Source: a virus
Length of the DNA stretch: 41,147 nt
Strand: one strand, 5' to 3'
IMG/VR virus record: IMGVR_UViG_3300029479_000009
Span: 1-41,147 of that record
Shown: positions 1 to 41,147 of the stretch, piece after piece
How the letters are laid out: the number at the start of each line of letters is the position of its first letter
How positions within the stretch are numbered: the first letter of the stretch is position 1
Notes under the pieces: generated by a model
Seen by the model: the letters and a program-made list of their open reading frames with translations, nothing else
Told to the model about the DNA's origin: nothing
The model's database searches: none
Position numbers and translations under genes: made by a program

Positions 1-77
1 TTTTATCCCATGGCATCTGCTCCCTCACCCGGATGACGCCTTTTTCAAGATCAACGTTCTCCCATTTGAGCCCATTG
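1..77. repeat. Terminal overlap copy 1 (identical to 41071-41147); circular closure of the contig
   Basis: 77/77 nt identity of the two window ends read directly; the overlap lies inside the integrase ORF. Confidence 0.95.
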
Positions 78-676
78 GCTTCACTAAGACGCATCCCGGT
101 GTATTGGAAAAGCTGAGCCCAAAAGCCGCAGCCCTCTGGGTGTGCATCAATAATGATTCGCTGCTCCTCTGTGGGTTCCTCACGCTTGCCGCGTTTCATC
201 CCTGGCGGGACAGCCGACAAAGATACCGGATTTCCAGTCCCGTGGAAGTTGGCGCACCAATACCGGAAGATACAGGAAAGCACGCTGCGGGCGTTTGTGA
301 TCGTGTGCAGGCTCTTTCCGTCTACTTTCATCTTTTCCCAGTAGCCGGTAAGGGCTTGCGCGTCAATCTCCGCCATACGCATTTCCCCGAATCGCTCCAA
401 AAAAGGAGGGATGTTCTTCTGATATGCGTTGATTGTACCACGTTTGACGGGTTTCGTCGAGCTCGTAATATAATTTTTATAGGCTTCGGCCACTTCTTTA
501 AAAGTCGGCCCGGCGGCTTCCATCTCTTTTTTCTGGAGCATTGCATCCCGGGCGGCCTCATACTTTGCGACGGCTTCCGTCACGGAGTAGCCCATAAAGT
601 GCTTTGTGCTGCCGTCGGGCATCTTGCGCTTGATCTCATAGCGGCCATCTGAGCGCTTAGCCTTTTTTCTTGGCAT
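1..676 (-). CDS. int: Tyrosine integrase, N-terminal part (continues in frame at 41147..40553 across the circular junction)
   Basis: Minus-strand ORF from ATG at 676 (purine-rich RBS GGAAGGGGGAAG upstream). It overlaps the stop of 657..1265 by 20 nt. N-terminus MPRKKAKRSDGRYEIKRKMPDGS... is typical of integrase arm-binding regions. The ORF is open to position 1 and in phase with the ORF at the other window end. Confidence 0.9.
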   Translation of the reverse strand, partial: MPRKKAKRSDGRYEIKRKMPDGSTKHFMGYSVTEAVAKYEAARDAMLQKKEMEAAGPTFKEVAEAYKNYITSSTKPVKRGTINAYQKNIPPFLERFGEMRMAEIDAQALTGYWEKMKVDGKSLHTITNARSVLSCIFRYWCANFHGTGNPVSLSAVPPGMKRGKREEPTEEQRIIIDAHPEGCGFWAQLFQYTGMRLSEANGLKWENVDLEKGVIRVREQMPWDK

Positions 677-1265
677 CTTCTTCCCCCTTCCTTGTGATCG
701 AGTATGCGGCCTGATCGGCCATGGCGGCATCCTTGCCGCACTGGTGTGCCTGGTGTAAGATGTCCATTTCCGGCTGGAAGCCGTTGGGATCCGGGTCAAG
801 TCCCCGCACTCGGGCCATTTCATGGTCATTGATGATGGTGCCACAATGGCTTACCCGGTTATCCAGCGGGCAGTGCAGGTTTGCCAGCACCTCGGACAGG
901 ACGCCGATGTGATCAGACCCATGATCTCCATACCGGAGATACAAAAGGGCGTTTATCTCGTACATACTCGCTTCGTCCAAGGCCTCGTGCAGAATCTGGC
1001 GCTTCTCCGCGTCGATGGGGTCATCTTCCAGATACTCCAGCAGGCCGGGATGGCTGCAGGCGTCTATATACCGCACGGCGGACACGCCGCAGCAGGTAAA
1101 CCACTTGAGGGCCGTGGGAAGTGAGGGCGGCGTTGTCCCCTGCTCCCATGCCGCGATCGTGGGGCGGCTGACACCCATGCGCTTTGCCAGCTTCTCCTGG
1201 CTCAGCCCCGCATGTGCTCGTGCTGTTTCGAGCGCTTTTGCCATTCTCCACGAAAATTCGTCCAT
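657..1265 (-). CDS. XRE-family HTH regulator (202 aa) with an unknown C-terminal domain
   Basis: N-terminal HTH signature LSQEKLAKRMGVSRPTIAAWEQG; translationally overlapped with int. Confidence 0.7.
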   Translation of the reverse strand: MDEFSWRMAKALETARAHAGLSQEKLAKRMGVSRPTIAAWEQGTTPPSLPTALKWFTCCGVSAVRYIDACSHPGLLEYLEDDPIDAEKRQILHEALDEASMYEINALLYLRYGDHGSDHIGVLSEVLANLHCPLDNRVSHCGTIINDHEMARVRGLDPDPNGFQPEMDILHQAHQCGKDAAMADQAAYSITRKGEEDAKKKG

Positions 1266-1298
1266 TCTGCTTCACCTCGATTCTTGAAATTCACAAAA

Positions 1299-1317
1299 AT
1301 TACCTTAAAATGGTAAT
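1299..1317. promoter_or_regulatory. Candidate operator: inverted repeat ATTACC-N7-GGTAAT in a divergent intergenic region
   Basis: attaccttaaaatggtaat read directly. It lies between the minus-strand XRE gene and the plus-strand small ORFs. An AT-rich promoter-like tract follows. Confidence 0.35.
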
Positions 1318-1382
1318 ATTATTTTTACATTCCACCATGGTATAACATTATTGTAAAAAAAAGCCATGATGGAGGTGCAAAA

Positions 1383-1499
1383 ATGCTGATTCCTGCAAAA
1401 AATGTCCGTGAGCTCCCCGATGATATGGACATCATCGACGGTATGCCCGCAAGCCGCCCCAGCAGCCCCGACAGGAGCCGCAGACCATGGGAGGGCTGA
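1383..1499 (+). CDS. Small hypothetical protein (38 aa), below the ORF-track cutoff
   Basis: GGAGGTG RBS 6 nt before the ATG; translation MLIPAKNVRELPDDMDIIDG...; stop overlaps the RBS of the next ORF. Confidence 0.3.
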   Translation: MLIPAKNVRELPDDMDIIDGMPASRPSSPDRSRRPWEG

Positions 1500-1502
1500 G
1501 AT

Positions 1503-1718
1503 ATGGCACACGATCGGAAAACGCTTCTCCCCATGCTCTCCGGCTTTGCAGAGCACACCGCGCTGGCGCTGGTGTACCATCTGGCCCCGCACAGCGTGGG
1601 ACCGGAGGTATACGCGAACGCCGCCCGCATTTTACAGCGAGCGGCGGAAGACCAGGCCGCAGGGCGTGACCCCCGGGCGCATGTAAAATGCGTGAACGGC
1701 AAAATGATTGAGATTTAG
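1503..1718 (+). CDS. Hypothetical protein (71 aa)
   Basis: ORF track entry; GGGAGGG RBS just upstream; no recognisable motif. Confidence 0.4.
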   Translation: MAHDRKTLLPMLSGFAEHTALALVYHLAPHSVGPEVYANAARILQRAAEDQAAGRDPRAHVKCVNGKMIEI

Positions 1719-1755
1719 TTTTTGAATCTTAAAATTTTATTTTTGGAGGTACATT

Positions 1756-2001
1756 ATGGATTTCAACAACATTTTCAAACCGGATGAAGCACTGCCGGAG
1801 GCTGTGGCCGACGTTGAGCGCTGGCTCAAAGAGATGGAGAGCCGGGGCCTGACTGTGACGGACCTCAACAAGCGCGTCCAGATCATGCAGGCCGTTTCTA
1901 CCAAGCTGTCCAACACCGCAAAAATTGAGACAGGAAAACTCGATGTCAAACAAGTCTATGAGAATGCCTTTCCCTTTCGCCCAGGCTTTGTCGGGGTTTG
2001 A
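1756..2001 (+). CDS. Hypothetical protein (81 aa)
   Basis: ORF track entry; TTGGAGG RBS upstream; followed by a hairpin terminator. Confidence 0.5.
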   Translation: MDFNNIFKPDEALPEAVADVERWLKEMESRGLTVTDLNKRVQIMQAVSTKLSNTAKIETGKLDVKQVYENAFPFRPGFVGV

Positions 2002-2080
2002 CGGCGTGCCGGAGTGGGCGAAAATCACTTGTGGGGTTCTTGCTTCTCCGGCTTTTAAAAACCGTCTCCTGTAACCCTGT

Positions 2081-2110
2081 CCCCGTCGTCACCCGGCGGC
2101 GGGGCTTTTA
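2081..2110 (+). terminator. Rho-independent terminator candidate for 1756..2001
   Basis: Stem ccccgtcg/cggcgggg (one G-U pair), 8-nt loop, then cttttat. Confidence 0.5.
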
Positions 2111-3334
2111 TGTGTCCACTGTGGACACCCCGGCTGGCTGTTCAAGCATCTTCATAAATGCGTCGCCAGATATAATTTTTATATTTGCGCCGTCTGAATT
2201 CAATTTTTCTACTTTTTTCTGTTCGCCTGATTTTTTCCCGTATTCATAAGCCCATTCTTTTGAGCGAGTTCCACATACCAAGATATCAAGGGTTGGGCTT
2301 ATCGTTGACCGGACAACAGCCCCCAAAGCAGAAGCCTTTTCAAAAGCCTGCTGCCGTGAAATTGGAAGTTCATCTGCAAATGCGATTTTTTTACCATAAA
2401 GAGCATTTGACGGGTCTGCGTCCTTACTGGGTTTGTAGATGTTCTTGAAGCTTTTATCGGCGTTTCTCTTTTTTCGCTCTTTTTCAAAAATAGCATCTTT
2501 TTCTTTGAAAAAATTGTATAGCGCCAAGATGGCTTTTGTATCTTCCAAAGAGTTGTCATAGTCATAAGTAAGCCCGATTTGACGGGCAGCTATTTCAAGC
2601 GTTGTCCACTTCGGATTTTCAATGCCGTTTGCTGTGTTGTATCTTCGCAGACGGTATACAGGCGAATCCATGTGAATCTTTTCCATGTCAAATTTGTACT
2701 TTTCCAAGAAGTCATATACAAAATTGTAATCAAAGGTTATTACCAGCTTGGTACGATTGAAAATATCTTGTACATATGGCTTTACTTCCGAAAAGCATGG
2801 ACAATCTTTCACCAAGCTATATGGAATTGCATTGACACTATAAGCCCTGATCCACTCGGTTTTTCTTCTTGGCTTGCAGTACTGGTCAATCAGGACATTT
2901 CCGCTTGGGTCTATGATGGAGATTTGCAAAATATCGTTGTTGCTTACATACTGCCGCTCATAGCTTGTGGCTTCGACGTCCAGCACCACAAAATCATAGT
3001 GGGCGTTTTCGGCTTCTCGCTTTTCCATTTGCCGCTGGAGCTCATCAAGATAATCTTGCGGCATTTTTCCCGGTATCGGCTTCGGCTCTTCTTTTTGAGG
3101 CTGAGCCGACAGAGAGGAAACCTGAGCAGTTTGCGCTTGTGCTTCACAGATAATTTTGCTGATTTCATCCTCTTCGTTGCTCTGACTGGAAGATTCAAAA
3201 GAATTTGAAAATATTTTTTGATTCTTTTTCCGAATTTCTTGATATTTTGCTTTTTCTTCTGCTTCTTTTTGCTTTTTGCGCTGAAAATGCCAAATCACAG
3301 CGATTGCAACAACCAAAATCAATAATAAGCCCAT
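2108..3334 (-). CDS. Membrane-anchored DnaQ-like (DEDD) exonuclease fused to a C-terminal BRCT-like domain (408 aa)
   Basis: N-terminal hydrophobic helix GLLLILVVAIAVIW, followed by a charged linker. Exonuclease motifs are VVLDVEAT and ITFDYNFVYDFL, plus a degenerate ExoIII region YDNSLEDTKAIL. The BRCT-like tail reads GKKIAFADELPISRQQAFEKASALGAVV...LDILVCG. The region is visibly AT-rich. Confidence 0.6.
   Translation of the reverse strand: MGLLLILVVAIAVIWHFQRKKQKEAEEKAKYQEIRKKNQKIFSNSFESSSQSNEEDEISKIICEAQAQTAQVSSLSAQPQKEEPKPIPGKMPQDYLDELQRQMEKREAENAHYDFVVLDVEATSYERQYVSNNDILQISIIDPSGNVLIDQYCKPRRKTEWIRAYSVNAIPYSLVKDCPCFSEVKPYVQDIFNRTKLVITFDYNFVYDFLEKYKFDMEKIHMDSPVYRLRRYNTANGIENPKWTTLEIAARQIGLTYDYDNSLEDTKAILALYNFFKEKDAIFEKERKKRNADKSFKNIYKPSKDADPSNALYGKKIAFADELPISRQQAFEKASALGAVVRSTISPTLDILVCGTRSKEWAYEYGKKSGEQKKVEKLNSDGANIKIISGDAFMKMLEQPAGVSTVDT
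2112..2128. repeat. Dispersed palindrome copy 1: GTGTCCAC-T-GTGGACAC
   Basis: Perfect 8+1+8 palindrome. It overlaps the last codons (VSTVDT) of the minus-strand gene 2108..3334. Confidence 0.9.
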
Positions 3335-3353
3335 GGCAATCCCCCCGGCGGGC

Positions 3354-4193
3354 TCAAAACGCCAGCCTTACAAACTTTGTGCCCTGCTTATGGCTTTCCA
3401 TGCCAGCCAGAGCACGGGCGCGGACAGTGGGAGACGCGGCCTGCAAGGACTCATAAGCATCAAAAACTCGGGTGATGGCCACACGGTCATTCTGATAGCT
3501 GTCCATGTGGTAGTCCAGCAGCGTGCCGTTTCCCTTAAAGCGGAAAGTGGCCTTTTTAGCGGTGCAAGCCTTTTTCAGGATTTCGATTTCACCCGGCTCT
3601 GCGATGTCGTCACCGTACTCCCAGACATAGGCTCCGGAGCCGAGGGAGTCGATGACGGTCTTTTGGATGATCTTGTCTTTGCTCACCGCACGGCGGTAGG
3701 TCTCGCCGTCCACGTTGTAGATGATCTGGTCAAAGAAAATCCAGTTTTTCCCATAGTAGTCATACATCAGGCGGATGGGCTGGAGGTCACCACCCACCGA
3801 ACAGAAGTAAGGCAGGATGAAAATGGTCTGATCCGTGGCCGGGAATCCTTTCCAAAAGTAAAAATCCACATTTTCCACTTCGTCGTGCTCTTTGTAAAGC
3901 TCCGAGTTGAGCTTCTCGATCAGGGCGTTGACCTGCAAATCTTCCAGCGCCTGCTGGGCCGCTGCCAGAGTGCCGACATTGGAAACCATCTGCTGCTGTG
4001 CGGCGGGCAGGGACGCATAAGCCCCCTGTGCGTTGGCAATGGCCGTGGCACTGTCCAGCGTGACCGCGCCGATCTGGTTGATCTGTGCTTCTACCTCTTC
4101 CGGGGTAGCCGCAAAAGCAAGAGGGCAAAAAGTGACAGCAGCCGCGAGGCTCAGGCCTACCGCAGCCACCCGGCACTTTTCCGCAATTTTCAC
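3354..4193 (-). CDS. Secreted protein of unknown function (start moved to GTG 4193)
   Basis: From the GTG start the N-terminus is (M)KIAEKCRVAAVGLSLAAAVTFCPLAFA/ATPEE, a classic signal peptide. An AAAGGGGAA RBS precedes the GTG. The track ATG at 4226 has no RBS. Confidence 0.6.
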   Translation of the reverse strand: MKIAEKCRVAAVGLSLAAAVTFCPLAFAATPEEVEAQINQIGAVTLDSATAIANAQGAYASLPAAQQQMVSNVGTLAAAQQALEDLQVNALIEKLNSELYKEHDEVENVDFYFWKGFPATDQTIFILPYFCSVGGDLQPIRLMYDYYGKNWIFFDQIIYNVDGETYRRAVSKDKIIQKTVIDSLGSGAYVWEYGDDIAEPGEIEILKKACTAKKATFRFKGNGTLLDYHMDSYQNDRVAITRVFDAYESLQAASPTVRARALAGMESHKQGTKFVRLAF

Positions 4194-4284
4194 GTTAAAT
4201 TCCCCTTTTCTATTGATTTTTCTCATTATCGGTTGTATTATAAAGCCAGCAAATACAACAATTAGGTGTAAAGGAGTGTTTCAG

Positions 4285-4395
4285 ATGACAGTTGAAGAGT
4301 TCATGGCCTTTTTTTATGAGCATCCCGAGCTTGTGAAGCAGGCCCTTAAAATGCTGCATGAGGAAGAGGCCCGCAAACTCCCCGCTGCCATTTGA
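4285..4395 (+). CDS. Small hypothetical protein (36 aa)
   Basis: AAAGGAG RBS 7 nt upstream of the ATG; translation MTVEEFMAFFYEHPELVKQALKML...; short, no homology recognised. Confidence 0.3.
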   Translation: MTVEEFMAFFYEHPELVKQALKMLHEEEARKLPAAI

Positions 4396-4397
4396 TC

Positions 4398-4721
4398 TTA
4401 CTTTTTGGAGTTGGATTTCAGCAGCGTGATAAACGCTTTGCGTTCATCCGGGCCCATCTTCTGAGCATACTCTAAAATCTCTTTCATATCCTCCGTGAGC
4501 TCGCCATCCCCGGCGGGCTCTTTTTTTGTGCCCATGAGCTCTTCCACCGTGATGCCAAAGTAGTCCGCAATCTTTTTGCGGTTTTTCATCAATGGAAGAG
4601 AGCCATTTTTCCAACTTGTTGGCATTGAGTTGGAAAGCCCTAACTCTTCAACCACTGTGGCGGGTGATTTTTGAACTTTTGCACATTGAACTTGAAAATT
4701 TTCCCAAAACAAAATTATCAC
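4398..4721 (-). CDS. CI-like XRE-family repressor (107 aa)
   Basis: HTH region SPATVVEELGLSNSMPTSWKNG...IADYFGITVEELMG. The gene is divergent from the operator-rich promoter region. GTG start; the start codon is uncertain. Confidence 0.7.
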   Translation of the reverse strand: MIILFWENFQVQCAKVQKSPATVVEELGLSNSMPTSWKNGSLPLMKNRKKIADYFGITVEELMGTKKEPAGDGELTEDMKEILEYAQKMGPDERKAFITLLKSNSKK

Positions 4722-4743
4722 CTACTTTTTGTTAATTGTGCCG

Positions 4744-4798
4744 AAATCTAGATTTTTCTAGTTTTTGTATTGAAATCTAGATAAATCTAGATTATAAT
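4744..4798 (+). promoter_or_regulatory. Early rightward promoter (TTGAAA-17-TATAAT) overlapped by ATCTAGAT operators
   Basis: AAATCTAGATTT at 4744-4755, a TCTAG half-site near 4757, and ATCTAGAT at 4774-4781 and 4785-4792. -35 TTGAAA at 4770-4775 and -10 TATAAT at 4793-4798, with a 17-nt spacer. Confidence 0.7.
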
Positions 4799-5099
4799 AA
4801 GAATGTCCTCAAGGGGTTGGTTCCTTTCTCCCCTTTGGGGATGCATGGAATCTACCGAACCTCCTACAAGGTGTGTGCTTTGCTCTCACAGGCAACGGAT
4901 TCCCCAAAATCAGGAAGCTCCCCAATGCGCGTGCGGGGCTTCCGCACAAAGACCGGCGGCGAGCCGCTCTTTGTGGTGACATTGCCGGGTTGAAGAAATG
5001 TGTATTATGTTGTCTGCATCACCATTTTACACTTTTTCTCACCGCTTGGCAATGTTTTTAACCCCTTTATTTGTAATTTTTAACAAGGCGGTGGAAAAC

Positions 5100-5306
5100 A
5101 TGGCGCGTACCAAGCGTGTCTTAGACGAAGACTTCCGCACCTGGAAAGGCCGGGCGGAACAAAAAAAAGTGGAGCTCCAGCTCACCAACCGGGCGCTGGC
5201 GCTCCGGGCGGGCCTTTCTTTATCGCAGGTGAACCAGTACATGGGCGGCACCTACCCCAACGACAACCCCCGGGAGCCCATCGAGCGGGCCCTGGGCATG
5301 AGGTGA
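5100..5306 (+). CDS. Cro-like small HTH protein (68 aa)
   Basis: Internal ATG of ORF 4998..5306 with RBS AAGGCGGTGGA; HTH-like LTNRALALRAGLSLSQVNQYMGG. Confidence 0.6.
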   Translation: MARTKRVLDEDFRTWKGRAEQKKVELQLTNRALALRAGLSLSQVNQYMGGTYPNDNPREPIERALGMR

Positions 5307-5310
5307 CAGC

Positions 5311-5487
5311 ATGAGCAGAACAGCCATTTTTGCCTGCTTCATGTGCTTTGTGGCAGGCGGGTGCCTGAGCGTCCTTGTGATGATCGGTGCCCACAACCGT
5401 GACCGCCGTGTGCTGGCGGGCTGGGTGACGTATTTACTTGTGGTTCTGGCTTTGGCCTACAAGATCGGAGGTGCGCTTCTCTTATGA
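5311..5487 (+). CDS. Small membrane protein (58 aa), below the ORF-track cutoff
   Basis: GAGGTGA RBS. Translation MSRTAIFACFMCFVAGGCLSVLVMIGAH...VTYLLVVLALAYKIGGALLL has two hydrophobic segments. ATGA overlap with the next ORF. Confidence 0.45.
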   Translation: MSRTAIFACFMCFVAGGCLSVLVMIGAHNRDRRVLAGWVTYLLVVLALAYKIGGALLL

Positions 5488-5705
5488 GCGGAACGATTTT
5501 TATTTTTGCCGACCTGATGGAGCTGGCAGGCCGGGACGCCTGGCACGCTGCCTGCACCGAGAAGCTGGCGCTTCTCTTCCTCATCACCCCGCTGGTCATC
5601 GGTGCCCCGTACCTGCTGGCCCAGTGGGACAGGTTCAAGCGGGCCGACAACGCCCGGCGCCGTGCCGCCCAGAAGCGGCGGATGGAGAGGATGGTGCAGC
5701 GGTGA
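5484..5705 (+). CDS. Small membrane protein (73 aa)
   Basis: ORF track entry; hydrophobic segment LALLFLITPLVIGAPYLLA; overlapping start/stop with its neighbours. Confidence 0.45.
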   Translation: MSGTIFIFADLMELAGRDAWHAACTEKLALLFLITPLVIGAPYLLAQWDRFKRADNARRRAAQKRRMERMVQR

Positions 5706-5992
5706 GCTATTACATCGTAAAGCAGAAGCAGTGCGAGCTTTGCGGGGCCACCATGAAAAACGTGGGCTGCACCCGCAAGTATTGCGACACCTGTTTAAAG
5801 GATTTGCGCTCCAAGCAGGCCGATGAGCACAACAAAAAGCAGCGGGAAGAGCGCAAGAAGACGCTTCTCCCGCAGGGGAAATCCATTGCCGACGTCTGTG
5901 CCCGGGCGGAGGCAGCGGGCCGGACATACGGCCAGCAGGTGGAGTTTGAGCGGCGGAGAAAGGAGCTGGAAGACCGTGGCGAGAAAGCTTAG
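5702..5992 (+). CDS. Zinc-ribbon-like small protein (96 aa)
   Basis: GTG start overlapping the upstream stop (GTGA); CELCG...CDTC cysteine pairs followed by a basic/acidic tail. Confidence 0.45.
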   Translation: MSYYIVKQKQCELCGATMKNVGCTRKYCDTCLKDLRSKQADEHNKKQREERKKTLLPQGKSIADVCARAEAAGRTYGQQVEFERRRKELEDRGEKA

Positions 5993-6218
5993 AAACGAGA
6001 TCTGGGAGATGTCCTACCGGAGTCTTTTGGAAAAGTACGGCACCCTCTCCCCCAGCGTAGAACAGGCCGCTCTCATCACCGGGGCCACCAAGGACAACGT
6101 AGCCAAAAAATTCCCGGACGGCTGGAGCGGCGAGGGACGCGGCAAGACCATCAATCTGGGCCTGCTGCTGGATCAGTATTTTGTGAGCCTGGGAAGCGGA
6201 ATCTTCCCGGAGAAATGA
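5976..6218 (+). CDS. Small putative DNA-binding protein (about 80 aa; excisionase-like is a guess)
   Basis: GTG with AAGGAG upstream; segment SPSVEQAALITGATKDNVAKKF resembles an HTH; start uncertain (alternative ATG at 6021). Confidence 0.35.
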   Translation: MARKLRNEIWEMSYRSLLEKYGTLSPSVEQAALITGATKDNVAKKFPDGWSGEGRGKTINLGLLLDQYFVSLGSGIFPEK

Positions 6219-6228
6219 GAGGTTGAGG

Positions 6229-6501
6229 ATGAAACGAATCAGCGTCACTTACACTTCCCATAAGGATTTCCGCACTGCCTGCAAAGAGCCTTTCACGAAG
6301 ACGTTCACCATCGACGACGATCAGGCGGCGGCCCTGCTGCTGGAGCTGAACCAGCGGGCTCCGTTCACCGCACGGGAAGCGCTTTTCATGGGTTCCCGCG
6401 CCAATGCCCTCTCCCGGCTGCTGCGGAATCTCGAAGAACTTCAAGGGCGGTTGATGGTGGAAAGCGACAAGATTTTGAAAATCACGGAGGCCGAAAGATG
6501 A
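6229..6501 (+). CDS. Hypothetical protein (90 aa), paralog of 6498..6752
   Basis: GAGAGG..GAGG RBS; MKRISVTYTSHKDFR...ESDKILKITEAE parallels the next ORF. Confidence 0.5.
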   Translation: MKRISVTYTSHKDFRTACKEPFTKTFTIDDDQAAALLLELNQRAPFTAREALFMGSRANALSRLLRNLEELQGRLMVESDKILKITEAER

Positions 6502-6752
6502 AGAAAGTTCACGTTCACTACACGTTCCACTATGGCCGGAAAGATATCCGGGCCGATGAAGCTGATTTTTCCTTTGATGCAGAAGATGCTGTGGCGGATG
6601 AGCTGCTGGAAGTCTCCACGCCGTTTTACTTTGACGATTTCCGAAAGACCCGCCGCCAGATGCATCTAGCGGAGATTACATACTGGCACGCCGCCATGCA
6701 TGACCACTACATCATGAAAAGCGATAAAATTTTGGAAGTTTCACCCGAGTGA
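6498..6752 (+). CDS. Hypothetical protein (84 aa), paralog of 6229..6501
   Basis: MKKVHVHYTFHYGRKDIR...KSDKILEVSPE; ATGA overlap with the upstream paralog. Confidence 0.5.
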   Translation: MKKVHVHYTFHYGRKDIRADEADFSFDAEDAVADELLEVSTPFYFDDFRKTRRQMHLAEITYWHAAMHDHYIMKSDKILEVSPE

Positions 6753-6782
6753 GCATGGACGAAGAAGTGCTCTAAAGGCTCC

Positions 6783-6817
6783 ACTGGCGGCAGGAGGATA
6801 AAAAAGAGCCGCTGCCA
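6783..6817 (+). repeat. Repeated hairpin element, partial copy A
   Basis: cacTGGCGGCaggaggataaaaaagaGCCGCTGCCA: stem GGCGGC/GCCGCT with a loop containing AGGAGGA. Confidence 0.6.
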
Positions 6818-6950
6818 TCCCCCTTGAGACACTGCTATCAACCGACTTTCCCACGACACTGGGCGGGCCGCATGTTGGGTACTCTCATCGTGACAAGATG
6901 CATGGATTGGGACCATGCGGGACACTGGCGGGCCTTGAGTAGCCAGCCCA

Positions 6951-7026
6951 CCAATGGCGGCAGGTGGTAAAACAAAAGCCGCTGCCAGCGCAAAAGCGCG
7001 AAATAGTTTGAAACAAAAAATGGAGG
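6951..7026 (+). repeat. Repeated structured element, copy B, immediately upstream of gene 7036
   Basis: About 75 nt alignable to 7730-7800. Hairpin 1 is GGCGGC/GCCGCT (6956-6983), hairpin 2 is GCGC-AAAA-GCGC (6988-6999), followed by an A/T tract and the RBS. Confidence 0.65.
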
Positions 7027-7035
7027 TACTGCATA

Positions 7036-7407
7036 ATGGAGAAAGACAAAATCATTGTTGACGGAGTGGAATATGTTCGTGCTGACAGCATTCAGAACAA
7101 CGCTCTGGCGACCAAACTCAATGGGATGCCCTACTGCATGGTCCGCACTTTCAGCGCTGGCGTATTTGCTGGGTATCTTGAGAGCCGCAAGGGCAAGGAG
7201 GCAACCCTTCGCAATGCTCGCCGGATCTGGTATTGGGATGGCGCTGCAAGTCTGTCTCAGCTGGCCACGGATGGAACCAGCAAGCCGGAAAACTGCAAGT
7301 TCCCGTGCCCGGTTGATAGTGTAATGCTGACCGAAGTGATCGAAATCATTCCCATCACCAAAAAGGCCAAAAAGAGTATTGAGGAGGTTGCCGTGTGGAA
7401 AATGTAA
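7036..7407 (+). CDS. Conserved-looking hypothetical protein (123 aa)
   Basis: TGGAGG RBS; translation ...SAGVFAGYLESRKGKEATLRNARRIWYWDGAASLSQLA...; function not recognised. Confidence 0.6.
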   Translation: MEKDKIIVDGVEYVRADSIQNNALATKLNGMPYCMVRTFSAGVFAGYLESRKGKEATLRNARRIWYWDGAASLSQLATDGTSKPENCKFPCPVDSVMLTEVIEIIPITKKAKKSIEEVAVWKM

Positions 7408-7718
7408 TTAACGGCTACGGATTCGGTTACGGCGACGGCGACGGCTCCGGTTCCGGTTCCGGCGACGGCGACGGCTCCGGCTACGGTTCCGGCTCCGGCT
7501 CCGGTCCCGGCTACGGCTACGGCTACGGTTCCGGTTCCGGCTACGGTTCCGGCTACGGTTCCGGTTCCGGTTCCGGCTACGGTTCCGGCTACGGTTCCGG
7601 CTACGGTTCCGGCTACGGTTCCGGCTCCGGTTCCGGCGACGGCGACGGCTCCGGCTTCAGCGACGGCTTCAGCAACGGCTTCAGCTCCGGCCGCGGCGAC
7701 GGCTCCGGCAACGGCTGA
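7395..7718 (+). CDS. Gly/Ser/Tyr/Asp low-complexity protein (107 aa) encoded by a hexamer tandem repeat
   Basis: GTG start 7 nt after GAGGAGG, overlapping the end of 7036..7407. Translation GYGFGYGDGDGSGSGSGDGDGSGYGSGSGSGPGYGYGYGSGSGYGSGYGS... The stop falls directly after the repeat tract. The other two forward frames are also open across the tract. Confidence 0.45.
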   Translation: MENVINGYGFGYGDGDGSGSGSGDGDGSGYGSGSGSGPGYGYGYGSGSGYGSGYGSGSGSGYGSGYGSGYGSGYGSGSGSGDGDGSGFSDGFSNGFSSGRGDGSGNG

Positions 7719-7729
7719 TTTTTACAACT

Positions 7730-7800
7730 CCAATGATGGCAGGAGGATAAATAAAAGCCATTGCCAGCGCGAAAGCGTAAAATATTTTTTAGAAATGAGG
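7730..7800 (+). repeat. Repeated structured element, copy C, immediately upstream of gene 7809
   Basis: Aligns to 6951-7026. Hairpin 1 is GATGGC/GCCATT, with two compensatory changes relative to copy B. Hairpin 2 is CGC-GAAA-GCG. Confidence 0.65.
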
Positions 7801-7808
7801 GAACAAAA

Positions 7809-8093
7809 ATGAGCTGTGAAAAATGCAGATCGAACGAACATCACGTGTCCCGGCGCGAGTATAGCCGCGACGCCAAGCAGATGGGCCGGGCCATGTACAA
7901 CATGCTGCTGAACGGTCTGCTGGACAAGTCGCAGGCGATCCTCACCGTGCAGGAAACGCGGGACGCCTACTCCTACTGTCGTTCTCTGGTCGAGAAGGAC
8001 ATCCGGACGTTGGTGTTTTCCTACATCCCGGACGTCCCTGATGACGCGGAGGACGTTGTGCACGAACCCACGGTCGGCGAAGTGATGCTCTGA
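7809..8093 (+). CDS. Hypothetical protein (94 aa)
   Basis: Internal ATG of ORF 7761..8093 with a GAGGGA RBS. Confidence 0.5.
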   Translation: MSCEKCRSNEHHVSRREYSRDAKQMGRAMYNMLLNGLLDKSQAILTVQETRDAYSYCRSLVEKDIRTLVFSYIPDVPDDAEDVVHEPTVGEVML

Positions 8094-8106
8094 AAGGACG
8101 GTCAAG

Positions 8107-8712
8107 ATGTCAACTAAAACCAACCCCCGGCGTCGTGGGCCGTCTGCGGGCGTTTCTGGCGGGGTTTTGGCCGAGCCTATCAGTTTCCCGGTCAATGGCC
8201 CGAAAGCCCCGCAAATCAATCCAGAGGAATGCGTGGTGCGGTGCATTGAGGCATCTGCAGACGGCATCCGCGTTGTGGTGCTTCCCCGTGTGGTGGACGT
8301 CCGGCGGATGCTCAACGAAACCTACGGGAATCTCGGATGGGGAGATACCTATTACCGCTCCGGAAGCTGGTGGCGGTGCCAGATCGAGGTACTTTCCCCT
8401 GCTACAGGGCTCTACGTTCGTAAGGATGCCGGACCGCTGGATATTCCCACTGCAAACCCCGACCGGATGCAGGAAAACACCAGCTTCCTGGCTGCCGCTG
8501 CCATGCTGGGCTTTGCCGAGGACGTGATGGAGCTTGGCCCCATCTTCCTCAAAGCGGACCAGGTGCCCGTGGCAAAGACCGAAAAAGGCAAATACTATCC
8601 GGCAGTCAAGCTCACGGTGGACAAGTTCGCCCGGTCTGACGACGGCCACATCTGCATGGTGCAGCTTCTCCGGGCAGACGGCCAGAAAGTCCTATGGGAC
8701 GAAAAGGCGTGA
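8107..8712 (+). CDS. Rad52/Sak-like single-strand annealing protein (201 aa)
   Basis: Segment VVDVRRMLNETYGNLGWGDTYY matches the Rad52-family core pattern (R..L.e.fG..gW). The gene sits next to NinB and SSB in the recombination block. Confidence 0.5.
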   Translation: MSTKTNPRRRGPSAGVSGGVLAEPISFPVNGPKAPQINPEECVVRCIEASADGIRVVVLPRVVDVRRMLNETYGNLGWGDTYYRSGSWWRCQIEVLSPATGLYVRKDAGPLDIPTANPDRMQENTSFLAAAAMLGFAEDVMELGPIFLKADQVPVAKTEKGKYYPAVKLTVDKFARSDDGHICMVQLLRADGQKVLWDEKA

Positions 8713-9251
8713 TCGGCCAGCTGGCCGTGGTGTATGATCCGGCCCGGCGGGCGTTCACGGTGGAAAAGGCTGTGGATTTTGTGAAAACCCAGCTCTTCCA
8801 GAAGCTTGATGAGCTGGCCCGCGGCAAGCCGCTGCGGCTGGTGCTCACCTTTGAGCCCGAGACCCGGCGGCGCACCCTGAGCCAGAACCGCATGATGTGG
8901 GCGCTGCTCACCGTCATGGCCGATCACTACAACGGCGGCAGGGCGGGCGGCATGAAGCCGGAAGACTGCTACGTCCAGATGCTGGAAGAGTACGGCGTGG
9001 ACTTCGATTTTCTGGAGGTGCCCGTGGGGGCCGTCCCCATCTTGCGCACGGCTTACAAGCTGGTGCACGTCGTGGAGCTTCTGGATGATGACCGCTGCAC
9101 CGTCAAGTGCCTGCGGGGATCCAGCAGCTTCACCACTGCCCAGATGGCGGATTTTATCGACGGCATATTTGACAGGCTGGCGGAGATGGGCGTCAACGAC
9201 CCCAACGTCACGGCCTACTGGATGGAATGGCAGGAGGTGCCAAGAAAGTGA
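8694..9251 (+). CDS. ninB: NinB/Orf-family recombination mediator (185 aa)
   Basis: RTLSQNRMMWALL compares with lambda NinB RSLDQNRKLWACL. The C-terminal GSSSFTTAQMADFIDGIFDRLAEMGV parallels the NinB tail. Confidence 0.6.
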   Translation: MGRKGVIGQLAVVYDPARRAFTVEKAVDFVKTQLFQKLDELARGKPLRLVLTFEPETRRRTLSQNRMMWALLTVMADHYNGGRAGGMKPEDCYVQMLEEYGVDFDFLEVPVGAVPILRTAYKLVHVVELLDDDRCTVKCLRGSSSFTTAQMADFIDGIFDRLAEMGVNDPNVTAYWMEWQEVPRK

Positions 9252-9541
9252 AAGACACTGATTACACATACAAGCTGATGGTGCGTTTGTACCAGCTGCT
9301 TGATCACGGGCAACACTATCACGATGCCGTTTTTCTCAACCGAGATTTCCCGTGGCTTTTGAAAGTCACCCAGCTGTATGACCATTTTTCAAAAGAAGCC
9401 TTAACACTTCGCTATGCTATAGCGCCTGCTGTCCACCATGAATGCCATCTTGGACCAGCCTCTCGTGAAATCAGTGAAAGAATTTTTGATTGGGTTATGG
9501 CAGATCAGAAAGGAAAAAAAGATGACGCGCAAACGATTTGA
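9248..9541 (+). CDS. Hypothetical protein (97 aa)
   Basis: GTG start with CAGGAGGTG RBS, GTGA overlap with ninB; lower-GC segment. Confidence 0.4.
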   Translation: MKDTDYTYKLMVRLYQLLDHGQHYHDAVFLNRDFPWLLKVTQLYDHFSKEALTLRYAIAPAVHHECHLGPASREISERIFDWVMADQKGKKDDAQTI

Positions 9542-9749
9542 AAAGCTGCTGATTGCAAAGCACAAATCCCAGGCCCGGGATGTCCGGGAGTCAACTCGGG
9601 CTTTAATCGAAATGCGCCATTACTCTGAGGGAAATAAAGGCGTTTTGATGATCTACGACAAAGAAAATGATTGCTATACGGAGCTAAAGCTTCGTCGATA
9701 CAGTGAAATGCTTGCACGGATAGAGCGAGGTGAAAAAGCACTTGGCTGA
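9522..9749 (+). CDS. Hypothetical protein (75 aa)
   Basis: Internal ATG of ORF 9438..9749 preceded by AAAGGAAAAAAAG. Confidence 0.4.
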   Translation: MTRKRFEKLLIAKHKSQARDVRESTRALIEMRHYSEGNKGVLMIYDKENDCYTELKLRRYSEMLARIERGEKALG

Positions 9750-10047
9750 AAGCATCATGCAGACCCGGAAAGAGTGCTACATCTGCCGACTCAAGTATAA
9801 CGTGATGACTACCACCGGGCTGGAGGAGCACCACGTCCTCAACGGGCCGCTGCGGAAAAAGGCCGAGTATTACGGCCTCAAGGTCTGGCTTTGCCACCGT
9901 CACCACAACGAGCCCGGAAAGGACAGCGCCCATTTTGACAGCAAGACCCGGCTGCTTCTCAAGCAAGCGGGACAGCGGGCTTTTGAATCCTGGTATAGTC
10001 ACGAGTTTTGGATGAAAGAGTTCGGAAAGGATTATTTATCATGCTGA
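9730..10047 (+). CDS. Cys/His-rich putative HNH-like/Zn-binding nuclease-associated protein (105 aa)
   Basis: CYIC...EEHHVLNGPLRKKAEYYGLKVWLCHRHHNE pattern; family not assigned with certainty. Confidence 0.35.
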   Translation: MKKHLAESIMQTRKECYICRLKYNVMTTTGLEEHHVLNGPLRKKAEYYGLKVWLCHRHHNEPGKDSAHFDSKTRLLLKQAGQRAFESWYSHEFWMKEFGKDYLSC

Positions 10048-10499
10048 ATGTAGTAGCGATCATGGGGCGGCTGGTAGCTGACCCGGAATTGCGCACCACG
10101 CCCTCTGGCGTGAGCGTGTGCACGGTGCGCATCGCATGTGACCGGAATTTTGTGCAGCAGGGCCAGGAACGGCAGGCAGATTTCCTGGACGTCGTGGCCT
10201 GGCGCGGCACAGCGGAGTTTATCTCCAAGTATTTTTCCAAGGGCAGCATGGTGGCCGTGCATGGGCACCTGCAAACCCGCAATTACAAGGACAAGAACGG
10301 CAACAGCCGCACCGCGGTGGAGATCGTAGCCGATGATCTGAGTTTTGCCGGGCCCAGCAAGCGCCCGGCGGGCCAGCAGCCCGTGGACGACGGCGGCGAA
10401 GCACCGCCCAGGGATTACCGAGAGCCTGCCCCGGGCTTCTCGCAGGGCAGCGCGGACGACTTTGCCGTCATCGACGACAGCGACGATCTGCCGTTTTGA
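10041..10499 (+). CDS. ssb: Single-stranded DNA-binding protein
   Basis: MLNVVAIMGRLVADPELRTTPSGVSVCTVRIAC... OB-fold N-terminus, a Gly/Pro-rich linker, and the acidic tail DDSDDLPF. Confidence 0.9.
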   Translation: MLNVVAIMGRLVADPELRTTPSGVSVCTVRIACDRNFVQQGQERQADFLDVVAWRGTAEFISKYFSKGSMVAVHGHLQTRNYKDKNGNSRTAVEIVADDLSFAGPSKRPAGQQPVDDGGEAPPRDYREPAPGFSQGSADDFAVIDDSDDLPF

Positions 10500-10514
10500 G
10501 GGGGGGGGTAACGT

Positions 10515-11471
10515 GTGAGCGGTAAAAAGAAGAAATTCACGAATTACATCGTGATCCAGCCGTGGATGTTTAGCAATTTGAAGCTCTCTGGAAATGAGGC
10601 CATCGTCTTTGCCATCGTCTATGGCTTCTCACAGGACGGGAAAAGCTGGTATCGCGGCGGCTCCTACTACATCGAGCAGACTACCCCCTTTACACAGCGC
10701 ACAGCCAAAACGCATCTCTGGACGCTTGAGAAAATGGGTATCATCGAGATGCAGAAAGAGACCGTGAACGGAGTTGAGCGGAACATTTACCGGGCAACTC
10801 CAGGCGTGGAAGAGATGATTTTCCCCGACAGAAAACCGACCCGTGAGCAGACCGATGACCCGGGAAAAAATTTCACTAGGGAAAATTTTTCACCGGTGAA
10901 AAACACGTCCGAAAACCCGGGAAAAATTTTCACTCAGACCCGGGAAAAATTTTCACGGAAGAAATCTATAGAGAAATCTATAGGGAAATCTATCTATCAG
11001 CGCAAGGCGCCGAAACGGGATGGATTGATGGATTCCGAAACGGATTTTGAAGAGACGCGGGAACGCTTCCGGGAGCAGCTGGAGCTGGACGACTTAGCCC
11101 CACGGTATGACCCGGCAGCACTGGAAGAATTGGTCTCCCTCATCGTCGAGATGTACTGCTGTCCAAACGAGATTCAATACATCGGCAAAATACCTCAGGC
11201 CTCCGTAAGCGTCCGCAAGCTGCTGGACAGGCTGACCGGGCGGCACATCGAGTACATCATGGACAACATGGCCAAAACCACAACCGATGTCAAAAATATC
11301 CGGGCGTATCTGCAAACCACGATACTGAGGGCGGCAACGACGCTGGAGTTTTACGAGATGACCAAAACCTCTGGGCTCTGTGCCCAGCAGACCCAACACC
11401 CGGCGGGGTCCAGTGCCGAAAAGCTGGCCGCTTCCATGCGGAGGATCCAGAAGCGAGGTGATGGAGCATGA
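10515..11471 (+). CDS. Replication initiator / replisome organiser (318 aa) with embedded origin iterons
   Basis: Winged-helix-like N-terminus (LSGNEAIVFAIVYGFS...RTAKTHLWTLEKMGII). GTG start after a G9 tract. An iteron block lies in mid-gene, as in lambda O-type initiators. Confidence 0.6.
   Translation: MSGKKKKFTNYIVIQPWMFSNLKLSGNEAIVFAIVYGFSQDGKSWYRGGSYYIEQTTPFTQRTAKTHLWTLEKMGIIEMQKETVNGVERNIYRATPGVEEMIFPDRKPTREQTDDPGKNFTRENFSPVKNTSENPGKIFTQTREKFSRKKSIEKSIGKSIYQRKAPKRDGLMDSETDFEETRERFREQLELDDLAPRYDPAALEELVSLIVEMYCCPNEIQYIGKIPQASVSVRKLLDRLTGRHIEYIMDNMAKTTTDVKNIRAYLQTTILRAATTLEFYEMTKTSGLCAQQTQHPAGSSAEKLAASMRRIQKRGDGA
10859..10995 (+). repeat. Candidate origin of replication: two iteron families inside the initiator gene
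   Basis: Four copies of (CC)GGGAAAAA(A)TTTTCAC at 10859-76, 10877-93, 10916-33 and 10939-56. Three copies of GAAATCTATAG at 10961-71, 10973-83 and 10985-95. Confidence 0.6.
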
Positions 11472-11656
11472 GCAAAGCGGACGACCTCGCCCAGCACTGG
11501 CCCGCAGACAGCCCTTGCAACGGCTGTGCCTATGCAGCCTGCCGGAACGGCGCGGGTTCCTACTTCCGCAAGTGCAGCCATTTCCGTGAGTGGCTGGCCA
11601 CCCGGTGGCAGGGCTACCAGATCACCATGGAAGAGCTGAAAGCAAAAAGCAGATAA
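11468..11656 (+). CDS. Small Cys-rich hypothetical protein (62 aa)
   Basis: ORF track entry; ATGA overlap with the initiator gene; CNGCAYAAC...C motif. Confidence 0.4.
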   Translation: MSKADDLAQHWPADSPCNGCAYAACRNGAGSYFRKCSHFREWLATRWQGYQITMEELKAKSR

Positions 11657-11679
11657 GCCGAAAAAGAAAGGAAATTGCA

Positions 11680-12480
11680 ATGCGCACCATGACAAAAATC
11701 GCCATCATCAACCTCAAGGGCGGTGTGGGAAAATCCGTCACCGCCTGCAACCTGGCCTGCGTCCTCGGGTGGAAGTACTCCCGGCGGGTGCTGGTCATGG
11801 ACCTGGACAAGCAGGCCAACAGCTCGAAATTTTTCAAGTGCTTTGACCCGGATGAAAAGAGCATGGCCGACGTGCTCACCCTGGAGGCAAAGCTTGGGGA
11901 CGTGATCCAGATCCCGGACTACAAAAATTTTCAGTTCGTGGACGTCGCCCCCAGCTGCATGAACATGATTTTTGCAAACCAGCGGCTCACGCTGGAGACC
12001 ATGCGGCCCCGGCACGACCGCCTGCGGCACGCTCTGGAGCAGCACCGCGAAGATTACGATTACTGCATCATGGACTGCCCGCCCGACATCGACATGGCCA
12101 CGGTCAACGCCCTTGTCTGTGCGGACTGGGTCATCATCCCGGTGGACTGTGGCGAGTGGGCCATGGACGGCTTGCAAGAGATCCTCAAGCAGGTCAAAGA
12201 GGCCAAAGAGGCCTACAACCCGGCGCTGGAAGTGCTCTGCGTCCTGCCCACCATGTACCGCCGCACCCGGTACGGTGCCAAGGCCATCAACCAGCTGGCG
12301 GAAAGCGGGCTGCCGCTCTTCCGGTACGAGGACGGCAGGATTTTGCGTATCGATGCCAGCGTGAAAGTGCAGGAGGCCATCAGCGAGCACATGCCGCTGT
12401 ACGCCTACAGCCCGAAATCCAAAGCCAGCGAGCAGTACATCGAGCTGGCCCGGCATGTGGTCAAGAAAGTGGAGGGGTGA
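11680..12480 (+). CDS. parA: ParA/Soj-type partition ATPase (266 aa)
   Basis: Deviant Walker A box NLKGGVGKS, plus VMDLDKQAN and DYCIMDCPPD motifs; AAAGGAAA RBS. Confidence 0.85.
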   Translation: MRTMTKIAIINLKGGVGKSVTACNLACVLGWKYSRRVLVMDLDKQANSSKFFKCFDPDEKSMADVLTLEAKLGDVIQIPDYKNFQFVDVAPSCMNMIFANQRLTLETMRPRHDRLRHALEQHREDYDYCIMDCPPDIDMATVNALVCADWVIIPVDCGEWAMDGLQEILKQVKEAKEAYNPALEVLCVLPTMYRRTRYGAKAINQLAESGLPLFRYEDGRILRIDASVKVQEAISEHMPLYAYSPKSKASEQYIELARHVVKKVEG

Positions 12481-12484
12481 GCAT

Positions 12485-13579
12485 ATGATGAGCACCGGAC
12501 TTTTGGGCAGTTTTTTGAACCCGCAGTCCCAGAATACCGACCCGGCGGGGCCGATGCATGTGGAGATGCTGCCAATCAGCGACATCATGCCGAACCCCGA
12601 TAACAAAAAAATTTACATCGTGGGCGATGTGGAGCGGCTGAAAGACGATATCAAGGCCAACGGCGTCCGCCAGCCGCTGGAGGTGATCCGGTGGGCCAAC
12701 GGCTATAAGCTCATCGGAGGCGAGCGGCGGCTTACAGCCTGTAAGCAACTGGCTGCTGAGGGTGACGAGCGGTTTACCACTGTCCCCTGCATCATCGTGG
12801 AAAGCAAGGGCGAGCTGGAGGATAAGATTTCCCTCATCACCGCCAACGCCACGGCACGAGACCTGACCGACTGGGAGCGTGTGGCCCAGTATGAGGCCCT
12901 GAAAGAGGCTTTGACCAAGAAAAAGCAGGACGGCAAGCTGGAGGGCAAAGTCCGGGATGAGCTTTGCAGGATTCTGGGTATCAGCACCGGTGCAGCGGCC
13001 CGGCTCAACATTGTGGCTACCACCCAGAACGAGACCATCAAAGAGCGGTTGCGTGATGGAGAGATCGGCTTCATGCAAGCCGTCAAGGATGCTCAGGATT
13101 ATGCCCGATTTATGGGGCAAGCATCCGAGGACCCTGAGCCGGAAAAGCCGCCAAAAGCAGCACCTGCGGTAACGTTACCGAAACCCGCGCCAAAACCACC
13201 GCAGGACATCCATGAAGAGATCGTCCAAAGCATCGAACGGACAGCGCCCAGCGTGTACCGCGTTGCACCACAGGCAGCGAAACCGGAAGAGCCAAAAGGG
13301 CACGGAACCCTGTATAAGCTGGCATGTAAGACCCTGCAAGATGATGCACCGTGGGCCATGGGCTGGGAGGATGTGCAATTTCAGCTGGTGTATTATAGCC
13401 AGCTTCTCCCCGGCGGGGCAACGCTCTGGAAGCGGGTGGATAAGACCCGTCAGGATGCAGGCCAGCCGTGTGAGGACTATGCCATCATCCTACAGGATCA
13501 CAGCTTCTACACCTGCGGCTGGATTTCGTACTATGCAGGGATGCCCGATATTTTGACCAAGTTTTTTGAGCTGAAGTAA
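12485..13579 (+). CDS. parB: ParB-like protein (N-terminal ParB/Srx domain, HTH, long unknown C-terminal region)
   Basis: GVRQPLEV...LIGGERRLTACK (GGERR box), then the HTH-like LCRILGISTGAAARLN; immediately downstream of parA. Confidence 0.75.
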   Translation: MMSTGLLGSFLNPQSQNTDPAGPMHVEMLPISDIMPNPDNKKIYIVGDVERLKDDIKANGVRQPLEVIRWANGYKLIGGERRLTACKQLAAEGDERFTTVPCIIVESKGELEDKISLITANATARDLTDWERVAQYEALKEALTKKKQDGKLEGKVRDELCRILGISTGAAARLNIVATTQNETIKERLRDGEIGFMQAVKDAQDYARFMGQASEDPEPEKPPKAAPAVTLPKPAPKPPQDIHEEIVQSIERTAPSVYRVAPQAAKPEEPKGHGTLYKLACKTLQDDAPWAMGWEDVQFQLVYYSQLLPGGATLWKRVDKTRQDAGQPCEDYAIILQDHSFYTCGWISYYAGMPDILTKFFELK

Positions 13580-13598
13580 ACACCAAGGAGACCACCAC

Positions 13599-14045
13599 AT
13601 GAAACCGCGAGAATTCCGACAGCTGCACGCAATCCCCTTTGACATCAAGGCCCGGAAAGAACGCATCCGGCAGCTGGAGGACAAGCAGGCCGAGGGGCCT
13701 GAGATCGTGGCGGACGTGGTGAAATCCTCTCGCGGGGAGGGTAACGCCTGCATCATGGGCCACGCCACTGTGCGCGGCACCGCAGACGCTGCCTATACCA
13801 AGCGGGAAGCCGAGATCAAACGCCTGAAAAAAATCAACGCCGATCTGGAGGCCCGTTATCTGGAGGGCCAGCGCATCGTGGAGACTTGTGACGACTATCT
13901 CCTCCGCGCTGCTATCTCGGCCATCTGCATCCTGGGCAAAAAGCCGCAGGAGGTGGCCGTGGAATGGATGGAGCAGGGCCGCGACCTGGACGCTGAAGCC
14001 ATCCGGCGGCGGGTAGATCGGTGGGTGGAACAGAATGTGAGGTGA
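13599..14045 (+). CDS. Candidate late-gene transcriptional regulator (sigma region-4-like C-terminus; 148 aa)
   Basis: N-terminal IPFDIKARKERIRQLED and C-terminal LLRAAISAICILGKKPQEVAVEWMEQG resemble phage RinA/DUF1492-type activators; last larger gene before the packaging region. Confidence 0.4.
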   Translation: MKPREFRQLHAIPFDIKARKERIRQLEDKQAEGPEIVADVVKSSRGEGNACIMGHATVRGTADAAYTKREAEIKRLKKINADLEARYLEGQRIVETCDDYLLRAAISAICILGKKPQEVAVEWMEQGRDLDAEAIRRRVDRWVEQNVR

Positions 14046-14050
14046 ATGCA

Positions 14051-14329
14051 ATGGCCGATTTTAAGTTTTGCCCGATAAACGGAAACCCGAATGCCTACTA
14101 TAAATGCTCTCAAAATAATTGCCTTTGGTGGCTAGAAAAAAGAAATCAATGCGCTGTAACTGTGATTGCAAATGAGCTCACTGAAAGGTCAAGAAAAACA
14201 AATTGTTTGATGTGCGAAAATTATCGATTTGGCGGCATGTGCGCAAGAGGTGCTGCTGTGTGCTCATCCAACGATATGAAACAATTTTGTAAGTACTACC
14301 ACGAAAAAGAGGTCTTGGACGATGAATGA
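14051..14329 (+). CDS. Cys-rich hypothetical protein (92 aa)
   Basis: Internal ATG of ORF 14021..14329 after GTGAGGTGA; AT-rich segment; several C..C pairs. Confidence 0.45.
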   Translation: MADFKFCPINGNPNAYYKCSQNNCLWWLEKRNQCAVTVIANELTERSRKTNCLMCENYRFGGMCARGAAVCSSNDMKQFCKYYHEKEVLDDE

Positions 14330-14501
14330 AAAGAATCTGGAAGACAAGGTGCGTGAAGCTGCTAAGACCGGAAAAAACCGCTTTGGTCTGTGCGATGCAT
14401 GTGTTCACCGTATGGGATATGTATGTGAATTCAGACCATGGAGAGACTTGCGATACGTCACAAAAATTGTGAGCTGCCCGGCGCGACAGCGGAAAAAGTA
14501 A
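14322..14501 (+). CDS. Small Cys-rich hypothetical protein (59 aa), below the ORF-track cutoff
   Basis: ATGAATGA overlap with the upstream stop; translation MNEKNLEDKVREAAKTGKNRFGLCDACVHRMGYVCEF...; followed by a terminator. Confidence 0.35.
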   Translation: MNEKNLEDKVREAAKTGKNRFGLCDACVHRMGYVCEFRPWRDLRYVTKIVSCPARQRKK

Positions 14502-14504
14502 AAT

Positions 14505-14545
14505 AAGCGGCTGACTTTGAAAGGCAGAGCAGCCGCTTTTATTTT
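14505..14545 (+). terminator. Rho-independent terminator ending the early operon
   Basis: Stem aagcggctg/cagccgctt followed by TTTTATTTT. Confidence 0.7.
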
Positions 14546-14643
14546 GTCCGAAATGTCCGGGATTTGTCGTTTTGTCCGGAAATGGTCGATTTGTCCGAAA
14601 TGTCCGGATTGTCCGAGAATGGTCAAAATGTCCGGAATGTCCG
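14545..14643 (+). repeat. Iteron array: 11 head-to-tail TGTCCG-type hexamers spaced 9-10 bp apart
   Basis: TGTCCG at 14545, 14554, 14573, 14592, 14601, 14610, 14629 and 14638. Variants are TTGTCG at 14564, TGGTCG at 14583 and TGGTCA at 14620. There is no credible ORF here. Confidence 0.85.
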
Positions 14644-14652
14644 AAAACAGTG

Positions 14653-14661
14653 TGCTATTAT
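14653..14661 (+). promoter_or_regulatory. Possible extended -10 promoter element (TGcTATTAT) directly downstream of the iterons
   Basis: tgtgctattat read directly; no -35 hexamer, so it would depend on an activator; speculative. Confidence 0.3.
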
Positions 14662-14825
14662 TATGCTGCGGGTTTCGGAGATCAGCTCACCGGAAACCGG
14701 AAACATTGCATTTCCCGGCGGGAAGCATAGCGCGGATTCAAGAACTTGCCGTGCTCAATGGGCAAACCCGCGCCGTCCGCTTCAAAGCCCAGCGGCGCAT
14801 TGAGAAAACAGAATCATACAACCCG

Positions 14826-14850
14826 GCGGGTGTCCACAATGGACACCCGC
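14826..14850. repeat. Dispersed palindrome copy 2 (extended, imperfect centre): GCGGGTGTCCA-CAA-TGGACACCCGC
   Basis: 11-bp arms; 9 nt upstream of the tRNA-like gene. Confidence 0.85.
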
Positions 14851-14859
14851 TATTTACAT

Positions 14860-14994
14860 GCCGCCATAGCTCAATGGAAGAGCGCCGTCTTTCTAAGGCG
14901 GGCCATCGCTGGTGACACCTCAAAAATATCACTGTGCATTTCACCACTGCATAAATCCATTTTGAGGGTGCTGGTTCGAGTCCAGCTGGCGGCT
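14860..14994 (+). tRNA. tRNA-like gene with a UCU (Arg) anticodon arm and a 68-nt insertion at the variable-loop position
   Basis: Acceptor stem GCCGCCA/TGGCGGC. D arm GCTC-AATGGAA-GAGC. Anticodon arm CCGTC-TTTCTAA-GGCGG. T arm GCTGG-TTCGAGT-CCAGC. Between them, 14902-14969 is inserted, containing the helix CCTCAAAA/TTTTGAGG. No encoded CCA. Confidence 0.55.
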
Positions 14995-15008
14995 GACGTG
15001 ATTTTAGA

Positions 15009-15025
15009 GTGTCCACTGTGGACAC
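15009..15025. repeat. Dispersed palindrome copy 3: GTGTCCAC-T-GTGGACAC
   Basis: Perfect copy 15 nt downstream of the tRNA-like gene. Confidence 0.9.
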
Positions 15026-15047
15026 CTTTGGAGAGGAGGACTGCAAA

Positions 15048-15275
15048 ATGCTTGAGCGCTTGAAAGAACTGATCTGCGACATGGCAAAGTTTTTGACGCG
15101 CCTCGGCGCTGGCCTTATCCTCTCGACCTTACCGATCAGCAACAAAGAAAGCCACTTTGTGCGCTATGCGCGGTGTTTCGGTTTCCGTGCAGACCACACA
15201 AAACGCGAGCCTCGGGCAGAGATCGGAGGCCGTGGCTGTATCCAAGGAGCACGGCCTGCTATCCGTGCGGATTAA
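15048..15275 (+). CDS. Hypothetical small protein (75 aa), weak call
   Basis: Strong RBS GGAGAGGAGG 8 nt before the ATG; translation MLERLKELICDMAKFLTRLGAG...; the region could instead be non-coding RNA. Confidence 0.3.
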   Translation: MLERLKELICDMAKFLTRLGAGLILSTLPISNKESHFVRYARCFGFRADHTKREPRAEIGGRGCIQGARPAIRAD

Positions 15276-15297
15276 CCGCTGCTGATACAATACAATT

Positions 15298-15346
15298 AAA
15301 AACCAGCTTTTTGCATGATGAGCTCCATGCAGCAAGGCTGGTTTTT
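15298..15346. terminator. Long hairpin / bidirectional terminator just before tRNA-CAU
   Basis: AAAAACCAGC...GCTGGTTTTT outer stem with an inner TGCATG/CATGCA stem. Confidence 0.55.
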
Positions 15347-15351
15347 CTTAT

Positions 15352-15428
15352 GCCGCTTTAGCTCAGTCGGCCAGAGCATCCGGCTCATAACCGGACGTGT
15401 GCAGGTTCGAGCCCTGCAAGCGGCACCA
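15352..15428 (+). tRNA. tRNA with CAU anticodon (elongator Met or lysidine-modified Ile2), CCA encoded
   Basis: Full cloverleaf read by hand: GCCGCTT/AAGCGGC acceptor stem, GCTC..GAGC D arm, TCCGG-CTCATAA-CCGGA anticodon arm, GCAGG-TTCGAGC-CCTGC T arm, then A-CCA. Confidence 0.85.
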
Positions 15429-15455
15429 AAACGCCAGAAGAAAGGAGGCTGCCCC

Positions 15456-16189
15456 ATGGAGCTGTACAACGGCGATTGTCTGGAAGTGATGAAAAGCATT
15501 CCGGATGATAGCGTGGACATGGTGCTGACGGATTTACCGTATGGCACCACCCGGAACGCCTGGGATTCTATCATCCCATTTGAACCGCTGTGGGCACAGC
15601 TCAAACGGGTAACCAAGCGTGGCTGTGCGATTGCACTCCATGCGGATATGCCGTTTGCCGCAAAGCTTGTCTGCTCCAATCTTCCGTGGTATCGGTACGA
15701 GCTCATCTGGGAAAAGCCCTTGGGCTCTGACTTCCTCAACGCAAACCGGAAGCCCTTAAAAAATCATGAGAGCATCCAGATATTCAGTGAATGCCAGACG
15801 AAGACCTACAATCCACAATTCACGTTTGGTTCGCCGTATGTAAGGACAAGAACCGGCAAAAGTTTAAATTACGGCGAGTGCGGAAGCGTATGCACCACGA
15901 TCAGTGAGGGGGGCGACATCCCAAAACGGTATTACATTTTGCCACAGACCGGGAAAAGATTCACCCCACGCAAAAGCCCGTGGCGCTGGAAGCGTGGCTT
16001 ATCCGCACCTACACAAATCCGGGCGAGACCGTGCTGGACTGCTGCATGGGCAGCGGCTCCACGGGTGTGGCCTGCATCCATGAGGGCCGAAATTTCATCG
16101 GCATTGAAAAAGATGCAGAGTATTTCCGCATTGCAAAGATGAGACTTGAACAGGAGCAGGAAGCTGGGCAGCAGCTGAGTTTGTTATGA
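15456..16189 (+). pseudogene. DNA N4/N6 methyltransferase (beta-class, DPPY-type) split into two frames at a G6 tract
   Basis: The N-terminal part, in the frame of 15456, has MELYNGDCLEVM...VLTDLPYG. The C-terminal part, in the frame open from 15908, has GGRHPKTVLHFATDREKIHPTQKPVALEAWLIRTYTNPGETVLDCCMGSGSTG. The switch occurs at GGGGGG 15908-15913. Confidence 0.8.
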
Positions 16190-16542
16190 CCGCAAAATTT
16201 TTGAAATGGCTGCAAGGCCTAATCGCACGCGGAGACGTGCATCCGTTCTACTGCACCACGCAGTGGATCAGCCTCTCACGGCAGGTGCTGGAGATGGACA
16301 GGCACGAGTGCCAGATATGCAAGCAGCGCGGGCGGTATCACCGTGCCGAGTTGGTACACCATGTGAACCATGTGCGGGATGCTCCTGCGCTGGCGCTGGA
16401 TATTTATTACAAAGACGCCGATGGACAGCAGCAGCGCAACCTCATCAGCGTGTGCAAGGACTGCCACGAGACGGTCTGCCACCCGGAAAGAATGCGCCGC
16501 GCCAAGCGTGCGCCGCCGTTGACCCGGGAGCGCTGGGACTGA
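16186..16542 (+). CDS. HNH endonuclease (packaging-associated)
   Basis: CQICK...ELVHHVNHV...NLISVCKDCHETVCH motifs; sits directly upstream of the terminase genes, as in HK97-like cos phages. Confidence 0.85.
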   Translation: MTAKFLKWLQGLIARGDVHPFYCTTQWISLSRQVLEMDRHECQICKQRGRYHRAELVHHVNHVRDAPALALDIYYKDADGQQQRNLISVCKDCHETVCHPERMRRAKRAPPLTRERWD

Positions 16543-16688
16543 GGGCACACCCCCCGTCTGAAAAAACGGGAAATGGTAAACATTCCCTTACTCGGGGCGT
16601 TCCCTGACTTTCCAGCTGGTCTCGTGCGCGTGTGCGCGCGCGTAGAAGCTATACAATCTGCACAAATCCACAGAAAGCGAGAATAACG

Positions 16689-17045
16689 ATGGGCAAAAAC
16701 AAAAATCTTCCCCCCACCCGGGTCAAATACTGGGAGGAGCTGAAAGAAATTGAAGAAGCGGCCAAAGCGGCCAACTGTGACACCAACTTTTTTTATCGCA
16801 CAACGCTTGACCGCTATGTGGATCAGCTCGACCTGCTGGAAAAAGCCCGGAAATCCATCGAAGAGGACGGCCTGACCATCCTCCAGATCACCCCGCGCGG
16901 TGCAGAGCGGGAAATCCCCAACCCGGCAGTGCAGACCTATAACCAGACCGCCAGCGCTGCCAACTCCACCGTGCAGACGCTGCTGCGCATCGTGCAGACC
17001 TACAAGTTTATGGCGGCCAAGGAAGACGAGGACGATGAGCTGTAA
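16689..17045 (+). CDS. terS: Terminase small subunit (P27-like)
   Basis: Internal ATG of ORF 16632..17045; position and size fit; ...EEDGLTILQITPRGAEREIPNPAVQTYNQ... resembles the P27 family. Confidence 0.65.
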   Translation: MGKNKNLPPTRVKYWEELKEIEEAAKAANCDTNFFYRTTLDRYVDQLDLLEKARKSIEEDGLTILQITPRGAEREIPNPAVQTYNQTASAANSTVQTLLRIVQTYKFMAAKEDEDDEL

Positions 17046-18702
17046 CATCCCCCCGGAGATTCTGGAGTACATCGAGCTGGTGGAGACCGGGGCCCAGCGA
17101 GCCTGCAAAGAGCAAAAAGCCCTTGTGGCGCTGATCCGGCGCGTATTTGAGACAGAAGCCATCTATGTGGATACCGAGCGAATGCGGAAATATTTCCGCT
17201 TGGCCCGGTATTTTCCGTATGACCGCCTTTTCCCGTGGCAGACATTTGCGCTTGGGCTCTGGCTGTGCACCTACCGGGCCGACCACTCCCCCCGCTTCAA
17301 AACGCTGTTTGCCATGGTGGGCCGTGGCGCTGGCAAAGACGGCGTGATTGCCCTTTCTTCAGCGGCACTCATCTCCCCATACAACCCGGTGCCTCACTAC
17401 AACGTGGACATCTGTGCCAACAACGAGGAACAGGCCGTCACCCCGGTGAAAGACATCGTGGAAGCTCTGGAAAACCCCCAGTGGGAGGCCAAGCTCTCCC
17501 GGTTCTACTACCACACAAAAGAGATTTTGCGGGGCCGCAAGAACCTTGGCGAGGTCAAGGGCCGCACCAACAACCCCAAAGGCCGCGACGGTATGCGCTC
17601 CGGCGCTGTCATCTTCAACGAGGTGCACCAGTACCAGAACTACGACAACATCAAGGTTTTTATCACTGGCCAGGGCAAAGTGGCCGAGCCCCGCGTGGGC
17701 TTTTTCACTTCCAACGGCGAAGTCTCAGATGGGCCGCTGGACGACTATTTGGCCCGAGGGCGGCGCATCCTTTTTGAGGGCGAGGCCGATGAGGGATTTT
17801 TACCTTTCATCTGCTGCCTGGACAGTGAAGCCCAGGTGCATGATCCAGAAAACTGGTGCATGGCCAACCCGTCCCTGCCCTACCTGCCGCACCTGATGCA
17901 GGAAATCCAGGACGAATACCGCGACTGGAAAGAGCGCCCGGAGCAAAACGGCGATTTTATCACCAAGCGCATGGGCATCCGAAAAGGTGCAAAGGAAATT
18001 TCGGTGACGGACTACGAAAAAGTAAAAGCCACCAACCGCCCCCGGCCAGACCTGACCGGGTGGAGCTGCACGGTGGGCATCGACTACGCCGAACTCAACG
18101 ACTGGGCGGCGGTCAACCTGCATTTCCGGCGCGGTGACACCCGGTATGACATCAACCGGGCGTGGATCTGTGCCCAGAGCAAGACCCTGACCCGCATCAA
18201 GGCCCCGTGGCAGACCTGGTGCGACATGGGAGAATGCATCTATGTGGATGATGTGAGCATTTCGCCCTACCTGCTGACCGACTACATCCGGGAAGCAGCG
18301 CGGAAATACAACATCAAAAAGCTGGCCCTTGACCATTTCCGATACACCATGATGGCCGAGGCCCTGCAAAGCATCGGGTTTGACGCCAAGGACAAAAACC
18401 GGGTCAAGCTGATCCGGCCCAGTGACATCATGCAGGTAGACCCCCTCATCCAAGACTGCTTTGACCGCGGTCTTTTTGTGTGGGGCGACGCTCCCCAGCT
18501 GCGCTGGGCCACAAACAACACCAAGCGGGTGCGAAGCAGCCGGGCACAGAGCGTGGACACAGGCAACTTCATCTACGCCAAAATTGAGGCCAAGAGCCGG
18601 AAAACTGACCCGTTTATGGCGCTGGCCGCTTCCATGGTCATCGAGAGTGAGCTGGGCACCGGACAGGTACGAAAGCCCAAGCTGGGCGCAATCTGCTGGT
18701 AA
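17035..18702 (+). CDS. terL: Terminase large subunit
   Basis: Start at MSCNIPPEILEY..., overlapping the terS end. Walker A-like VGRGAGKD. Nuclease half has ...GIDYAELNDWAAV.... 555 aa. Confidence 0.85.
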   Translation: MSCNIPPEILEYIELVETGAQRACKEQKALVALIRRVFETEAIYVDTERMRKYFRLARYFPYDRLFPWQTFALGLWLCTYRADHSPRFKTLFAMVGRGAGKDGVIALSSAALISPYNPVPHYNVDICANNEEQAVTPVKDIVEALENPQWEAKLSRFYYHTKEILRGRKNLGEVKGRTNNPKGRDGMRSGAVIFNEVHQYQNYDNIKVFITGQGKVAEPRVGFFTSNGEVSDGPLDDYLARGRRILFEGEADEGFLPFICCLDSEAQVHDPENWCMANPSLPYLPHLMQEIQDEYRDWKERPEQNGDFITKRMGIRKGAKEISVTDYEKVKATNRPRPDLTGWSCTVGIDYAELNDWAAVNLHFRRGDTRYDINRAWICAQSKTLTRIKAPWQTWCDMGECIYVDDVSISPYLLTDYIREAARKYNIKKLALDHFRYTMMAEALQSIGFDAKDKNRVKLIRPSDIMQVDPLIQDCFDRGLFVWGDAPQLRWATNNTKRVRSSRAQSVDTGNFIYAKIEAKSRKTDPFMALAASMVIESELGTGQVRKPKLGAICW

Positions 18703-18716
18703 AGGAGAAAAACAAC

Positions 18717-19970
18717 ATGGGCTTTTTTGAAAAAGTGGGCCAGTTTTTTGGCGTGGGCAGTAAGCCACAGCAGGCAGAAGCCCCGCCCGATGGCGGCATC
18801 ACGGAAAAAGAGGTGCACATCTCCGGCCCCGGAGCTGATGGCCTGGACTGGGTGAGCTGCTGGCAGGAATACCGCCTGCGGGAGTTGGCTTTTAACAGCT
18901 GTGTCAACCTCATCGCCAAAGCCATCGCCAACTGCGAGTTTAAGACCTACGAAAAAGGAAGCCCCGTGAAAAAAGATTATTACTATCTTTTCAACGTGGA
19001 GCCCAACATCAACGAAAACAGCACCGAATTTTGGCAAAAAGCCATTTACAAGCTATACGCCCACAACGAGGCGCTGCTTGTGCCGCTGGTGCGGGGCGGG
19101 CGGCTGAATCTGGTGGTAGCCGACAGCTGGGCAAAGCCTGACTACATCCCCACCCAGGAAAAAGTCTATAAAGACATCCAGGTGGGAGACCAGGCATACA
19201 CCCGCACCCTGAAAGAGAGCGAGGTGCTTCACTTCACCCTCAACAGCACAAATGCCAAAGCCGTGGTAGATGGGCTGTATGAGAGCTACAACAATCTTGT
19301 GCAGGCCACCATGAAAGCCACCATGCGGAACTCCGGCCAGCACCTCAAAGTGCACATTGACCAGGTGAACGAGGGCCGGGACGACTTTGAAAAGAATTTT
19401 GGCGAGATGTTGAACACCCAGTACAAGCCGTTTCTTTCCAGTGAGTCCGGTATCCTGCCCGAGTTTGACGGCTACAATTTTGAGCAGTTTGGCGGTGATG
19501 GTAAAGCACAGGACACCCGGGACATCCGGGCCCTTGTGGATGATATCTTCACCTTTACGGCCCGGGGCCTTGGCATTCCCCCGGTGCTGGTGCAGGGAGA
19601 TGTGGCCGGAATCAGCGACGTGGTGACCCACTGGCTGACGACCTGCATTGACCCCCTTGCCGCACAGATCAGCGAGGAGTGCAACCGCAAGCTTTACGGC
19701 ATCAACGCCTGGAAAGGCGGCGACCGGATGACCGTGGACACTTCCACCATCCAGCACTTTGACATGCTGAGCAATGCGGCCAACATCGAAAAGCTGATCG
19801 AGAGCGCTTACAGCTCCATCAACGAGTGCCGCGAGGCCACGGGCCTTGAACCCTTGCCGGATGAGTGGGCAAACATCCACTGGATGACCAAGAACATCTC
19901 CACCGTGGACAGCGTGGCCCGCAATGCCGCAAACGAAACCACCAAGACAGGAGGAAAAAACAGTGCCTAA
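18717..19970 (+). CDS. Portal protein (HK97-type)
   Basis: 417 aa ORF after terL, AAAGGAGAAAAA RBS, typical length and position. Confidence 0.8.
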   Translation: MGFFEKVGQFFGVGSKPQQAEAPPDGGITEKEVHISGPGADGLDWVSCWQEYRLRELAFNSCVNLIAKAIANCEFKTYEKGSPVKKDYYYLFNVEPNINENSTEFWQKAIYKLYAHNEALLVPLVRGGRLNLVVADSWAKPDYIPTQEKVYKDIQVGDQAYTRTLKESEVLHFTLNSTNAKAVVDGLYESYNNLVQATMKATMRNSGQHLKVHIDQVNEGRDDFEKNFGEMLNTQYKPFLSSESGILPEFDGYNFEQFGGDGKAQDTRDIRALVDDIFTFTARGLGIPPVLVQGDVAGISDVVTHWLTTCIDPLAAQISEECNRKLYGINAWKGGDRMTVDTSTIQHFDMLSNAANIEKLIESAYSSINECREATGLEPLPDEWANIHWMTKNISTVDSVARNAANETTKTGGKNSA

Positions 19971-20658
19971 ACCGTACTTTGATTTTCAGCAGTCGGGCGA
20001 ACAGGCCGACATCTACATCTTCGGCGACATCACCAGCTTCCCCTTTGTGGAAAGCGACGTGAGCGCCTACCGCCTTACCCGGCAGCTGGAGCAGGCAGGC
20101 GACCTGGCCGAAATCAACGTCCATGTGGACAGCTACGGCGGCGAGGTGGCCGAGGGCTTTGCCATCTATAACGCCCTGCTCGCCAAAAATGCAAAGGTCA
20201 ATACCTATGCAGATGGATTTGTGGCCAGTGCGGCCATCTACCCCTTTTTGGCTGGCTCCCAGCGGGTGGCCAACAACGTGAGCGCCTTTTACTTTCACCC
20301 TGTGATCGGTGGAACCTATGGCTACTCCGAAGACCTCCGCGCTGCTGCCGATGAGCTGGACAAGCTGACTGAGATCGGCAAGGGCGCTTTTACCGCTTCG
20401 GGCATGACCGAACAGGCCGCCACCGACCTGCTGAACAGCAAAACGTGGTACAGCCCCGAGGAAGTGCTGGAAATGGGCCTGGCAACCAGTATCCAGAAGC
20501 AGGCCTCCAGCAAGGCCGCTTCCCAGAGCGTGCGAGACCTTATCATCCGGCAGATGCTGGTGGTGCCGGACCAGACGCCCCCACCTCAGAAGCCGCCCGA
20601 CCCGCAGACACCGCCCCCGGCACAGCACTCTGTGCTTGAGCTGTTCGCCAAATTTTAA
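19963..20658 (+). CDS. ClpP-like prohead protease
   Basis: GTG start after CAGGAGGAAAAAA; ...INVHVDSYGGEVAEGFAIYNALL...GFVASAAIYPFLAG... ClpP/S14 motifs. Confidence 0.8.
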   Translation: MPKPYFDFQQSGEQADIYIFGDITSFPFVESDVSAYRLTRQLEQAGDLAEINVHVDSYGGEVAEGFAIYNALLAKNAKVNTYADGFVASAAIYPFLAGSQRVANNVSAFYFHPVIGGTYGYSEDLRAAADELDKLTEIGKGAFTASGMTEQAATDLLNSKTWYSPEEVLEMGLATSIQKQASSKAASQSVRDLIIRQMLVVPDQTPPPQKPPDPQTPPPAQHSVLELFAKF

Positions 20659-20667
20659 TCAGCCGCA

Positions 20668-20697
20668 AAGCCGCATCCATACCGGGTGCGGCTTTTT
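20668..20697 (+). terminator. Hairpin terminator/attenuator before the capsid gene
   Basis: aagccgca...tgcggctt stem followed by TTT. Confidence 0.5.
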
Positions 20698-20723
20698 AAA
20701 TACCTGAAAAGGAGAAAAACGAT

Positions 20724-22214
20724 ATGCCGAATCTCACTGAACTGTACAAAAAGAATCAGAAGCTTTCCAGCCTGCGCCAGCGCCTGGCCGACGTTGCAAA
20801 GGGCAACGACGCCGATGAATTTTCCAACGTTTTTATGGAAATGTGCCAGACCATCGGCGAGATCAATTATGAAGAGTGCGAGAGCCAGAACGAGGGCTTG
20901 ATCCAGAAGCTGAACGACTCCGTTCTGTATTCCCGGGGCGTCCGCCAGCTGACCACCGAAGAGCGGGACTATTATCAGGCTGTCATCCCGGCCATGCGGA
21001 GCGACAACCCAAAGCAGGCCCTCAATGACGTTGCCGTTGTTTTCCCGGAGACCACGATTTCCCGCGTGATGGATGATCTGGTTGAGAAACACCCCTTGCT
21101 GAGCAAGATCCAGTTTACCCCCACCGGCGGTGCCATCCGGATGATGATGAATACCGACGGCCGCCACAAGGGCGCATGGGGAAGCCTTTGTGCTGAGATT
21201 GTCGAAGAACTGACCTCCGGCTTCAAGGAAGTCGATGTCGGCCTCTTCAAGCTTTCTGCCTTTATTCCCATCTGCAAAGCCCAGCTCGACCTCGGCCCCG
21301 AGTGGCTGGACCGCTACATCCGCGCCATTCTGGGTGAGGCTGCGGCGTTCACTTTTGAAGATGGCATTGTGATGGGCGACGGAAAGGAGCAGCCCATCGG
21401 TATGATCCGCGATGTGTCCGAGAGTGCCAGCGTGCAGGGTGGCAAGTACCCCGAAAAGGCAAAAATCAAAGTCACCGACCTGGAGCCCACCACCATCGGC
21501 AACCTCATCTCCCTGCTGGCTACCACCCCCAACGGCAAAGACCGCGACCCGGATGACCTCATCTTCTTGGTGAACCCGCAGGACTACTACCAGCGTGTGA
21601 TGCCTGCTACCACCGTCAAGGCCCCCGATGGTACCTACCGCAAGGACGTGCTGCCTGTGGACATGACCATCATCAAAACCGCAGCGCTGCCGCGCGGCCA
21701 GGCTGTATTCGGCATTGGCCGCCTGTACTTTGCGGCTTTGGGCATGAACAAGGGCGGCAAAATCGAGTATTCTGACCACTACCGCTTCCTGGAAGATAAG
21801 CGCGTCTACCTCATCAAGCTGTATGCCAACGGCCTGCCCATGGACAACAATGCTTTCCTCAACCTGGACATCTCCGGCCTGCAGCCCGTGCCTTACAAGG
21901 TGACCACCGTGGAAGCCCCTACCCCGTCCACTGACGCCACTCTGAGCGCGTTGAAGCTGGGCAACCTGTCCCTGAGCCCGGCCTTTACCTCTGCGGGCAT
22001 CACCTATACCGCATCCACGGAAGCGGCTACCACCACCATCACCGCCACTCCGGCCAACGCGGGCGCAAAGATCGAGGTCAAGGTGGGAACCAAGGTGATC
22101 GAGAACGGAAAGGCTGCGACCTGGGCAGACGGCGAGAACACCGTGACCATCAACGTGACGGCTGAGGACGGCACCACCACCAAGACCTACACCGTCACCG
22201 TGACCAAATCCTGA
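20724..22214 (+). CDS. Major capsid protein (HK97 fold) with a C-terminal cadherin-like/Ig-like domain
   Basis: Position after the protease; 496 aa. The last ~95 aa, DATLSALKLGNLSLSPAFTSAGITYTAS...TVTINVTAEDGTTTKTYTVTVTK, match the cadherin-like beta-sandwich pattern. Confidence 0.8.
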   Translation: MPNLTELYKKNQKLSSLRQRLADVAKGNDADEFSNVFMEMCQTIGEINYEECESQNEGLIQKLNDSVLYSRGVRQLTTEERDYYQAVIPAMRSDNPKQALNDVAVVFPETTISRVMDDLVEKHPLLSKIQFTPTGGAIRMMMNTDGRHKGAWGSLCAEIVEELTSGFKEVDVGLFKLSAFIPICKAQLDLGPEWLDRYIRAILGEAAAFTFEDGIVMGDGKEQPIGMIRDVSESASVQGGKYPEKAKIKVTDLEPTTIGNLISLLATTPNGKDRDPDDLIFLVNPQDYYQRVMPATTVKAPDGTYRKDVLPVDMTIIKTAALPRGQAVFGIGRLYFAALGMNKGGKIEYSDHYRFLEDKRVYLIKLYANGLPMDNNAFLNLDISGLQPVPYKVTTVEAPTPSTDATLSALKLGNLSLSPAFTSAGITYTASTEAATTTITATPANAGAKIEVKVGTKVIENGKAATWADGENTVTINVTAEDGTTTKTYTVTVTKS

Positions 22215-22216
22215 CC

Positions 22217-22546
22217 ATGACGATCGCGTGGGATGATATCCGCCCTGCGCTGCTGCCCGACATCAAAAACTATCTCGATATCACATGGCAGGACGATGAA
22301 CTGGAGAAAAAGCTCTGGGGCATCGCCGTGGCGGGCATGGGGTATCTGGATGGAAAGATCGGCACGGCACAGGACTACACCCAGCCCGGCCTCCACCGCA
22401 GCCTGCTTTTTGATTATATCCGCTATACCCGGGACGGGGCGGCGGATATCTTCGAGAACAACTACCGCCACCTCATCCTGGCCGCACAAAATGAAAGGCG
22501 GGTGACCGCGTATGCCGCGAAAGCTGCCGACGCGCCCGACGGCTGA
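22217..22546 (+). CDS. Head-tail connector (gp6-like)
   Basis: Position and motif ...IKNYLDITWQDDELEKKLWGIAVAGMGYL... Confidence 0.65.
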   Translation: MTIAWDDIRPALLPDIKNYLDITWQDDELEKKLWGIAVAGMGYLDGKIGTAQDYTQPGLHRSLLFDYIRYTRDGAADIFENNYRHLILAAQNERRVTAYAAKAADAPDG

Positions 22547-22922
22547 GATCAGCCAGAATTTCAACAGCGGCGCGGTGATCGTCTACGGCGTCGCCGACGT
22601 GGCCCCTGCGGGCCGCCAGCCTGTGTACAAGCTCACCCAGAAATGCGTGCTGCGGTACGAGGAGCGGCAGCTGGGCATCAAGCGGCTGTACCTCAGCCGC
22701 CAGAACAATGCCGAGATCGTCCGGGTGGTGCGGGTGCCCTGCCCAGGCATCCCGATCAGCTCCCAGGACGTGGCACAGACCGAAGACGGCCAGCGCTACC
22801 GCATCGACACGGTGCAGGCCGTGGAGGGCTGCTACCCGCCCGCACTGGATTTAAGCCTGCGGGCCGTGGAAGAAAACTTTGACGCCCGGCTGACCAAGGA
22901 GGACGACCATGACGTGGAGTGA
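22512..22922 (+). CDS. Head closure / head-tail adaptor protein
   Basis: ...VIVYGVADVAPAGRQPVYKL...VLRYEERQLGIKRLY...RYRIDTVQ pattern typical of SPP1 gp16-like adaptors. Confidence 0.65.
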   Translation: MPRKLPTRPTAEISQNFNSGAVIVYGVADVAPAGRQPVYKLTQKCVLRYEERQLGIKRLYLSRQNNAEIVRVVRVPCPGIPISSQDVAQTEDGQRYRIDTVQAVEGCYPPALDLSLRAVEENFDARLTKEDDHDVE

Positions 22923-23235
22923 GTGCATCATTGCAGCCCACACGGCAGTCACCGACCAGGTGAGCCACGGGGGCCGGATGAAGTCCAAGCGGTACTTTGT
23001 GTGGCAGGAAGATGGCGCGGATGATTTCAGCGCCGACGGAGAGCACGCAGAGAGGGCCGTCACGGGCACGACAGACCTTTTTACAACAATCGAGCTTGAC
23101 CCATGGCGCGAGGCCTTAGAGACGAGCTTTGACGCCTCTGAGTGCATTACCTGGTATTTGAACCCGGTGCAGTATGAGGCGGACCGCGGCATCTGGCACT
23201 ATGAATGGAGATGGACGGTGACGGGCTGTGGCTAA
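22909..23235 (+). CDS. Neck/tail-joining hypothetical protein (108 aa)
   Basis: Position in the connector module only. Confidence 0.45.
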   Translation: MTWSECIIAAHTAVTDQVSHGGRMKSKRYFVWQEDGADDFSADGEHAERAVTGTTDLFTTIELDPWREALETSFDASECITWYLNPVQYEADRGIWHYEWRWTVTGCG

Positions 23236-23749
23236 AATCACTGCAAAAGGCTCCGCCCAGTATCTCCGCAACCTGGAAAAGCTGGGCCGTAATACAGACG
23301 ACATCTGCAAGCAGGCTGTATACCAGGGTGCAAAAGTCGTGGCGGACGCCATCAAAAGCTCCATCGACGACATCACCGTGCACAGCCTGCCTCCCGGGCA
23401 AAAATACTTTTACCTCTCGGAAGAGGATAAAAAGAACGGTATGCTCCTCGATGGCGTGACCAAGGAACAGGCCGACGGCCTTAAAAACGGCCTTGGCATC
23501 GCCGTCATGGAACATAAAAATTTTGCCTGGAATACCAAGATCGGCTTTGACGGGTACAACGAAGTGCGCACCAAGACTTACCCCAAGGGTGAGCCGAACG
23601 CACTGATTGCCCGCAGTGTCGAAAGCGGAAGCAGCGTCCGCAACAAAACGCCGTTCATCGCTCCTGCCGTGAAGAAGATCCGCAAGGATGCAGAGCACGC
23701 CATGGAAGTGACGATCGAAGAAAAAATCCATGCACTGATAGACGAATAA
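23228..23749 (+). CDS. HK97 gp10-like tail-joining protein
   Basis: GTG start; AKITAKGSAQYLRNLEKLGRNTDDICKQAVYQGAKVVADAIKSSI resembles the gp10 family. Confidence 0.55.
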   Translation: MAKITAKGSAQYLRNLEKLGRNTDDICKQAVYQGAKVVADAIKSSIDDITVHSLPPGQKYFYLSEEDKKNGMLLDGVTKEQADGLKNGLGIAVMEHKNFAWNTKIGFDGYNEVRTKTYPKGEPNALIARSVESGSSVRNKTPFIAPAVKKIRKDAEHAMEVTIEEKIHALIDE

Positions 23750-23758
23750 CCACCCCGG

Positions 23759-23800
23759 CAAGGTGTCCACAGTGGACACCTTGCTTTTCTTTTGTTTTTT
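23759..23800 (+). terminator. Rho-independent terminator built on dispersed palindrome copy 4
   Basis: caaGGTGTCCAC-a-GTGGACACCttg, a 12-bp stem, followed by CTTTTCTTTTGTTTTTT. Confidence 0.85.
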
Positions 23801-23811
23801 GGAGGAAAAAT

Positions 23812-24423
23812 ATGGCAAACAATAATGGTGTTGTGACCACTGGCTTTTCCAATATCCACGTTGCCACCTATGCATCCGAGGGCGGCGTGGTCTCTTACAC
23901 GGGTGTGCGCAAACTGGGCCGCTCCGTGTCCATGAGCATCGACGTGAGCACCAGCGACGACAACGACTTCTACGCCGACGATCAGCTGGCCGAGACCGTG
24001 GGCGGCGGAACCTTTACCAGCGGCACCGGCTCCTGTGAGATCGACGGCCTCACCCCTGAGGAAGAGGCCTTTGTGATGGGCCTCAAGGACGGCAACAGCG
24101 TCACCACCGATGTGGCCGTGGAGACGTATCAGTATGACCAGGAAATGGATCCTCCCTACCTGGGCCTGGGCGCTGTGAAAAAAGTGCAGCGTGACGGCAA
24201 GAGCTATTGGAAAGCCATCGTGCTGACCAAGATCAAATTCAAGGTGCCCAACGACGACGCCACCACCCAGGGCGATTCCGTGGATTGGCAGACCCAGACG
24301 CTGGACTACAACATCCTGCGGGACGACAGCGCCAAAAAAGTGTGGAAGATCGTGCCCAAAACGCTGTTTACCACCGAAGCCGCAGCCGTGGCGTTTATCA
24401 AGAAAGTGCTGGGGGATAAGTAA
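23812..24423 (+). CDS. Major tail protein
   Basis: 203 aa, GGAGGAAAAA RBS, position before the chaperone/tape measure, phi13-like N-terminus. Confidence 0.75.
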   Translation: MANNNGVVTTGFSNIHVATYASEGGVVSYTGVRKLGRSVSMSIDVSTSDDNDFYADDQLAETVGGGTFTSGTGSCEIDGLTPEEEAFVMGLKDGNSVTTDVAVETYQYDQEMDPPYLGLGAVKKVQRDGKSYWKAIVLTKIKFKVPNDDATTQGDSVDWQTQTLDYNILRDDSAKKVWKIVPKTLFTTEAAAVAFIKKVLGDK

Positions 24424-24425
24424 GC

Positions 24426-24860
24426 ATGGAAGACAAGTACATCGTCTGGGCAAACATCAAAAACAAAAAGTATCCGTTCTGTCTGACCATTGGCGCGGCG
24501 GATGTGCTGGAAAAGAGCTTCGGCTCCGTCAGTGCTGCCGGAAAGAGCATTGCAGACCATGCAGAAAAAGACGAAGTTTCCGGATTTCTGCGGGCCGTGC
24601 TGGCCGCTGCACGCCCTCTGTGCGATGGCGGCGTCAACTATCTTCTTCAGTCTGCCAAATTCTCCGGCGACGAAAAAGAAATTGAAGCGGCAAAAGCGCT
24701 GGAGCCGCTGCCGGAAGATGAAGTGCTGGAAGCCATTTTGTCCGGTGCAGAAATCGTCCAGCTGTGGAACAGCGTTCTGCTGGCTCTCAAGGGCGGCTCT
24801 TCCCGTGAGATCGAGGTTGCACCGGATGACAGCCCAAAAAACGCCGACAACGCCACATAA
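24426..24860 (+). CDS. Tail assembly chaperone (G-like)
   Basis: Position between the major tail protein and tape measure; contains a slippery site near its 3' end. Confidence 0.75.
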   Translation: MEDKYIVWANIKNKKYPFCLTIGAADVLEKSFGSVSAAGKSIADHAEKDEVSGFLRAVLAAARPLCDGGVNYLLQSAKFSGDEKEIEAAKALEPLPEDEVLEAILSGAEIVQLWNSVLLALKGGSSREIEVAPDDSPKNADNAT

Positions 24861-25036
24861 TCCGGCTGAACACCTCGTGGTTTTTGTACTACGGCCGCAA
24901 GCTGGGCATGAGCGAGCGGGAAACGCTGGCCTGCCCCATGGGCCGGATGCTGGATTATATGGCGTGTATGCAGATCGAAAACGGCGCAAGCCAAAAAATA
25001 CACGTTGACTTGGATGAATTGGAAAATATCGAGTGA
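24426..25036 (+). CDS. Tail assembly chaperone frameshift product (GT-like), made by a -1 shift at A AAA AAC (24836-24842)
   Basis: The -1 frame is open from the slippery site to TGA at 25034-25036. It encodes KKRRQRHIIRLNTSWFLYYGRKLGMSERETLACPMGRMLDYMACMQIENG... Confidence 0.7.
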
Positions 25037-25050
25037 GGAGGTGGTAAAGC

Positions 25051-28000
25051 TTGGCAAATAAAACGGACATTGGCCCTAAAATCAGCGTTGAGGGTGAGCA
25101 AGAATACCGCCAGCAGATGAGAAACATCATCACGCAGCAGAAAGAGTACTCTTCTGAGCTCAATGCCACAACGGCATCTTTGGGGAAAAATGCAACCGCG
25201 CAAGAGCGTGCAACCTCCATTGCGGCAGTCCTGAGAAAGCAGATCGAAGCCCAGGAAAAGGCTTTGAGCGCACAGACCGGAATGCTGCAAAAGGCTGTGG
25301 CAAAGTATGGCGAGATGAGCGTGGAAGCTTCCGCCTACCGCACAGCCATCAATAAAACCAATACCGACCTTGCCAACATGAAAAACCGCCTCTCCGATGC
25401 CGAAAACGGCCTCGGAGAGTTTGCGGCCAAAACCGACAAGGCCACCGAAAGCCTGCAAAATTTTTCCGGAAATTCTGGAAAAGGCATTTTTGATGATCTG
25501 GCCGGTGCCGTCGTAAAAGGAAATCTCATTGCAGATGCTTTTGAGGCTGCTGGCTCCAAAGCAGTCGAGGCAGGCAAAAAAATCATCAACGCGGGCGTTT
25601 CCTACAACGCCCAGCTGGAGCAGTATCAGGTAGCACTGTCCACCATGCTGGGCAGCCAGGAAGCAGCGGACTCTACTTTGGAGCAGATCAAGCAGGATGC
25701 TGCCCGTACTCCCTTTGATACGGCTGGCCTTGTAAAGGCGAACCAGCTTTTGATTTCCACCGGCGTGGATGCCGATTCTTCCCGCAAAGTGATTTTAGCT
25801 CTTGGTGATGCCGTTTCTGCCACCGGCGGCGGAAACGACGAGCTGAGCCGCATGGCGCAAAACCTCCAGCAGATCAAGAACGCGGGCAAAGCCACGGCGG
25901 CAGACATCAAACAGTTTGCCTATGCTGGCATTGATGTCTACGGTATCCTGGCCGACTACACCGGTAAGAGCACCGCAGAAGCCCAGAAAATGACGGTCAG
26001 CTATGAACTGCTTACCAACGCACTCATGGCTGCATCGTCTGAAGGCGGGCGGTACTATCAGGCTATGGAGACCCAAAGCCAGACGCTAAACGGCCGCATT
26101 TCTACCCTGAAAGACAACGCCACCCAGCTGGCAGGCTCTTTGACCGAGGGCCTGACGGACGGCCTCGGTCAGGGCGTTGAGTTGGCAAATACCTGGGTGC
26201 AGGAACTGCAAGAGTCTTTGCAAAGCAACGGCGCACAGGGCATGATCGCCACCGGAAACGCGCTTGCCGGGAATGCCATCGACAGCTTTGTGGACTACGC
26301 CAACTCCAACATGGACAGCGTGGTAGACACGGGCTTTTCTATTGCAGCCGGACTGGCTGATGGTGCCGTCGAAAATGCCCCCAAGCTAGTCTCTGCGGCC
26401 GGTTCGCTGCTGGAAAGCTTTGGCAGCAAAGTAATTGAAGATTTGCCCAGCATTTTGGAAAAAGGTGGCGAACTCACCGGAGAATTTGCCGGGGGCATTT
26501 TGTCTGGTTCCGGTGACGTGGTGGCGGCTGGCGGCAGCCTGCTGGAGCAGCTGCTTGAAAAGCTTGGCTCCGGCGATTTCTGGAGTGCCGGATTAAATGC
26601 CGCCAAAAATTTTGGCCGTGGACTTTTTGAGGGCGCTCAGAATTTCACGAATGCGATCTTGAGCAACGAAGACGACCGAAAACAGCAAGAGAAAGCCAAA
26701 AAGCAACAGGAGCTTGAAAAGGCCCGGCAGGAACGCCTGAAAAAGCACCAAGACCGCGTGGCCAACGCTGACCAGTGGGAAGACTGGCGCACTTCGTCCA
26801 AGCCAAAAACCAGCCCGACGACATCGGGCACGAGTGGTGGAGGCGGAAGTGGAAACAGCTCCAGATCTGCGGCCAAGACCAAAAAAGCCGCAGCCGATAC
26901 CAAAAAGCTGGCTGACAGCGTGACCTCTACCGCCACCGAGCTGGTGACGGGCACCGAGGGCATTGTGGGGGCCATCAAGCGGGTGACCGAAACCGCTGAC
27001 AACACCTACAACGTCTACGACGGAACCACCAAGAAGCTCAAGGGCACCACAAAAGAAACGGCCCAGACCATCACCGAGACTTGGACTCAGGTGGTGAATG
27101 GGCAGGAGCAGAACTTCAAGCGGGTGCAGACTCTGCTGGATGGCGTGGTGACGTCCACTAAAACCACCAGCGACGCGGTAGCCGAGGCGACCCGCACGGC
27201 CACCAACACCCGCACCGAGACTGTCAAGGGCACCGAGGACATGGTGGGCAACATCACCCGCACCACCGAGACCACGACCCAGACAGCCAAGACGGTGGAC
27301 GCCGTGACCGGCGAGATCAAGGACACGGTGATCTCTGCCACCGAGGTGGTGACAGACTGCTATACCCGCATCAAAGACGGGCAAAAGCAGACCGTGACCG
27401 AGACAAAGACCTATGTCAACGGCGTTTTAACCGACGTCAAAGAAAAATCTCAGGATTTAAACGCTGATCTCCAGAATACCGAGGGCATCCTGGGCGGTTT
27501 TTCCAGTTTTATCCTTGATCTGGACACCAAGCTGGGAGGGCTGGAAAAAGCCGCGCAAAGCCTGAAAAAGAGCCCATTGGGCAGTTGGTTTTCCGATATG
27601 GCCAAAGGATACCGCGCCTGGGACAGCTTTTGGGACAACGTGGATGTGGGCAGCCTGATCACCAACGGCCTGGTGGCCTTTGCTACCGGGTACATGAACA
27701 CCAAGAACGGCGGACTGGCCAACGGCTTGCAGACCATGATGCTGTCTGTGATGAGCAATCTGGTAGGAATCGACGTTTCAAGCCTGCAAGGCTTGGGCTC
27801 CACCTGGGGCGGTGACCTTGTAAAGGGCATGGCTTCCGGTATGGTGACTGTAGCCGCAAAAACCGGCTGGCTGACTAAAGCCGCAAAATTTGTGGGCAGC
27901 GTGATCCGCGCATTCCTGCACTTTTCCCGGCCCGATAAGGGCCCCCTGCGGGACTATGAGACGTGGATGCCGGACATGGTGCACGGCATGGCGGACAGCC

Positions 28001-28266
28001 TGAAAAACAATGCCTATGTCCTGCGCAATGCGGCCCGGGATGTCAGCAGCGATTTGCAGACCCAGATGCAGTACGACGTGGGCATGGCGTCGCCATCCTA
28101 CGAGCAAAATTATAAGTCCAGCACGGTCAAGCTGGGCGGCGTGACCATGACCATCCAGGCACAGCCCGGCATGGACGAGGAAAAGCTGGCCCGGTACACC
28201 ATAGACCGCCTGAACCAGATGATCAACGAGGAGGCCGCATCCAGTGGACAGATACCTGTTTTTTAA
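25051..28266 (+). CDS. Tape measure protein (1071 aa)
   Basis: TTG start after GAGGAGGTGG; length, coiled-coil/Thr-rich repeats, position. Confidence 0.85.
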   Translation: MANKTDIGPKISVEGEQEYRQQMRNIITQQKEYSSELNATTASLGKNATAQERATSIAAVLRKQIEAQEKALSAQTGMLQKAVAKYGEMSVEASAYRTAINKTNTDLANMKNRLSDAENGLGEFAAKTDKATESLQNFSGNSGKGIFDDLAGAVVKGNLIADAFEAAGSKAVEAGKKIINAGVSYNAQLEQYQVALSTMLGSQEAADSTLEQIKQDAARTPFDTAGLVKANQLLISTGVDADSSRKVILALGDAVSATGGGNDELSRMAQNLQQIKNAGKATAADIKQFAYAGIDVYGILADYTGKSTAEAQKMTVSYELLTNALMAASSEGGRYYQAMETQSQTLNGRISTLKDNATQLAGSLTEGLTDGLGQGVELANTWVQELQESLQSNGAQGMIATGNALAGNAIDSFVDYANSNMDSVVDTGFSIAAGLADGAVENAPKLVSAAGSLLESFGSKVIEDLPSILEKGGELTGEFAGGILSGSGDVVAAGGSLLEQLLEKLGSGDFWSAGLNAAKNFGRGLFEGAQNFTNAILSNEDDRKQQEKAKKQQELEKARQERLKKHQDRVANADQWEDWRTSSKPKTSPTTSGTSGGGGSGNSSRSAAKTKKAAADTKKLADSVTSTATELVTGTEGIVGAIKRVTETADNTYNVYDGTTKKLKGTTKETAQTITETWTQVVNGQEQNFKRVQTLLDGVVTSTKTTSDAVAEATRTATNTRTETVKGTEDMVGNITRTTETTTQTAKTVDAVTGEIKDTVISATEVVTDCYTRIKDGQKQTVTETKTYVNGVLTDVKEKSQDLNADLQNTEGILGGFSSFILDLDTKLGGLEKAAQSLKKSPLGSWFSDMAKGYRAWDSFWDNVDVGSLITNGLVAFATGYMNTKNGGLANGLQTMMLSVMSNLVGIDVSSLQGLGSTWGGDLVKGMASGMVTVAAKTGWLTKAAKFVGSVIRAFLHFSRPDKGPLRDYETWMPDMVHGMADSLKNNAYVLRNAARDVSSDLQTQMQYDVGMASPSYEQNYKSSTVKLGGVTMTIQAQPGMDEEKLARYTIDRLNQMINEEAASSGQIPVF

Positions 28267-28957
28267 CGGCCACAGCAGCGAGGAGTACGGGGCGCACATC
28301 GAGTACAAGCCCAACATCCCCACCCCGGCTGCCAAGTTGCAAGAGTATGTGGTGCCGGGACGGAGCGGCAAGCTCCACGCCGACCTGGGCTACTACGACA
28401 ACATCACCGTGACCTACCAGCTGTACTTCCACGGCAAGCGGCCAACGGCGGAAGAGCTGCGTCCCATCAAGGACTGGCTTTGTGCCATCCCCGGCCCGCA
28501 CGACCTGGCCGACGGCTATGACCCCGGCTATTTTTACCGGGCCACGGCCACCATGAGCAATACCACGAACATCCTCGACCGGTACGGGCGGTTTCAGGTG
28601 CAGTTTTCCTGCGACCCGCGCCACTTTGCGGTGGCCGGGCAGCAGCCCCAGAAACTGACCGGCGGCCAGAAGCTTTTTAACCCCTATGCCCAGACGGCCA
28701 AGCCGCTCTGGGAGATCACCGGCAACGGGCAGGACGGAACCCTGAAAGTGAACGGCCACACTTTCAAGCTGACGACTTCTTCCGAACAGCACGCTTTTCT
28801 GGAGTGCGAGACCGAGGACACCTATCTGACCGACGGCACCAACATCAACCCGACAACCAGCGGCCCGTACCCCACGCTGCAGCCCGGTGAAAACACCGTC
28901 AGCTGGAGCGGGGGCATCACGGGCGTGATCGTGACCCCGAGGTGGTGGACACTGTGA
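28244..28957 (+). CDS. Distal tail protein (Dit)
   Basis: GTG start after GAGGAGG; MDRYLFFNGHSSEEYGAHIEY... typical siphovirus tail component. Confidence 0.7.
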   Translation: MDRYLFFNGHSSEEYGAHIEYKPNIPTPAAKLQEYVVPGRSGKLHADLGYYDNITVTYQLYFHGKRPTAEELRPIKDWLCAIPGPHDLADGYDPGYFYRATATMSNTTNILDRYGRFQVQFSCDPRHFAVAGQQPQKLTGGQKLFNPYAQTAKPLWEITGNGQDGTLKVNGHTFKLTTSSEQHAFLECETEDTYLTDGTNINPTTSGPYPTLQPGENTVSWSGGITGVIVTPRWWTL

Positions 28958-30597
28958 AACCTGTACTTTTCGAGCACAACGTGCTGGATTTTTCCGGCCA
29001 CGGGCTTGGCACGCTGGCGGACGCCACCAGCTGCAAAGTTTCTTGCGAGGAAAACGGCGCGTATGATCTCACCATGACCTATCCCATCGTGGGAGCCCAC
29101 GCCAAAGACCTGGCCGAGCGGCGCATCATCCTGGCAAAACCCTCTCCCGAGGAAAACAGCCAGCCTTTCCGCATCTACAAGATCCTCCGGCCCATGGATG
29201 GCAATCTTCAGGTATACGCCCACCACCTGAGCTATGACCTCAATGACTGCATCCTGAAGCCCATCTCAGGCAGCAGCCTGAACAGCGTGATCTCTCAGCT
29301 CTTCATGAACACCGTGGGCGACTGCAACTTTACTTTTGCCTACGATTATCCCCCAAAAAGATCCACTGACCCGGACACGGGCGATGTGACGGAGGACAAT
29401 GGCACCAGCGGCAATTTTGAGCTGGAAAAGCCCATGACCCTGCGTGCTGCCATGCTGGCCAACAGCTCCAACAACATCGCCTCGACCTACAAGGGCGTGT
29501 GGATCTTCGACGGCCTCAAGTGCACTCTGAAGCGGAAAGACGTGGTAGACCGGGGTGCGGTCATCAAGTACGGCGTGAATCTCATCGACCTGAGCCAGGA
29601 GCGAAGCCTCGAAGAGGTGTACACTCATGTGTATCCCTACTGGCGGGGCGGCAAGAAAAATAAGTACTACGATCTGGAGCCCATCGCGGCGACCAGCATC
29701 ACCAGCTTCAAAAAAATCTACCCGCTCGACCTTTCCAGCAAATACCAGAAAGCACCCTCGGACGCCAGCATGAGGCAGAGCGCAGAGGAATTTATCGAGA
29801 AAAATGAGCTGGGACAAATCCCGGTAAATATCACGGCCAGCATGGTGCAGCTGGAAAAAACACTCGAGTACAAAAACGCTAAGGGTATCAAAAAAATAGC
29901 CCGAGGAGATACCGTCCGGGTGGAGTACCTGCGGCTTGGCGTTGGCACCTCGGCCCGCATCACCAAGACGGAGTATGATGTGCTCAGTGAGCTGTATACT
30001 TCCATCGGAATCGGCAAGGTCAAGCAAAGCCTGCCAAAAGCGGTGGTAAAAGACCGGGAAGAGAATAAAAAAATTTGGTGGCAGGCGACCATGGCCGGAA
30101 AGACGGCCACCGATTACATCACCGAAAAAGACGACGGCACCGTGGATTTTGGCACCGGAAACCACAAATTTACCATCAAAGATGATGGGCTGGAGTTCAA
30201 CGGCGTGCGCAACAACGTCTCCATCTGGCACAACTCTGACGCCAAAGCTTTTGAGCCGCAGACGCTGAATCTGGATTTGAGCAGCTTCTCCACCATCTCC
30301 ATCGAATTCGGCAGCGTCACGAATGGCCAGCTGACCAGCGAGAGCGGCCTGCAAACCACCATCGCGGTGGTGGGCAGCACTACGGGAAAAACGACCCGGG
30401 GACTTTTCAACTGGAACTATAGCCAAAGCCGGCTTTTCACCACTTACCCGGACCGAATCGTCTTTCAGCAAGGCCAATACTCGGCTTCCCGCTTTGCGGA
30501 CATCCCAGAGGGCGGCGGAAAAGTGACCGTGGACGGCGTGACGCTTTACACGGACAACAGCTGCTGCGTGCCCGTCAACATCTACGGCTTTATGTGA
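28942..30597 (+). CDS. Tail-associated lysin / endopeptidase-tail protein (Tal)
   Basis: N-terminus ...LFEHNVLDFSGHGLGTLADATSCKVSCEENGAYDLTMTYP... matches the prophage tail endopeptidase pattern. Confidence 0.7.
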   Translation: MVDTVKPVLFEHNVLDFSGHGLGTLADATSCKVSCEENGAYDLTMTYPIVGAHAKDLAERRIILAKPSPEENSQPFRIYKILRPMDGNLQVYAHHLSYDLNDCILKPISGSSLNSVISQLFMNTVGDCNFTFAYDYPPKRSTDPDTGDVTEDNGTSGNFELEKPMTLRAAMLANSSNNIASTYKGVWIFDGLKCTLKRKDVVDRGAVIKYGVNLIDLSQERSLEEVYTHVYPYWRGGKKNKYYDLEPIAATSITSFKKIYPLDLSSKYQKAPSDASMRQSAEEFIEKNELGQIPVNITASMVQLEKTLEYKNAKGIKKIARGDTVRVEYLRLGVGTSARITKTEYDVLSELYTSIGIGKVKQSLPKAVVKDREENKKIWWQATMAGKTATDYITEKDDGTVDFGTGNHKFTIKDDGLEFNGVRNNVSIWHNSDAKAFEPQTLNLDLSSFSTISIEFGSVTNGQLTSESGLQTTIAVVGSTTGKTTRGLFNWNYSQSRLFTTYPDRIVFQQGQYSASRFADIPEGGGKVTVDGVTLYTDNSCCVPVNIYGFM

Positions 30598-30606
30598 GGA
30601 AATGCC

Positions 30607-30810
30607 ATGATCATGATCAACTACGACCCGGACACCCGGGTGGTACTTTCCGGCGGCGAAGTAAACCCGCGCTATGCGCTCCAGCAGCTCCCGGACGGGG
30701 CGGCCTATGTGGACGCCCTGCCCGAGGGCGATCTGAGCGGATACCAGTACATCAACGGCGCTTTTGTGCCCATCAAACAGGAGGACAATTATGCAGCAGA
30801 TCAGAATTGA
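30607..30810 (+). CDS. Small tail-module hypothetical protein (67 aa)
   Basis: ORF track entry; position only. Confidence 0.45.
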   Translation: MIMINYDPDTRVVLSGGEVNPRYALQQLPDGAAYVDALPEGDLSGYQYINGAFVPIKQEDNYAADQN

Positions 30811-33487
30811 TTTTGATAACCCCGGGCTCCCTCAGAGCCTCGGCGTCGTTGAGGGCGAAAGCCAGAGCCGTATCTTTCAGGCGGCGCTCTACAAGAGCGG
30901 CGCGGCCTATACGGCCCCGGCTGGTGCGGTATACAGCATTATGTACCGTGGCTTCGGCCCCCAAAATCAGGGCTGGTATGACACCATCGAGGACGGCGCG
31001 GGCAAGCGTGCCGCCTGCACCGTTTCCGGCAACGTCGTCACCTGTGAACTGGCCCGTCAGGCCCTCCGCGTCCCAGGCCATCTGACCGTGGTGCTGTGCG
31101 TTTCTGACGCAAAAGGCTACATGCTCAAGAGCTGGCCCATCATGGCGGATGTCAGAAATGACGGGTATGAGGATACCGGAGAAAGTGAAATGTACTTCAA
31201 TCTCTCAGGCATCGCTGGCAACTACCTCGCCCAGCTGGAAAAAGCCATGACCGACGCCGAGACAACCAGAAATAATCTTATTTCCACTTCTGCACAGGTT
31301 AAAAAAGACATCGACGCCAAAGCCGCAGAGGCACTCAAGAGCATCCCGGAGAGCTATACGGAGCTTGATGAGAGCGTGAAGCAGCTAAAGGAAAATTTAG
31401 AAGTTTTTACGGAGGCTGAATCAAATACAATTCAAACGAATGAAGTCTTTTATAATGGATATAAACAAGGCTGGAAGCTGAAATCCGATGGAACAAGAAC
31501 GGGCGGAACAGATTGTGCTATATATTATTGGAGAGTTAAAGAAAACGAAATCATATATGTTCATGCCGAAAAAATACATGATGCTGTTTTACAGTTTCAA
31601 AAATCTACTGGCGATGCTACTTATGGTGATGTAAATAACAATTTAATAGGAAGTGTAAAATCATCGCGCTTTGATGGATTTGTTAAAGTTCCAGCTGGCG
31701 CTGAATATTTGCTGATATCTGATAACTATAATACAACACATTTTTCCGTATGTGCTTATCACTCGGACAATAATATTCATCCTGATAATAACGGCAACAT
31801 AGCATACAACGGTTCTTTTGGAACAAGAGATGATCACAAAATAAGAACGGGAGCAATAGCGGTAAAAAAAGGACAACGTATAACAATAAGTTGTGGTTCT
31901 TTCAAAAGTATGGTTTTCTTTTGGGCTGGTTCAATAAAGGATACTACAACTGTGACATACTTTGAAACGGAATGGAATAATGAAAAAGAAAGAGTAATAG
32001 ATGTCATAAATGATGGATATTTTGGAGTGAAGTTTGCCGATGCAGAAGACACCCAAAAAATTGTATCAAGATATGATTTCGATGGGTCTGTTACTCTGTG
32101 TAAGGCTGAATATAACAAAAAAGCAGAAATCAATTTACTGGATTTATCTGGTATGCACAAACATGACAATGCAGGAAGAGTGTATAGAACTAATATGTTG
32201 GCTTTACCGACACAAGGAATAAAGCTAAAACTTCACATACCTAATGGAATGTATGTAAATATTGGATTTCGTAATACAAAAGGTCAGGCGTATGGAGAAT
32301 GGAACATAAAAAATGCGATAGATGGATACGAATGTGAGTTGAGCAGTGAATACGAATCGTTCCAAGTTGAAATCATTTCTGATCAAAAAACAAACAATGA
32401 AGTCATAACTGAATTTATAAAGAAAAATATAATTGCTGTTGAAACAAACGCATCAATTGAAAATGCTATGATAATGGACTTGGAAACAAACCAGTATATA
32501 AACTGGCTGCGGTATATTGGCTTGGATTCTGATAATCTGCCAGTGCGCTATCCGACGTTTGTTCATGTTAGCGATGTTCATGGCGATTACACAAGATTGG
32601 ATAATGCATATAATTTTGCAGAATCTATCGATGCGGATGCTTTGATTAACACGGGAGATAATGTGGTATCGTCTGGAAAAGACGGGGCGAAATATGTACA
32701 AGAAATAGACAAAAAATATAATGTACGGGCGTTAAATGTATTAGGGAATCATGATTACTATAGTTTGCCGGAAGAAAATGTGTATAATGAAAACTTATCT
32801 TATTTTGCTGACCGTTGGAACTATATTTGTGATTCAAAACCTTATTATTATTATGACGATGAAAAGAATAAAATTAGATTTATAACATTAAACCAATTTG
32901 AGGGGTTAAATATTTCCTTTAGCCAAACGGAAATCGATTGGTTTGTAAACACATTAAAAAACACACCTACAAATTATGGAGTGATTATATTAGAACATAT
33001 GCCGGGAACAAGGCATATGACGGGCGCAATTGACAGTTTTACGTCTCCCACTTGTAATGTGAATGACTGGTGGGAGGTAGTAGGTCAAGATACGTTAATC
33101 TTTGATGTTGTAGATGCTTTTATCGATAAAAAATCATTGGCGAAATTATACACAGGAACATATCAAAGTGTGGATGTGTCTGCAGATTTTAGTAATGTTT
33201 CAGATGGCACAGAATTTATTTGCTACGTATGCGGACATACTCATTATGATTATATTGGGTATGTGAATGGTAAGAATAGGCAGCTATTGCTATGTGTTAC
33301 GACAACAAGTGCTAAAATTTCAAAGAGATTTTGTGATGGTATGCCAAGAAGTGACTATGGTATGAGTCAAAATTCATTTAATGTTTACTGCATAGACAGA
33401 AAAAACAAACAAATAAGAATAGGAAGAGTTGGGTGCAATAAATCAAATGATTTATCTGATAGAAAATATGTATTTGCGAATTATTAA
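30791..33487 (+). CDS. Tail fibre / receptor-binding protein: BppU-like N-terminus plus a low-GC C-terminal region with a calcineurin-like metallophosphoesterase domain
   Basis: Start at MQQIRIDFDNPG... after CAGGAGGA. Motifs FVHVSDVHGD, NTGDNV, LGNHDY and CGHTHYD are present. Base composition drops sharply near 31.39 kb. Confidence 0.75.
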   Translation: MQQIRIDFDNPGLPQSLGVVEGESQSRIFQAALYKSGAAYTAPAGAVYSIMYRGFGPQNQGWYDTIEDGAGKRAACTVSGNVVTCELARQALRVPGHLTVVLCVSDAKGYMLKSWPIMADVRNDGYEDTGESEMYFNLSGIAGNYLAQLEKAMTDAETTRNNLISTSAQVKKDIDAKAAEALKSIPESYTELDESVKQLKENLEVFTEAESNTIQTNEVFYNGYKQGWKLKSDGTRTGGTDCAIYYWRVKENEIIYVHAEKIHDAVLQFQKSTGDATYGDVNNNLIGSVKSSRFDGFVKVPAGAEYLLISDNYNTTHFSVCAYHSDNNIHPDNNGNIAYNGSFGTRDDHKIRTGAIAVKKGQRITISCGSFKSMVFFWAGSIKDTTTVTYFETEWNNEKERVIDVINDGYFGVKFADAEDTQKIVSRYDFDGSVTLCKAEYNKKAEINLLDLSGMHKHDNAGRVYRTNMLALPTQGIKLKLHIPNGMYVNIGFRNTKGQAYGEWNIKNAIDGYECELSSEYESFQVEIISDQKTNNEVITEFIKKNIIAVETNASIENAMIMDLETNQYINWLRYIGLDSDNLPVRYPTFVHVSDVHGDYTRLDNAYNFAESIDADALINTGDNVVSSGKDGAKYVQEIDKKYNVRALNVLGNHDYYSLPEENVYNENLSYFADRWNYICDSKPYYYYDDEKNKIRFITLNQFEGLNISFSQTEIDWFVNTLKNTPTNYGVIILEHMPGTRHMTGAIDSFTSPTCNVNDWWEVVGQDTLIFDVVDAFIDKKSLAKLYTGTYQSVDVSADFSNVSDGTEFICYVCGHTHYDYIGYVNGKNRQLLLCVTTTSAKISKRFCDGMPRSDYGMSQNSFNVYCIDRKNKQIRIGRVGCNKSNDLSDRKYVFANY

Positions 33488-33552
33488 AATAATAAAGAAA
33501 TCATTAATAAAAGAGAGCTTTATCTTACCAAAAACTGAAAGGACGTGACCAC

Positions 33553-34356
33553 ATGAACCTCTTGACTTTTCTCTTCCGTCTCTTCGCCGCTCTTGCTCAC
33601 GCAAAGGAAGCGGCAGACAACTCCACCGCAGAGCCTGCCCCCGTGTCCACTGTGGACACCCAGAGCGCCGCTCCTCCCGGCTGGGGCGGGCCGCTGCCTT
33701 ACCGATACATCGACGTGAGCCGGTATCAGGGCAAAGTCACCCTCGACGGCTGGCGCAAAATTAAGGCGGCTGGCTACAAAGGCGTCATGCTCAAGACGGT
33801 CTCCACGAATTCGAAGATGAGTAAGCGGGCAGACGGACTGTACATCGACCCGACCTTTGAGCGCAACTACGCGGGCGCCCGGGCCGCTGGGCTGGACGTG
33901 GGCGTCTACTACTACACCTACGCCACCAGCGAAGCGATGGCGGATGCAGAGCTGGCCCTTGTGCGGGAAGCGGTGCGGGGCAAAGAGCTCACCATGCCCG
34001 TGTGCGTGGACGTGGAGGAAAACAAGCTCAAAAAGCTCTCCACGCTTGACCTCACCAACGTGGTGGCGTATGCGCTGGAAAAGGTGGAAGCTATGGGCTT
34101 TTATGCCCAGCTGTACACCTACACGGGCTACAGCTATGAGTTGGACATGCAGCGCCTGGCAGGCCGCTGGGACGTCTGGCTCGCCGACTACACGGGCGAA
34201 ACGCCCAAGGTGGATTACATCTACCACGCCCACCAGCACACCAGCAAGGGCCGCGTGCCGGGCATCTCCGGCAACGTTGACCTCAACGTGACAGAGATCA
34301 ACTACCCCAAAATCATCCGCAAGAAGGGCCTGACCCGTCTTCGGGAGGGCGCATGA
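33553..34356 (+). CDS. GH25 muramidase endolysin with an N-terminal signal-like extension
   Basis: YIDVSRYQG...VYYYTYA...CVDVEE...SGNVDLN GH25 motifs; N-terminus MNLLTFLFRLFAALAHAKEA. Confidence 0.8.
   Translation: MNLLTFLFRLFAALAHAKEAADNSTAEPAPVSTVDTQSAAPPGWGGPLPYRYIDVSRYQGKVTLDGWRKIKAAGYKGVMLKTVSTNSKMSKRADGLYIDPTFERNYAGARAAGLDVGVYYYTYATSEAMADAELALVREAVRGKELTMPVCVDVEENKLKKLSTLDLTNVVAYALEKVEAMGFYAQLYTYTGYSYELDMQRLAGRWDVWLADYTGETPKVDYIYHAHQHTSKGRVPGISGNVDLNVTEINYPKIIRKKGLTRLREGA
33643..33659. repeat. Dispersed palindrome copy 5: GTGTCCAC-T-GTGGACAC, inside the endolysin N-terminal linker
   Basis: Perfect copy; encodes VSTVDT in frame. Confidence 0.9.
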
Positions 34357-34610
34357 GCGAAGCAATCATCGTAGCCATTATCACCGGCGGTCTGAGCCTG
34401 ATCGGCGTGGTCGTCTCTAACAACCACACCGCCCAGAGCATGGATGCAAAACTGGACAAGCAGCAGGCTGTGACCGAAACCAAGCTGGAAGAGCTGACCC
34501 GGGAAGTCCGGACACACAACAATTTCGCCCAGCGCATCCCGGTGCTTGAAGAGCAGATGAAAGAGGCAAGCCACCGCATTGCAGACCTTGAAAAAGAGAG
34601 AAGAGAGTAA
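34353..34610 (+). CDS. Holin-like membrane protein (one N-terminal TM segment plus a coiled coil)
   Basis: ATGA overlap with the endolysin; AIIVAIITGGLSLIGVVV TM segment followed by a charged helix. Confidence 0.5.
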   Translation: MSEAIIVAIITGGLSLIGVVVSNNHTAQSMDAKLDKQQAVTETKLEELTREVRTHNNFAQRIPVLEEQMKEASHRIADLEKERRE

Positions 34611-34613
34611 TAC

Positions 34614-34952
34614 ATGACAACAATCAATAACCTTTTAACCGCACTTCCTGCCCCTGTGGCCCTCGCGCTCATGCTGGGCGGCTTTATCTTCTACGCCCTG
34701 GGCTGCATCCGGCTGGGCTATGGTGCGGCGGTCAAGCCCACCGTGCTCCAGCTCATCGAGCAAGCAGAAAAGGATATCCAGGGCACCAAAAAAGGCGCGG
34801 AGCGCAAAGCCTGGGTGGCTCAGATGCTCCGCGCGGCCCTGGCCACAAGCAAGTACGGAAAATTCATCTCGTGGGCCATCACCGATGAGACCATCGGGGT
34901 GGTGATTCAATTTTTCTTTGATCGCATGAAAGCGGCGCTGCAAAAACAGTAA
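34614..34952 (+). CDS. Holin (LL-H-like)
   Basis: TM segment PAPVALALMLGGFIFYALG, then ...GTKKGAERKAWVAQML..., typical of the LL-H holin family. Confidence 0.55.
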   Translation: MTTINNLLTALPAPVALALMLGGFIFYALGCIRLGYGAAVKPTVLQLIEQAEKDIQGTKKGAERKAWVAQMLRAALATSKYGKFISWAITDETIGVVIQFFFDRMKAALQKQ

Positions 34953-34962
34953 GGAGGATATC

Positions 34963-35223
34963 ATGGCAAGCACTACATACGAACCGATTAACCCGTGGAG
35001 ATGCTCAAAACGTATTATCCAGACAAATTCTGACCGCGCCGGAACAGACGTTTGTACAGGTCACCATATCGACAATGTCAACAAACTGGTGACGTTTTGT
35101 CACCAGTTTACCAGCATTGGCACTATGGTGCGCAACGCCGGAGAGTTGCCGCAGCCTTTCTGGCTCGGTGCTGCCTGTGGCGGCGGCTCGTGTAGTGCTG
35201 CCACTGTGCCTGCAAGGACTTGA
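34963..35223 (+). CDS. Hypothetical ORF with a strong RBS, overlapping the next ORF out of frame (unresolved)
   Basis: AAGGAGGA 4 nt before the ATG; the product has no recognisable features; 107-nt out-of-frame overlap with 35117..35401. Confidence 0.3.
   Translation: MASTTYEPINPWRCSKRIIQTNSDRAGTDVCTGHHIDNVNKLVTFCHQFTSIGTMVRNAGELPQPFWLGAACGGGSCSAATVPART
35083..35109. repeat. Perfect 11-bp inverted repeat AAACTGGTGAC-gtttt-GTCACCAGTTT
   Basis: Read directly; no U-tract after it. Confidence 0.8.
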
Positions 35224-35401
35224 CCGACAGCAGATGACCGCCGCCATCAAAAGCGCACCGCTTGGGAGGGTAGACCGTAAGATAGCCTTACTGCGGTACG
35301 TTGAGCGGCTTCCGCAGGCCGACATTGCAGCACGCACCCACTACTCCCGGCAGGCGGTGAGCTATCGCCTGCAAAGCATTGATAAAATGCTGGATATGTG
35401 A
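35117..35401 (+). CDS. Sigma-70 region-4-like HTH protein (start uncertain)
   Basis: LPVAAARVVLPLCLQGL...GRVDRKIALLRYVERLPQADIAARTHYSRQAVSYRLQSIDKML; TTG start without a clear RBS. Confidence 0.4.
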   Translation: MALWCATPESCRSLSGSVLPVAAARVVLPLCLQGLDRQQMTAAIKSAPLGRVDRKIALLRYVERLPQADIAARTHYSRQAVSYRLQSIDKMLDM

Positions 35402-35439
35402 TATACTATTTGCACACCTCCCTGTGAGGTGTCTTTCAC

Positions 35440-35485
35440 AAAAAATCCCCCGGGTGGTGTTCGCGCATCACTCGGGGGATTTTTT
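35440..35485. terminator. Bidirectional terminator (shared hairpin block, copy 1)
   Basis: AAAAAATCCCCCGGGTGGTG...CATCACTCGGGGGATTTTTT: a long stem flanked by A- and T-runs. Confidence 0.8.
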
Positions 35486-35487
35486 AT

Positions 35488-35796
35488 TTACTCCATGTCC
35501 TCCAGCACTTTGAGGTACTTGGGATAGAGCTCATCAATGATAACCTGCTTTTCCATGTCGTCCAACTCGCCGTTCATGAGGGCATCACTCTGGCTCTGAT
35601 CGTCGAGAACCAGCTTGGTGGTGATGGTCTCTTCAGCATCGTCGCAGCACCGGACAAGATCACCGTCCTCGGTGATGTGTGCGTAGATCGTCCAGATCTG
35701 GCAATCACGGCTTGCGGATTCAAAATCCTCATATTCAATCTCGGTACCGTTCTCCATGACCTTGGTTGCGAACTCTTCGGCAGTCAGCTTTTTCAT
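35488..35796 (-). CDS. Acidic small protein (102 aa), cassette 1
   Basis: Start at MKKLTAEEF... with a GGAGG RBS (the track start at 35835 lies in the duplicated leader). Rich in D/E: ...EIEYEDFES...DDAEE...DDQSQSD...LEDME. Confidence 0.6.
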   Translation of the reverse strand: MKKLTAEEFATKVMENGTEIEYEDFESASRDCQIWTIYAHITEDGDLVRCCDDAEETITTKLVLDDQSQSDALMNGELDDMEKQVIIDELYPKYLKVLEDME

Positions 35797-35842
35797 TTTA
35801 GTTACCTCCAGTTGATTGTGTGTGGTGTCTTTCACTGTCTAT

Positions 35843-35903
35843 ATTATACGCTCATTGAGCGTATTTATCAAGGCTTTTTGCAAGGTTCTATGCTCATTGA
35901 GCA
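35843..35903 (-). promoter_or_regulatory. Promoter P1 (TTGATA-17-TATAAT) with two GCTCA-T-TGAGC palindromes
   Basis: Minus-strand -10 at 35843-48 and -35 at 35866-71. Palindrome ACGCTCATTGAGCGT at 35848-62 fills the spacer; TGCTCATTGAGCA lies at 35891-903. Confidence 0.7.
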
Positions 35904-35904
35904 C

Positions 35905-35949
35905 AAAAAATCTCTGGCAGCCTTGTACCAGACCGCCAGAGATTTTTTT
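35905..35949. terminator. Bidirectional terminator after the HTH gene
   Basis: AAAAAATCTCTGGC...GCCAGAGATTTTTTT. Confidence 0.7.
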
Positions 35950-35990
35950 CTCAGCTCGTTAATGGCGTTTTTATCTCATCCTGCCACCCA

Positions 35991-36314
35991 TTACAGAAGT
36001 CCATAGTGCTCTGCCAGCAAAAAGCGGATGTATACAGGGCACTCTCTTGTCTCACCGCACCAGCCTTGCAGTGTACGATAAGGAACCCCGGCCATCTTGG
36101 CAAAGGCCGTCTGCGTGAGGCCTGTCTCTTCCACCATCTCTTTAAAAGACATGTGGGCGATTTTCCAAATATTTTCAAGCTTAGTCTTTTGGGCATCCAG
36201 ATCAACGCACCCGGGGGCATCGTCCTCCACGCTGAGGGTGACGTTGTTCAAAAAGATTTCTTTAACGGCCTTTGGGTCAGATGCCATGACGAAAAGTTCA
36301 GCTGCATTATACAT
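35991..36314 (-). CDS. HTH protein (107 aa) with a C-terminal MqsA/YgiT-like HTH
   Basis: AAGGAG RBS; ...TGLTQTAFAKMAGVPYRTLQGWCGETRECPVYIRFLL... Confidence 0.6.
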   Translation of the reverse strand: MYNAAELFVMASDPKAVKEIFLNNVTLSVEDDAPGCVDLDAQKTKLENIWKIAHMSFKEMVEETGLTQTAFAKMAGVPYRTLQGWCGETRECPVYIRFLLAEHYGLL

Positions 36315-36339
36315 TGCAATTCTCCTTTTTTGATTGATA

Positions 36340-36380
36340 AATTCCCCGGGTGGTGTTCGCGCATCACTCGGGGATTTTTT
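36340..36380. terminator. Shared hairpin block, copy 2 (no U-tract on the minus strand, so probably leaky)
   Basis: Same stem sequence as 35447-35478. On the transcribed (minus) strand it is followed by AATTTATC rather than a U-run. Confidence 0.5.
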
Positions 36381-36382
36381 AT

Positions 36383-36556
36383 TTACTGCTCGTTCTTTTC
36401 AAACATTTTGAAATATTTCTCGTACTCTTCCCACTCTTCGGGGTCTGCCGGGTCATCACAAGCCGGGCTGCAATACTCTGCAATCCACTCTTCCTTGTCG
36501 GTGCTTCTCCAACCGCCATCGAACATCGCTGCTGCACTGCTGTAATAATCTTTCAT
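36383..36556 (-). CDS. Acidic small protein (57 aa), cassette 2
   Basis: Start at MKDYYSSAAAMF... with the same GGAGG leader as cassette 1; ...CDDPADPEEWEEYEKYFKMFEKNEQ. Confidence 0.55.
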   Translation of the reverse strand: MKDYYSSAAAMFDGGWRSTDKEEWIAEYCSPACDDPADPEEWEEYEKYFKMFEKNEQ

Positions 36557-36602
36557 CTTAGTTACCTCCAGTTGATTGTGTGTGGTGTCTTTCACTGTCT
36601 AT

Positions 36603-36663
36603 ATTATACGCTCATTGAGCGTATTTGTCAAGGTTTTTCGCGAATTTTTATGCTCATTGAGCA
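36603..36663 (-). promoter_or_regulatory. Promoter P2 (TTGACA-17-TATAAT) with two GCTCA-T-TGAGC palindromes; duplicate of P1
   Basis: -10 at 36603-08 and -35 at 36626-31; palindromes at 36608-22 and 36651-63; about 82 bp nearly identical to 35791-35872. Confidence 0.7.
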
Positions 36664-36727
36664 CCTTTACTGCCGCCAGTCGGTTTCGGCCCGGCTGGAC
36701 GGCATTGCTAAAGTTTTTGAGTAAAGC

Positions 36728-36764
36728 AACCCCCGGTGTTCCGTTTGGAACATCGGGGGTTTTA
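36728..36764. terminator. Bidirectional terminator
   Basis: aaCCCCCGGTGTTCC-gttt-GGAACATCGGGGGtttt, a 13-bp stem with one mismatch. Confidence 0.7.
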
Positions 36765-36768
36765 TTGT

Positions 36769-36957
36769 TTATGCGCAAAATTCTTTCTGCATTGCTGCGC
36801 CCATTGCCTGCATGAGGATTGGATTTTGCTTTAAGGTGTCGTTCAGCACCTTCATAACGACCGCCTGCTTTTCTTCTTTGGAGAGGTTCTCGAACTCATC
36901 ACCAAACATCTTTTTGCAAACCAGAAGTGCGCCCTTCAGAAAGTCCATCGTTTCCAT
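36769..36957 (-). CDS. Small hypothetical protein (62 aa; alternative start at 36972)
   Basis: GGAGGAA 6 nt before the ATG of METMDFLKGALLVCKKMFGDEFENLSKEEK... Confidence 0.5.
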   Translation of the reverse strand: METMDFLKGALLVCKKMFGDEFENLSKEEKQAVVMKVLNDTLKQNPILMQAMGAAMQKEFCA

Positions 36958-36998
36958 TTTTATTTCCTCCATCGTTTTATTTCCCTTGCTGTGATTAT

Positions 36999-37104
36999 AG
37001 TATAGCACTATTTACAGTGTATGTAAATTGACATTTTCGACAATGTTTATAGTGCCATCTTGTACAGTTTTGACATTGTAAACAGTGCTGTTTTTTGCTA
37101 TACT
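36999..37104. promoter_or_regulatory. Divergent promoter pair with inverted repeats
   Basis: Minus strand: TTTACA-17-TATACT (37022-27 / 36999-37004). Plus strand: TTGTAA-17-TATACT (37076-81 / 37099-104). Also a TTTACA-N5-TGTAAA palindrome at 37011-27 and repeated TTGACATT. Confidence 0.55.
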
Positions 37105-37131
37105 AAGGCAAATGAAACGGGAGGTATTTTT

Positions 37132-37317
37132 ATGATTTCAGAAAAGAAAAAGGCATCCAATGCCAAATGGGACAAGGAAAACATGACAAGCTTAGCCTGC
37201 CGCGTAAAAAAGGACTACGCGGAAAAGTTTAAGGCAGCGTGCGCAGAGGCTGGCACAACTCCGAATGCGGTATTAAAGCAGGCAGTCGAAGAGTTTTTGC
37301 AGGCGCATACAAAATAA
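37132..37317 (+). CDS. Ribbon-helix-helix (CopG/Arc-like) small regulator (61 aa)
   Basis: GGGAGG RBS; KASNAKWDKENMTSLACRVKKDYAEKFKAACAEAGTTPNAVLKQAVEEFL fits the RHH beta-alpha-alpha pattern. Confidence 0.55.
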   Translation: MISEKKKASNAKWDKENMTSLACRVKKDYAEKFKAACAEAGTTPNAVLKQAVEEFLQAHTK

Positions 37318-37448
37318 CAGCTCAAACCCAAGCGCTCATGCGGCTTTGTGCCGTGTGGGCGCTTTTTTATTTTTGGCACTCGTTTGGCATTCGTTGTCCT
37401 TCGCTTTTTGCCAATGCGGTACACTAGATGCACAAGGAGGGATGTTTT

Positions 37449-37967
37449 ATGAGCTATTATCCGGCACCCGGAGCGCCCTACGTTCCGCAGCAGCCTGTCA
37501 ATCCTTACGGCGGTATGGGCACGGTAGGACTTGCCACTTCCCTGCCAAACACACAGATGCAGCAGGCACAGCAGCAGCGTCCGCAGCCGATGAATGGGCA
37601 GCAGCCTGTTCAGCAGTCGGCGCAGGACGGCGGCTGGCTGCTGGGCAGACCTGTTTCCAGCAGAGAAGAATTTTTGGCAATACCGTCTGACCTGTACGGC
37701 AGATGGACGTATTGCCCGGATTTGCGTAGTGGTGTCATCTACTGCAAACGTCTGAATCCAAACACTTGTGAATCTGACGTGTTAGAGTTTTACAGCCCGG
37801 AAGCATGGCGGCAGATACAAGCACAACAGGCACAGCAGACCGCTGCACCGACACAGCAGTATGTGCCTGTTGAAGAGTATAACGCCCTCGTCCACAGGCT
37901 GGATGAACTGGAAAAGTGGCAGAAAAGCTTTTCTAAGCCCACTGCCGCAGCGAAGAAAGGAGAATAA
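37449..37967 (+). CDS. P/Q-rich protein of unknown function (172 aa)
   Basis: AAGGAGGG RBS; N-terminus YYPAPGAPYVPQQPVNPYGG...QQAQQQRPQPMNGQQPVQQ, then a Cys-containing core and a Q-rich coiled tail. Confidence 0.55.
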   Translation: MSYYPAPGAPYVPQQPVNPYGGMGTVGLATSLPNTQMQQAQQQRPQPMNGQQPVQQSAQDGGWLLGRPVSSREEFLAIPSDLYGRWTYCPDLRSGVIYCKRLNPNTCESDVLEFYSPEAWRQIQAQQAQQTAAPTQQYVPVEEYNALVHRLDELEKWQKSFSKPTAAAKKGE

Positions 37968-37970
37968 GCA

Positions 37971-38222
37971 ATGTCCTCTCCGTTTGATATGATTACTCAC
38001 AGCCCTATCATGCAGCTTGCAAATCTGGCTCGTGCCGGACAGAACCCGATGGGGCTTATCCAGCAGCTAAGCGGGCAAAATGCCCCCATCATGCAGGGCT
38101 TGAACCTGATTCAGGGCAAGAACGAAATGCAGCTCAGGACGATGGCACAGAACCTCGCCAAAGAGCGCGGCATCGACCTGAACCAGCTGGCAAGCGTCCT
38201 GAACCTGACGCTGCCCCGGTAA
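37971..38222 (+). CDS. Q/N/L-rich small protein (83 aa)
   Basis: Starts 4 nt after the upstream stop; internal repeat PIMQLANL...GQN / APIMQGLNL. Confidence 0.5.
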   Translation: MSSPFDMITHSPIMQLANLARAGQNPMGLIQQLSGQNAPIMQGLNLIQGKNEMQLRTMAQNLAKERGIDLNQLASVLNLTLPR

Positions 38223-38247
38223 AGCATCTCTCTAAGCGAAACGCTTC

Positions 38248-38333
38248 TCAGTTTTGCGGACTTGATAAAAACCGCTTTTATCTGGCTTCGCCCATCGCAC
38301 ACGGCGGTGGGATAGCATAACGCAAAACTGAGA
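38248..38333 (+). ncRNA. Structured intergenic leader (candidate cis-regulatory RNA)
   Basis: A 12-bp long-range helix, CTCAGTTTTGCG (38248-59) with CGCAAAACTGAG (38322-33), encloses the hairpin CCCATCGC/GCGGTGGG. The helix ends 2 nt before the RBS of 38347. Confidence 0.35.
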
Positions 38334-38346
38334 AAGGAGTTTTGTT

Positions 38347-39219
38347 ATGGACGATTTTGCAACTGGCTATCTGGCTGGGCAGGACGGCGGCAATAACAGC
38401 GGCGGATTCTTCGGCAACGAAGGTCTGTGGGCGGTTATCATCCTCGCCATCATCTTCGGCTGGGGCACAAACGGCTACGGACGGAACGGTGGTGACAACG
38501 GCATGAACAGCTACATCCCCTATCTGGTGGGCACTGGTGCAACCGGTCAGGGCGGTGCAGACACCCGTGCGGCACTGTCTGAGGGCTTCTACCAGCAGGA
38601 CACCTCCCGTTCTCTGGCTGGCATCCAGAGCGGCATCTGCTCTCTGGGCTATGACCAGCTCGCACAGATGAACACTCTCAACGCTGCCGTTGCGGGCGGC
38701 TTTGCTGGTACTAATCAGGCGATCTGTCAGCTCGGCTACCAGAACGCACAGCTCGTGAACGGTCTGGAACGCAGTGTGTCCAACGGCGACAACGCCATCA
38801 GCCTTGCTATCATGCAGGAGGGCAACGCACGTCAGGCGGGTCAGACCGCTATCCAGACGCAGCTTGCATCTTGCTGCTGCGAGAACAAGCAGCTGATCGG
38901 CGACCTGAAGTATACCATTGCACAGCAAGACTGCGCTACCCGTCAGGCTATCGCAGACAACGCCCGTGCCATCGTGGACAACTGCAACGCCAGCTTCCGC
39001 AGCATGATGGACTACTTCACGCAGGATAAGATTGCCACTCTGACCGCTGAGAACCAGAGCCTGAAGTTCGCCGCTTCTCAGGATCGTCAGAATGCGCTTC
39101 TGACCACCGTGATGTCCCAGCAGACCGATACCATCCTGAACCGGGTCAATCCTCGTCCGATTCCCGCTTACCAGGTGGCAAACCCTAACGTGGGCGTGAA
39201 CTGCTGCTGCGGCTGCTAA
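38347..39219 (+). CDS. Single-pass membrane protein with a Gly/Asn-rich N-terminus, Q/A/N-rich helical repeats and Cys clusters (290 aa)
   Basis: TM segment LWAVIILAIIFGWG flanked by GGNNSGGFFGNEG and TNGYGRNGGDNG; repeat GICSLGYDQLAQ / AICQLGYQNAQ; SCCCENK and C-terminal NCCCGC. Confidence 0.6.
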   Translation: MDDFATGYLAGQDGGNNSGGFFGNEGLWAVIILAIIFGWGTNGYGRNGGDNGMNSYIPYLVGTGATGQGGADTRAALSEGFYQQDTSRSLAGIQSGICSLGYDQLAQMNTLNAAVAGGFAGTNQAICQLGYQNAQLVNGLERSVSNGDNAISLAIMQEGNARQAGQTAIQTQLASCCCENKQLIGDLKYTIAQQDCATRQAIADNARAIVDNCNASFRSMMDYFTQDKIATLTAENQSLKFAASQDRQNALLTTVMSQQTDTILNRVNPRPIPAYQVANPNVGVNCCCGC

Positions 39220-39254
39220 CCTACACACTCCCCGATAACACCGGGTGAACCATC

Positions 39255-39290
39255 GGGGCAGGGGTAAGACACCTCTGCCCCTGATTTTTT
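39255..39290 (+). terminator. Terminator whose 5' arm can alternatively pair upstream (attenuator-like)
   Basis: A 10-bp stem GGGGCAGGGG/CCTCTGCCCC followed by TGATTTTTT. The competing hairpin CCCCGAT (39230-36) / ATCGGGG (39252-58) shares GGGG 39255-58. Confidence 0.6.
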
Positions 39291-39304
39291 AGGAGGAAAA
39301 CACT

Positions 39305-39676
39305 ATGGCTTGCAAAACAAGCTGCAAACTCTGCCCGCACTTGGTCATCAGTCAGGCAGTCACGTTTGCCGACGATACCCTGACCATCAACATCCCTGCT
39401 GGCGCATACCAGAACGGAGAGAAGTATTGTATCGTGGTTGCTCAGAGCTTGCCGGACACGACCACCATCAACGCCCCTGTGGTTATTACCATAGGTGCAG
39501 GCGCGACCGCATACCCTCTGACCGACTGCAACTGCGCTCAGGCGACTGCCGAGAGCATCCACACCCGCACCCGCTACGCTACCCGTGTTGCAACGTCTGC
39601 AACCGGCACCGGCACGTTCAAGTATCTTGGCTGCTTCTGCCGTTCCCACGCTGGCGCACCCGCGTCTATTTCTTGA
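39305..39676 (+). CDS. Cys-rich protein of unknown function (123 aa)
   Basis: AGGAGGAAAA RBS; MACKTSCKLCPH..., DCNCAQ, GCFC. Confidence 0.55.
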   Translation: MACKTSCKLCPHLVISQAVTFADDTLTINIPAGAYQNGEKYCIVVAQSLPDTTTINAPVVITIGAGATAYPLTDCNCAQATAESIHTRTRYATRVATSATGTGTFKYLGCFCRSHAGAPASIS

Positions 39677-39689
39677 GGAGGTGTAGATT

Positions 39690-40331
39690 ATGGGCAAGAC
39701 TAATTTTCGCCGCATGATGATGCTCCGTGACCACGAAAAGAGCAAAGAGCCTGAGCGTGATCGGCTGGAAGAAGAGCGCGAGCGCAGAGAGCGGGACATG
39801 GAGCGCCGCCTGCGCCGGGTGGAAGACCGGGAAGAGCCCCGGCGCTCCTGGCGCATCGAGGAAAATCGTTACATTGACCCGTATCCTATGCCGCGCTATC
39901 CCGACTCTGACGGGTATGATCGTCGGATGCCTCGCATCGGCTTTTCTCAGACGGGCAGCTGGGACGACACTTCCCGGCAGTATGAGCACGGGGGTGCATC
40001 TGGAAAGGCTGTAATGATGCCGCATCCGCATCTGACCCGTGACGAGGCAGAAGAGTGGTGCGATAGCATGAAAAATGCCGACGGCACCACCGGGCCCCAC
40101 TGGAGCTATGACCAGGCCACCCAGCTGATGACCCAGCGCAATCTCACCTGTAACCCCGTGGACTTCTGGGCCACTCTCTGCATGATGTACTCCGACTACT
40201 GCAAAGTGGCCCGCGCCTACAGCGCCGACAACCCCAATTTTTATGCTGATCTGGCGGCGGCGTTCCTGAACGATGAGGACGCCGTGGAAGATAAGCTTGT
40301 AAGGTACTGGGAGTGTATCCCGGACCGCTGA
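39690..40331 (+). CDS. Protein with an extreme Arg/Glu-rich N-terminus and a Trp/Cys-containing C-terminal domain (213 aa)
   Basis: GAGGAGGTG RBS; ERDRLEEERERRERDMERRLRRVEDREEPRR; C-terminal ...GPHWSYDQATQLM...VDFWATLCMMYSDYCKVARAY... Confidence 0.6.
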   Translation: MGKTNFRRMMMLRDHEKSKEPERDRLEEERERRERDMERRLRRVEDREEPRRSWRIEENRYIDPYPMPRYPDSDGYDRRMPRIGFSQTGSWDDTSRQYEHGGASGKAVMMPHPHLTRDEAEEWCDSMKNADGTTGPHWSYDQATQLMTQRNLTCNPVDFWATLCMMYSDYCKVARAYSADNPNFYADLAAAFLNDEDAVEDKLVRYWECIPDR

Positions 40332-40423
40332 CGACTCTGCCGACTTTTTGCAGACCCGGGGAGCTGGAGTATAAGGGATTATACAGGAGCATTCCGGAGA
40401 ATCCCTTATACTGAAAGTAACGA

Positions 40424-40468
40424 AAAACCCGCATGAATCCAAGAAAATCAAGGATTCATGCGGGTTTT
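40424..40468. terminator. Bidirectional terminator between the accessory operon and attP/int
   Basis: AAAACCCGCATGAATCC-(11 nt)-GGATTCATGCGGGTTTT. Confidence 0.8.
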
Positions 40469-40472
40469 CATT

Positions 40473-40510
40473 TGGTGCGAAGGAGGGGATTTGAACCCCT
40501 CAAAACGCAC
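40473..40510 (-). other. attP core candidate: 3' end of a tRNA gene (T arm + acceptor 3' strand + CCA), no 5' half present
   Basis: The reverse complement reads GTGCGTTTTGAGGGGTTCAAATCCCCTCCTTCGCACCA. No matching GCGAAGG 5' strand occurs within 90 nt. It lies 43 nt downstream of the int stop. Confidence 0.65.
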
Positions 40511-40552
40511 GAAATACAACCACATTTTTGATTTTGCAGACTTTTTGCAGAC

Positions 40553-41147
40553 CTAGGGCTTTTGGTCTGGCATTTCGTCTGCCTTTTTTTGCAGACCTTT
40601 TTGGCCTGCCTGGCCGCTGACATACGCATCCAGCTGGGCATAGTATTTTTGATCTTCGGACTCCCGAAGCTGCTGATATACCCGGCGGGTTGTCATGATG
40701 TCGGCATGGCCCATAAGCTTCTGGGCCACAAGATCCGGCACGCCTGCATAAAAAAGATTTGTTGCATAGAAGTGCCGAAACTGGTGGGCGGTGACAACCG
40801 CTTTCCACTTGTAGTAGGTGCGCACCTTGTCAGGATGACCTTTTACTTTAGCGTGTTTTTCAATCCGAATACTCAAGCCAAGCGGGCGACAATACATCGC
40901 CCATTTCCAATCATATTTTGAGCTGGTAAGAGGCTTATCTTCTTCGGAAAGGACATACTCCCAAGGCTTATGCATGAGCTTACGCTCTTCAAGCATGGGC
41001 CTCAACGGCGAAAGAATCGGGATATCTCGGTAGCCCATATCTGACTTTGGAGTCTCTAGATATGGCTGGTTTTTATCCCATGGCATCTGCTCCCTCACCC
41101 GGATGACGCCTTTTTCAAGATCAACGTTCTCCCATTTGAGCCCATTG
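40553..41147 (-). CDS. int: Tyrosine integrase, C-terminal catalytic part (joins 676..1 across the circular junction)
   Basis: ...VTAHQFRHFYATNLF... and ...LMGHADIMTTRRVYQ... give the HxxR and catalytic Tyr context. Stop TAG at 40553-55. Collapsing the overlap yields one 1194-nt ORF (397 aa). Confidence 0.9.
   Translation of the reverse strand, partial: NGLKWENVDLEKGVIRVREQMPWDKNQPYLETPKSDMGYRDIPILSPLRPMLEERKLMHKPWEYVLSEEDKPLTSSKYDWKWAMYCRPLGLSIRIEKHAKVKGHPDKVRTYYKWKAVVTAHQFRHFYATNLFYAGVPDLVAQKLMGHADIMTTRRVYQQLRESEDQKYYAQLDAYVSGQAGQKGLQKKADEMPDQKP
41071..41147. repeat. Terminal overlap copy 2 (identical to 1-77)
   Basis: Direct comparison of the window ends. Confidence 0.95.

Follow-up and report, generated by a model that had tools for sequence, protein, structure and literature searches.

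The DNA analysed here (the window) is a whole stretch of 41,147 nt from an integrating phage, in which the palindrome GTGTCCAC-W-GTGGACAC occurs as four perfect copies and one variant. The window also carries adjacent parA and parB genes, which overlap by 26 nt and lie at the end of the early/replication region, and a tyrosine integrase together with a tRNA-like attP. The positions of the palindrome copies and of the features around them are listed in Table 1.

Table 1. Palindrome copies, partition genes and neighbouring features in the window
Feature	Position	Strand	Description
GC-rich hairpin	2081..2104	+	10 pairs, then CTTTTAT
DnaQ-like exonuclease gene	2108-3334	minus	product ends in GVSTVDT before the stop, read from sequence
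Palindrome copy 1 (GTGTCCACTGTGGACAC)	2112..2128	.	last six codons (VSTVDT) of the exonuclease gene
parA	11590..12480	+	Walker-type ParA/Soj ATPase (KGGVGKS); Pfam AAA_31, CbiA; PHROG 164
parB	12455..13579	+	ParB_N with GERR box and HTH region; predicted palindrome binder
TGTCCG direct repeats (array)	14546..14643	+	190 bp upstream of copy 2
Palindrome copy 2 (centre CAA)	14830..14846	.	apex of 12-pair hairpin 14825-14851
tRNA with 68-nt insert	14860..14994	+	Rfam RF00005, 53 bits
Palindrome copy 3	15009..15025	.	22 nt before small-gene ATG (15048), just 5' of its ribosome-binding site
Palindrome copy 4	23763..23779	.	apex of canonical intrinsic terminator, 23757-23785 plus T-run
GH25 endolysin	33553-34356		signal peptide, linker, GH25 domain
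Palindrome copy 5	33643..33659	.	VSTVDT in frame, linker between signal peptide and GH25 domain

By scanning the window we found GTGTCCACWGTGGACAC with 0 mismatches at copies 1, 3, 4 and 5, and a single-mismatch variant (GTGTCCACAATGGACAC) at copy 2, in agreement with the places given in the initial annotation. Chance matches averaged 0.01 per dinucleotide shuffle and a count of five was never reached, which bears out the earlier statement that the five copies did not arise by chance. The motif had been described as a 17-bp palindrome; the copies are as described, but the constant part is a unit of two 7-bp arms around three central positions, GTGTCCA-N3-TGGACAC (7+3+7). In a relaxed scan of the window allowing up to 3 stem mismatches, perfect stems were observed at exactly the five sites, no site with 1–2 stem mismatches was found, and six sites had 3 mismatches (1.6 expected). 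The copies are spaced more evenly than expected by chance (CV 0.14, p=0.005), and the same was observed in the genome G044 (p=0.003). Our literature search for the 17-mer and its variants found no paper, and megablast of the window against isolated phages gave no useful match.

The sequence contexts previously assigned to the copies were right at all five. Copy 1 begins 8 nt after a separate plus-strand terminator, the GC hairpin, and both together form a composite of ~50 bp that recurs in five other loci (L045, L061, L034, L079 and L026). A copy at the same relative place, 0.45–0.9 kb from a CI-like HTH gene, is present in G045, G048, G033 and G003:C8, and orthologues of copy 4, which separates the tail-completion gene from the major tail gene, occur in G045, G003:C8 and the L044 group. 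The position of copy 2 is the most conserved one among the closer ParB relatives. The repeat unit of the array upstream of it, TGTCCG, differs by one base from the palindrome arm TGTCCA, and the array is kept at the same position in G048, G045 and G033; it could serve as an origin or as an additional site for ParB. Copies 2 and 3 enclose the tRNA with its insert as cargo, and the context of copy 3 is also found in phages without ParB. Copy 5 is retained in 64 of 80 endolysin homologues, mostly from ParB-less phages. Two of the five copies, not one, lie within coding sequence (the exonuclease end and the endolysin linker), a location that had been called unusual. Among relatives, copies occur within parA or parB genes, and in Bacillus subtilis a parS site is known inside spo0J; tolerance in coding sequence is thus not unusual for sites of the ParB type.

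For the window's ParA we obtained matches to AAA_31 (E=1.5e-44), CbiA (1.3e-17) and the ParA-like PHROG 164 (6.7e-52). The window's ParB scores 34.6 bits against Pfam ParB_N (cut-off 26.3), matches PHROG 4715 (4.3e-38) and carries the sequence GGERRLTA. Its residues 36–195 match the Spo0J/ParB structures 4umk, 6sdk and 1vz0 in phmmer, with the DNA-binding region of these proteins included, while Pfam HTH_ParB gave no direct match. Three constituents of a ParABS system are found in the window: a deviant Walker A ATPase gene beside parB, a ParB with ParB_N and HTH regions, and putatively cognate palindromic sites in cis, one of which (copy 2) lies 1.25 kb downstream of parB. At least 142 stretches encoding such a ParB were found in IMG/VR; an isolated phage of Enterocloster also encodes relatives, and C. 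perfringens plasmids carry more distant ones.

We next consider the host. In Faecalibacterium the attP-like tRNA fragment has only partial tRNA matches, so that this genus is no more than the probable host. The palindrome had been suggested to be a host-type repetitive extragenic palindrome, and one may extend this to an uptake or Chi-like sequence captured or mimicked by the phage. Although a few copies are present in Faecalibacterium and Clostridiales metagenome-assembled genomes (MAGs), counting the 17-mer in candidate hosts, as had been advised, showed it to be very rare: it is missing from 84 of 91 Faecalibacterium genomes, and the 91 together have 11 sites, far from the hundreds of mostly intergenic chromosomal copies typical of REP/BIME elements. 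The copies in bacterial assemblies, 1–3 per MAG, are grouped on single phage-like contigs, and the 8-mer half-site GTGTCCAC is not enriched (129 versus 200 for the reversed control in G001). The sites are absent from host chromosomes, and these counts refute, for the genomes searched, the suggestion of a host repeat, to which we assign a negligible chance. Homologues of ParB were likewise not found in any of the 91 Faecalibacterium genomes. A mimic of CRISPR repeats was rejected, as no arrays were found in bacterial genomes. Matches of the genome scan in actinomycetes were given no weight; in most cases they represent the conserved coding motif PSGIVSTVDT or occur singly in 10-Mb genomes of high GC content. 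In four related MAG loci only, the palindrome lies between jag and gidB, beside chromosomal parAB.

The palindrome is tightly associated with ParA/ParB in a lineage-specific manner. Among records that are at least 90% complete, 37 ParB-positive genomes hold a median of 4 sites (range 0–8), compared with 1 or 2 sites in 28 ParB-negative genomes, all of which had been selected for at least one palindrome copy; since the ParB-positive phages of one lineage are relatives, this contrast in copy number partly reflects shared descent. When 80 loci were selected solely for their ParB homology, 75 proved to have one or more exact-stem sites within 10 kb, and four of the five loci lacking one are cut off next to parB. 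These loci were collected with an alignment query (a single ParB protein query gave two loci only), and their 1.41 Mb contain 146 exact-stem sites, with 0 for the reversed-pattern control. Where the ParB is 43–91% identical, a site lies 1.9–4.5 kb after the parB start, whereas in a clade with 44–47% identity the site that recurs directly precedes parB. The genes parA, parB and ssb are linked, so that co-occurrence alone cannot formally separate them. One complete genome, G174, carries a parB with the same HTH sequence, yet it has no palindrome site. This genome lacks parA and has only the parB gene in common with a site-bearing phage (97% nucleotide identity), which looks like a recent transfer. 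Conversely, the copy in the endolysin linker is found in about 70 phages without known ParB, mostly with perfect stems, and its silent codon positions are invariant; no ParB was found in 39 complete records of its carriers and no ParB_N domain in the five records searched for it. From the endolysin-linker and post-tRNA copies in ParB-less phages it follows that copies can be retained where ParB is missing in cis.

The motif occurs in three lineages, namely the phage group of the window, a GC-rich phage clade and a conjugative element of Lachnospiraceae. SSB, ParA and ParB are the only window proteins with a homologue in each of these lineages. Members of the GC-rich clade, whose ParB is 47% identical, have 6–8 sites, one of which is always located at the stop codon of parA and 16 nt ahead of the ATG of parB. 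On the conjugative element (ParB 28% identical) we counted 33 sites, many of them in arrays with a 40-bp period that occupy several intergenic regions upstream of genes, and one site inside parB. Preferences at the flanks and centre differ by lineage (RRG..CWG..CYY, Y..NNN..R and GY..YWR..RC). In Clostridium phage Saumur, whose ParB is 33% identical, we found three copies of a co-varying variant, GTGTCCG-ATT-CGGACAC (0.1 in shuffles), one of them within the 35-bp gap between parA and parB.

This distribution also bears on the question which regulator binds the palindrome. Cluster A mycobacteriophages have dispersed repressor sites, the stoperators, which are asymmetric, orientation-dependent and bound by the immunity repressor. 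The palindrome resembles them in that many copies of one short site are scattered over the genome of a temperate phage, partly within genes, and it could in principle be the operator of a CI-like XRE protein (657-1265), of the HTH proteins 4398-4721 or 13599-14045, or of the sigma-r4-like protein 35117-35401, forming a network that silences the prophage. In the window's lineage one copy is always 0.45–0.9 kb from the CI-like gene, and the 13599-14045 protein always adjoins parB. However, homologues of all four proteins are missing from the GC-rich clade and from the conjugative-element contigs, both of which are rich in copies, the protein after the parB of the conjugative element is unrelated to 13599-14045, and the divergent promoter region 4721-4817 has no copy. 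Unlike stoperators, the palindrome is symmetric and tracks ParB, not a repressor: all HTH regulators of the window are missing from two motif-bearing lineages. For this reason 4398-4721, 13599-14045 and 35117-35401, the three HTH proteins named in the initial annotation, were rejected as binders. Its broader idea of a site for a dimeric phage regulator is favoured by our evidence, with ParB as the likely binder, while we regard another regulator of the phage as very improbable.

As the site is palindromic, its transcript folds into a hairpin, and a termination hairpin had also been put forward. We also considered whether the palindrome serves at the RNA level only, as a terminator, an attenuator or a processing hairpin module that spreads among phages without a DNA-binding protein. 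Copy 4 is indeed a canonical terminator, with 13 pairs followed by TTTCTTTTGT, and copy 2 forms its 12-pair hairpin with a weak T tail. At least three extra complementary pairs were found in 36 of 181 distinct contexts (2.8 expected) and a T-run in 31 of 181 (3.5% at control positions), and single copies last in ParB-less phages at the tRNA/late-operon boundary and in the lysis gene. However, only copy 4 of the five copies in the window qualifies as a terminator by the rule of a GC-rich hairpin with a U-run directly after it on the transcribed strand, and elsewhere this rule applies to 22–31 of the 181 distinct contexts; only about 12–20% of them are terminator-like, and 89 lack any stem extension. 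Several copies are intragenic, on one strand or the other; the 40-bp-period arrays of the conjugative element are not terminators; and no compensatory change is seen in the arms over the whole range of carriers, down to a ParB identity of 28%. Moreover, the flank preferences are base- and lineage-specific and not merely complementary, and the copy number tracks ParB. Termination stands as a secondary use at copy 4, and weakly at copy 2, and we consider an RNA element unlikely as the general explanation.

Furthermore, the palindrome often coincides with mosaic boundaries, and its copies might be joints at which modules are swapped, or traces of a small mobile palindromic element, maintained by repeated exchange and not by binding. 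We observed 122 sites in 79 flank families, with single families joining up to 6–7 partners, and the endolysin copy is bordered by no fewer than 7 different flank families upstream and no fewer than 3 downstream. The GC hairpin–palindrome composite recurs in unrelated contexts, and the tRNA-like cassette between copies 2 and 3 is absent from L037, where window positions 14596-14847 are fused straight to 15009-15533 via a single palindrome. However, homology break points at copy 2 (39 of 1250) are matched by at least 10 other 50-bp bins, which makes this position an ordinary mosaic boundary, and a special recombination hot spot at 14830 was rejected because homology ends equally often at ten other gene boundaries. 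No recombinase or transposase was found to co-occur with the motif. Exchange leaves the link to ParB, the lineage-specific flanks, the even spacing and the arrays unexplained, and we consider this origin quite unlikely. A short block that is common to otherwise diverged phages would often lie at mosaic joints and be carried singly into ParB-less phages.

Taken together, our findings suggest that the palindrome is a parS-like recognition site (centromere or operator) of the phage's own ParB-family protein, a reading to which we assign a probability of about 0.7. Most likely this is a known kind of system, ParA/ParB segregation, with a new recognition sequence. In chromosomal ParABS (Soj/Spo0J; Firmicutes and others) the 16-bp parS is TGTTNCACGTGAAACA. 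The phage shares with these systems a Walker-type ParA ATPase and a ParB with GERR-containing ParB_N and HTH regions. The palindromes are also alike: both are perfect, have about the same length, agree in the outer TGT and the inner CAC/GTG letters, and are dispersed in several copies that are tolerated within genes. In contrast to chromosomal parS, the arm is one base shorter and the central base unpaired (7+3+7, 17 bp), with the centre being free in one phage clade; the carrier is a 41-kb integrating phage; box III of its ParB reads ANATARDL and not ENxxRxxL, and the C-terminal domain is unrelated to ParB_C. A similar arrangement is known from the plasmid-prophage N15, where SopB uses four separate inverted repeats, IR1-4 (PMC7205306). 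Both are temperate phages with a ParB-type protein and a handful of separate palindromes in place of one compact centromere; however, the E. coli prophage N15 is maintained as a linear plasmid and does not integrate, whereas the window phage has an integrase, and the site sequences of N15/F Sop are unrelated to the palindrome. The 40-bp-period arrays of the Lachnospiraceae element resemble sopC of plasmid F, which consists of tandem 43-bp repeats with one inverted repeat each. KorB of the IncP plasmid RK2, a CTP clamp of the ParB family, is loaded at scattered palindromes (OB) and represses distant promoters (PMC11790492). The window sites at operon boundaries and the intergenic arrays upstream of genes on the conjugative element are reminiscent of OB, but we identified no KorA-like partner, a phage ParA is present, and the window sites are not obviously at promoters.

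From these comparisons a mechanism can be proposed. A ParB dimer would place one helix-turn-helix on each 7-bp arm (GTGTCCA and TGGACAC), whose centres are 10 bp apart so that both arms lie on one helix face, and the three central base pairs would be of little importance. By analogy to Spo0J, SopB and KorB, the N-terminal GERR-box domain may bind CTP, close as a clamp and spread, and four roughly evenly spaced loading points could thereby bring ParB over the whole 41-kb genome. ParA would then work on the ParB–DNA complex and position or segregate free circles of phage DNA. Alternatively or in addition, ParB may damp transcription across operon boundaries in a KorB-like manner. The hairpin at copy 4, and weakly that at copy 2, would have been secondarily extended to a terminator. 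Given the integrase and the tRNA-like attP, partition of the plasmid type is not obviously needed by this phage. A tentative view is that the evenly spaced palindromes load ParB-CTP clamps genome-wide and that the main job of the system in an integrating phage is not partition but coating, insulating or silencing the genome, or organising its replicating copies.

Our results raise the question why a phage with an integrase keeps ParA/ParB and four to eight spread sites; the system may partition a free episomal stage or exert long-range control as KorB does. For a large group of uncharacterised ParB proteins, GTGTCCA-N3-TGGACAC with its lineage-specific flanks provides a concrete, testable target. 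For annotation, palindromes of this type in gut phages should not be equated with host REPs, nor taken for terminators only. If the proposed recognition is true, the single copies in ParB-less phages (endolysin linker, post-tRNA) would point to a second, ParB-independent use of the hairpin. A parS 'code' would then be common to phages and a conjugative element in Clostridia of the gut and rumen, so that these elements could compete with or exploit each other, and the common site suggests that partition incompatibility or cross-talk may occur between mobile elements within one host.

Searching the complete 41,147-bp record, which has a terminal repeat of 77 bp, we found the palindrome GTGTCCACWGTGGACAC four times with zero mismatches, and a fifth copy differs from it by a single central change (CAA). 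Shuffled sequences gave an expectation of 0.01 matches, and the five copies around the genome reported in the initial annotation were thus borne out. In a relaxed scan all five sites had intact 7-bp arms and no site with one or two arm mismatches was present in the window, so the five are a sharply bounded set with the unit GTGTCCA-N3-TGGACAC. Across phages the arms are invariant and variation is confined to the flanks and the centre; the 17-mer was not found in the literature searched. The gaps between four site positions range from 8.9 to 12.7 kb round the circle (CV 0.14, p=0.005), and even spacing was also observed in phage genomes G044 (p=0.003), G036 and G033 and not found in G045, G011 and G047; among these genomes, which are kin and some of them incomplete, it is suggestive only.

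Features of the window related to the palindrome (copies numbered by position)
Feature	Position	Context
Terminator	2081-2104 (+)	separate GC hairpin; copy 1 begins 8 nt past its end
Composite	2081-2128	GC hairpin (CCCCGYCG..CGGCGGGG), T-run, palindrome; ~50 bp
Copy 1	2112	overlaps final codons of minus-strand DnaQ-like exonuclease gene (product end GVSTVDT, stop); frame 2111-2128
ParA ATPase	11590-12480	AAA_31, 1.5e-44
ParB_N protein	12455-13579	34.6 bits; GERR box
TGTCCG array	14546-14643	8-11 direct repeats, ~10-bp spacing
Copy 2	14830-14846	central change; tip of 12-pair hairpin, T tail poor
tRNA	14860-14994	68-nt insert in variable loop; Rfam, 53 bits
Copy 3	15009-15025	22 nt 5' of ATG (15048) of small gene, right ahead of ribosome-binding site
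Copy 4	23763	tip of canonical terminator ahead of major tail gene
Endolysin linker	33553-33700	swap point
Copy 5	33643	in-frame VSTVDT (33643-33660), between signal peptide and GH25 domain
tRNA 3' fragment	40409-40518 (-)	T arm, acceptor, CCA; adjoins integrase gene
Tyrosine integrase	40553-41070 joined to 1-844 (-)	crosses record junction

The early region encodes a NinB-like protein, an SSB, a replication initiator, a ParA ATPase and a ParB_N protein, of which residues 36-195 match solved Spo0J/ParB chains. Sites were counted in records of 90% completeness or more, allowing any centre and at most one mismatch in the arms. Among motif-selected genomes, the 20 with ParB had 3-8 sites each and the 28 without it 1-2, while 17 ParB-selected genomes contained 0, 2, 3, 3, 3, 3, 3, 4, 6, 6, 6, 7, 7, 7, 7, 7 and 8 sites. 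In 80 loci retrieved by ParB alignment alone, a site with exact arms lay within 10 kb in 75 cases (146 sites in 1.41 Mb, with 0 for the reversed-pattern control), and four of the five empty loci terminate beside parB. A binding site for a dimeric regulator had been proposed; a protein site is favoured, with ParB as its probable binder. Copy number, the ParB-retrieved loci, the separate lineages and the co-variation described below all link the palindrome to the ParA/ParB pair, and we predict that it is the ParB site, a fresh instance of an already known type of system. The closest published arrangements are those of N15 prophage SopB, with four separate inverted repeats, and of plasmid F, with its 43-bp sopC repeats (PMC7205306).

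The box III glutamate of Spo0J is needed for CTP hydrolysis. Box III of the window ParB (residues 128-138) reads ANATARDL, compared to ENLQREDL in Spo0J, and its clamp turnover may differ because this glutamate is replaced. The TGTCCG repeats differ from the TGTCCA of the palindrome arm by a single base. Their array is conserved in position in G048, G045 and G033 and absent from contig G003:C8 and the GC-rich clade; it might act as an origin, as another centromere or as a set of half-sites for ParB.

The pairing recurs in distant lineages. A GC-rich clade of phages (G011, G036, G044, G047 and others), whose ParB is 47% identical, overlaps with the window in no more than NinB, a small protein, SSB, ParA and ParB, plus a few structural and integrase proteins that match weakly. 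These genomes carry 6-8 sites, one invariably at the stop codon of parA, with the ATG of parB following 16 nt later. In a Lachnospiraceae rumen MAG (G005) all 33 sites (GTGTCCAYWRTGGACAC) lie on four contigs (C50, C69, C3 and C74; loci L239, L240, L262 and L263) of a conjugative element marked by MobL relaxase, ArdC, SNF2-methylase and RadC. Many are intergenic, in arrays of 40-bp period whose tandem unit, the palindrome and a semi-conserved 23-bp spacer (GCTTTG..TCCGGCTCCGG..GT), resembles sopC and KorB operators in style. One contig encodes ssb-parA-parB; its ParB is 28% identical and one site within parB reads VSIMDT. Only SSB, ParA and ParB of the window have homologues in all three lineages, and flank and centre preferences differ by lineage (RRG/CWG/CYY, Y/NNN/R and GY/YWR/RC). 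The isolate Clostridium phage Saumur (ParB 33% identical, gene order as in the window) has three sites resembling GTGTCCG-ATT-CGGACAC, compared to 0.1 in shuffles, one of them inside the 35-bp parA-parB gap.

The 17-mer occurs in more than 114 loci of the viral collection; among the matches listed, 132 sites represent 27 sequence contexts. An RNA termination hairpin, also suggested initially, describes copy 4 and not the other four copies. When the set was widened to 181 distinct contexts, the stem was lengthened by three or more complementary pairs in 36 of them (2.8 expected), a T-run was present in 31 (3.5% at controls) and 89 lacked any stem extension; terminator use is therefore genuine, yet confined to a minority of contexts. 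The composite at copy 1 recurs in phage loci L045, L061, L034, L079 and L026 in otherwise unrelated contexts. In-gene copies usually take the frame GTG TCC ANN NTG GAC ACN (V-S-x-x-D-T), which recurs in the exonuclease, the endolysin, ParA and ParB, four proteins unrelated to one another (the sites beyond the window being L246 2233-2249, G036 13913 and G011 12072); the copy in G044 uses a different frame. Copies 2 and 3 bracket the tRNA as a 179-bp cargo, and in one relative, phage locus L037 (10124-10899), their outer flanks are fused through one palindrome. In other phages the tRNA-like gene lies downstream of additional tRNA genes, with the right-hand palindrome only.

The third initial proposal, a captured host repetitive extragenic palindrome, was ruled out for the genomes searched. 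Scanning one genome per prokaryote species, we found the 17-mer in two settings: actinomycetes, mostly as a conserved coding motif or a single occurrence in very large GC-rich genomes, and a few Faecalibacterium/Clostridiales MAGs, with 1-3 copies each grouped on single phage-like contigs. The 91 Faecalibacterium species genomes hold 11 sites in total, 84 of them none, and the half-site 8-mer does not exceed its reversed control in frequency. Four related actinomycete MAGs (L171, L191, L199, L236) have the 17-mer between jag (R3H) and gidB, immediately upstream of chromosomal parA-parB, which in a single lineage may be coincidence. The verrucomicrobial Luteolibacter pohnpeiensis (L222) has three copies in 8 kb (5226, 5268 and 7354), two of them 42 bp apart; ParB was not found within this locus.

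Some genomes fit the ParB reading less neatly. The 44-kb genome G174 (L295) lacks parA and the palindrome and has a parB with exactly the HTH sequence found in the site-bearing phage G045; parB is the sole gene that G174 has in common with a site-bearing phage (97% nucleotide identity), which suggests a recent transfer. More important is persistence in the endolysin linker. Perfect arms are kept in 64 of 80 endolysin homologues picked blind to the motif, and among 50 carriers of this copy ParB was found in 0 of 39 complete records, nor was a ParB_N domain found in five tested records. Among 39 distinct ParB-less sequences, none varies at any of the four silent codon positions of the arms; the silent position in the centre is randomised, and roughly half of the adjacent ones vary. 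At least seven unrelated upstream families (signal peptide and linker) and at least three downstream families join exactly at this palindrome (L347-L426), chiefly in 55-60-kb ParB-less phages. The palindrome after the tRNA-like gene is common in ParB-less phages too. Such single copies may be young passengers on modules that were exchanged; alternatively, codon bias may preserve them, or they may serve a second function as RNA hairpin or joint. Flank families recombine freely at the palindrome, and there is no excess of homology ends over other gene boundaries.

The tRNA 3' fragment beside the integrase gene is a probable attP, with only partial matches to tRNA genes in some Faecalibacterium genomes, and among the ParB-positive relatives several carry a provirus classification. 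With integrase, attP-like fragment and provirus relatives, the phage therefore has no obvious need for classical plasmid partition. KorB is known for long-range repression from its sites (PMC11790492). Possible roles of the predicted ParB sites are segregating or positioning free replicating circles or, by analogy, KorB-like long-range repression from operon-boundary sites.

What the first reader, a model, noticed from the sequence alone, without database searches (positions are those of the whole stretch)
14826..15025. tRNA-like gene with all four canonical arms but a 68-nt insertion at the variable loop, bracketed by the dispersed palindrome
14860-14994 folds by hand into a perfect 7-bp acceptor stem, a standard D arm, an anticodon arm with loop TTTCTAA (anticodon UCU, Arg) and a standard T arm (GCTGG-TTCGAGT-CCAGC).

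However, 68 nt (14902-14969) separate the anticodon stem from the T stem. The insert contains its own 8-bp helix, CCTCAAAA/TTTTGAGG. Bacterial tRNA introns normally sit in the anticodon loop and are much larger, while class II variable arms are far shorter.

Copies of the GTGTCCA...TGGACAC palindrome lie 9 nt upstream and 15 nt downstream.

Possibilities are a tRNA with a novel processed insertion, a tRNA disrupted by a miniature inverted-repeat insertion, or a tRNA-like regulatory or decoy RNA.
Basis: seen in the sequence. Interest (0 to 1): 0.65.

Follow-up and report, generated by a model that had tools for sequence, protein, structure and literature searches.

The report
Phage tRNA-shaped RNA with swappable extra arm
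This gut-phage gene encodes a tRNA-shaped RNA with a conserved, folded 68-base extra arm where the short variable loop should be; related phages keep the same body but carry different extra arms, so it looks like a natural tRNA carrier for protein-binding hairpins, probably used against host defences.

Summary
Window 14860-14994 (+) matches the Rfam tRNA model end to end (53 bits against a threshold of 29), with 68 nt between the anticodon stem and the T stem. ARAGORN misses it.

It is not a broken tRNA. I recovered 253 copies (141 distinct) from gut-phage contigs. All four tRNA helices and the insert helices stay paired, with compensatory and G·U changes.

The insert has three parts: a 4-bp mini-hairpin, a conserved GAYAC, and a two-helix arm.

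Six types share the tRNA body and linker but carry different arms. One arm ends in GGAUUGAAAC, the 3' end of many CRISPR repeats.

Anticodons are limited to UCU, UUU, GUU and GCU. U36-A37-A38 never changes. Position 33 is A everywhere except in the window's type and one type-P variant. Three types lack G18G19.

The gene is a 179-bp cassette between two copies of a 17-bp palindrome. Phages with 95%-identical neighbouring genes lack it.

No uninterrupted allele, splice motif, ribozyme or dispersed copy was found.

Best reading (about 0.4): a stable tRNA-mimic carrier or decoy RNA acting in phage-host conflict. The window's own type could still decode AGA. Function is inferred, not shown.

The parts
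14860..14994 (+). The tRNA-shaped RNA gene (135 nt): a cloverleaf with a 68-nt structured variable region. This is the window's 'W type', with anticodon UCU.
   Evidence: Rfam RF00005, 53 bits, model positions 1-71 of 71. The MFE fold is a cloverleaf plus an extra arm, z = -3.56. The custom covariance model R1 scores it at 146 bits.
14860..14866 (+). Acceptor stem, 5' strand (GCCGCCA). It pairs with 14987-14993 (TGGCGGC). The discriminator is T at 14994, and no CCA is encoded.
   Evidence: Across the family, pairs 5, 6 and 7 covary (UG/CG/UA, CG/UA/UG, AU/GC/GU). CCA follows the discriminator in only 6 of 253 copies.
14869..14883 (+). D arm: GCTC-AATGGAA-GAGC, with G18G19 and A20.
   Evidence: The D stem is invariant across the 67 aligned sequences.
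14885..14901 (+). Anticodon arm: CCGTC-TTTCTAA-GGCGG. The anticodon TCT is at 14892-14894 and position 33 is U.
   Evidence: Family anticodon loops are tabulated: UCU appears only in W type, and U36-A37-A38 is invariant.
14902..14914 (+). Linker mini-hairpin: GCCA-UCGC-UGGU plus G. It is followed by the conserved GACAC (14914-14918, overlapping the base of the arm).
   Evidence: Predicted in the MFE fold. The linker consensus G-N-C-A-(3 to 4 nt loop)-U-G-N-Y-GAYAC is shared by all six types. Stem pair 2:7 is C-G, U-A or A·G. The second-to-last loop base pairs with the Y of GAYAC as G-C in 106 sequences, A-U in 33 and G-U in 1.
14915..14969 (+). The extra ('cargo') arm. Outer helix: 14915-14925 with 14960-14969 (10 bp, bulged A at 14917). 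Internal loop: ATATCAC 14926-14932 opposite AATCCA 14954-14959. Inner helix: 14933-14938 with 14948-14953. Apical loop: TTTCACCAC 14939-14947.
   Evidence: The outer helix is 98.5% paired, with three pairs changed on both sides between W and L types and many G·U intermediates. The inner helix has pair 78:94 as CG/UA/UG and pair 79:93 as A·C, G-C or A-U.
14970..14986 (+). T arm: GCTGG-TTCGAGT-CCAGC.
   Evidence: The middle pair covaries as UA/CG/UG.
14830..14846 (.). Upstream copy of the 17-bp perfect palindrome GTGTCCAnnnTGGACAC. It is the left boundary of the cassette.
   Evidence: 5 copies in the window, 0 expected; the relative L232 has a single palindrome at this point.
15009..15025 (.). 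Downstream copy of the palindrome, the right boundary of the cassette. The segment GATTTTAGA plus the palindrome also follows some L-type genes in other phages.
14847..15025 (+). The 179-bp presence/absence cassette: the tRNA-shaped gene plus one palindrome copy. It is absent from phages whose flanking DNA is 93-95% identical.
   Evidence: BLAST of the window against L232 and L233 and the alignment. Rfam finds only tRNA-Met in L232 and L233.
15352..15428 (+). Neighbouring canonical tRNA-Met (CAT). This is context, since the gene sits in a small phage tRNA cluster.
   Evidence: ARAGORN; Rfam 70.1 bits.

Best explanation
The locus encodes a stable, tRNA-shaped carrier RNA, not a broken tRNA.

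Shown:
- It keeps a full cloverleaf.
- Its variable region has been rebuilt into a conserved linker (mini-hairpin plus GAYAC) and an independently folded arm.
- The same body and linker occur in related gut phages with at least six different arms.
- The gene moves as a small cassette bounded by a palindrome.

Inferred:
- The tRNA body allows excision from the transcript by RNase P and RNase Z and makes the RNA long-lived.
- The anticodon stem-loop imitates the tRNAs that read AAN and AGN codons (Lys, Asn, Arg, Ser). tRNAs of this ANN-reading kind (Lys, Asn, Thr; Arg from memory) are known targets of bacterial anticodon nucleases.
- The extra arm is a swappable protein-binding module. It either shields the RNA or acts as a second bait.
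- The RNA therefore works as an anti-defence decoy, or as a cleavage-resistant stand-in, in the phage-host contest over tRNAs. In one type the target may be CRISPR repeat-binding proteins.
- The window's own version (U33, G18G19, A20, anticodon UCU) is the most tRNA-like member and may additionally be charged with Arg and read AGA.
For: 1. Real, selected RNA structure.
- Rfam tRNA match at 53 bits.
- 253 copies, 141 distinct.
- 99.5% of helix cells paired, with 0 of 500 shuffles reaching the observed covariation score.
- Both insert helices covary.
- Family-wide compensatory changes in the acceptor and T stems, and a G-C/A-U tertiary pair in the linker in 139 of 140 sequences.

2. Modularity.
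- A scan that did not constrain the insert recovered types M, N, O and P. They have the same body and linker but different arms, and every one folds as a cloverleaf plus arm.
- Representatives of all six types pass the Rfam tRNA threshold.

3. Features that argue against ordinary decoding as the shared function.
- A33 in all types except W and one P variant.
- Types N, O and P lack G18G19.
- The anticodon switches between UUU and GUU on near-identical bodies within types L, M and N.
- The discriminator base varies (A, U, C or G).
- In the first 143 loci, 17 also carried a canonical tRNA-Lys(UUU); 46 such genes were found across all 253 loci.
- Codon use in the flanking genes does not track the anticodon.

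4. Anti-defence context.
- The anticodon set is UUU, GUU, UCU and GCU, with U36-A37-A38 invariant.
- The canonical tRNAs found alongside are only Trp, Met, Lys(UUU) and Thr(UGU), apart from a few rare others.
- PARIS AriB targets Lys(UUU), Thr(UGU) and Asn(GUU), and phage variants escape it through changes in the anticodon arm (PMC12409363).
- Phage tRNAs evade anticodon nucleases through anticodon-loop mutations (PMC10264068).
- Retron-Eco7 and Septu cut the variable arm of tRNA-Tyr, and T5 tRNA-Tyr resists because its variable loop differs (PMC13096335).

5. Type N arm. It is a hairpin followed by GGAUUGAAAC, identical to the 3' end of type I-B and I-C repeats (PMC3374615, PMC10989782). RNA anti-CRISPRs built from solitary repeats are known (PMC10651486).

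6. Cassette behaviour. The gene is present or absent between palindrome copies in near-identical phages.
Against: - There are no expression, processing, charging or binding data. Every functional step is inferred.
- The window's W type has all canonical decoding features: U33, G18G19, a normal T loop, and the Arg identity elements A20 and C35.
- The phage's 907-aa tail-fibre-region ORF (30764-33487) holds 19 of the 40 AGA codons counted in 20 ORFs. A plain decoding role for this copy is therefore entirely possible.
- The W/L arm resembles no known RNA. There was no Rfam match, no plasmid match and no literature string match.
- The CRISPR link for type N rests on a 10-nt match plus a hairpin. 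The best Rfam CRISPR repeat hit is only 12.8 bits (E = 1.5, threshold 45), and no host repeat set could be searched.
- No recognisable anti-CRISPR or other anti-defence gene lies next to it.
- Most of the diversity comes from two main lineages, so some of the covariation counts reflect few evolutionary events. Some columns were also fixed by the search patterns used.
Confidence: 0.4

Rival explanations
1. It is an ordinary working phage tRNA-Arg(UCU) that carries a tolerated, oversized variable arm. An old insertion landed next to the T stem. The hairpin is kept paired only so that it stays out of the way, like the long arm of class II tRNAs. The RNA is charged and reads AGA for AGA-rich late genes.
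For: - The W type has a complete canonical cloverleaf with U33, G18G19, A20 and C35.
- A GCTGGT direct repeat flanks the insert (14909-14914 and 14970-14975). Removing the 61 nt between the repeats would leave a normal tRNA resembling an ordinary phage tRNA-Arg, L229.
- The tail-fibre-region ORF has 19 AGA codons.
- The gene lies beside tRNA-Met.
- Engineered tRNAs with hairpin aptamers in the variable arm remain active in translation (PMC7590224, abstract).
Against: - Loop sequences in the arm are conserved between W, L, M and P types while the helix sequences change. That is the opposite of what a mere spacer would show.
- The linker is conserved in all types and contains a covarying tertiary pair.
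- Most family members have A33. Some lack G18G19.
- Flanking codon use does not follow the anticodon: AGA makes up 0.078 of Arg codons in W loci against 0.097 in L loci.
- Close relatives do without the gene.
Confidence: 0.28
2. The tRNA part is only a processing and stability scaffold, and the arm is the sole active part. The arm would be a sponge for one RNA-binding host protein, such as a Cas6 or Cas5 repeat-binding nuclease (an RNA anti-CRISPR), a type III toxin, or another RNA-guided defence.
For: - Arms are swapped on a constant body.
- The type N arm ends in the CRISPR repeat tail GGAUUGAAAC, just after a hairpin.
- Solitary-repeat RNA anti-CRISPRs exist in phages (PMC10651486).
- Arm length stays within 63-70 nt across unrelated arms.
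Against: - The anticodon loop is not free to drift. U36-A37-A38 and A33 are fixed, and only four anticodons are seen. The tRNA part therefore seems to be read by something.
- The W/L arm matches no known repeat family.
- The N arm scores 12.8 bits against the best CRISPR repeat model, whose threshold is 45.
Confidence: 0.17
3. The 68 nt contain a new kind of bacterial or phage tRNA intervening sequence. It would either be cut out and the ends rejoined, or be nicked to give a two-piece tRNA held together by the arm helix. The result would be a normal-sized tRNA-Arg.
For: - The flanking GCTGGT repeat makes a clean junction possible in W type.
- Conserved arm loops could be recognition sites for a processing enzyme.
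Against: - No group I or group II intron or small ribozyme match at E <= 1.
- The junctions lie in a mini-hairpin and at the foot of an uninterrupted 10-bp helix, which is not a bulge-helix-bulge.
- In L type the upstream repeat has decayed (GTTGG or ATTGG) and does not follow the covarying T stem. Splicing there would give a poor T stem.
- No RNA ligase or splicing endonuclease was found among the window ORFs tested.
- No intron-less allele was found anywhere searched.
Confidence: 0.1
4. It is a dead tRNA gene interrupted by a mobile inverted-repeat element, or a DNA-level site (an attachment-site relic or a protein-binding palindrome) with no RNA function.
For: Inverted-repeat ends plus a 6-bp flanking direct repeat in W type resemble a transposon footprint. 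One variant, L133, shows a DNA-level template-switch event inside the arm.
Against: - Strong purifying selection on all RNA helices. Substitutions that give G·U pairs are frequent, and these preserve RNA pairing but not DNA pairing.
- No other copy in the window. No match to the W/L insert motif in 185,579 genomes.
- Every true copy found lies in the same tRNA context.
Confidence: 0.04

Closest known systems
Class II tRNAs and allo-tRNAs (long variable arm: Leu, Ser, Tyr, Sec)
   Same: An extra stem-loop emerges between the anticodon stem and the T stem of an otherwise normal cloverleaf, and its last base abuts the T stem. Allo-tRNAs likewise combine a long arm with many different anticodons (PMC5389517, PMC7609411).
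   Different: Known arms are roughly 10-24 nt with a single short helix. Here the region is 63-70 nt, with a mini-hairpin, a conserved GAYAC, two helices, an internal loop and a 9-nt apical loop. The anticodons (Arg, Lys, Asn) belong to class I-shaped tRNAs. Position 33 is A in most members.
Phage anti-defence tRNAs (T5 tRNA-Lys, tRNA-Thr and tRNA-Asn against PARIS; T5 and T6 tRNA-Tyr against retron-Eco7 and Septu)
   Same: These are phage-encoded tRNAs of the same isoacceptor classes. They carry sequence changes in the anticodon arm or the variable arm that make them poor nuclease substrates (PMC12409363, PMC10264068, PMC13096335, PMC11555353). They are also carried as small accessory gene clusters.
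   Different: Those tRNAs are normal in size and differ by point changes. None has a rebuilt variable region, A33 or swappable arms. Their function was shown by experiment, whereas here it is inferred.
RNA anti-CRISPRs (Racr, solitary repeat units)
   Same: They are small phage non-coding RNAs that display a hairpin for a host RNA-binding immune protein. The type N arm ends in the repeat tail GGAUUGAAAC, directly after a hairpin.
   Different: Racrs are free-standing repeat copies behind a promoter, and the Racr paper does not mention tRNA at all. The window's own arm shows no repeat similarity. The N arm matches only the last 10 nt of a repeat model.
Engineered tRNA scaffolds and aptamer-tagged tRNAs
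   Same: A foreign hairpin is displayed from a tRNA body, which stabilises and processes it. In aptamer-tagged allo-tRNAs the hairpin is placed in the variable arm and the tRNA stays active (PMC7590224).
   Different: Those are synthetic constructs. This would be a natural counterpart.
Viral and archaeal tRNA-linked small RNAs (murine gammaherpesvirus 68 tRNA-miRNA units; box C/D RNAs inside archaeal tRNA introns). Cited from my own knowledge and not checked here.
   Same: A tRNA or tRNA-like fold is used to express and process a second functional RNA element.
   Different: In those cases the cargo lies downstream of the tRNA or in an anticodon-loop intron, and it is released. Here it sits in the variable region, and there is no sign that it is released.

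Membership tests
tRNA (Rfam RF00005) | Four-arm cloverleaf scoring above the curated threshold | tested here: met
   53.0 bits against a threshold of 29, model positions 1-71 of 71. Representatives of the other types score 37-50 bits.
tRNA (Rfam RF00005) | Tertiary-core signature: U8, A14, G18G19, T-loop UUCRANU, U33 | tested here: met
   Met for the window's W type. It is not met across the family: A33 occurs in all other types apart from one type-P variant (C33), and G18G19 is missing in types N, O and P.
tRNA (Rfam RF00005) | Variable region of 4-5 nt (class I) or about 10-24 nt (class II) | tested here: not met
   68 nt lie between the anticodon stem and the T stem. The family range is 63-70 nt plus 2.
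tRNA (Rfam RF00005) | Aminoacylation and use on the ribosome | not testable with these tools
   No RNA or charging data are available. The indirect evidence is mixed: an AGA-rich tail-fibre ORF against no codon-use match in the flanking genes.
Class II (long-arm) tRNA | A single variable stem-loop, with Leu, Ser, Tyr or Sec identity | tested here: not met
   The arm has two helices plus a separate mini-hairpin. The anticodon is UCU (Arg). Only the rare O and P variants have GCU (Ser).
Group I intron-containing bacterial tRNA | Intron of 200 nt or more with a catalytic core, inserted in the anticodon loop | tested here: not met
   The insert is 68 nt and lies in the variable region. No intron or ribozyme family matched at E <= 1.
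Archaeal-type spliced tRNA (bulge-helix-bulge intron) | Two 3-nt bulges separated by a 4-bp helix at the exon-intron junctions | tested here: not met
   The consensus structure places the 5' junction in a mini-hairpin and the 3' junction at the foot of a continuous 10-bp helix abutting the T stem.
Miniature inverted-repeat transposable element | Many dispersed copies with conserved terminal inverted repeats and target-site duplications | tested here: not met
   No other copy in the window. No match to the W/L insert motif in 185,579 genomes. All true copies sit in the same tRNA context. The 'inverted repeats' covary and tolerate G·U pairs.
RNA anti-CRISPR (solitary repeat unit) | Sequence and structure similarity to a CRISPR repeat of the host | tested here: inconclusive
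   The W/L arm has no CRISPR repeat model hit. The type N arm is a hairpin plus GGAUUGAAAC, but it scores only 12.8 bits against CRISPR-DR9 (threshold 45, E = 1.5). Host repeats could not be searched.
RNA anti-CRISPR (solitary repeat unit) | Binding to Cas proteins, and neighbouring acr genes | not testable with these tools
   Binding cannot be tested here. The neighbouring small ORFs have no family match in PHROGs, Pfam or NCBIfam.
tmRNA and bacterial Y RNA (YrlA) tRNA-like RNAs | Match to the curated models | tested here: not met
   ARAGORN finds no tmRNA. No Rfam match other than tRNA at E <= 1 in 14700-15600.

The most novel reading that the evidence does not exclude
Gut phages of Oscillospiraceae carry a natural 'tRNA display platform'. 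A conserved tRNA-shaped body and linker present interchangeable hairpin modules from the variable region, together with a non-decoding (A33) anticodon loop that mimics nuclease-targeted tRNAs. Each module would be a bait for a different host immune RNA-binding protein, for example CRISPR repeat-binding Cas proteins in type N. A single small cassette would then be a programmable RNA anti-defence device. It would be the natural counterpart of synthetic tRNA scaffolds and a new class of RNA anti-CRISPR or anti-nuclease.
Probability: 0.3. Interest if true: 0.9.

Novelty: new variant of a known kind. Interest (0 to 1): 0.72.

Why it matters
**For tRNA biology.** No natural tRNA-family RNA that I could find has a 63-70-nt, multi-helix, sequence-conserved variable region, or a near-universal A33. 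If such an RNA is charged and used on the ribosome, the known limits of tRNA architecture would need stretching.

**For phage-host conflict.** tRNAs and their variable and anticodon arms have recently emerged as major targets of bacterial immunity (PARIS, retron-Eco7, Septu, PrrC, Cas13, Cas12a3). A family of tRNA mimics with swappable arms would be a new and compact counter-defence principle. It would also be a ready-made natural scaffold for displaying RNA modules.

**For annotation.** ARAGORN misses these genes. Phage tRNA censuses probably under-count them.

Tried and rejected
- **Stop-codon suppressor read in a shifted frame** (CUA or UUA if the anticodon loop is read one base later). Rejected: the stem register is fixed by covariation, and later variants (GAGUUAA, UAGCUAA) do not fit.
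- **Uninterrupted allele.** A pattern joining the same anticodon stem to the same T stem across 2-7 nt returned only unrelated ordinary tRNAs. The tRNAs found by model R1 in 100 sources, including 36 Oscillospiraceae prophage loci, are unrelated canonical tRNAs.
- **Splicing between the GCTGGT repeats.** In L type the upstream repeat does not track the covarying T stem.
- **Antisense target or extra copies of the insert in the window.** Only chance 9-12-mers were found.
- **Codon compensation.** There is no AGA or AAA enrichment matching the anticodon in genes flanking W loci against L loci. The one supporting fact is the AGA-rich tail-fibre ORF.
- **Encoded CCA as a discriminator between real and mimic tRNAs.** Uninformative, because the canonical neighbouring tRNAs are mixed as well.
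- **CRISPR arrays with matching repeats.** There are none in the 4.95 Mb of fetched loci. BLAST against plasmids gave only chance hits. Rfam repeat models gave one sub-threshold hit. Literature string searches for the W, L and M arm loops returned only unrelated primers.
- **A pseudoknot between the linker UGGU and the apical-loop ACCA.** It is possible in W and L types, but the columns were fixed by my search patterns, and the pairing is not preserved in a single register in the other types. It remains untestable here.
- **L023,** which had three pattern matches, is a 9-nt coding tandem repeat and is unrelated.
- **One viral scan used too wide a gap** and recovered only type P.
Full report
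**1. The observation**

Window 14860-14994 (+) reads as a complete cloverleaf:
- Acceptor stem: GCCGCCA with TGGCGGC.
- D arm: GCTC-AATGGAA-GAGC.
- Anticodon arm: CCGTC-TTTCTAA-GGCGG, anticodon UCU.
- T arm: GCTGG-TTCGAGT-CCAGC.
- Spacer between anticodon stem and T stem: 68 nt (14902-14969).

The Rfam tRNA model aligns over all 71 positions at 53.0 bits (threshold 29, E = 9.5e-9) and places the extra sequence in the variable region. The lowest-energy fold is the cloverleaf plus an extra arm (z = -3.56). ARAGORN reports only the neighbouring tRNA-Met at 15352-15428. The palindrome GTGTCCAnnnTGGACAC brackets the gene at 14830-14846 and 15009-15025. It occurs five times in the window against none expected.

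**2. It is a family, not an accident**

- *Isolated phages.* Among 50,697 phage records, only one unannotated human-faecal contig (MT839005.1) carries a homologue. It has the same insertion point. Its insert helix has a different sequence but is still paired.
- *Source.* The named source records are human-gut metagenome assemblies, mostly contigs of 40-45 kb.
- *Likely hosts.* Terminase relatives of the window's phage sit in Oscillospiraceae and other Clostridia genomes, including Flavonifractor, Intestinimonas, Pseudoflavonifractor, Faecousia and Gemmiger.
- *The window itself.* It is a temperate siphovirus-like genome. I identified a repressor, a replication initiator, ParA/ParB, SSB, a methyltransferase, terminase, portal, endolysin and an integrase fragment. 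The gene lies between the replication/partition module and the packaging module.

**3. The structure is under selection**

On 67 distinct sequences, 99.5% of helix cells form standard pairs. No shuffle out of 500 reached the observed covariation score, and sliding the 3' partners by 1-3 columns dropped pairing to 30-46%.

| Element | Evidence |
|---|---|
| T-stem middle pair | UA, CG or UG |
| Acceptor pairs 5, 6, 7 | Covary across the family |
| Insert outer helix (10 bp, one bulged A) | 98.5% paired; three pairs changed on both sides between the window's W type (CCUCAAAA/UUUUGAGG) and the common L type (CCACGGGA/UYCCGUGG); many G·U intermediates |
| Insert inner helix (6 bp) | Pair 78:94 is CG, UA or UG; pair 79:93 is A·C, G-C or A-U |
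| First 13 nt of the insert | 4-bp mini-hairpin; its second-to-last loop base pairs with the Y of the following GAYAC as G-C (106), A-U (33) or G-U (1) across all types |

Caveats:
- Several columns were fixed by my search patterns.
- Counts are per sequence, not per evolutionary event.
- The W-L contrast is essentially one deep split.

**4. The arm is modular**

A scan that fixed only the anticodon-stem 3' strand and the T arm recovered further types, M, N, O and P (more). All share the tRNA body and the linker consensus G-N-C-A-(loop)-U-G-N-Y-GAYAC. The rest of the arm differs.

- Types W, L, M and P carry a 5-6-bp hairpin with a 9-nt A/C-rich loop: UUUCACCAC, GCCAACCAC, CUUAACCAA, and ACCAAUCAC or AUCAAUCAC.
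- Types N and O carry a different hairpin with a CCUGUCC-type loop.
- In type N this hairpin (GUCCGG/CCGGAC) is followed by GGAUUGAAAC. That is the exact 3' end of many type I-B and I-C repeats, for example a Bacteroides coprophilus repeat (PMC3374615) and Thermus repeats (PMC10989782).

Every type folds as a cloverleaf plus arm and passes the Rfam tRNA threshold. The CRISPR link remains weak. The best Rfam repeat model hit covers only those 10 nt (12.8 bits, E = 1.5, threshold 45), and I could not search host repeats.

**5. Features that do not look like a normal decoder**

- *Anticodon loops:* CAUUUAA (125 distinct sequences), GAGUUAA (5), UUUCUAA (4, W only), UAGCUAA (3), and single cases of CAGUUAA, AAGUUAA, UAUUUAA and UCGCUAA.
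- *Anticodon set:* only UUU, GUU, UCU and GCU occur. These are the AAN and AGN codon boxes.
- *Fixed positions:* U36-A37-A38 never changes.
- *Position 33:* it is A everywhere except in W (U) and one type-P variant (C).
- *Anticodon switching:* UUU and GUU alternate on near-identical bodies within types L, M and N.
- *D loop:* types N, O and P lack G18G19.
- *3' end:* the discriminator base varies, and CCA follows it in only 6 of 253 copies.
- *Neighbouring tRNAs:* in the first 143 family loci, the canonical tRNAs found alongside were Trp(CCA) in 124, Met in 35, Lys(UUU) in 17 and Thr(UGU) in 12. The L type is therefore often redundant as a Lys decoder.
- *Codon use:* flanking genes do not follow the anticodon.

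Against this, the window's W type is the most canonical member. It has U33, G18G19, A20 and C35. The phage's low-GC tail-fibre-region ORF (30764-33487) contains 19 of the 40 AGA codons counted.

**6. It is a cassette**

Two phages whose methyltransferase is 95% identical to the window's (L232, L233) have the same flanks but a single palindrome in place of palindrome-gene-palindrome. A third (L234) has the cassette. The downstream GATTTTAGA plus palindrome also follows some L-type genes in other phages. The 179-bp unit has therefore been gained or lost through the palindrome.

**7. What it is not**

- *Not a dispersed mobile element.* There is no second copy in the window. The W/L motif is absent from 185,579 representative genomes. 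Every true copy lies in the same tRNA context.
- *Not a known intron or ribozyme.* There was no Rfam match and no bulge-helix-bulge. No ligase or splicing nuclease was found among the ORFs tested.
- *No uninterrupted allele* was found.
- *A possible origin.* In W type the insert is flanked by a GCTGGT direct repeat, and deleting 61 nt would give an ordinary tRNA-Arg. This suggests the family began as an insertion at the T stem. In the other types the upstream repeat has decayed and does not follow the T stem.

**8. How it most likely works (inferred)**

The conserved body should allow processing by RNase P and RNase Z and give a stable RNA. Two parts are constrained in sequence: the anticodon loop and the arm loops together with the linker. 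Both are therefore probably read by proteins.

The isoacceptor set, together with the accompanying Lys(UUU) and Thr(UGU) genes, overlaps the tRNAs attacked by known defence nucleases:
- PARIS AriB targets Lys(UUU), Thr(UGU) and Asn(GUU) (PMC12409363).
- PrrC targets tRNA-Lys (PMC10264068).
- Colicin D targets tRNA-Arg (from my own knowledge).

Phage tRNAs are known to escape such nucleases through changes in the anticodon arm (PMC10264068, PMC12409363) or the variable arm (PMC13096335).

I therefore favour a tRNA-mimic that acts either as a cleavage-resistant stand-in or as a decoy, with the arm as a shield or a second bait (confidence about 0.4). The main rival is a plain, working tRNA-Arg(UCU) with a tolerated arm (about 0.28). 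A pure scaffold for an arm-only sponge, such as an RNA anti-CRISPR, comes next (about 0.17). A new kind of intervening sequence follows (about 0.1), and a dead gene is last (about 0.04).

**9. Comparison with known systems, and novelty**

It works like a class II tRNA in topology. It resembles phage anti-defence tRNAs in context, and RNA anti-CRISPRs or synthetic tRNA scaffolds in logic. It fails a defining feature of each:
- The arm is several times larger and more complex than any class II arm.
- Anti-defence tRNAs are normal in size.
- Racrs are free-standing repeats, and the Racr paper never mentions tRNA.

Ten literature searches found no description of such RNAs. I rate it a new variant of a known kind, and of high interest if the modular-decoy reading holds.

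Noticed in passing
window 2112-2128, 14830-14846, 15009-15025, 23763-23779, 33643-33659: There are five exact copies of the 17-bp palindrome GTGTCCAnnnTGGACAC (0 expected). Most lie between genes. The copy at 23763 has an extended stem and a T-run, like a terminator. Two copies bound the tRNA-like cassette, so the palindrome may act both as a terminator or stabiliser hairpin and as a recombination hot-spot.
   Followed up: partly
window 14545-14646: Seven same-strand copies of TGTCCGRRA lie within about 100 bp (9 in the whole window against about 1 expected). They sit just downstream of parA/parB and about 200 nt upstream of the tRNA-like gene. This looks like an iteron or centromere (parS-like) array, or an operator cluster. 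A TGnTATTAT -10-like box follows at about 14652-14660.
   Followed up: partly
window 30764-33487: A 907-aa ORF in a low-GC stretch (40-50% GC against about 57% elsewhere) holds 19 of the 40 AGA codons counted in 20 ORFs. It looks like a horizontally acquired tail-fibre or receptor-binding gene. It is the only codon-use argument for a decoding role of the UCU RNA.
   Followed up: partly
L133:4120-4255 (-): In one L-type variant, the 3' side of the arm's internal loop (CACATCCAT) is replaced by CAGTGATGT, the exact complement of the 5' side. This zips the arm into a single long perfect hairpin. It is the signature of an intra-strand template-switch mutation.
   Followed up: no
L528:3681-3752 (also L505, L550, L560, L469, L551, L511): Immediately after type N, O and P genes lies a second RNA-like element of about 72 nt that looks like a degenerate tRNA (GCCGCCATAGCGCAACGTGGAGCGC...GGTTCGATTCC...GGCGGC). 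Neither ARAGORN nor Rfam calls it at threshold. In L528 a canonical tRNA-Lys(UUU) follows it. There may be more unconventional tRNA-like genes in these clusters.
   Followed up: no
L518:1621-1900: A type N gene is accompanied by an inverted partial duplicate of its linker and arm start on the opposite strand. This points to local rearrangement at these cassettes.
   Followed up: no
L070, L078, L121 (tRNA-Thr UGU); L097, L169, L201 (tRNA-Lys UUU): About 6 kb from the L-type gene, different phages carry either a canonical tRNA-Lys(UUU) or a tRNA-Thr(UGU) at what looks like the same position. These would be alternative tRNA cassettes. They are the two prime targets of PARIS AriB.
   Followed up: partly
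three family loci, not individually inspected: ARAGORN calls a CUA-anticodon (amber-suppressor-type, labelled 'tRNA-Pyl') tRNA in three family loci, and one four-base-anticodon tRNA in another.
   Followed up: no
window 2108-3334 (-): A 408-aa ORF has a weak DnaQ/RNase T-type exonuclease match and a possible BRCT domain. It ends at a palindrome copy, next to the repressor region. It could be a phage-borne defence or anti-defence gene.
   Followed up: no
L023:1-300: A long tandem array of the 9-mer AAYCACTGC in an unrelated viral contig matched my first search pattern by chance. It is a coding-type microsatellite, not a relative of the insert.
   Followed up: yes

What the first reader, a model, noticed from the sequence alone, without database searches (positions are those of the whole stretch)
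35440..36665. Two cassettes with duplicated promoter-operator-leader and hairpin flanks but unrelated acidic cargo, plus an HTH gene (acr/aca-like layout)
On the minus strand, about 82 bp are nearly identical between 35791-35872 and 36551-36632. The shared block holds the -35, a 15-bp palindrome ACGCTCATTGAGCGT filling the spacer, the TATAAT, the 5' UTR, the GGAGG RBS and ATG AAA. A second TGCTCATTGAGCA palindrome sits about 45 bp upstream in both copies. About 47 bp containing the stop codon and a long hairpin are also duplicated (35447-35494 and 36343-36389).

Between these conserved flanks lie unrelated small, very acidic ORFs of 102 and 57 aa.

The hairpin after cassette 2 lacks a U-tract on the transcribed strand, so read-through into the HTH gene 35991..36314 is plausible. 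That HTH protein is the obvious candidate to bind the four GCTCA-T-TGAGC operators.

Strong repressible promoters, acidic mini-proteins and an autoregulatory HTH are the architecture of anti-CRISPR/anti-defence loci. The conserved flanks look like a device for cargo exchange by recombination.
Basis: partly seen in the sequence, partly recalled or inferred. Interest (0 to 1): 0.65.

Follow-up and report, generated by a model that had tools for sequence, protein, structure and literature searches.

The report
Repressor-controlled swappable anti-defence-like gene cassettes
A Faecalibacterium prophage carries two small acidic genes behind duplicated strong promoters that its own helix-turn-helix protein very probably shuts off, the layout phages use for anti-CRISPR genes, though whether these two proteins block any bacterial defence is untested.

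Summary
On the minus strand, a 114-nt promoter/operator/leader block and a ~42-nt hairpin block are each duplicated at 93% identity. They flank two unrelated acidic ORFs (102 and 57 aa, pI ~4.1) and a 107-aa HTH gene.

About 110 related Faecalibacterium phage loci show three things:
- **HTH and operators.** The HTH almost certainly binds the palindromes. Three operator classes differ at base ±3, and they track one recognition-helix residue perfectly (G84, D84, N84). The upstream operator, 42 bp away, switches with them.
- **Cargo slot.** At least seven unrelated cargo families occupy the slot in front of the HTH. An occupied/empty allele pair and chimeric proteins show cassettes are gained and lost by recombination at a repeated leader core.
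- **Link to anti-CRISPR.** Distant members of the same HTH family sit directly behind true AcrIC5 anti-CRISPR genes, with the same promoter design.

The locus is therefore an acr–aca-type autorepressed operon plus a satellite cassette under the same operators. The HTH matches no solved Aca. The two window cargos have no detectable relative among known anti-defence or defence proteins, so their function is inferred from context only.

The parts
36651..36663 (-). O2 of cassette 2: upstream operator TGCTCA-A-TGAGCA, centred at 36657, 42 bp from the O1 centre
   Evidence: Exact GCTCATTGAGC at 36652-36662. The 42-bp spacing holds in 42 of 46 distinct class A/B promoters.
36603..36631 (-). Promoter P2: TTGACA (36631-36626), 17-nt spacer, TATAAT (36608-36603)
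   Evidence: 12 of 12 consensus match. An A/T-rich, UP-like stretch lies between O2 and the -35.
36606..36624 (.). O1 of cassette 2: 19-nt palindrome ATACGCTCATTGAGCGTAT, filling the promoter spacer and overlapping the -10
   Evidence: (I5). The same 19-mer in public viral contigs lies next to related HTH genes.
36557..36602 (-). Leader of cassette 2: CA-rich, unstructured 5' UTR with the core GTGAAAGACACC and a GGAGG ribosome-binding site
   Evidence: MFE -3.9 kcal/mol, z = +0.26. Conserved across operator classes and cargos.
36383..36556 (-). ac57: 57-aa acidic cargo (pI 4.10). Narrow family, no known relatives.
   Evidence: It occupies the slot upstream of the HTH in 10 related loci.
36339..36380 (-). 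Internal hairpin between ac57 and the HTH gene. It lacks a U-tract on the transcribed strand (AAUUUAUCAAUC), so it is probably a partial terminator or attenuator, or an mRNA 3' stabiliser.
   Evidence: D4; -17.0 kcal/mol; z = -2.3. Conserved without a U-tract in all ac57 and C13 loci.
35991..36314 (-). 107-aa HTH protein: the proposed Aca-like autorepressor. An N-terminal helical domain (1-53) is followed by an XRE-type HTH, with recognition helix 79-86 holding the specificity residue G84.
35905..35948 (-). Strong bidirectional intrinsic terminator after the HTH gene (22-nt arms, U6 tail)
   Evidence: I3; -35.5 kcal/mol.
35891..35903 (-). O2 of cassette 1: TGCTCA-A-TGAGCA, centred at 35897, 42 bp from O1
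35843..35871 (-). Promoter P1: TTGATA-17-TATAAT, with O1 (35846-35864) in the spacer
35797..35842 (-). Leader of cassette 1, nearly identical to the leader of cassette 2
   Evidence: MFE -2.2 kcal/mol, z = +1.3.
35488..35796 (-). ac102: 102-aa acidic cargo (pI 4.05). Confident predicted alpha/beta fold with no solved relative.
   Evidence: (pLDDT 91.5). The same family sits in slot 1, upstream of the HTH, in 24 related loci.
35440..35485 (.). Terminal bidirectional terminator. It ends cassette 1 on the minus strand (U6) and the convergent late/lysis transcript on the plus strand.
   Evidence: I4; -28.9 kcal/mol.
35416..35439 (-). Remnant of the leader core (GTGAAAGACACCTCACAGGGAGGT) after the terminator: the 3' direct-repeat boundary of the ac102 cassette unit
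   Evidence: D2. It is homologous to the second leader copy that follows the hairpin in L043/L045 and to the leader of the empty allele L044.

Best explanation
This is an acr-aca-type accessory operon of a temperate Faecalibacterium phage, plus a satellite cassette in the same regulon.

**Proposed mechanism.** Two near-consensus sigma-70-type promoters each carry a palindromic operator in their spacer (O1) and a second operator 42 bp upstream (O2, four helical turns away). On entry into a cell with no repressor, both promoters fire. Their open, CA-rich leaders drive strong translation of the small acidic proteins ac57 and ac102. Some transcripts from the first promoter read through a U-tract-less hairpin into the 107-aa HTH gene. 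The HTH protein accumulates, binds O1 and O2 (probably as a dimer on each palindrome, cooperatively), occludes RNA polymerase, and shuts both cassettes down to a low autoregulated level that persists in the lysogen.

**Cargos.** They are most likely counter-defence proteins (anti-CRISPR, anti-restriction or similar).

**Cassette exchange.** Cassettes of the form [cargo - hairpin - leader core] are gained, lost and shuffled by homologous recombination at the repeated leader and hairpin flanks.

**Shown here:** the anatomy, the HTH-operator covariation, the cargo diversity, the occupied/empty alleles, and the association of the HTH family with AcrIC5.

**Inferred:** DNA binding and repression, the burst-then-shut-off timing, partial termination at the hairpin, and the anti-defence function of ac57 and ac102.
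For: **Anatomy.**

**HTH-operator link.**
- A search of public viral contigs with the 19-nt palindrome alone returned 25 loci. About 21 encode an (R/K)TxQxW HTH protein nearby, and 16 are clear homologues.
- In about 85 loci retrieved by the HTH protein, the promoter upstream always has an odd palindrome in its spacer, in three classes: CGCTCA-A-TGAGCG, CACGCA-A-TGCGTG and CACCCA-A-TGGGTG.
- Of 107 alignment columns, only residue 84 separates the classes. G goes with 14 unique proteins, D with 28 and N with 8. Ten further loci with imperfect sites fit the same rule.
- Base +/-3 is the only operator position specific to each class.
- Residue 84 lies in the predicted recognition helix, 79-86.
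- The rule cuts across phylogeny. L065 and L067 are 78-79% identical to class-B proteins but only 69-73% to other class-A lineages, yet they have G84 and class-A sites.
- O2 switches class together with O1 and keeps the 42-bp spacing.

**acr-aca kinship.**
- Full-length AcrIC5 genes (Pfam 81-88 bits against a cut-off of 27; phmmer E = 1.5e-9 to the solved AcrIC5 structure 7yhr) are followed directly by homologues of this HTH in L150/L155, L139 and L118/L120; in L121 an ~650-nt stretch lies between them. Support: hmmsearch E = 6e-15 to 2e-12, hhalign probability 98.2-98.6% over 83-89 columns. L150/L155 and L139 have a palindrome-in-spacer promoter; L150/L155 also have a similar CA-rich leader.
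- Other content of the HTH operons fits a counter-defence theme: an N6/N4 DNA methylase in L044 (E = 4e-50) and proteins with AP2-like C-termini. AP2 proteins are reported to be frequent in acr loci (bioRxiv 10.1101/2023.05.22.541795).
- The host carries type I-C or I-E CRISPR-Cas and R-M systems (PMC12716062).
- Aca proteins that also control neighbouring operons are described (PMC13551039).

**Cargo exchange.**
- At least seven cargo families use the same slot.
- L045 and L044 are an occupied/empty pair bounded by AGTGAAAGAC(A/C)CC repeats.
- P0161, P0143 and P0169 are chimeric cargo proteins.
Against: - ac57 and ac102 have no detectable similarity to AcrIC5 or to any solved or annotated anti-defence protein. 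The tests: Pfam, PDB sequences, Foldseek against the PDB (best E = 2.1), and a home-made AcrIC5 profile with hhalign (probability below 4%).
- The best viral fold hit carries the label 'AcrIC5-like domain-containing protein' (E = 0.012). It may align to a non-AcrIC5 part of that 179-aa protein. hhalign against such N-terminal domains was not significant.
- No AcrIC5 gene was found among the close HTH loci examined. The AcrIC5 association is with branches only 28-33% identical to the window's HTH.
- The G84 rule fails in three still more distant RTWQ[Q/N]W proteins that sit near the same palindrome.
- The class-C O2 site is degenerate (7 of 12 matches).
- The locus position, between lysis and integrase, and the promoter-plus-terminator units fit classical morons equally well.
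Confidence: 0.65

Rival explanations
1. Lysogenic-conversion morons. The cassettes are prophage-expressed genes that benefit the lysogen, for example by superinfection exclusion, a small defence function or host physiology. The HTH simply holds them at a steady low level by negative autoregulation.
For: - The locus lies between the lysis genes (endolysin 33553-34356) and the integrase end (40553-41098), the classical moron position.
- Cassette 1 is a self-contained promoter-gene-terminator unit.
- Negative autoregulation gives constitutive expression in lysogens.
Against: - No cargo hits any PADLOC defence model.
- The cargos are small, very acidic and soluble, with no membrane segments or signal peptides evident in the sequences.
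- The HTH family is found behind true AcrIC5 genes, and one operon carries an orphan DNA methylase. Both point to counter-defence, not defence.
Confidence: 0.15
2. Generic early or host-takeover genes. The cassettes encode early proteins that redirect host processes unrelated to immunity, under an early-gene repressor.
For: - Strong repressible promoters and small ORFan proteins are typical of phage early regions.
- The ac102 family also occurs in arrays of small ORFans in 70-138 kb elements that have no HTH of this family.
Against: - The locus is far from the CI-like repressor and the early/replication region (657-1265 and about 5-11.5 kb).
- The cargo is dispensable and hypervariable, including an empty allele. 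That is unlike essential takeover genes.
- The family is associated with AcrIC5.
Confidence: 0.12
3. Reverse-order type II toxin-antitoxin module (higBA-like). The small upstream protein is a toxin, and the XRE-type HTH is its antitoxin and autorepressor.
For: - Gene order is small ORF followed by an XRE-type HTH, with palindromes over the promoter.
- HigA and HipB antitoxins are among the nearest folds to the HTH domain.
Against: - Seven unrelated cargo families pair with one conserved HTH.
- An empty allele carries the HTH alone.
- Cassette 1 has a cargo but no antitoxin gene of its own.
- The cargos are strongly acidic and match no Pfam toxin family.
- A hairpin separates cargo from HTH, rather than the tight coupling usual in toxin-antitoxin pairs.
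Confidence: 0.04
4. Site-specific, integron-like cassette system. The hairpins act as attC-like recombination sites for a dedicated recombinase.
For: Conserved hairpins lie at the 3' ends of the cassettes, and the cargo is variable.
Against: - The hairpins are canonical GC-rich intrinsic terminators with A and T tracts.
- The indel boundaries map to direct repeats of the leader core, not to the hairpin.
- Chimeric junctions fall inside coding sequence, at short stretches of similarity.
- No recombinase gene lies next to the locus. The only integrase is the phage's own, about 4 kb away.
Confidence: 0.02

Closest known systems
acr-aca operons with Aca autorepressors (Aca1 and Aca2 paradigms; PMC6765145, PMC8633003, PMC9410906)
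   Same: - A strong promoter with inverted-repeat operators overlapping it.
- Variable small genes upstream and a conserved HTH gene at the 3' end.
- The same regulator paired with different upstream genes in different elements.
- The HTH domain's nearest folds include Aca1 (7vjn, probability 0.96) and Aca10.
- Distant members of this HTH family sit behind AcrIC5.
   Different: - There is no sequence-level similarity to any solved Aca, and the Foldseek E-values are not significant.
- This protein has an extra ~53-residue N-terminal domain.
- O1 sits in the promoter spacer, with O2 exactly 42 bp upstream.
- A U-tract-less hairpin lies between cargo and regulator in some cassettes.
- The window's upstream genes are not known acr genes.
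Aca proteins that co-regulate neighbouring anti-defence operons, and 5'-UTR RNA motifs bound by Aca (Feussner et al. 2026, PMC13551039)
   Same: One regulator gene, with its operator pair duplicated in front of a second, regulator-less cassette (the ac102 cassette).
   Different: - The 5' leader here is unstructured (z = +0.3 to +1.3) and is identical across operator classes. It is therefore unlikely to be a class-specific RNA operator.
- The leader seems instead to serve translation and recombination.
AcrIC5 anti-CRISPR family (Pfam PF22147; Leon et al. 2021, PMC7913775; structure 7yhr)
   Same: - Small, acidic proteins found in gut Firmicutes and Actinobacteria phages.
- They occupy the same slot in front of homologues of this HTH (L150, L139, L118).
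- The ac102 N-terminus is found fused to an AcrIC5 C-terminus in P0143.
   Different: ac102 and ac57 themselves do not match the family. Pfam gives no hit, and hhalign gives a probability below 4% with only an 11-residue NGTEIEY motif shared.
Phage morons (promoter-gene-terminator units in late or accessory regions of temperate phages)
   Same: Cassette 1 is a self-contained promoter-ORF-terminator unit inserted between the lysis genes and the integrase end.
   Different: - The promoter carries operators for a phage-encoded repressor shared with a neighbouring operon.
- The unit is bounded by leader direct repeats and is exchanged among phages as a cassette.
434/P22-type XRE repressor-operator specificity and phage heteroimmunity
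   Same: - A dimeric XRE-type HTH is inferred to read a palindrome.
- Specificity is set by a residue at the C-terminal end of the recognition helix. From my own knowledge of the HTH_3 alignment, this residue is equivalent to Gln33 of the 434 repressor.
- Natural variants form discrete specificity classes.
   Different: - The regulator controls an accessory cassette regulon, not the lysis-lysogeny switch. The phage has a separate CI-like repressor at 657-1265.
- The switch appears to involve a single residue (G, D or N) paired with a single base pair.

Membership tests
acr-aca operon (functional class) | A DNA-binding regulator gene (HTH or RHH) in the same operon, immediately downstream of one or more acr genes | tested here: inconclusive
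   Met for distant members of the HTH family: AcrIC5 (Pfam 81-88 bits; 7yhr E = 1.5e-9) is directly followed by the HTH homologue in L150/L155, L139 and L118/L120; in L121 ~650 nt separate them. In the window the gene upstream of the HTH (ac57) is not a recognised acr.
acr-aca operon (functional class) | Inverted-repeat operator(s) overlapping the operon promoter | tested here: met
   A 19-nt palindrome lies in the spacer of both promoters, with a second site 42 bp upstream.
acr-aca operon (functional class) | The regulator binds those repeats and represses the promoter | not testable with these tools
   Comparative evidence only: residue 84 (G/D/N) covaries perfectly with operator base +/-3 (A/C/G) in 50 unique proteins plus 10 further loci, and O2 covaries too.
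acr-aca operon (functional class) | The same regulator family is found with different upstream genes in different elements | tested here: met
   At least seven unrelated cargo families occur upstream, and several more downstream.
acr-aca operon (functional class) | The upstream proteins inhibit CRISPR-Cas or another defence system | not testable with these tools
   No homology to known inhibitors. Only contextual support.
Named Aca families (Aca1-Aca14), sequence membership | Significant sequence similarity to a named Aca protein | tested here: not met
   phmmer against all PDB chain sequences, which include Aca1 and Aca10 (both appear), found nothing at E <= 1. Foldseek shows only a generic XRE-fold resemblance (Aca1 E = 1.3). 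Aca families without a solved structure, and the 36 AcaFinder families, were not tested. AcaFinder's held supplements contain none of this family's motifs.
AcrIC5 (Pfam PF22147) | A match to the family profile above the gathering score | tested here: not met
   ac102 and ac57 give no hit. A home-made AcrIC5 HMM gives E >= 1.5, and hhalign probabilities are 3.7% and 0.3%. The chimera P0143 does pass (44.1 bits) but only in its C-terminal half.
XRE-family HTH (Pfam HTH_3) | A match to HTH_3, or the five-helix XRE fold | tested here: inconclusive
   HTH_3 scores 19.6 bits, below the 23-bit cut-off. The AF2 model (pLDDT 85.7) has helices 57-64, 68-75, 79-86 and 94-103, which superpose on XRE proteins at 1.3-1.8 A over about 49 residues, though the Foldseek E-values are 0.3 or higher.
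Type II toxin-antitoxin (higBA-like) | A toxin-fold protein constantly paired and co-inherited with its antitoxin | tested here: not met
   The cargos are interchangeable and unrelated, an empty allele exists, cassette 1 has no HTH gene, and there are no toxin-family hits.
Moron | An autonomous promoter-gene-terminator unit inserted between conserved phage genes | tested here: met
   Cassette 1 has its own consensus promoter and a U6 terminator, and is present or absent among related phages. Expression from the prophage was not testable.
Integron-type cassette | attC recombination sites plus an adjacent IntI-type integrase | tested here: not met
   No recombinase lies next to the locus. The indel boundaries are leader direct repeats. 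The hairpins are terminators.

The most novel reading that the evidence does not exclude
The three operator/recognition-helix classes (G84 with A:T, D84 with C:G, N84 with G:C at operator position +/-3) could be 'immunity groups' of an anti-defence regulon. A resident prophage's repressor would silence the counter-defence genes of an incoming phage of the same class, an anti-anti-defence effect. That would select for one-residue/one-base-pair specificity switches. In parallel, the leader-repeat-bounded cassettes would act as an integrase-free, plug-and-play system that lets Faecalibacterium phages shuffle a pool of still unknown anti-defence proteins, including ac57 and ac102.
Probability: 0.3. 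Interest if true: 0.75.

Novelty: new member of a known kind. Interest (0 to 1): 0.55.

Why it matters
Faecalibacterium prausnitzii is one of the most abundant human gut commensals, and almost nothing is known about how its phages overcome its CRISPR-Cas (type I-C or I-E) and restriction systems.

- **A handle for discovery.** This HTH family and its operators give a guilt-by-association anchor. The HTH occurs in about 290 viral contigs. It flags at least a dozen small ORFan families, starting with ac57 and ac102, as candidate anti-defence proteins.
- **A testable specificity code.** The natural one-residue/one-base-pair code (G, D or N at residue 84 against A, C or G at +/-3) is directly testable. 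It could provide orthogonal repressor-operator pairs.
- **A documented exchange mechanism.** The occupied/empty alleles show at nucleotide resolution how such cassettes are exchanged.

Tried and rejected
- **DNA search of annotated phage genomes.** Only one unannotated 7-kb record matched. tblastn with ac102 found nothing. tblastn with the HTH found five unannotated records.
- **Pfam, PHROGs and PADLOC on the window proteins and cargo representatives.** Almost all are ORFans.
- **PDB sequence searches for cargos.** Negative.
- **Foldseek of the ac102 model against the PDB.** No match.
- **The BFVD 'AcrIC5-like' lead for ac102.** I followed it up. The chimera P0143 sits in a different phage context with no HTH of this family. 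hhalign of ac102 against the N-terminal domains of long AcrIC5 proteins, and against an AcrIC5 profile, was not significant. I therefore rejected the claim that ac102 is an AcrIC5 relative.
- **AcrIC5-like segments in the close HTH loci.** None found.
- **Independent context for ac102.** In the 70-138 kb contigs its neighbours have no Pfam hits, so this was uninformative.
- **A structured 5'-UTR RNA motif, as for Aca2.** Rejected, because the leader is unstructured, and Rfam found nothing above threshold.
- **AcaFinder supplements.** Searched for this family's motifs, with no hits.
- **Extending the residue-84 rule to very distant RTWQxW proteins.** It fails in 3 of 8.
Full report
**1. What is in the window**

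The window is a temperate phage or prophage with 54% G+C.
- A CI-like repressor lies at 657-1265 (minus strand).
- Recombination and replication genes lie at about 8.7-11.5 kb.
- A long plus-strand structural block runs to 33.5 kb.
- It is followed by a GH25 endolysin (33553-34356) and holin-like genes.
- A small sigma-70-region-4-like gene lies at 35117-35401.
- An integrase fragment runs off the right end (40553-41098).

Related copies lie in Faecalibacterium prausnitzii ATCC 27768 and in Faecalibacterium MAGs, so the host is Faecalibacterium. The finding sits on the minus strand, between the lysis module and the integrase end.

**2.

- A 114-nt block (35791-35904 and 36551-36664) is 93% identical, and a 42-nt hairpin block (35443-35484 and 36339-36380) is 93% identical.
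- Each long block holds an upstream palindrome (O2, TGCTCA-A-TGAGCA) and an A/T-rich stretch.
- Next comes a near-perfect promoter: TTGACA or TTGATA, 17 nt, TATAAT. These are the two best matches in 7 kb.
- A 19-nt palindrome (O1, ATACGCTCATTGAGCGTAT) fills the spacer.
- The block ends with a 46-nt CA-rich leader, GGAGG and ATG AAA.
- GCTCATTGAGC occurs four times in 41 kb, all of them here. Allowing one mismatch there are 12 matches, against 1.0 expected, and no shuffle reached 12.
- The O1-O2 centre distance is 42 bp in both copies.
- The cargos are 102 aa (pI 4.05; 28 acidic and 9 basic residues) and 57 aa (pI 4.10). They are unrelated to each other.
- The hairpin after the 57-aa ORF is followed by AAUUUAUCAAUC (-17.0 kcal/mol).
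- The hairpins after the 102-aa ORF and after the HTH gene are followed by U6 (-28.9 and -35.5 kcal/mol).
- Only 69 nt, holding the hairpin and a ribosome-binding site, separate the 57-aa ORF from the HTH gene. Read-through from the upstream promoter is therefore the only evident way to transcribe the HTH gene.

**3. The HTH protein and the palindromes belong together**

- Scanning public viral contigs with the 19-nt palindrome alone gave 25 loci. Sixteen encode clear homologues of the HTH protein, and several more encode (R/K)TxQxW-type HTH proteins.
- Conversely, the HTH family retrieved 292 viral contigs and six Faecalibacterium/Clostridiales genome loci.
- In the roughly 85 loci examined, the promoter in front of the cargo-HTH operon always has an odd palindrome in its 17-nt spacer. 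There are three classes: A CGCTCA-A-TGAGCG, B CACGCA-A-TGCGTG, and C CACCCA-A-TGGGTG.
- In an alignment of 50 unique HTH proteins, exactly one column separates the classes: residue 84. It is G in class A (14 proteins), D in class B (28) and N in class C (8).
- Ten more loci, whose palindromes failed my strict filter, obey the same rule.
- The classes differ at operator positions +/-3 and +/-5. Only +/-3 takes a different base in each class (A, C, G).
- The AlphaFold model (pLDDT 85.7) places residue 84 in helix 79-86, the second helix of the helix-turn-helix. By the Pfam HTH_3 alignment and my own knowledge of that family, this position corresponds to Gln33 of the 434 repressor, a base-contacting residue.
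- The association is not a by-product of relatedness. L065 and L067 are closer to class-B proteins (79% and 78%) than to other class-A lineages (73% and 69%), yet they carry G84 and class-A operators. Class C includes a lineage only 63% identical to everything else.
- O2 changes class together with O1 and keeps the 42-bp spacing in 42 of 46 distinct class A/B promoters. The class-C O2 is degenerate.
- Five distant homologues (35-48% identity) next to class-A palindromes also have G at this position. Three still more distant RTWQ[Q/N]W proteins do not, so the code is specific to this family.

Taken together, this is strong comparative evidence that the protein binds O1 and O2. With O1 inside the spacer and overlapping the -10, binding should repress transcription.

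**4. The slot is a cargo hot spot, and the flanks are where exchange happens**

- Between the promoter and the HTH gene, related phages carry at least seven unrelated families:
  - C0, about 115 aa, in 29 loci
  - the ac102 family, in 24 loci
  - ac57, in 10 loci
  - C5, about 150 aa, in 8 loci
  - C9 together with C11, in 5 loci
  - C13, in 3 loci
  - an MTNFEV family
- The stretch between the HTH gene and the convergent sigma-like gene varies from 50 to 1900 bp. It holds further families, including an N6/N4 DNA methylase (E = 4e-50) and zinc-ribbon proteins with an AP2-like C-terminus.
- The same 5' and 3' flanks (94-98% identical) surround ac57 in some phages and the unrelated C13 in others.
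- The hairpin travels with certain cargos (ac57, C13 and the ac102 family). It is absent after others, where only a 13-nt ribosome-binding-site spacer precedes the HTH gene.
- L045 and L044 are nearly identical on both sides. They differ by one ~390-nt unit, [rest of leader - ac102-family gene - hairpin], bounded by direct repeats of the leader core AGTGAAAGAC(A/C)CC. This is an occupied/empty allele pair.
- The window keeps the same leader-core remnant after the ac102 terminator, at 35416-35439.
- Chimeric proteins in public data join the ac102 N-terminus to the C-terminus of C9 (P0161), to an AcrIC5 C-terminus (P0143) and to a third sequence (P0169).
- Nothing points to a dedicated recombinase. 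Homologous recombination at functional flanks is sufficient.

**5. Link to anti-CRISPR loci**

- Following the AcrIC5 lead, I collected about 35 full-length AcrIC5 homologues from gut phage contigs. Those tested score 81-88 bits in Pfam over the whole model. One matches the solved AcrIC5 structure 7yhr at E = 1.5e-9.
- In L150/L155, L139 and L118/L120 the gene immediately after AcrIC5 is a homologue of the window's HTH protein across both its N-terminal domain and the HTH; in L121 about 650 nt lie between them. In L150 the two genes overlap by 4 nt. Support: hmmsearch E = 6e-15 to 2e-12, hhalign probability 98.2-98.6% over 83-89 columns at 29-33% identity.
- L150 has TTGACA-[TACCACTCATTGAGTGGTA]-TTATAT and a leader ending GGAGGAAATTAAAATG, which is the same design.
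- This is how Aca families are operationally recognised (PMC9765179). That paper also reports AcrIC5 co-localising with ten new predicted Aca families in gut phages. I could not determine whether this family is among them.
- F. prausnitzii strains carry type I-C or type I-E CRISPR-Cas and type I and II R-M systems (PMC12716062).
- Aca proteins that also control neighbouring regulator-less operons have been described (PMC13551039). That matches the ac102 satellite cassette.

**6. What is not shown**

- ac57 and ac102 have no relatives among known anti-defence or defence proteins.
- ac102 has a confident predicted alpha/beta fold (pLDDT 91.5) with no PDB match (best E = 2.1, TM <= 0.33).
- Its best viral hit is a 179-aa 'AcrIC5-like domain-containing protein' (E = 0.012). 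That hit probably reflects a fused extra domain. It could not be confirmed by profile comparison.
- ac57 is a very narrow family of five clusters.
- The leader is unstructured, so it is not an Aca2-type RNA operator.
- The HTH matches no solved Aca at sequence level and resembles them only in the generic XRE fold.

**7. Verdict**

The locus works like an acr-aca operon: an autorepressed, burst-then-shut-off expression unit for interchangeable small proteins, extended by a duplicated promoter-operator cassette. The regulator belongs to an HTH family that is Aca-like by association but is not one of the named families I could test. The anti-defence role of the two window cargos is the most likely reading (about 0.55-0.65) but rests on context only. 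Rival readings cannot be excluded: prophage morons that benefit the lysogen, and non-immune early functions. A toxin-antitoxin module or an integron-like system is unlikely.

Noticed in passing
window 36769-37317 (divergent region 36999-37104): Next to the locus, a 61-aa ribbon-helix-helix protein (ParG/Arc-like, Pfam ParG 22.5 bits; 37132-37317, plus strand) is transcribed divergently from a 67-79-aa ORFan (36769-36972/37008, minus strand). Each has a back-to-back promoter-like site with an extended -10 (37027..36999 and 37076..37104). L020 holds a 45%-identical RHH gene near a distant HTH homologue. An RHH-type Aca (Aca14) was recently described (PMC13551039), so this could be a second regulatory module of the same accessory island.
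   Followed up: partly
window 35117-35401 (+): A 94-aa protein with sigma-70 region 4 / MarR-like HTH hits, all below Pfam cut-offs, ends the late/lysis transcription unit. It is convergent with the cassette locus in almost every related phage (64-97% identity). Its role is unknown; it could be a late regulator.
   Followed up: partly
L044 (IMGVR_UViG_3300045988_020221), about 40-970 nt after the HTH stop: In this phage the slot upstream of the HTH is empty. A 310-aa N6/N4 DNA methylase (Pfam E = 4e-50) follows the HTH gene in the same orientation. It may be an anti-restriction methylase under the same repressor.
   Followed up: partly
L001, L031, L032, L034, L038-L040, L043, L058, L060, L071 (downstream of the HTH): A family of 233-454-aa cysteine-rich (zinc-ribbon repeat) proteins starts 10-15 nt after the HTH stop. 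Their C-terminus matches only the AP2-type DNA-binding part of 'HNH endonuclease' PHROGs (E = 3.5e-18). AP2-domain proteins are reported to be frequent in acr loci. In L118/L120/L121 a similar zinc-ribbon N-terminus is fused to the HTH family domain itself.
   Followed up: partly
L164-L193 (about 28 IMG/VR contigs of 70-138 kb): The ac102 family also occurs in large, lower-GC elements without this HTH family. There it is embedded in a long same-strand array of small acidic ORFans, and none of the 10 neighbours tested has a Pfam hit. These could be leading or early regions of plasmids or large phages.
   Followed up: partly
P0143, P0161, P0169 (public proteins); L113/L114: Natural chimeras share the ac102-family N-terminus (MKKLTAEEFA.KVMENGTE...) joined to unrelated C-termini: AcrIC5, cargo family C9, and an unknown sequence. 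The N-terminal ~20 residues are nearly invariant across a family whose mean column identity is 47%. That may reflect recombination-driven homogenisation next to the leader rather than protein function.
   Followed up: partly
L004, L008, L014, L023 (unrelated, higher-GC viral contigs): The identical 19-nt palindrome ATACGCTCAATGAGCGTAT occurs 300-900 nt from small YiaG-like 'RTWQxW' HTH genes in quite different viruses. This suggests an old and widespread pairing between an RT.Q.W recognition helix and a CTCA/TGAG operator.
   Followed up: no
window 2108-3334 (-) and 3354-4226 (-): Two sizeable minus-strand genes lie in the lysogeny-side region. The 408-aa protein has weak PHROG hits to DNA polymerase/ligase-like families, and the 290-aa protein has no hits. 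They are further accessory genes of unknown role.
   Followed up: no
window 35062-35130: An imperfect 32-nt inverted repeat (75% complementary, 5-nt loop) lies just upstream of and overlapping the start of the sigma-like gene (I1). Not examined.
   Followed up: no
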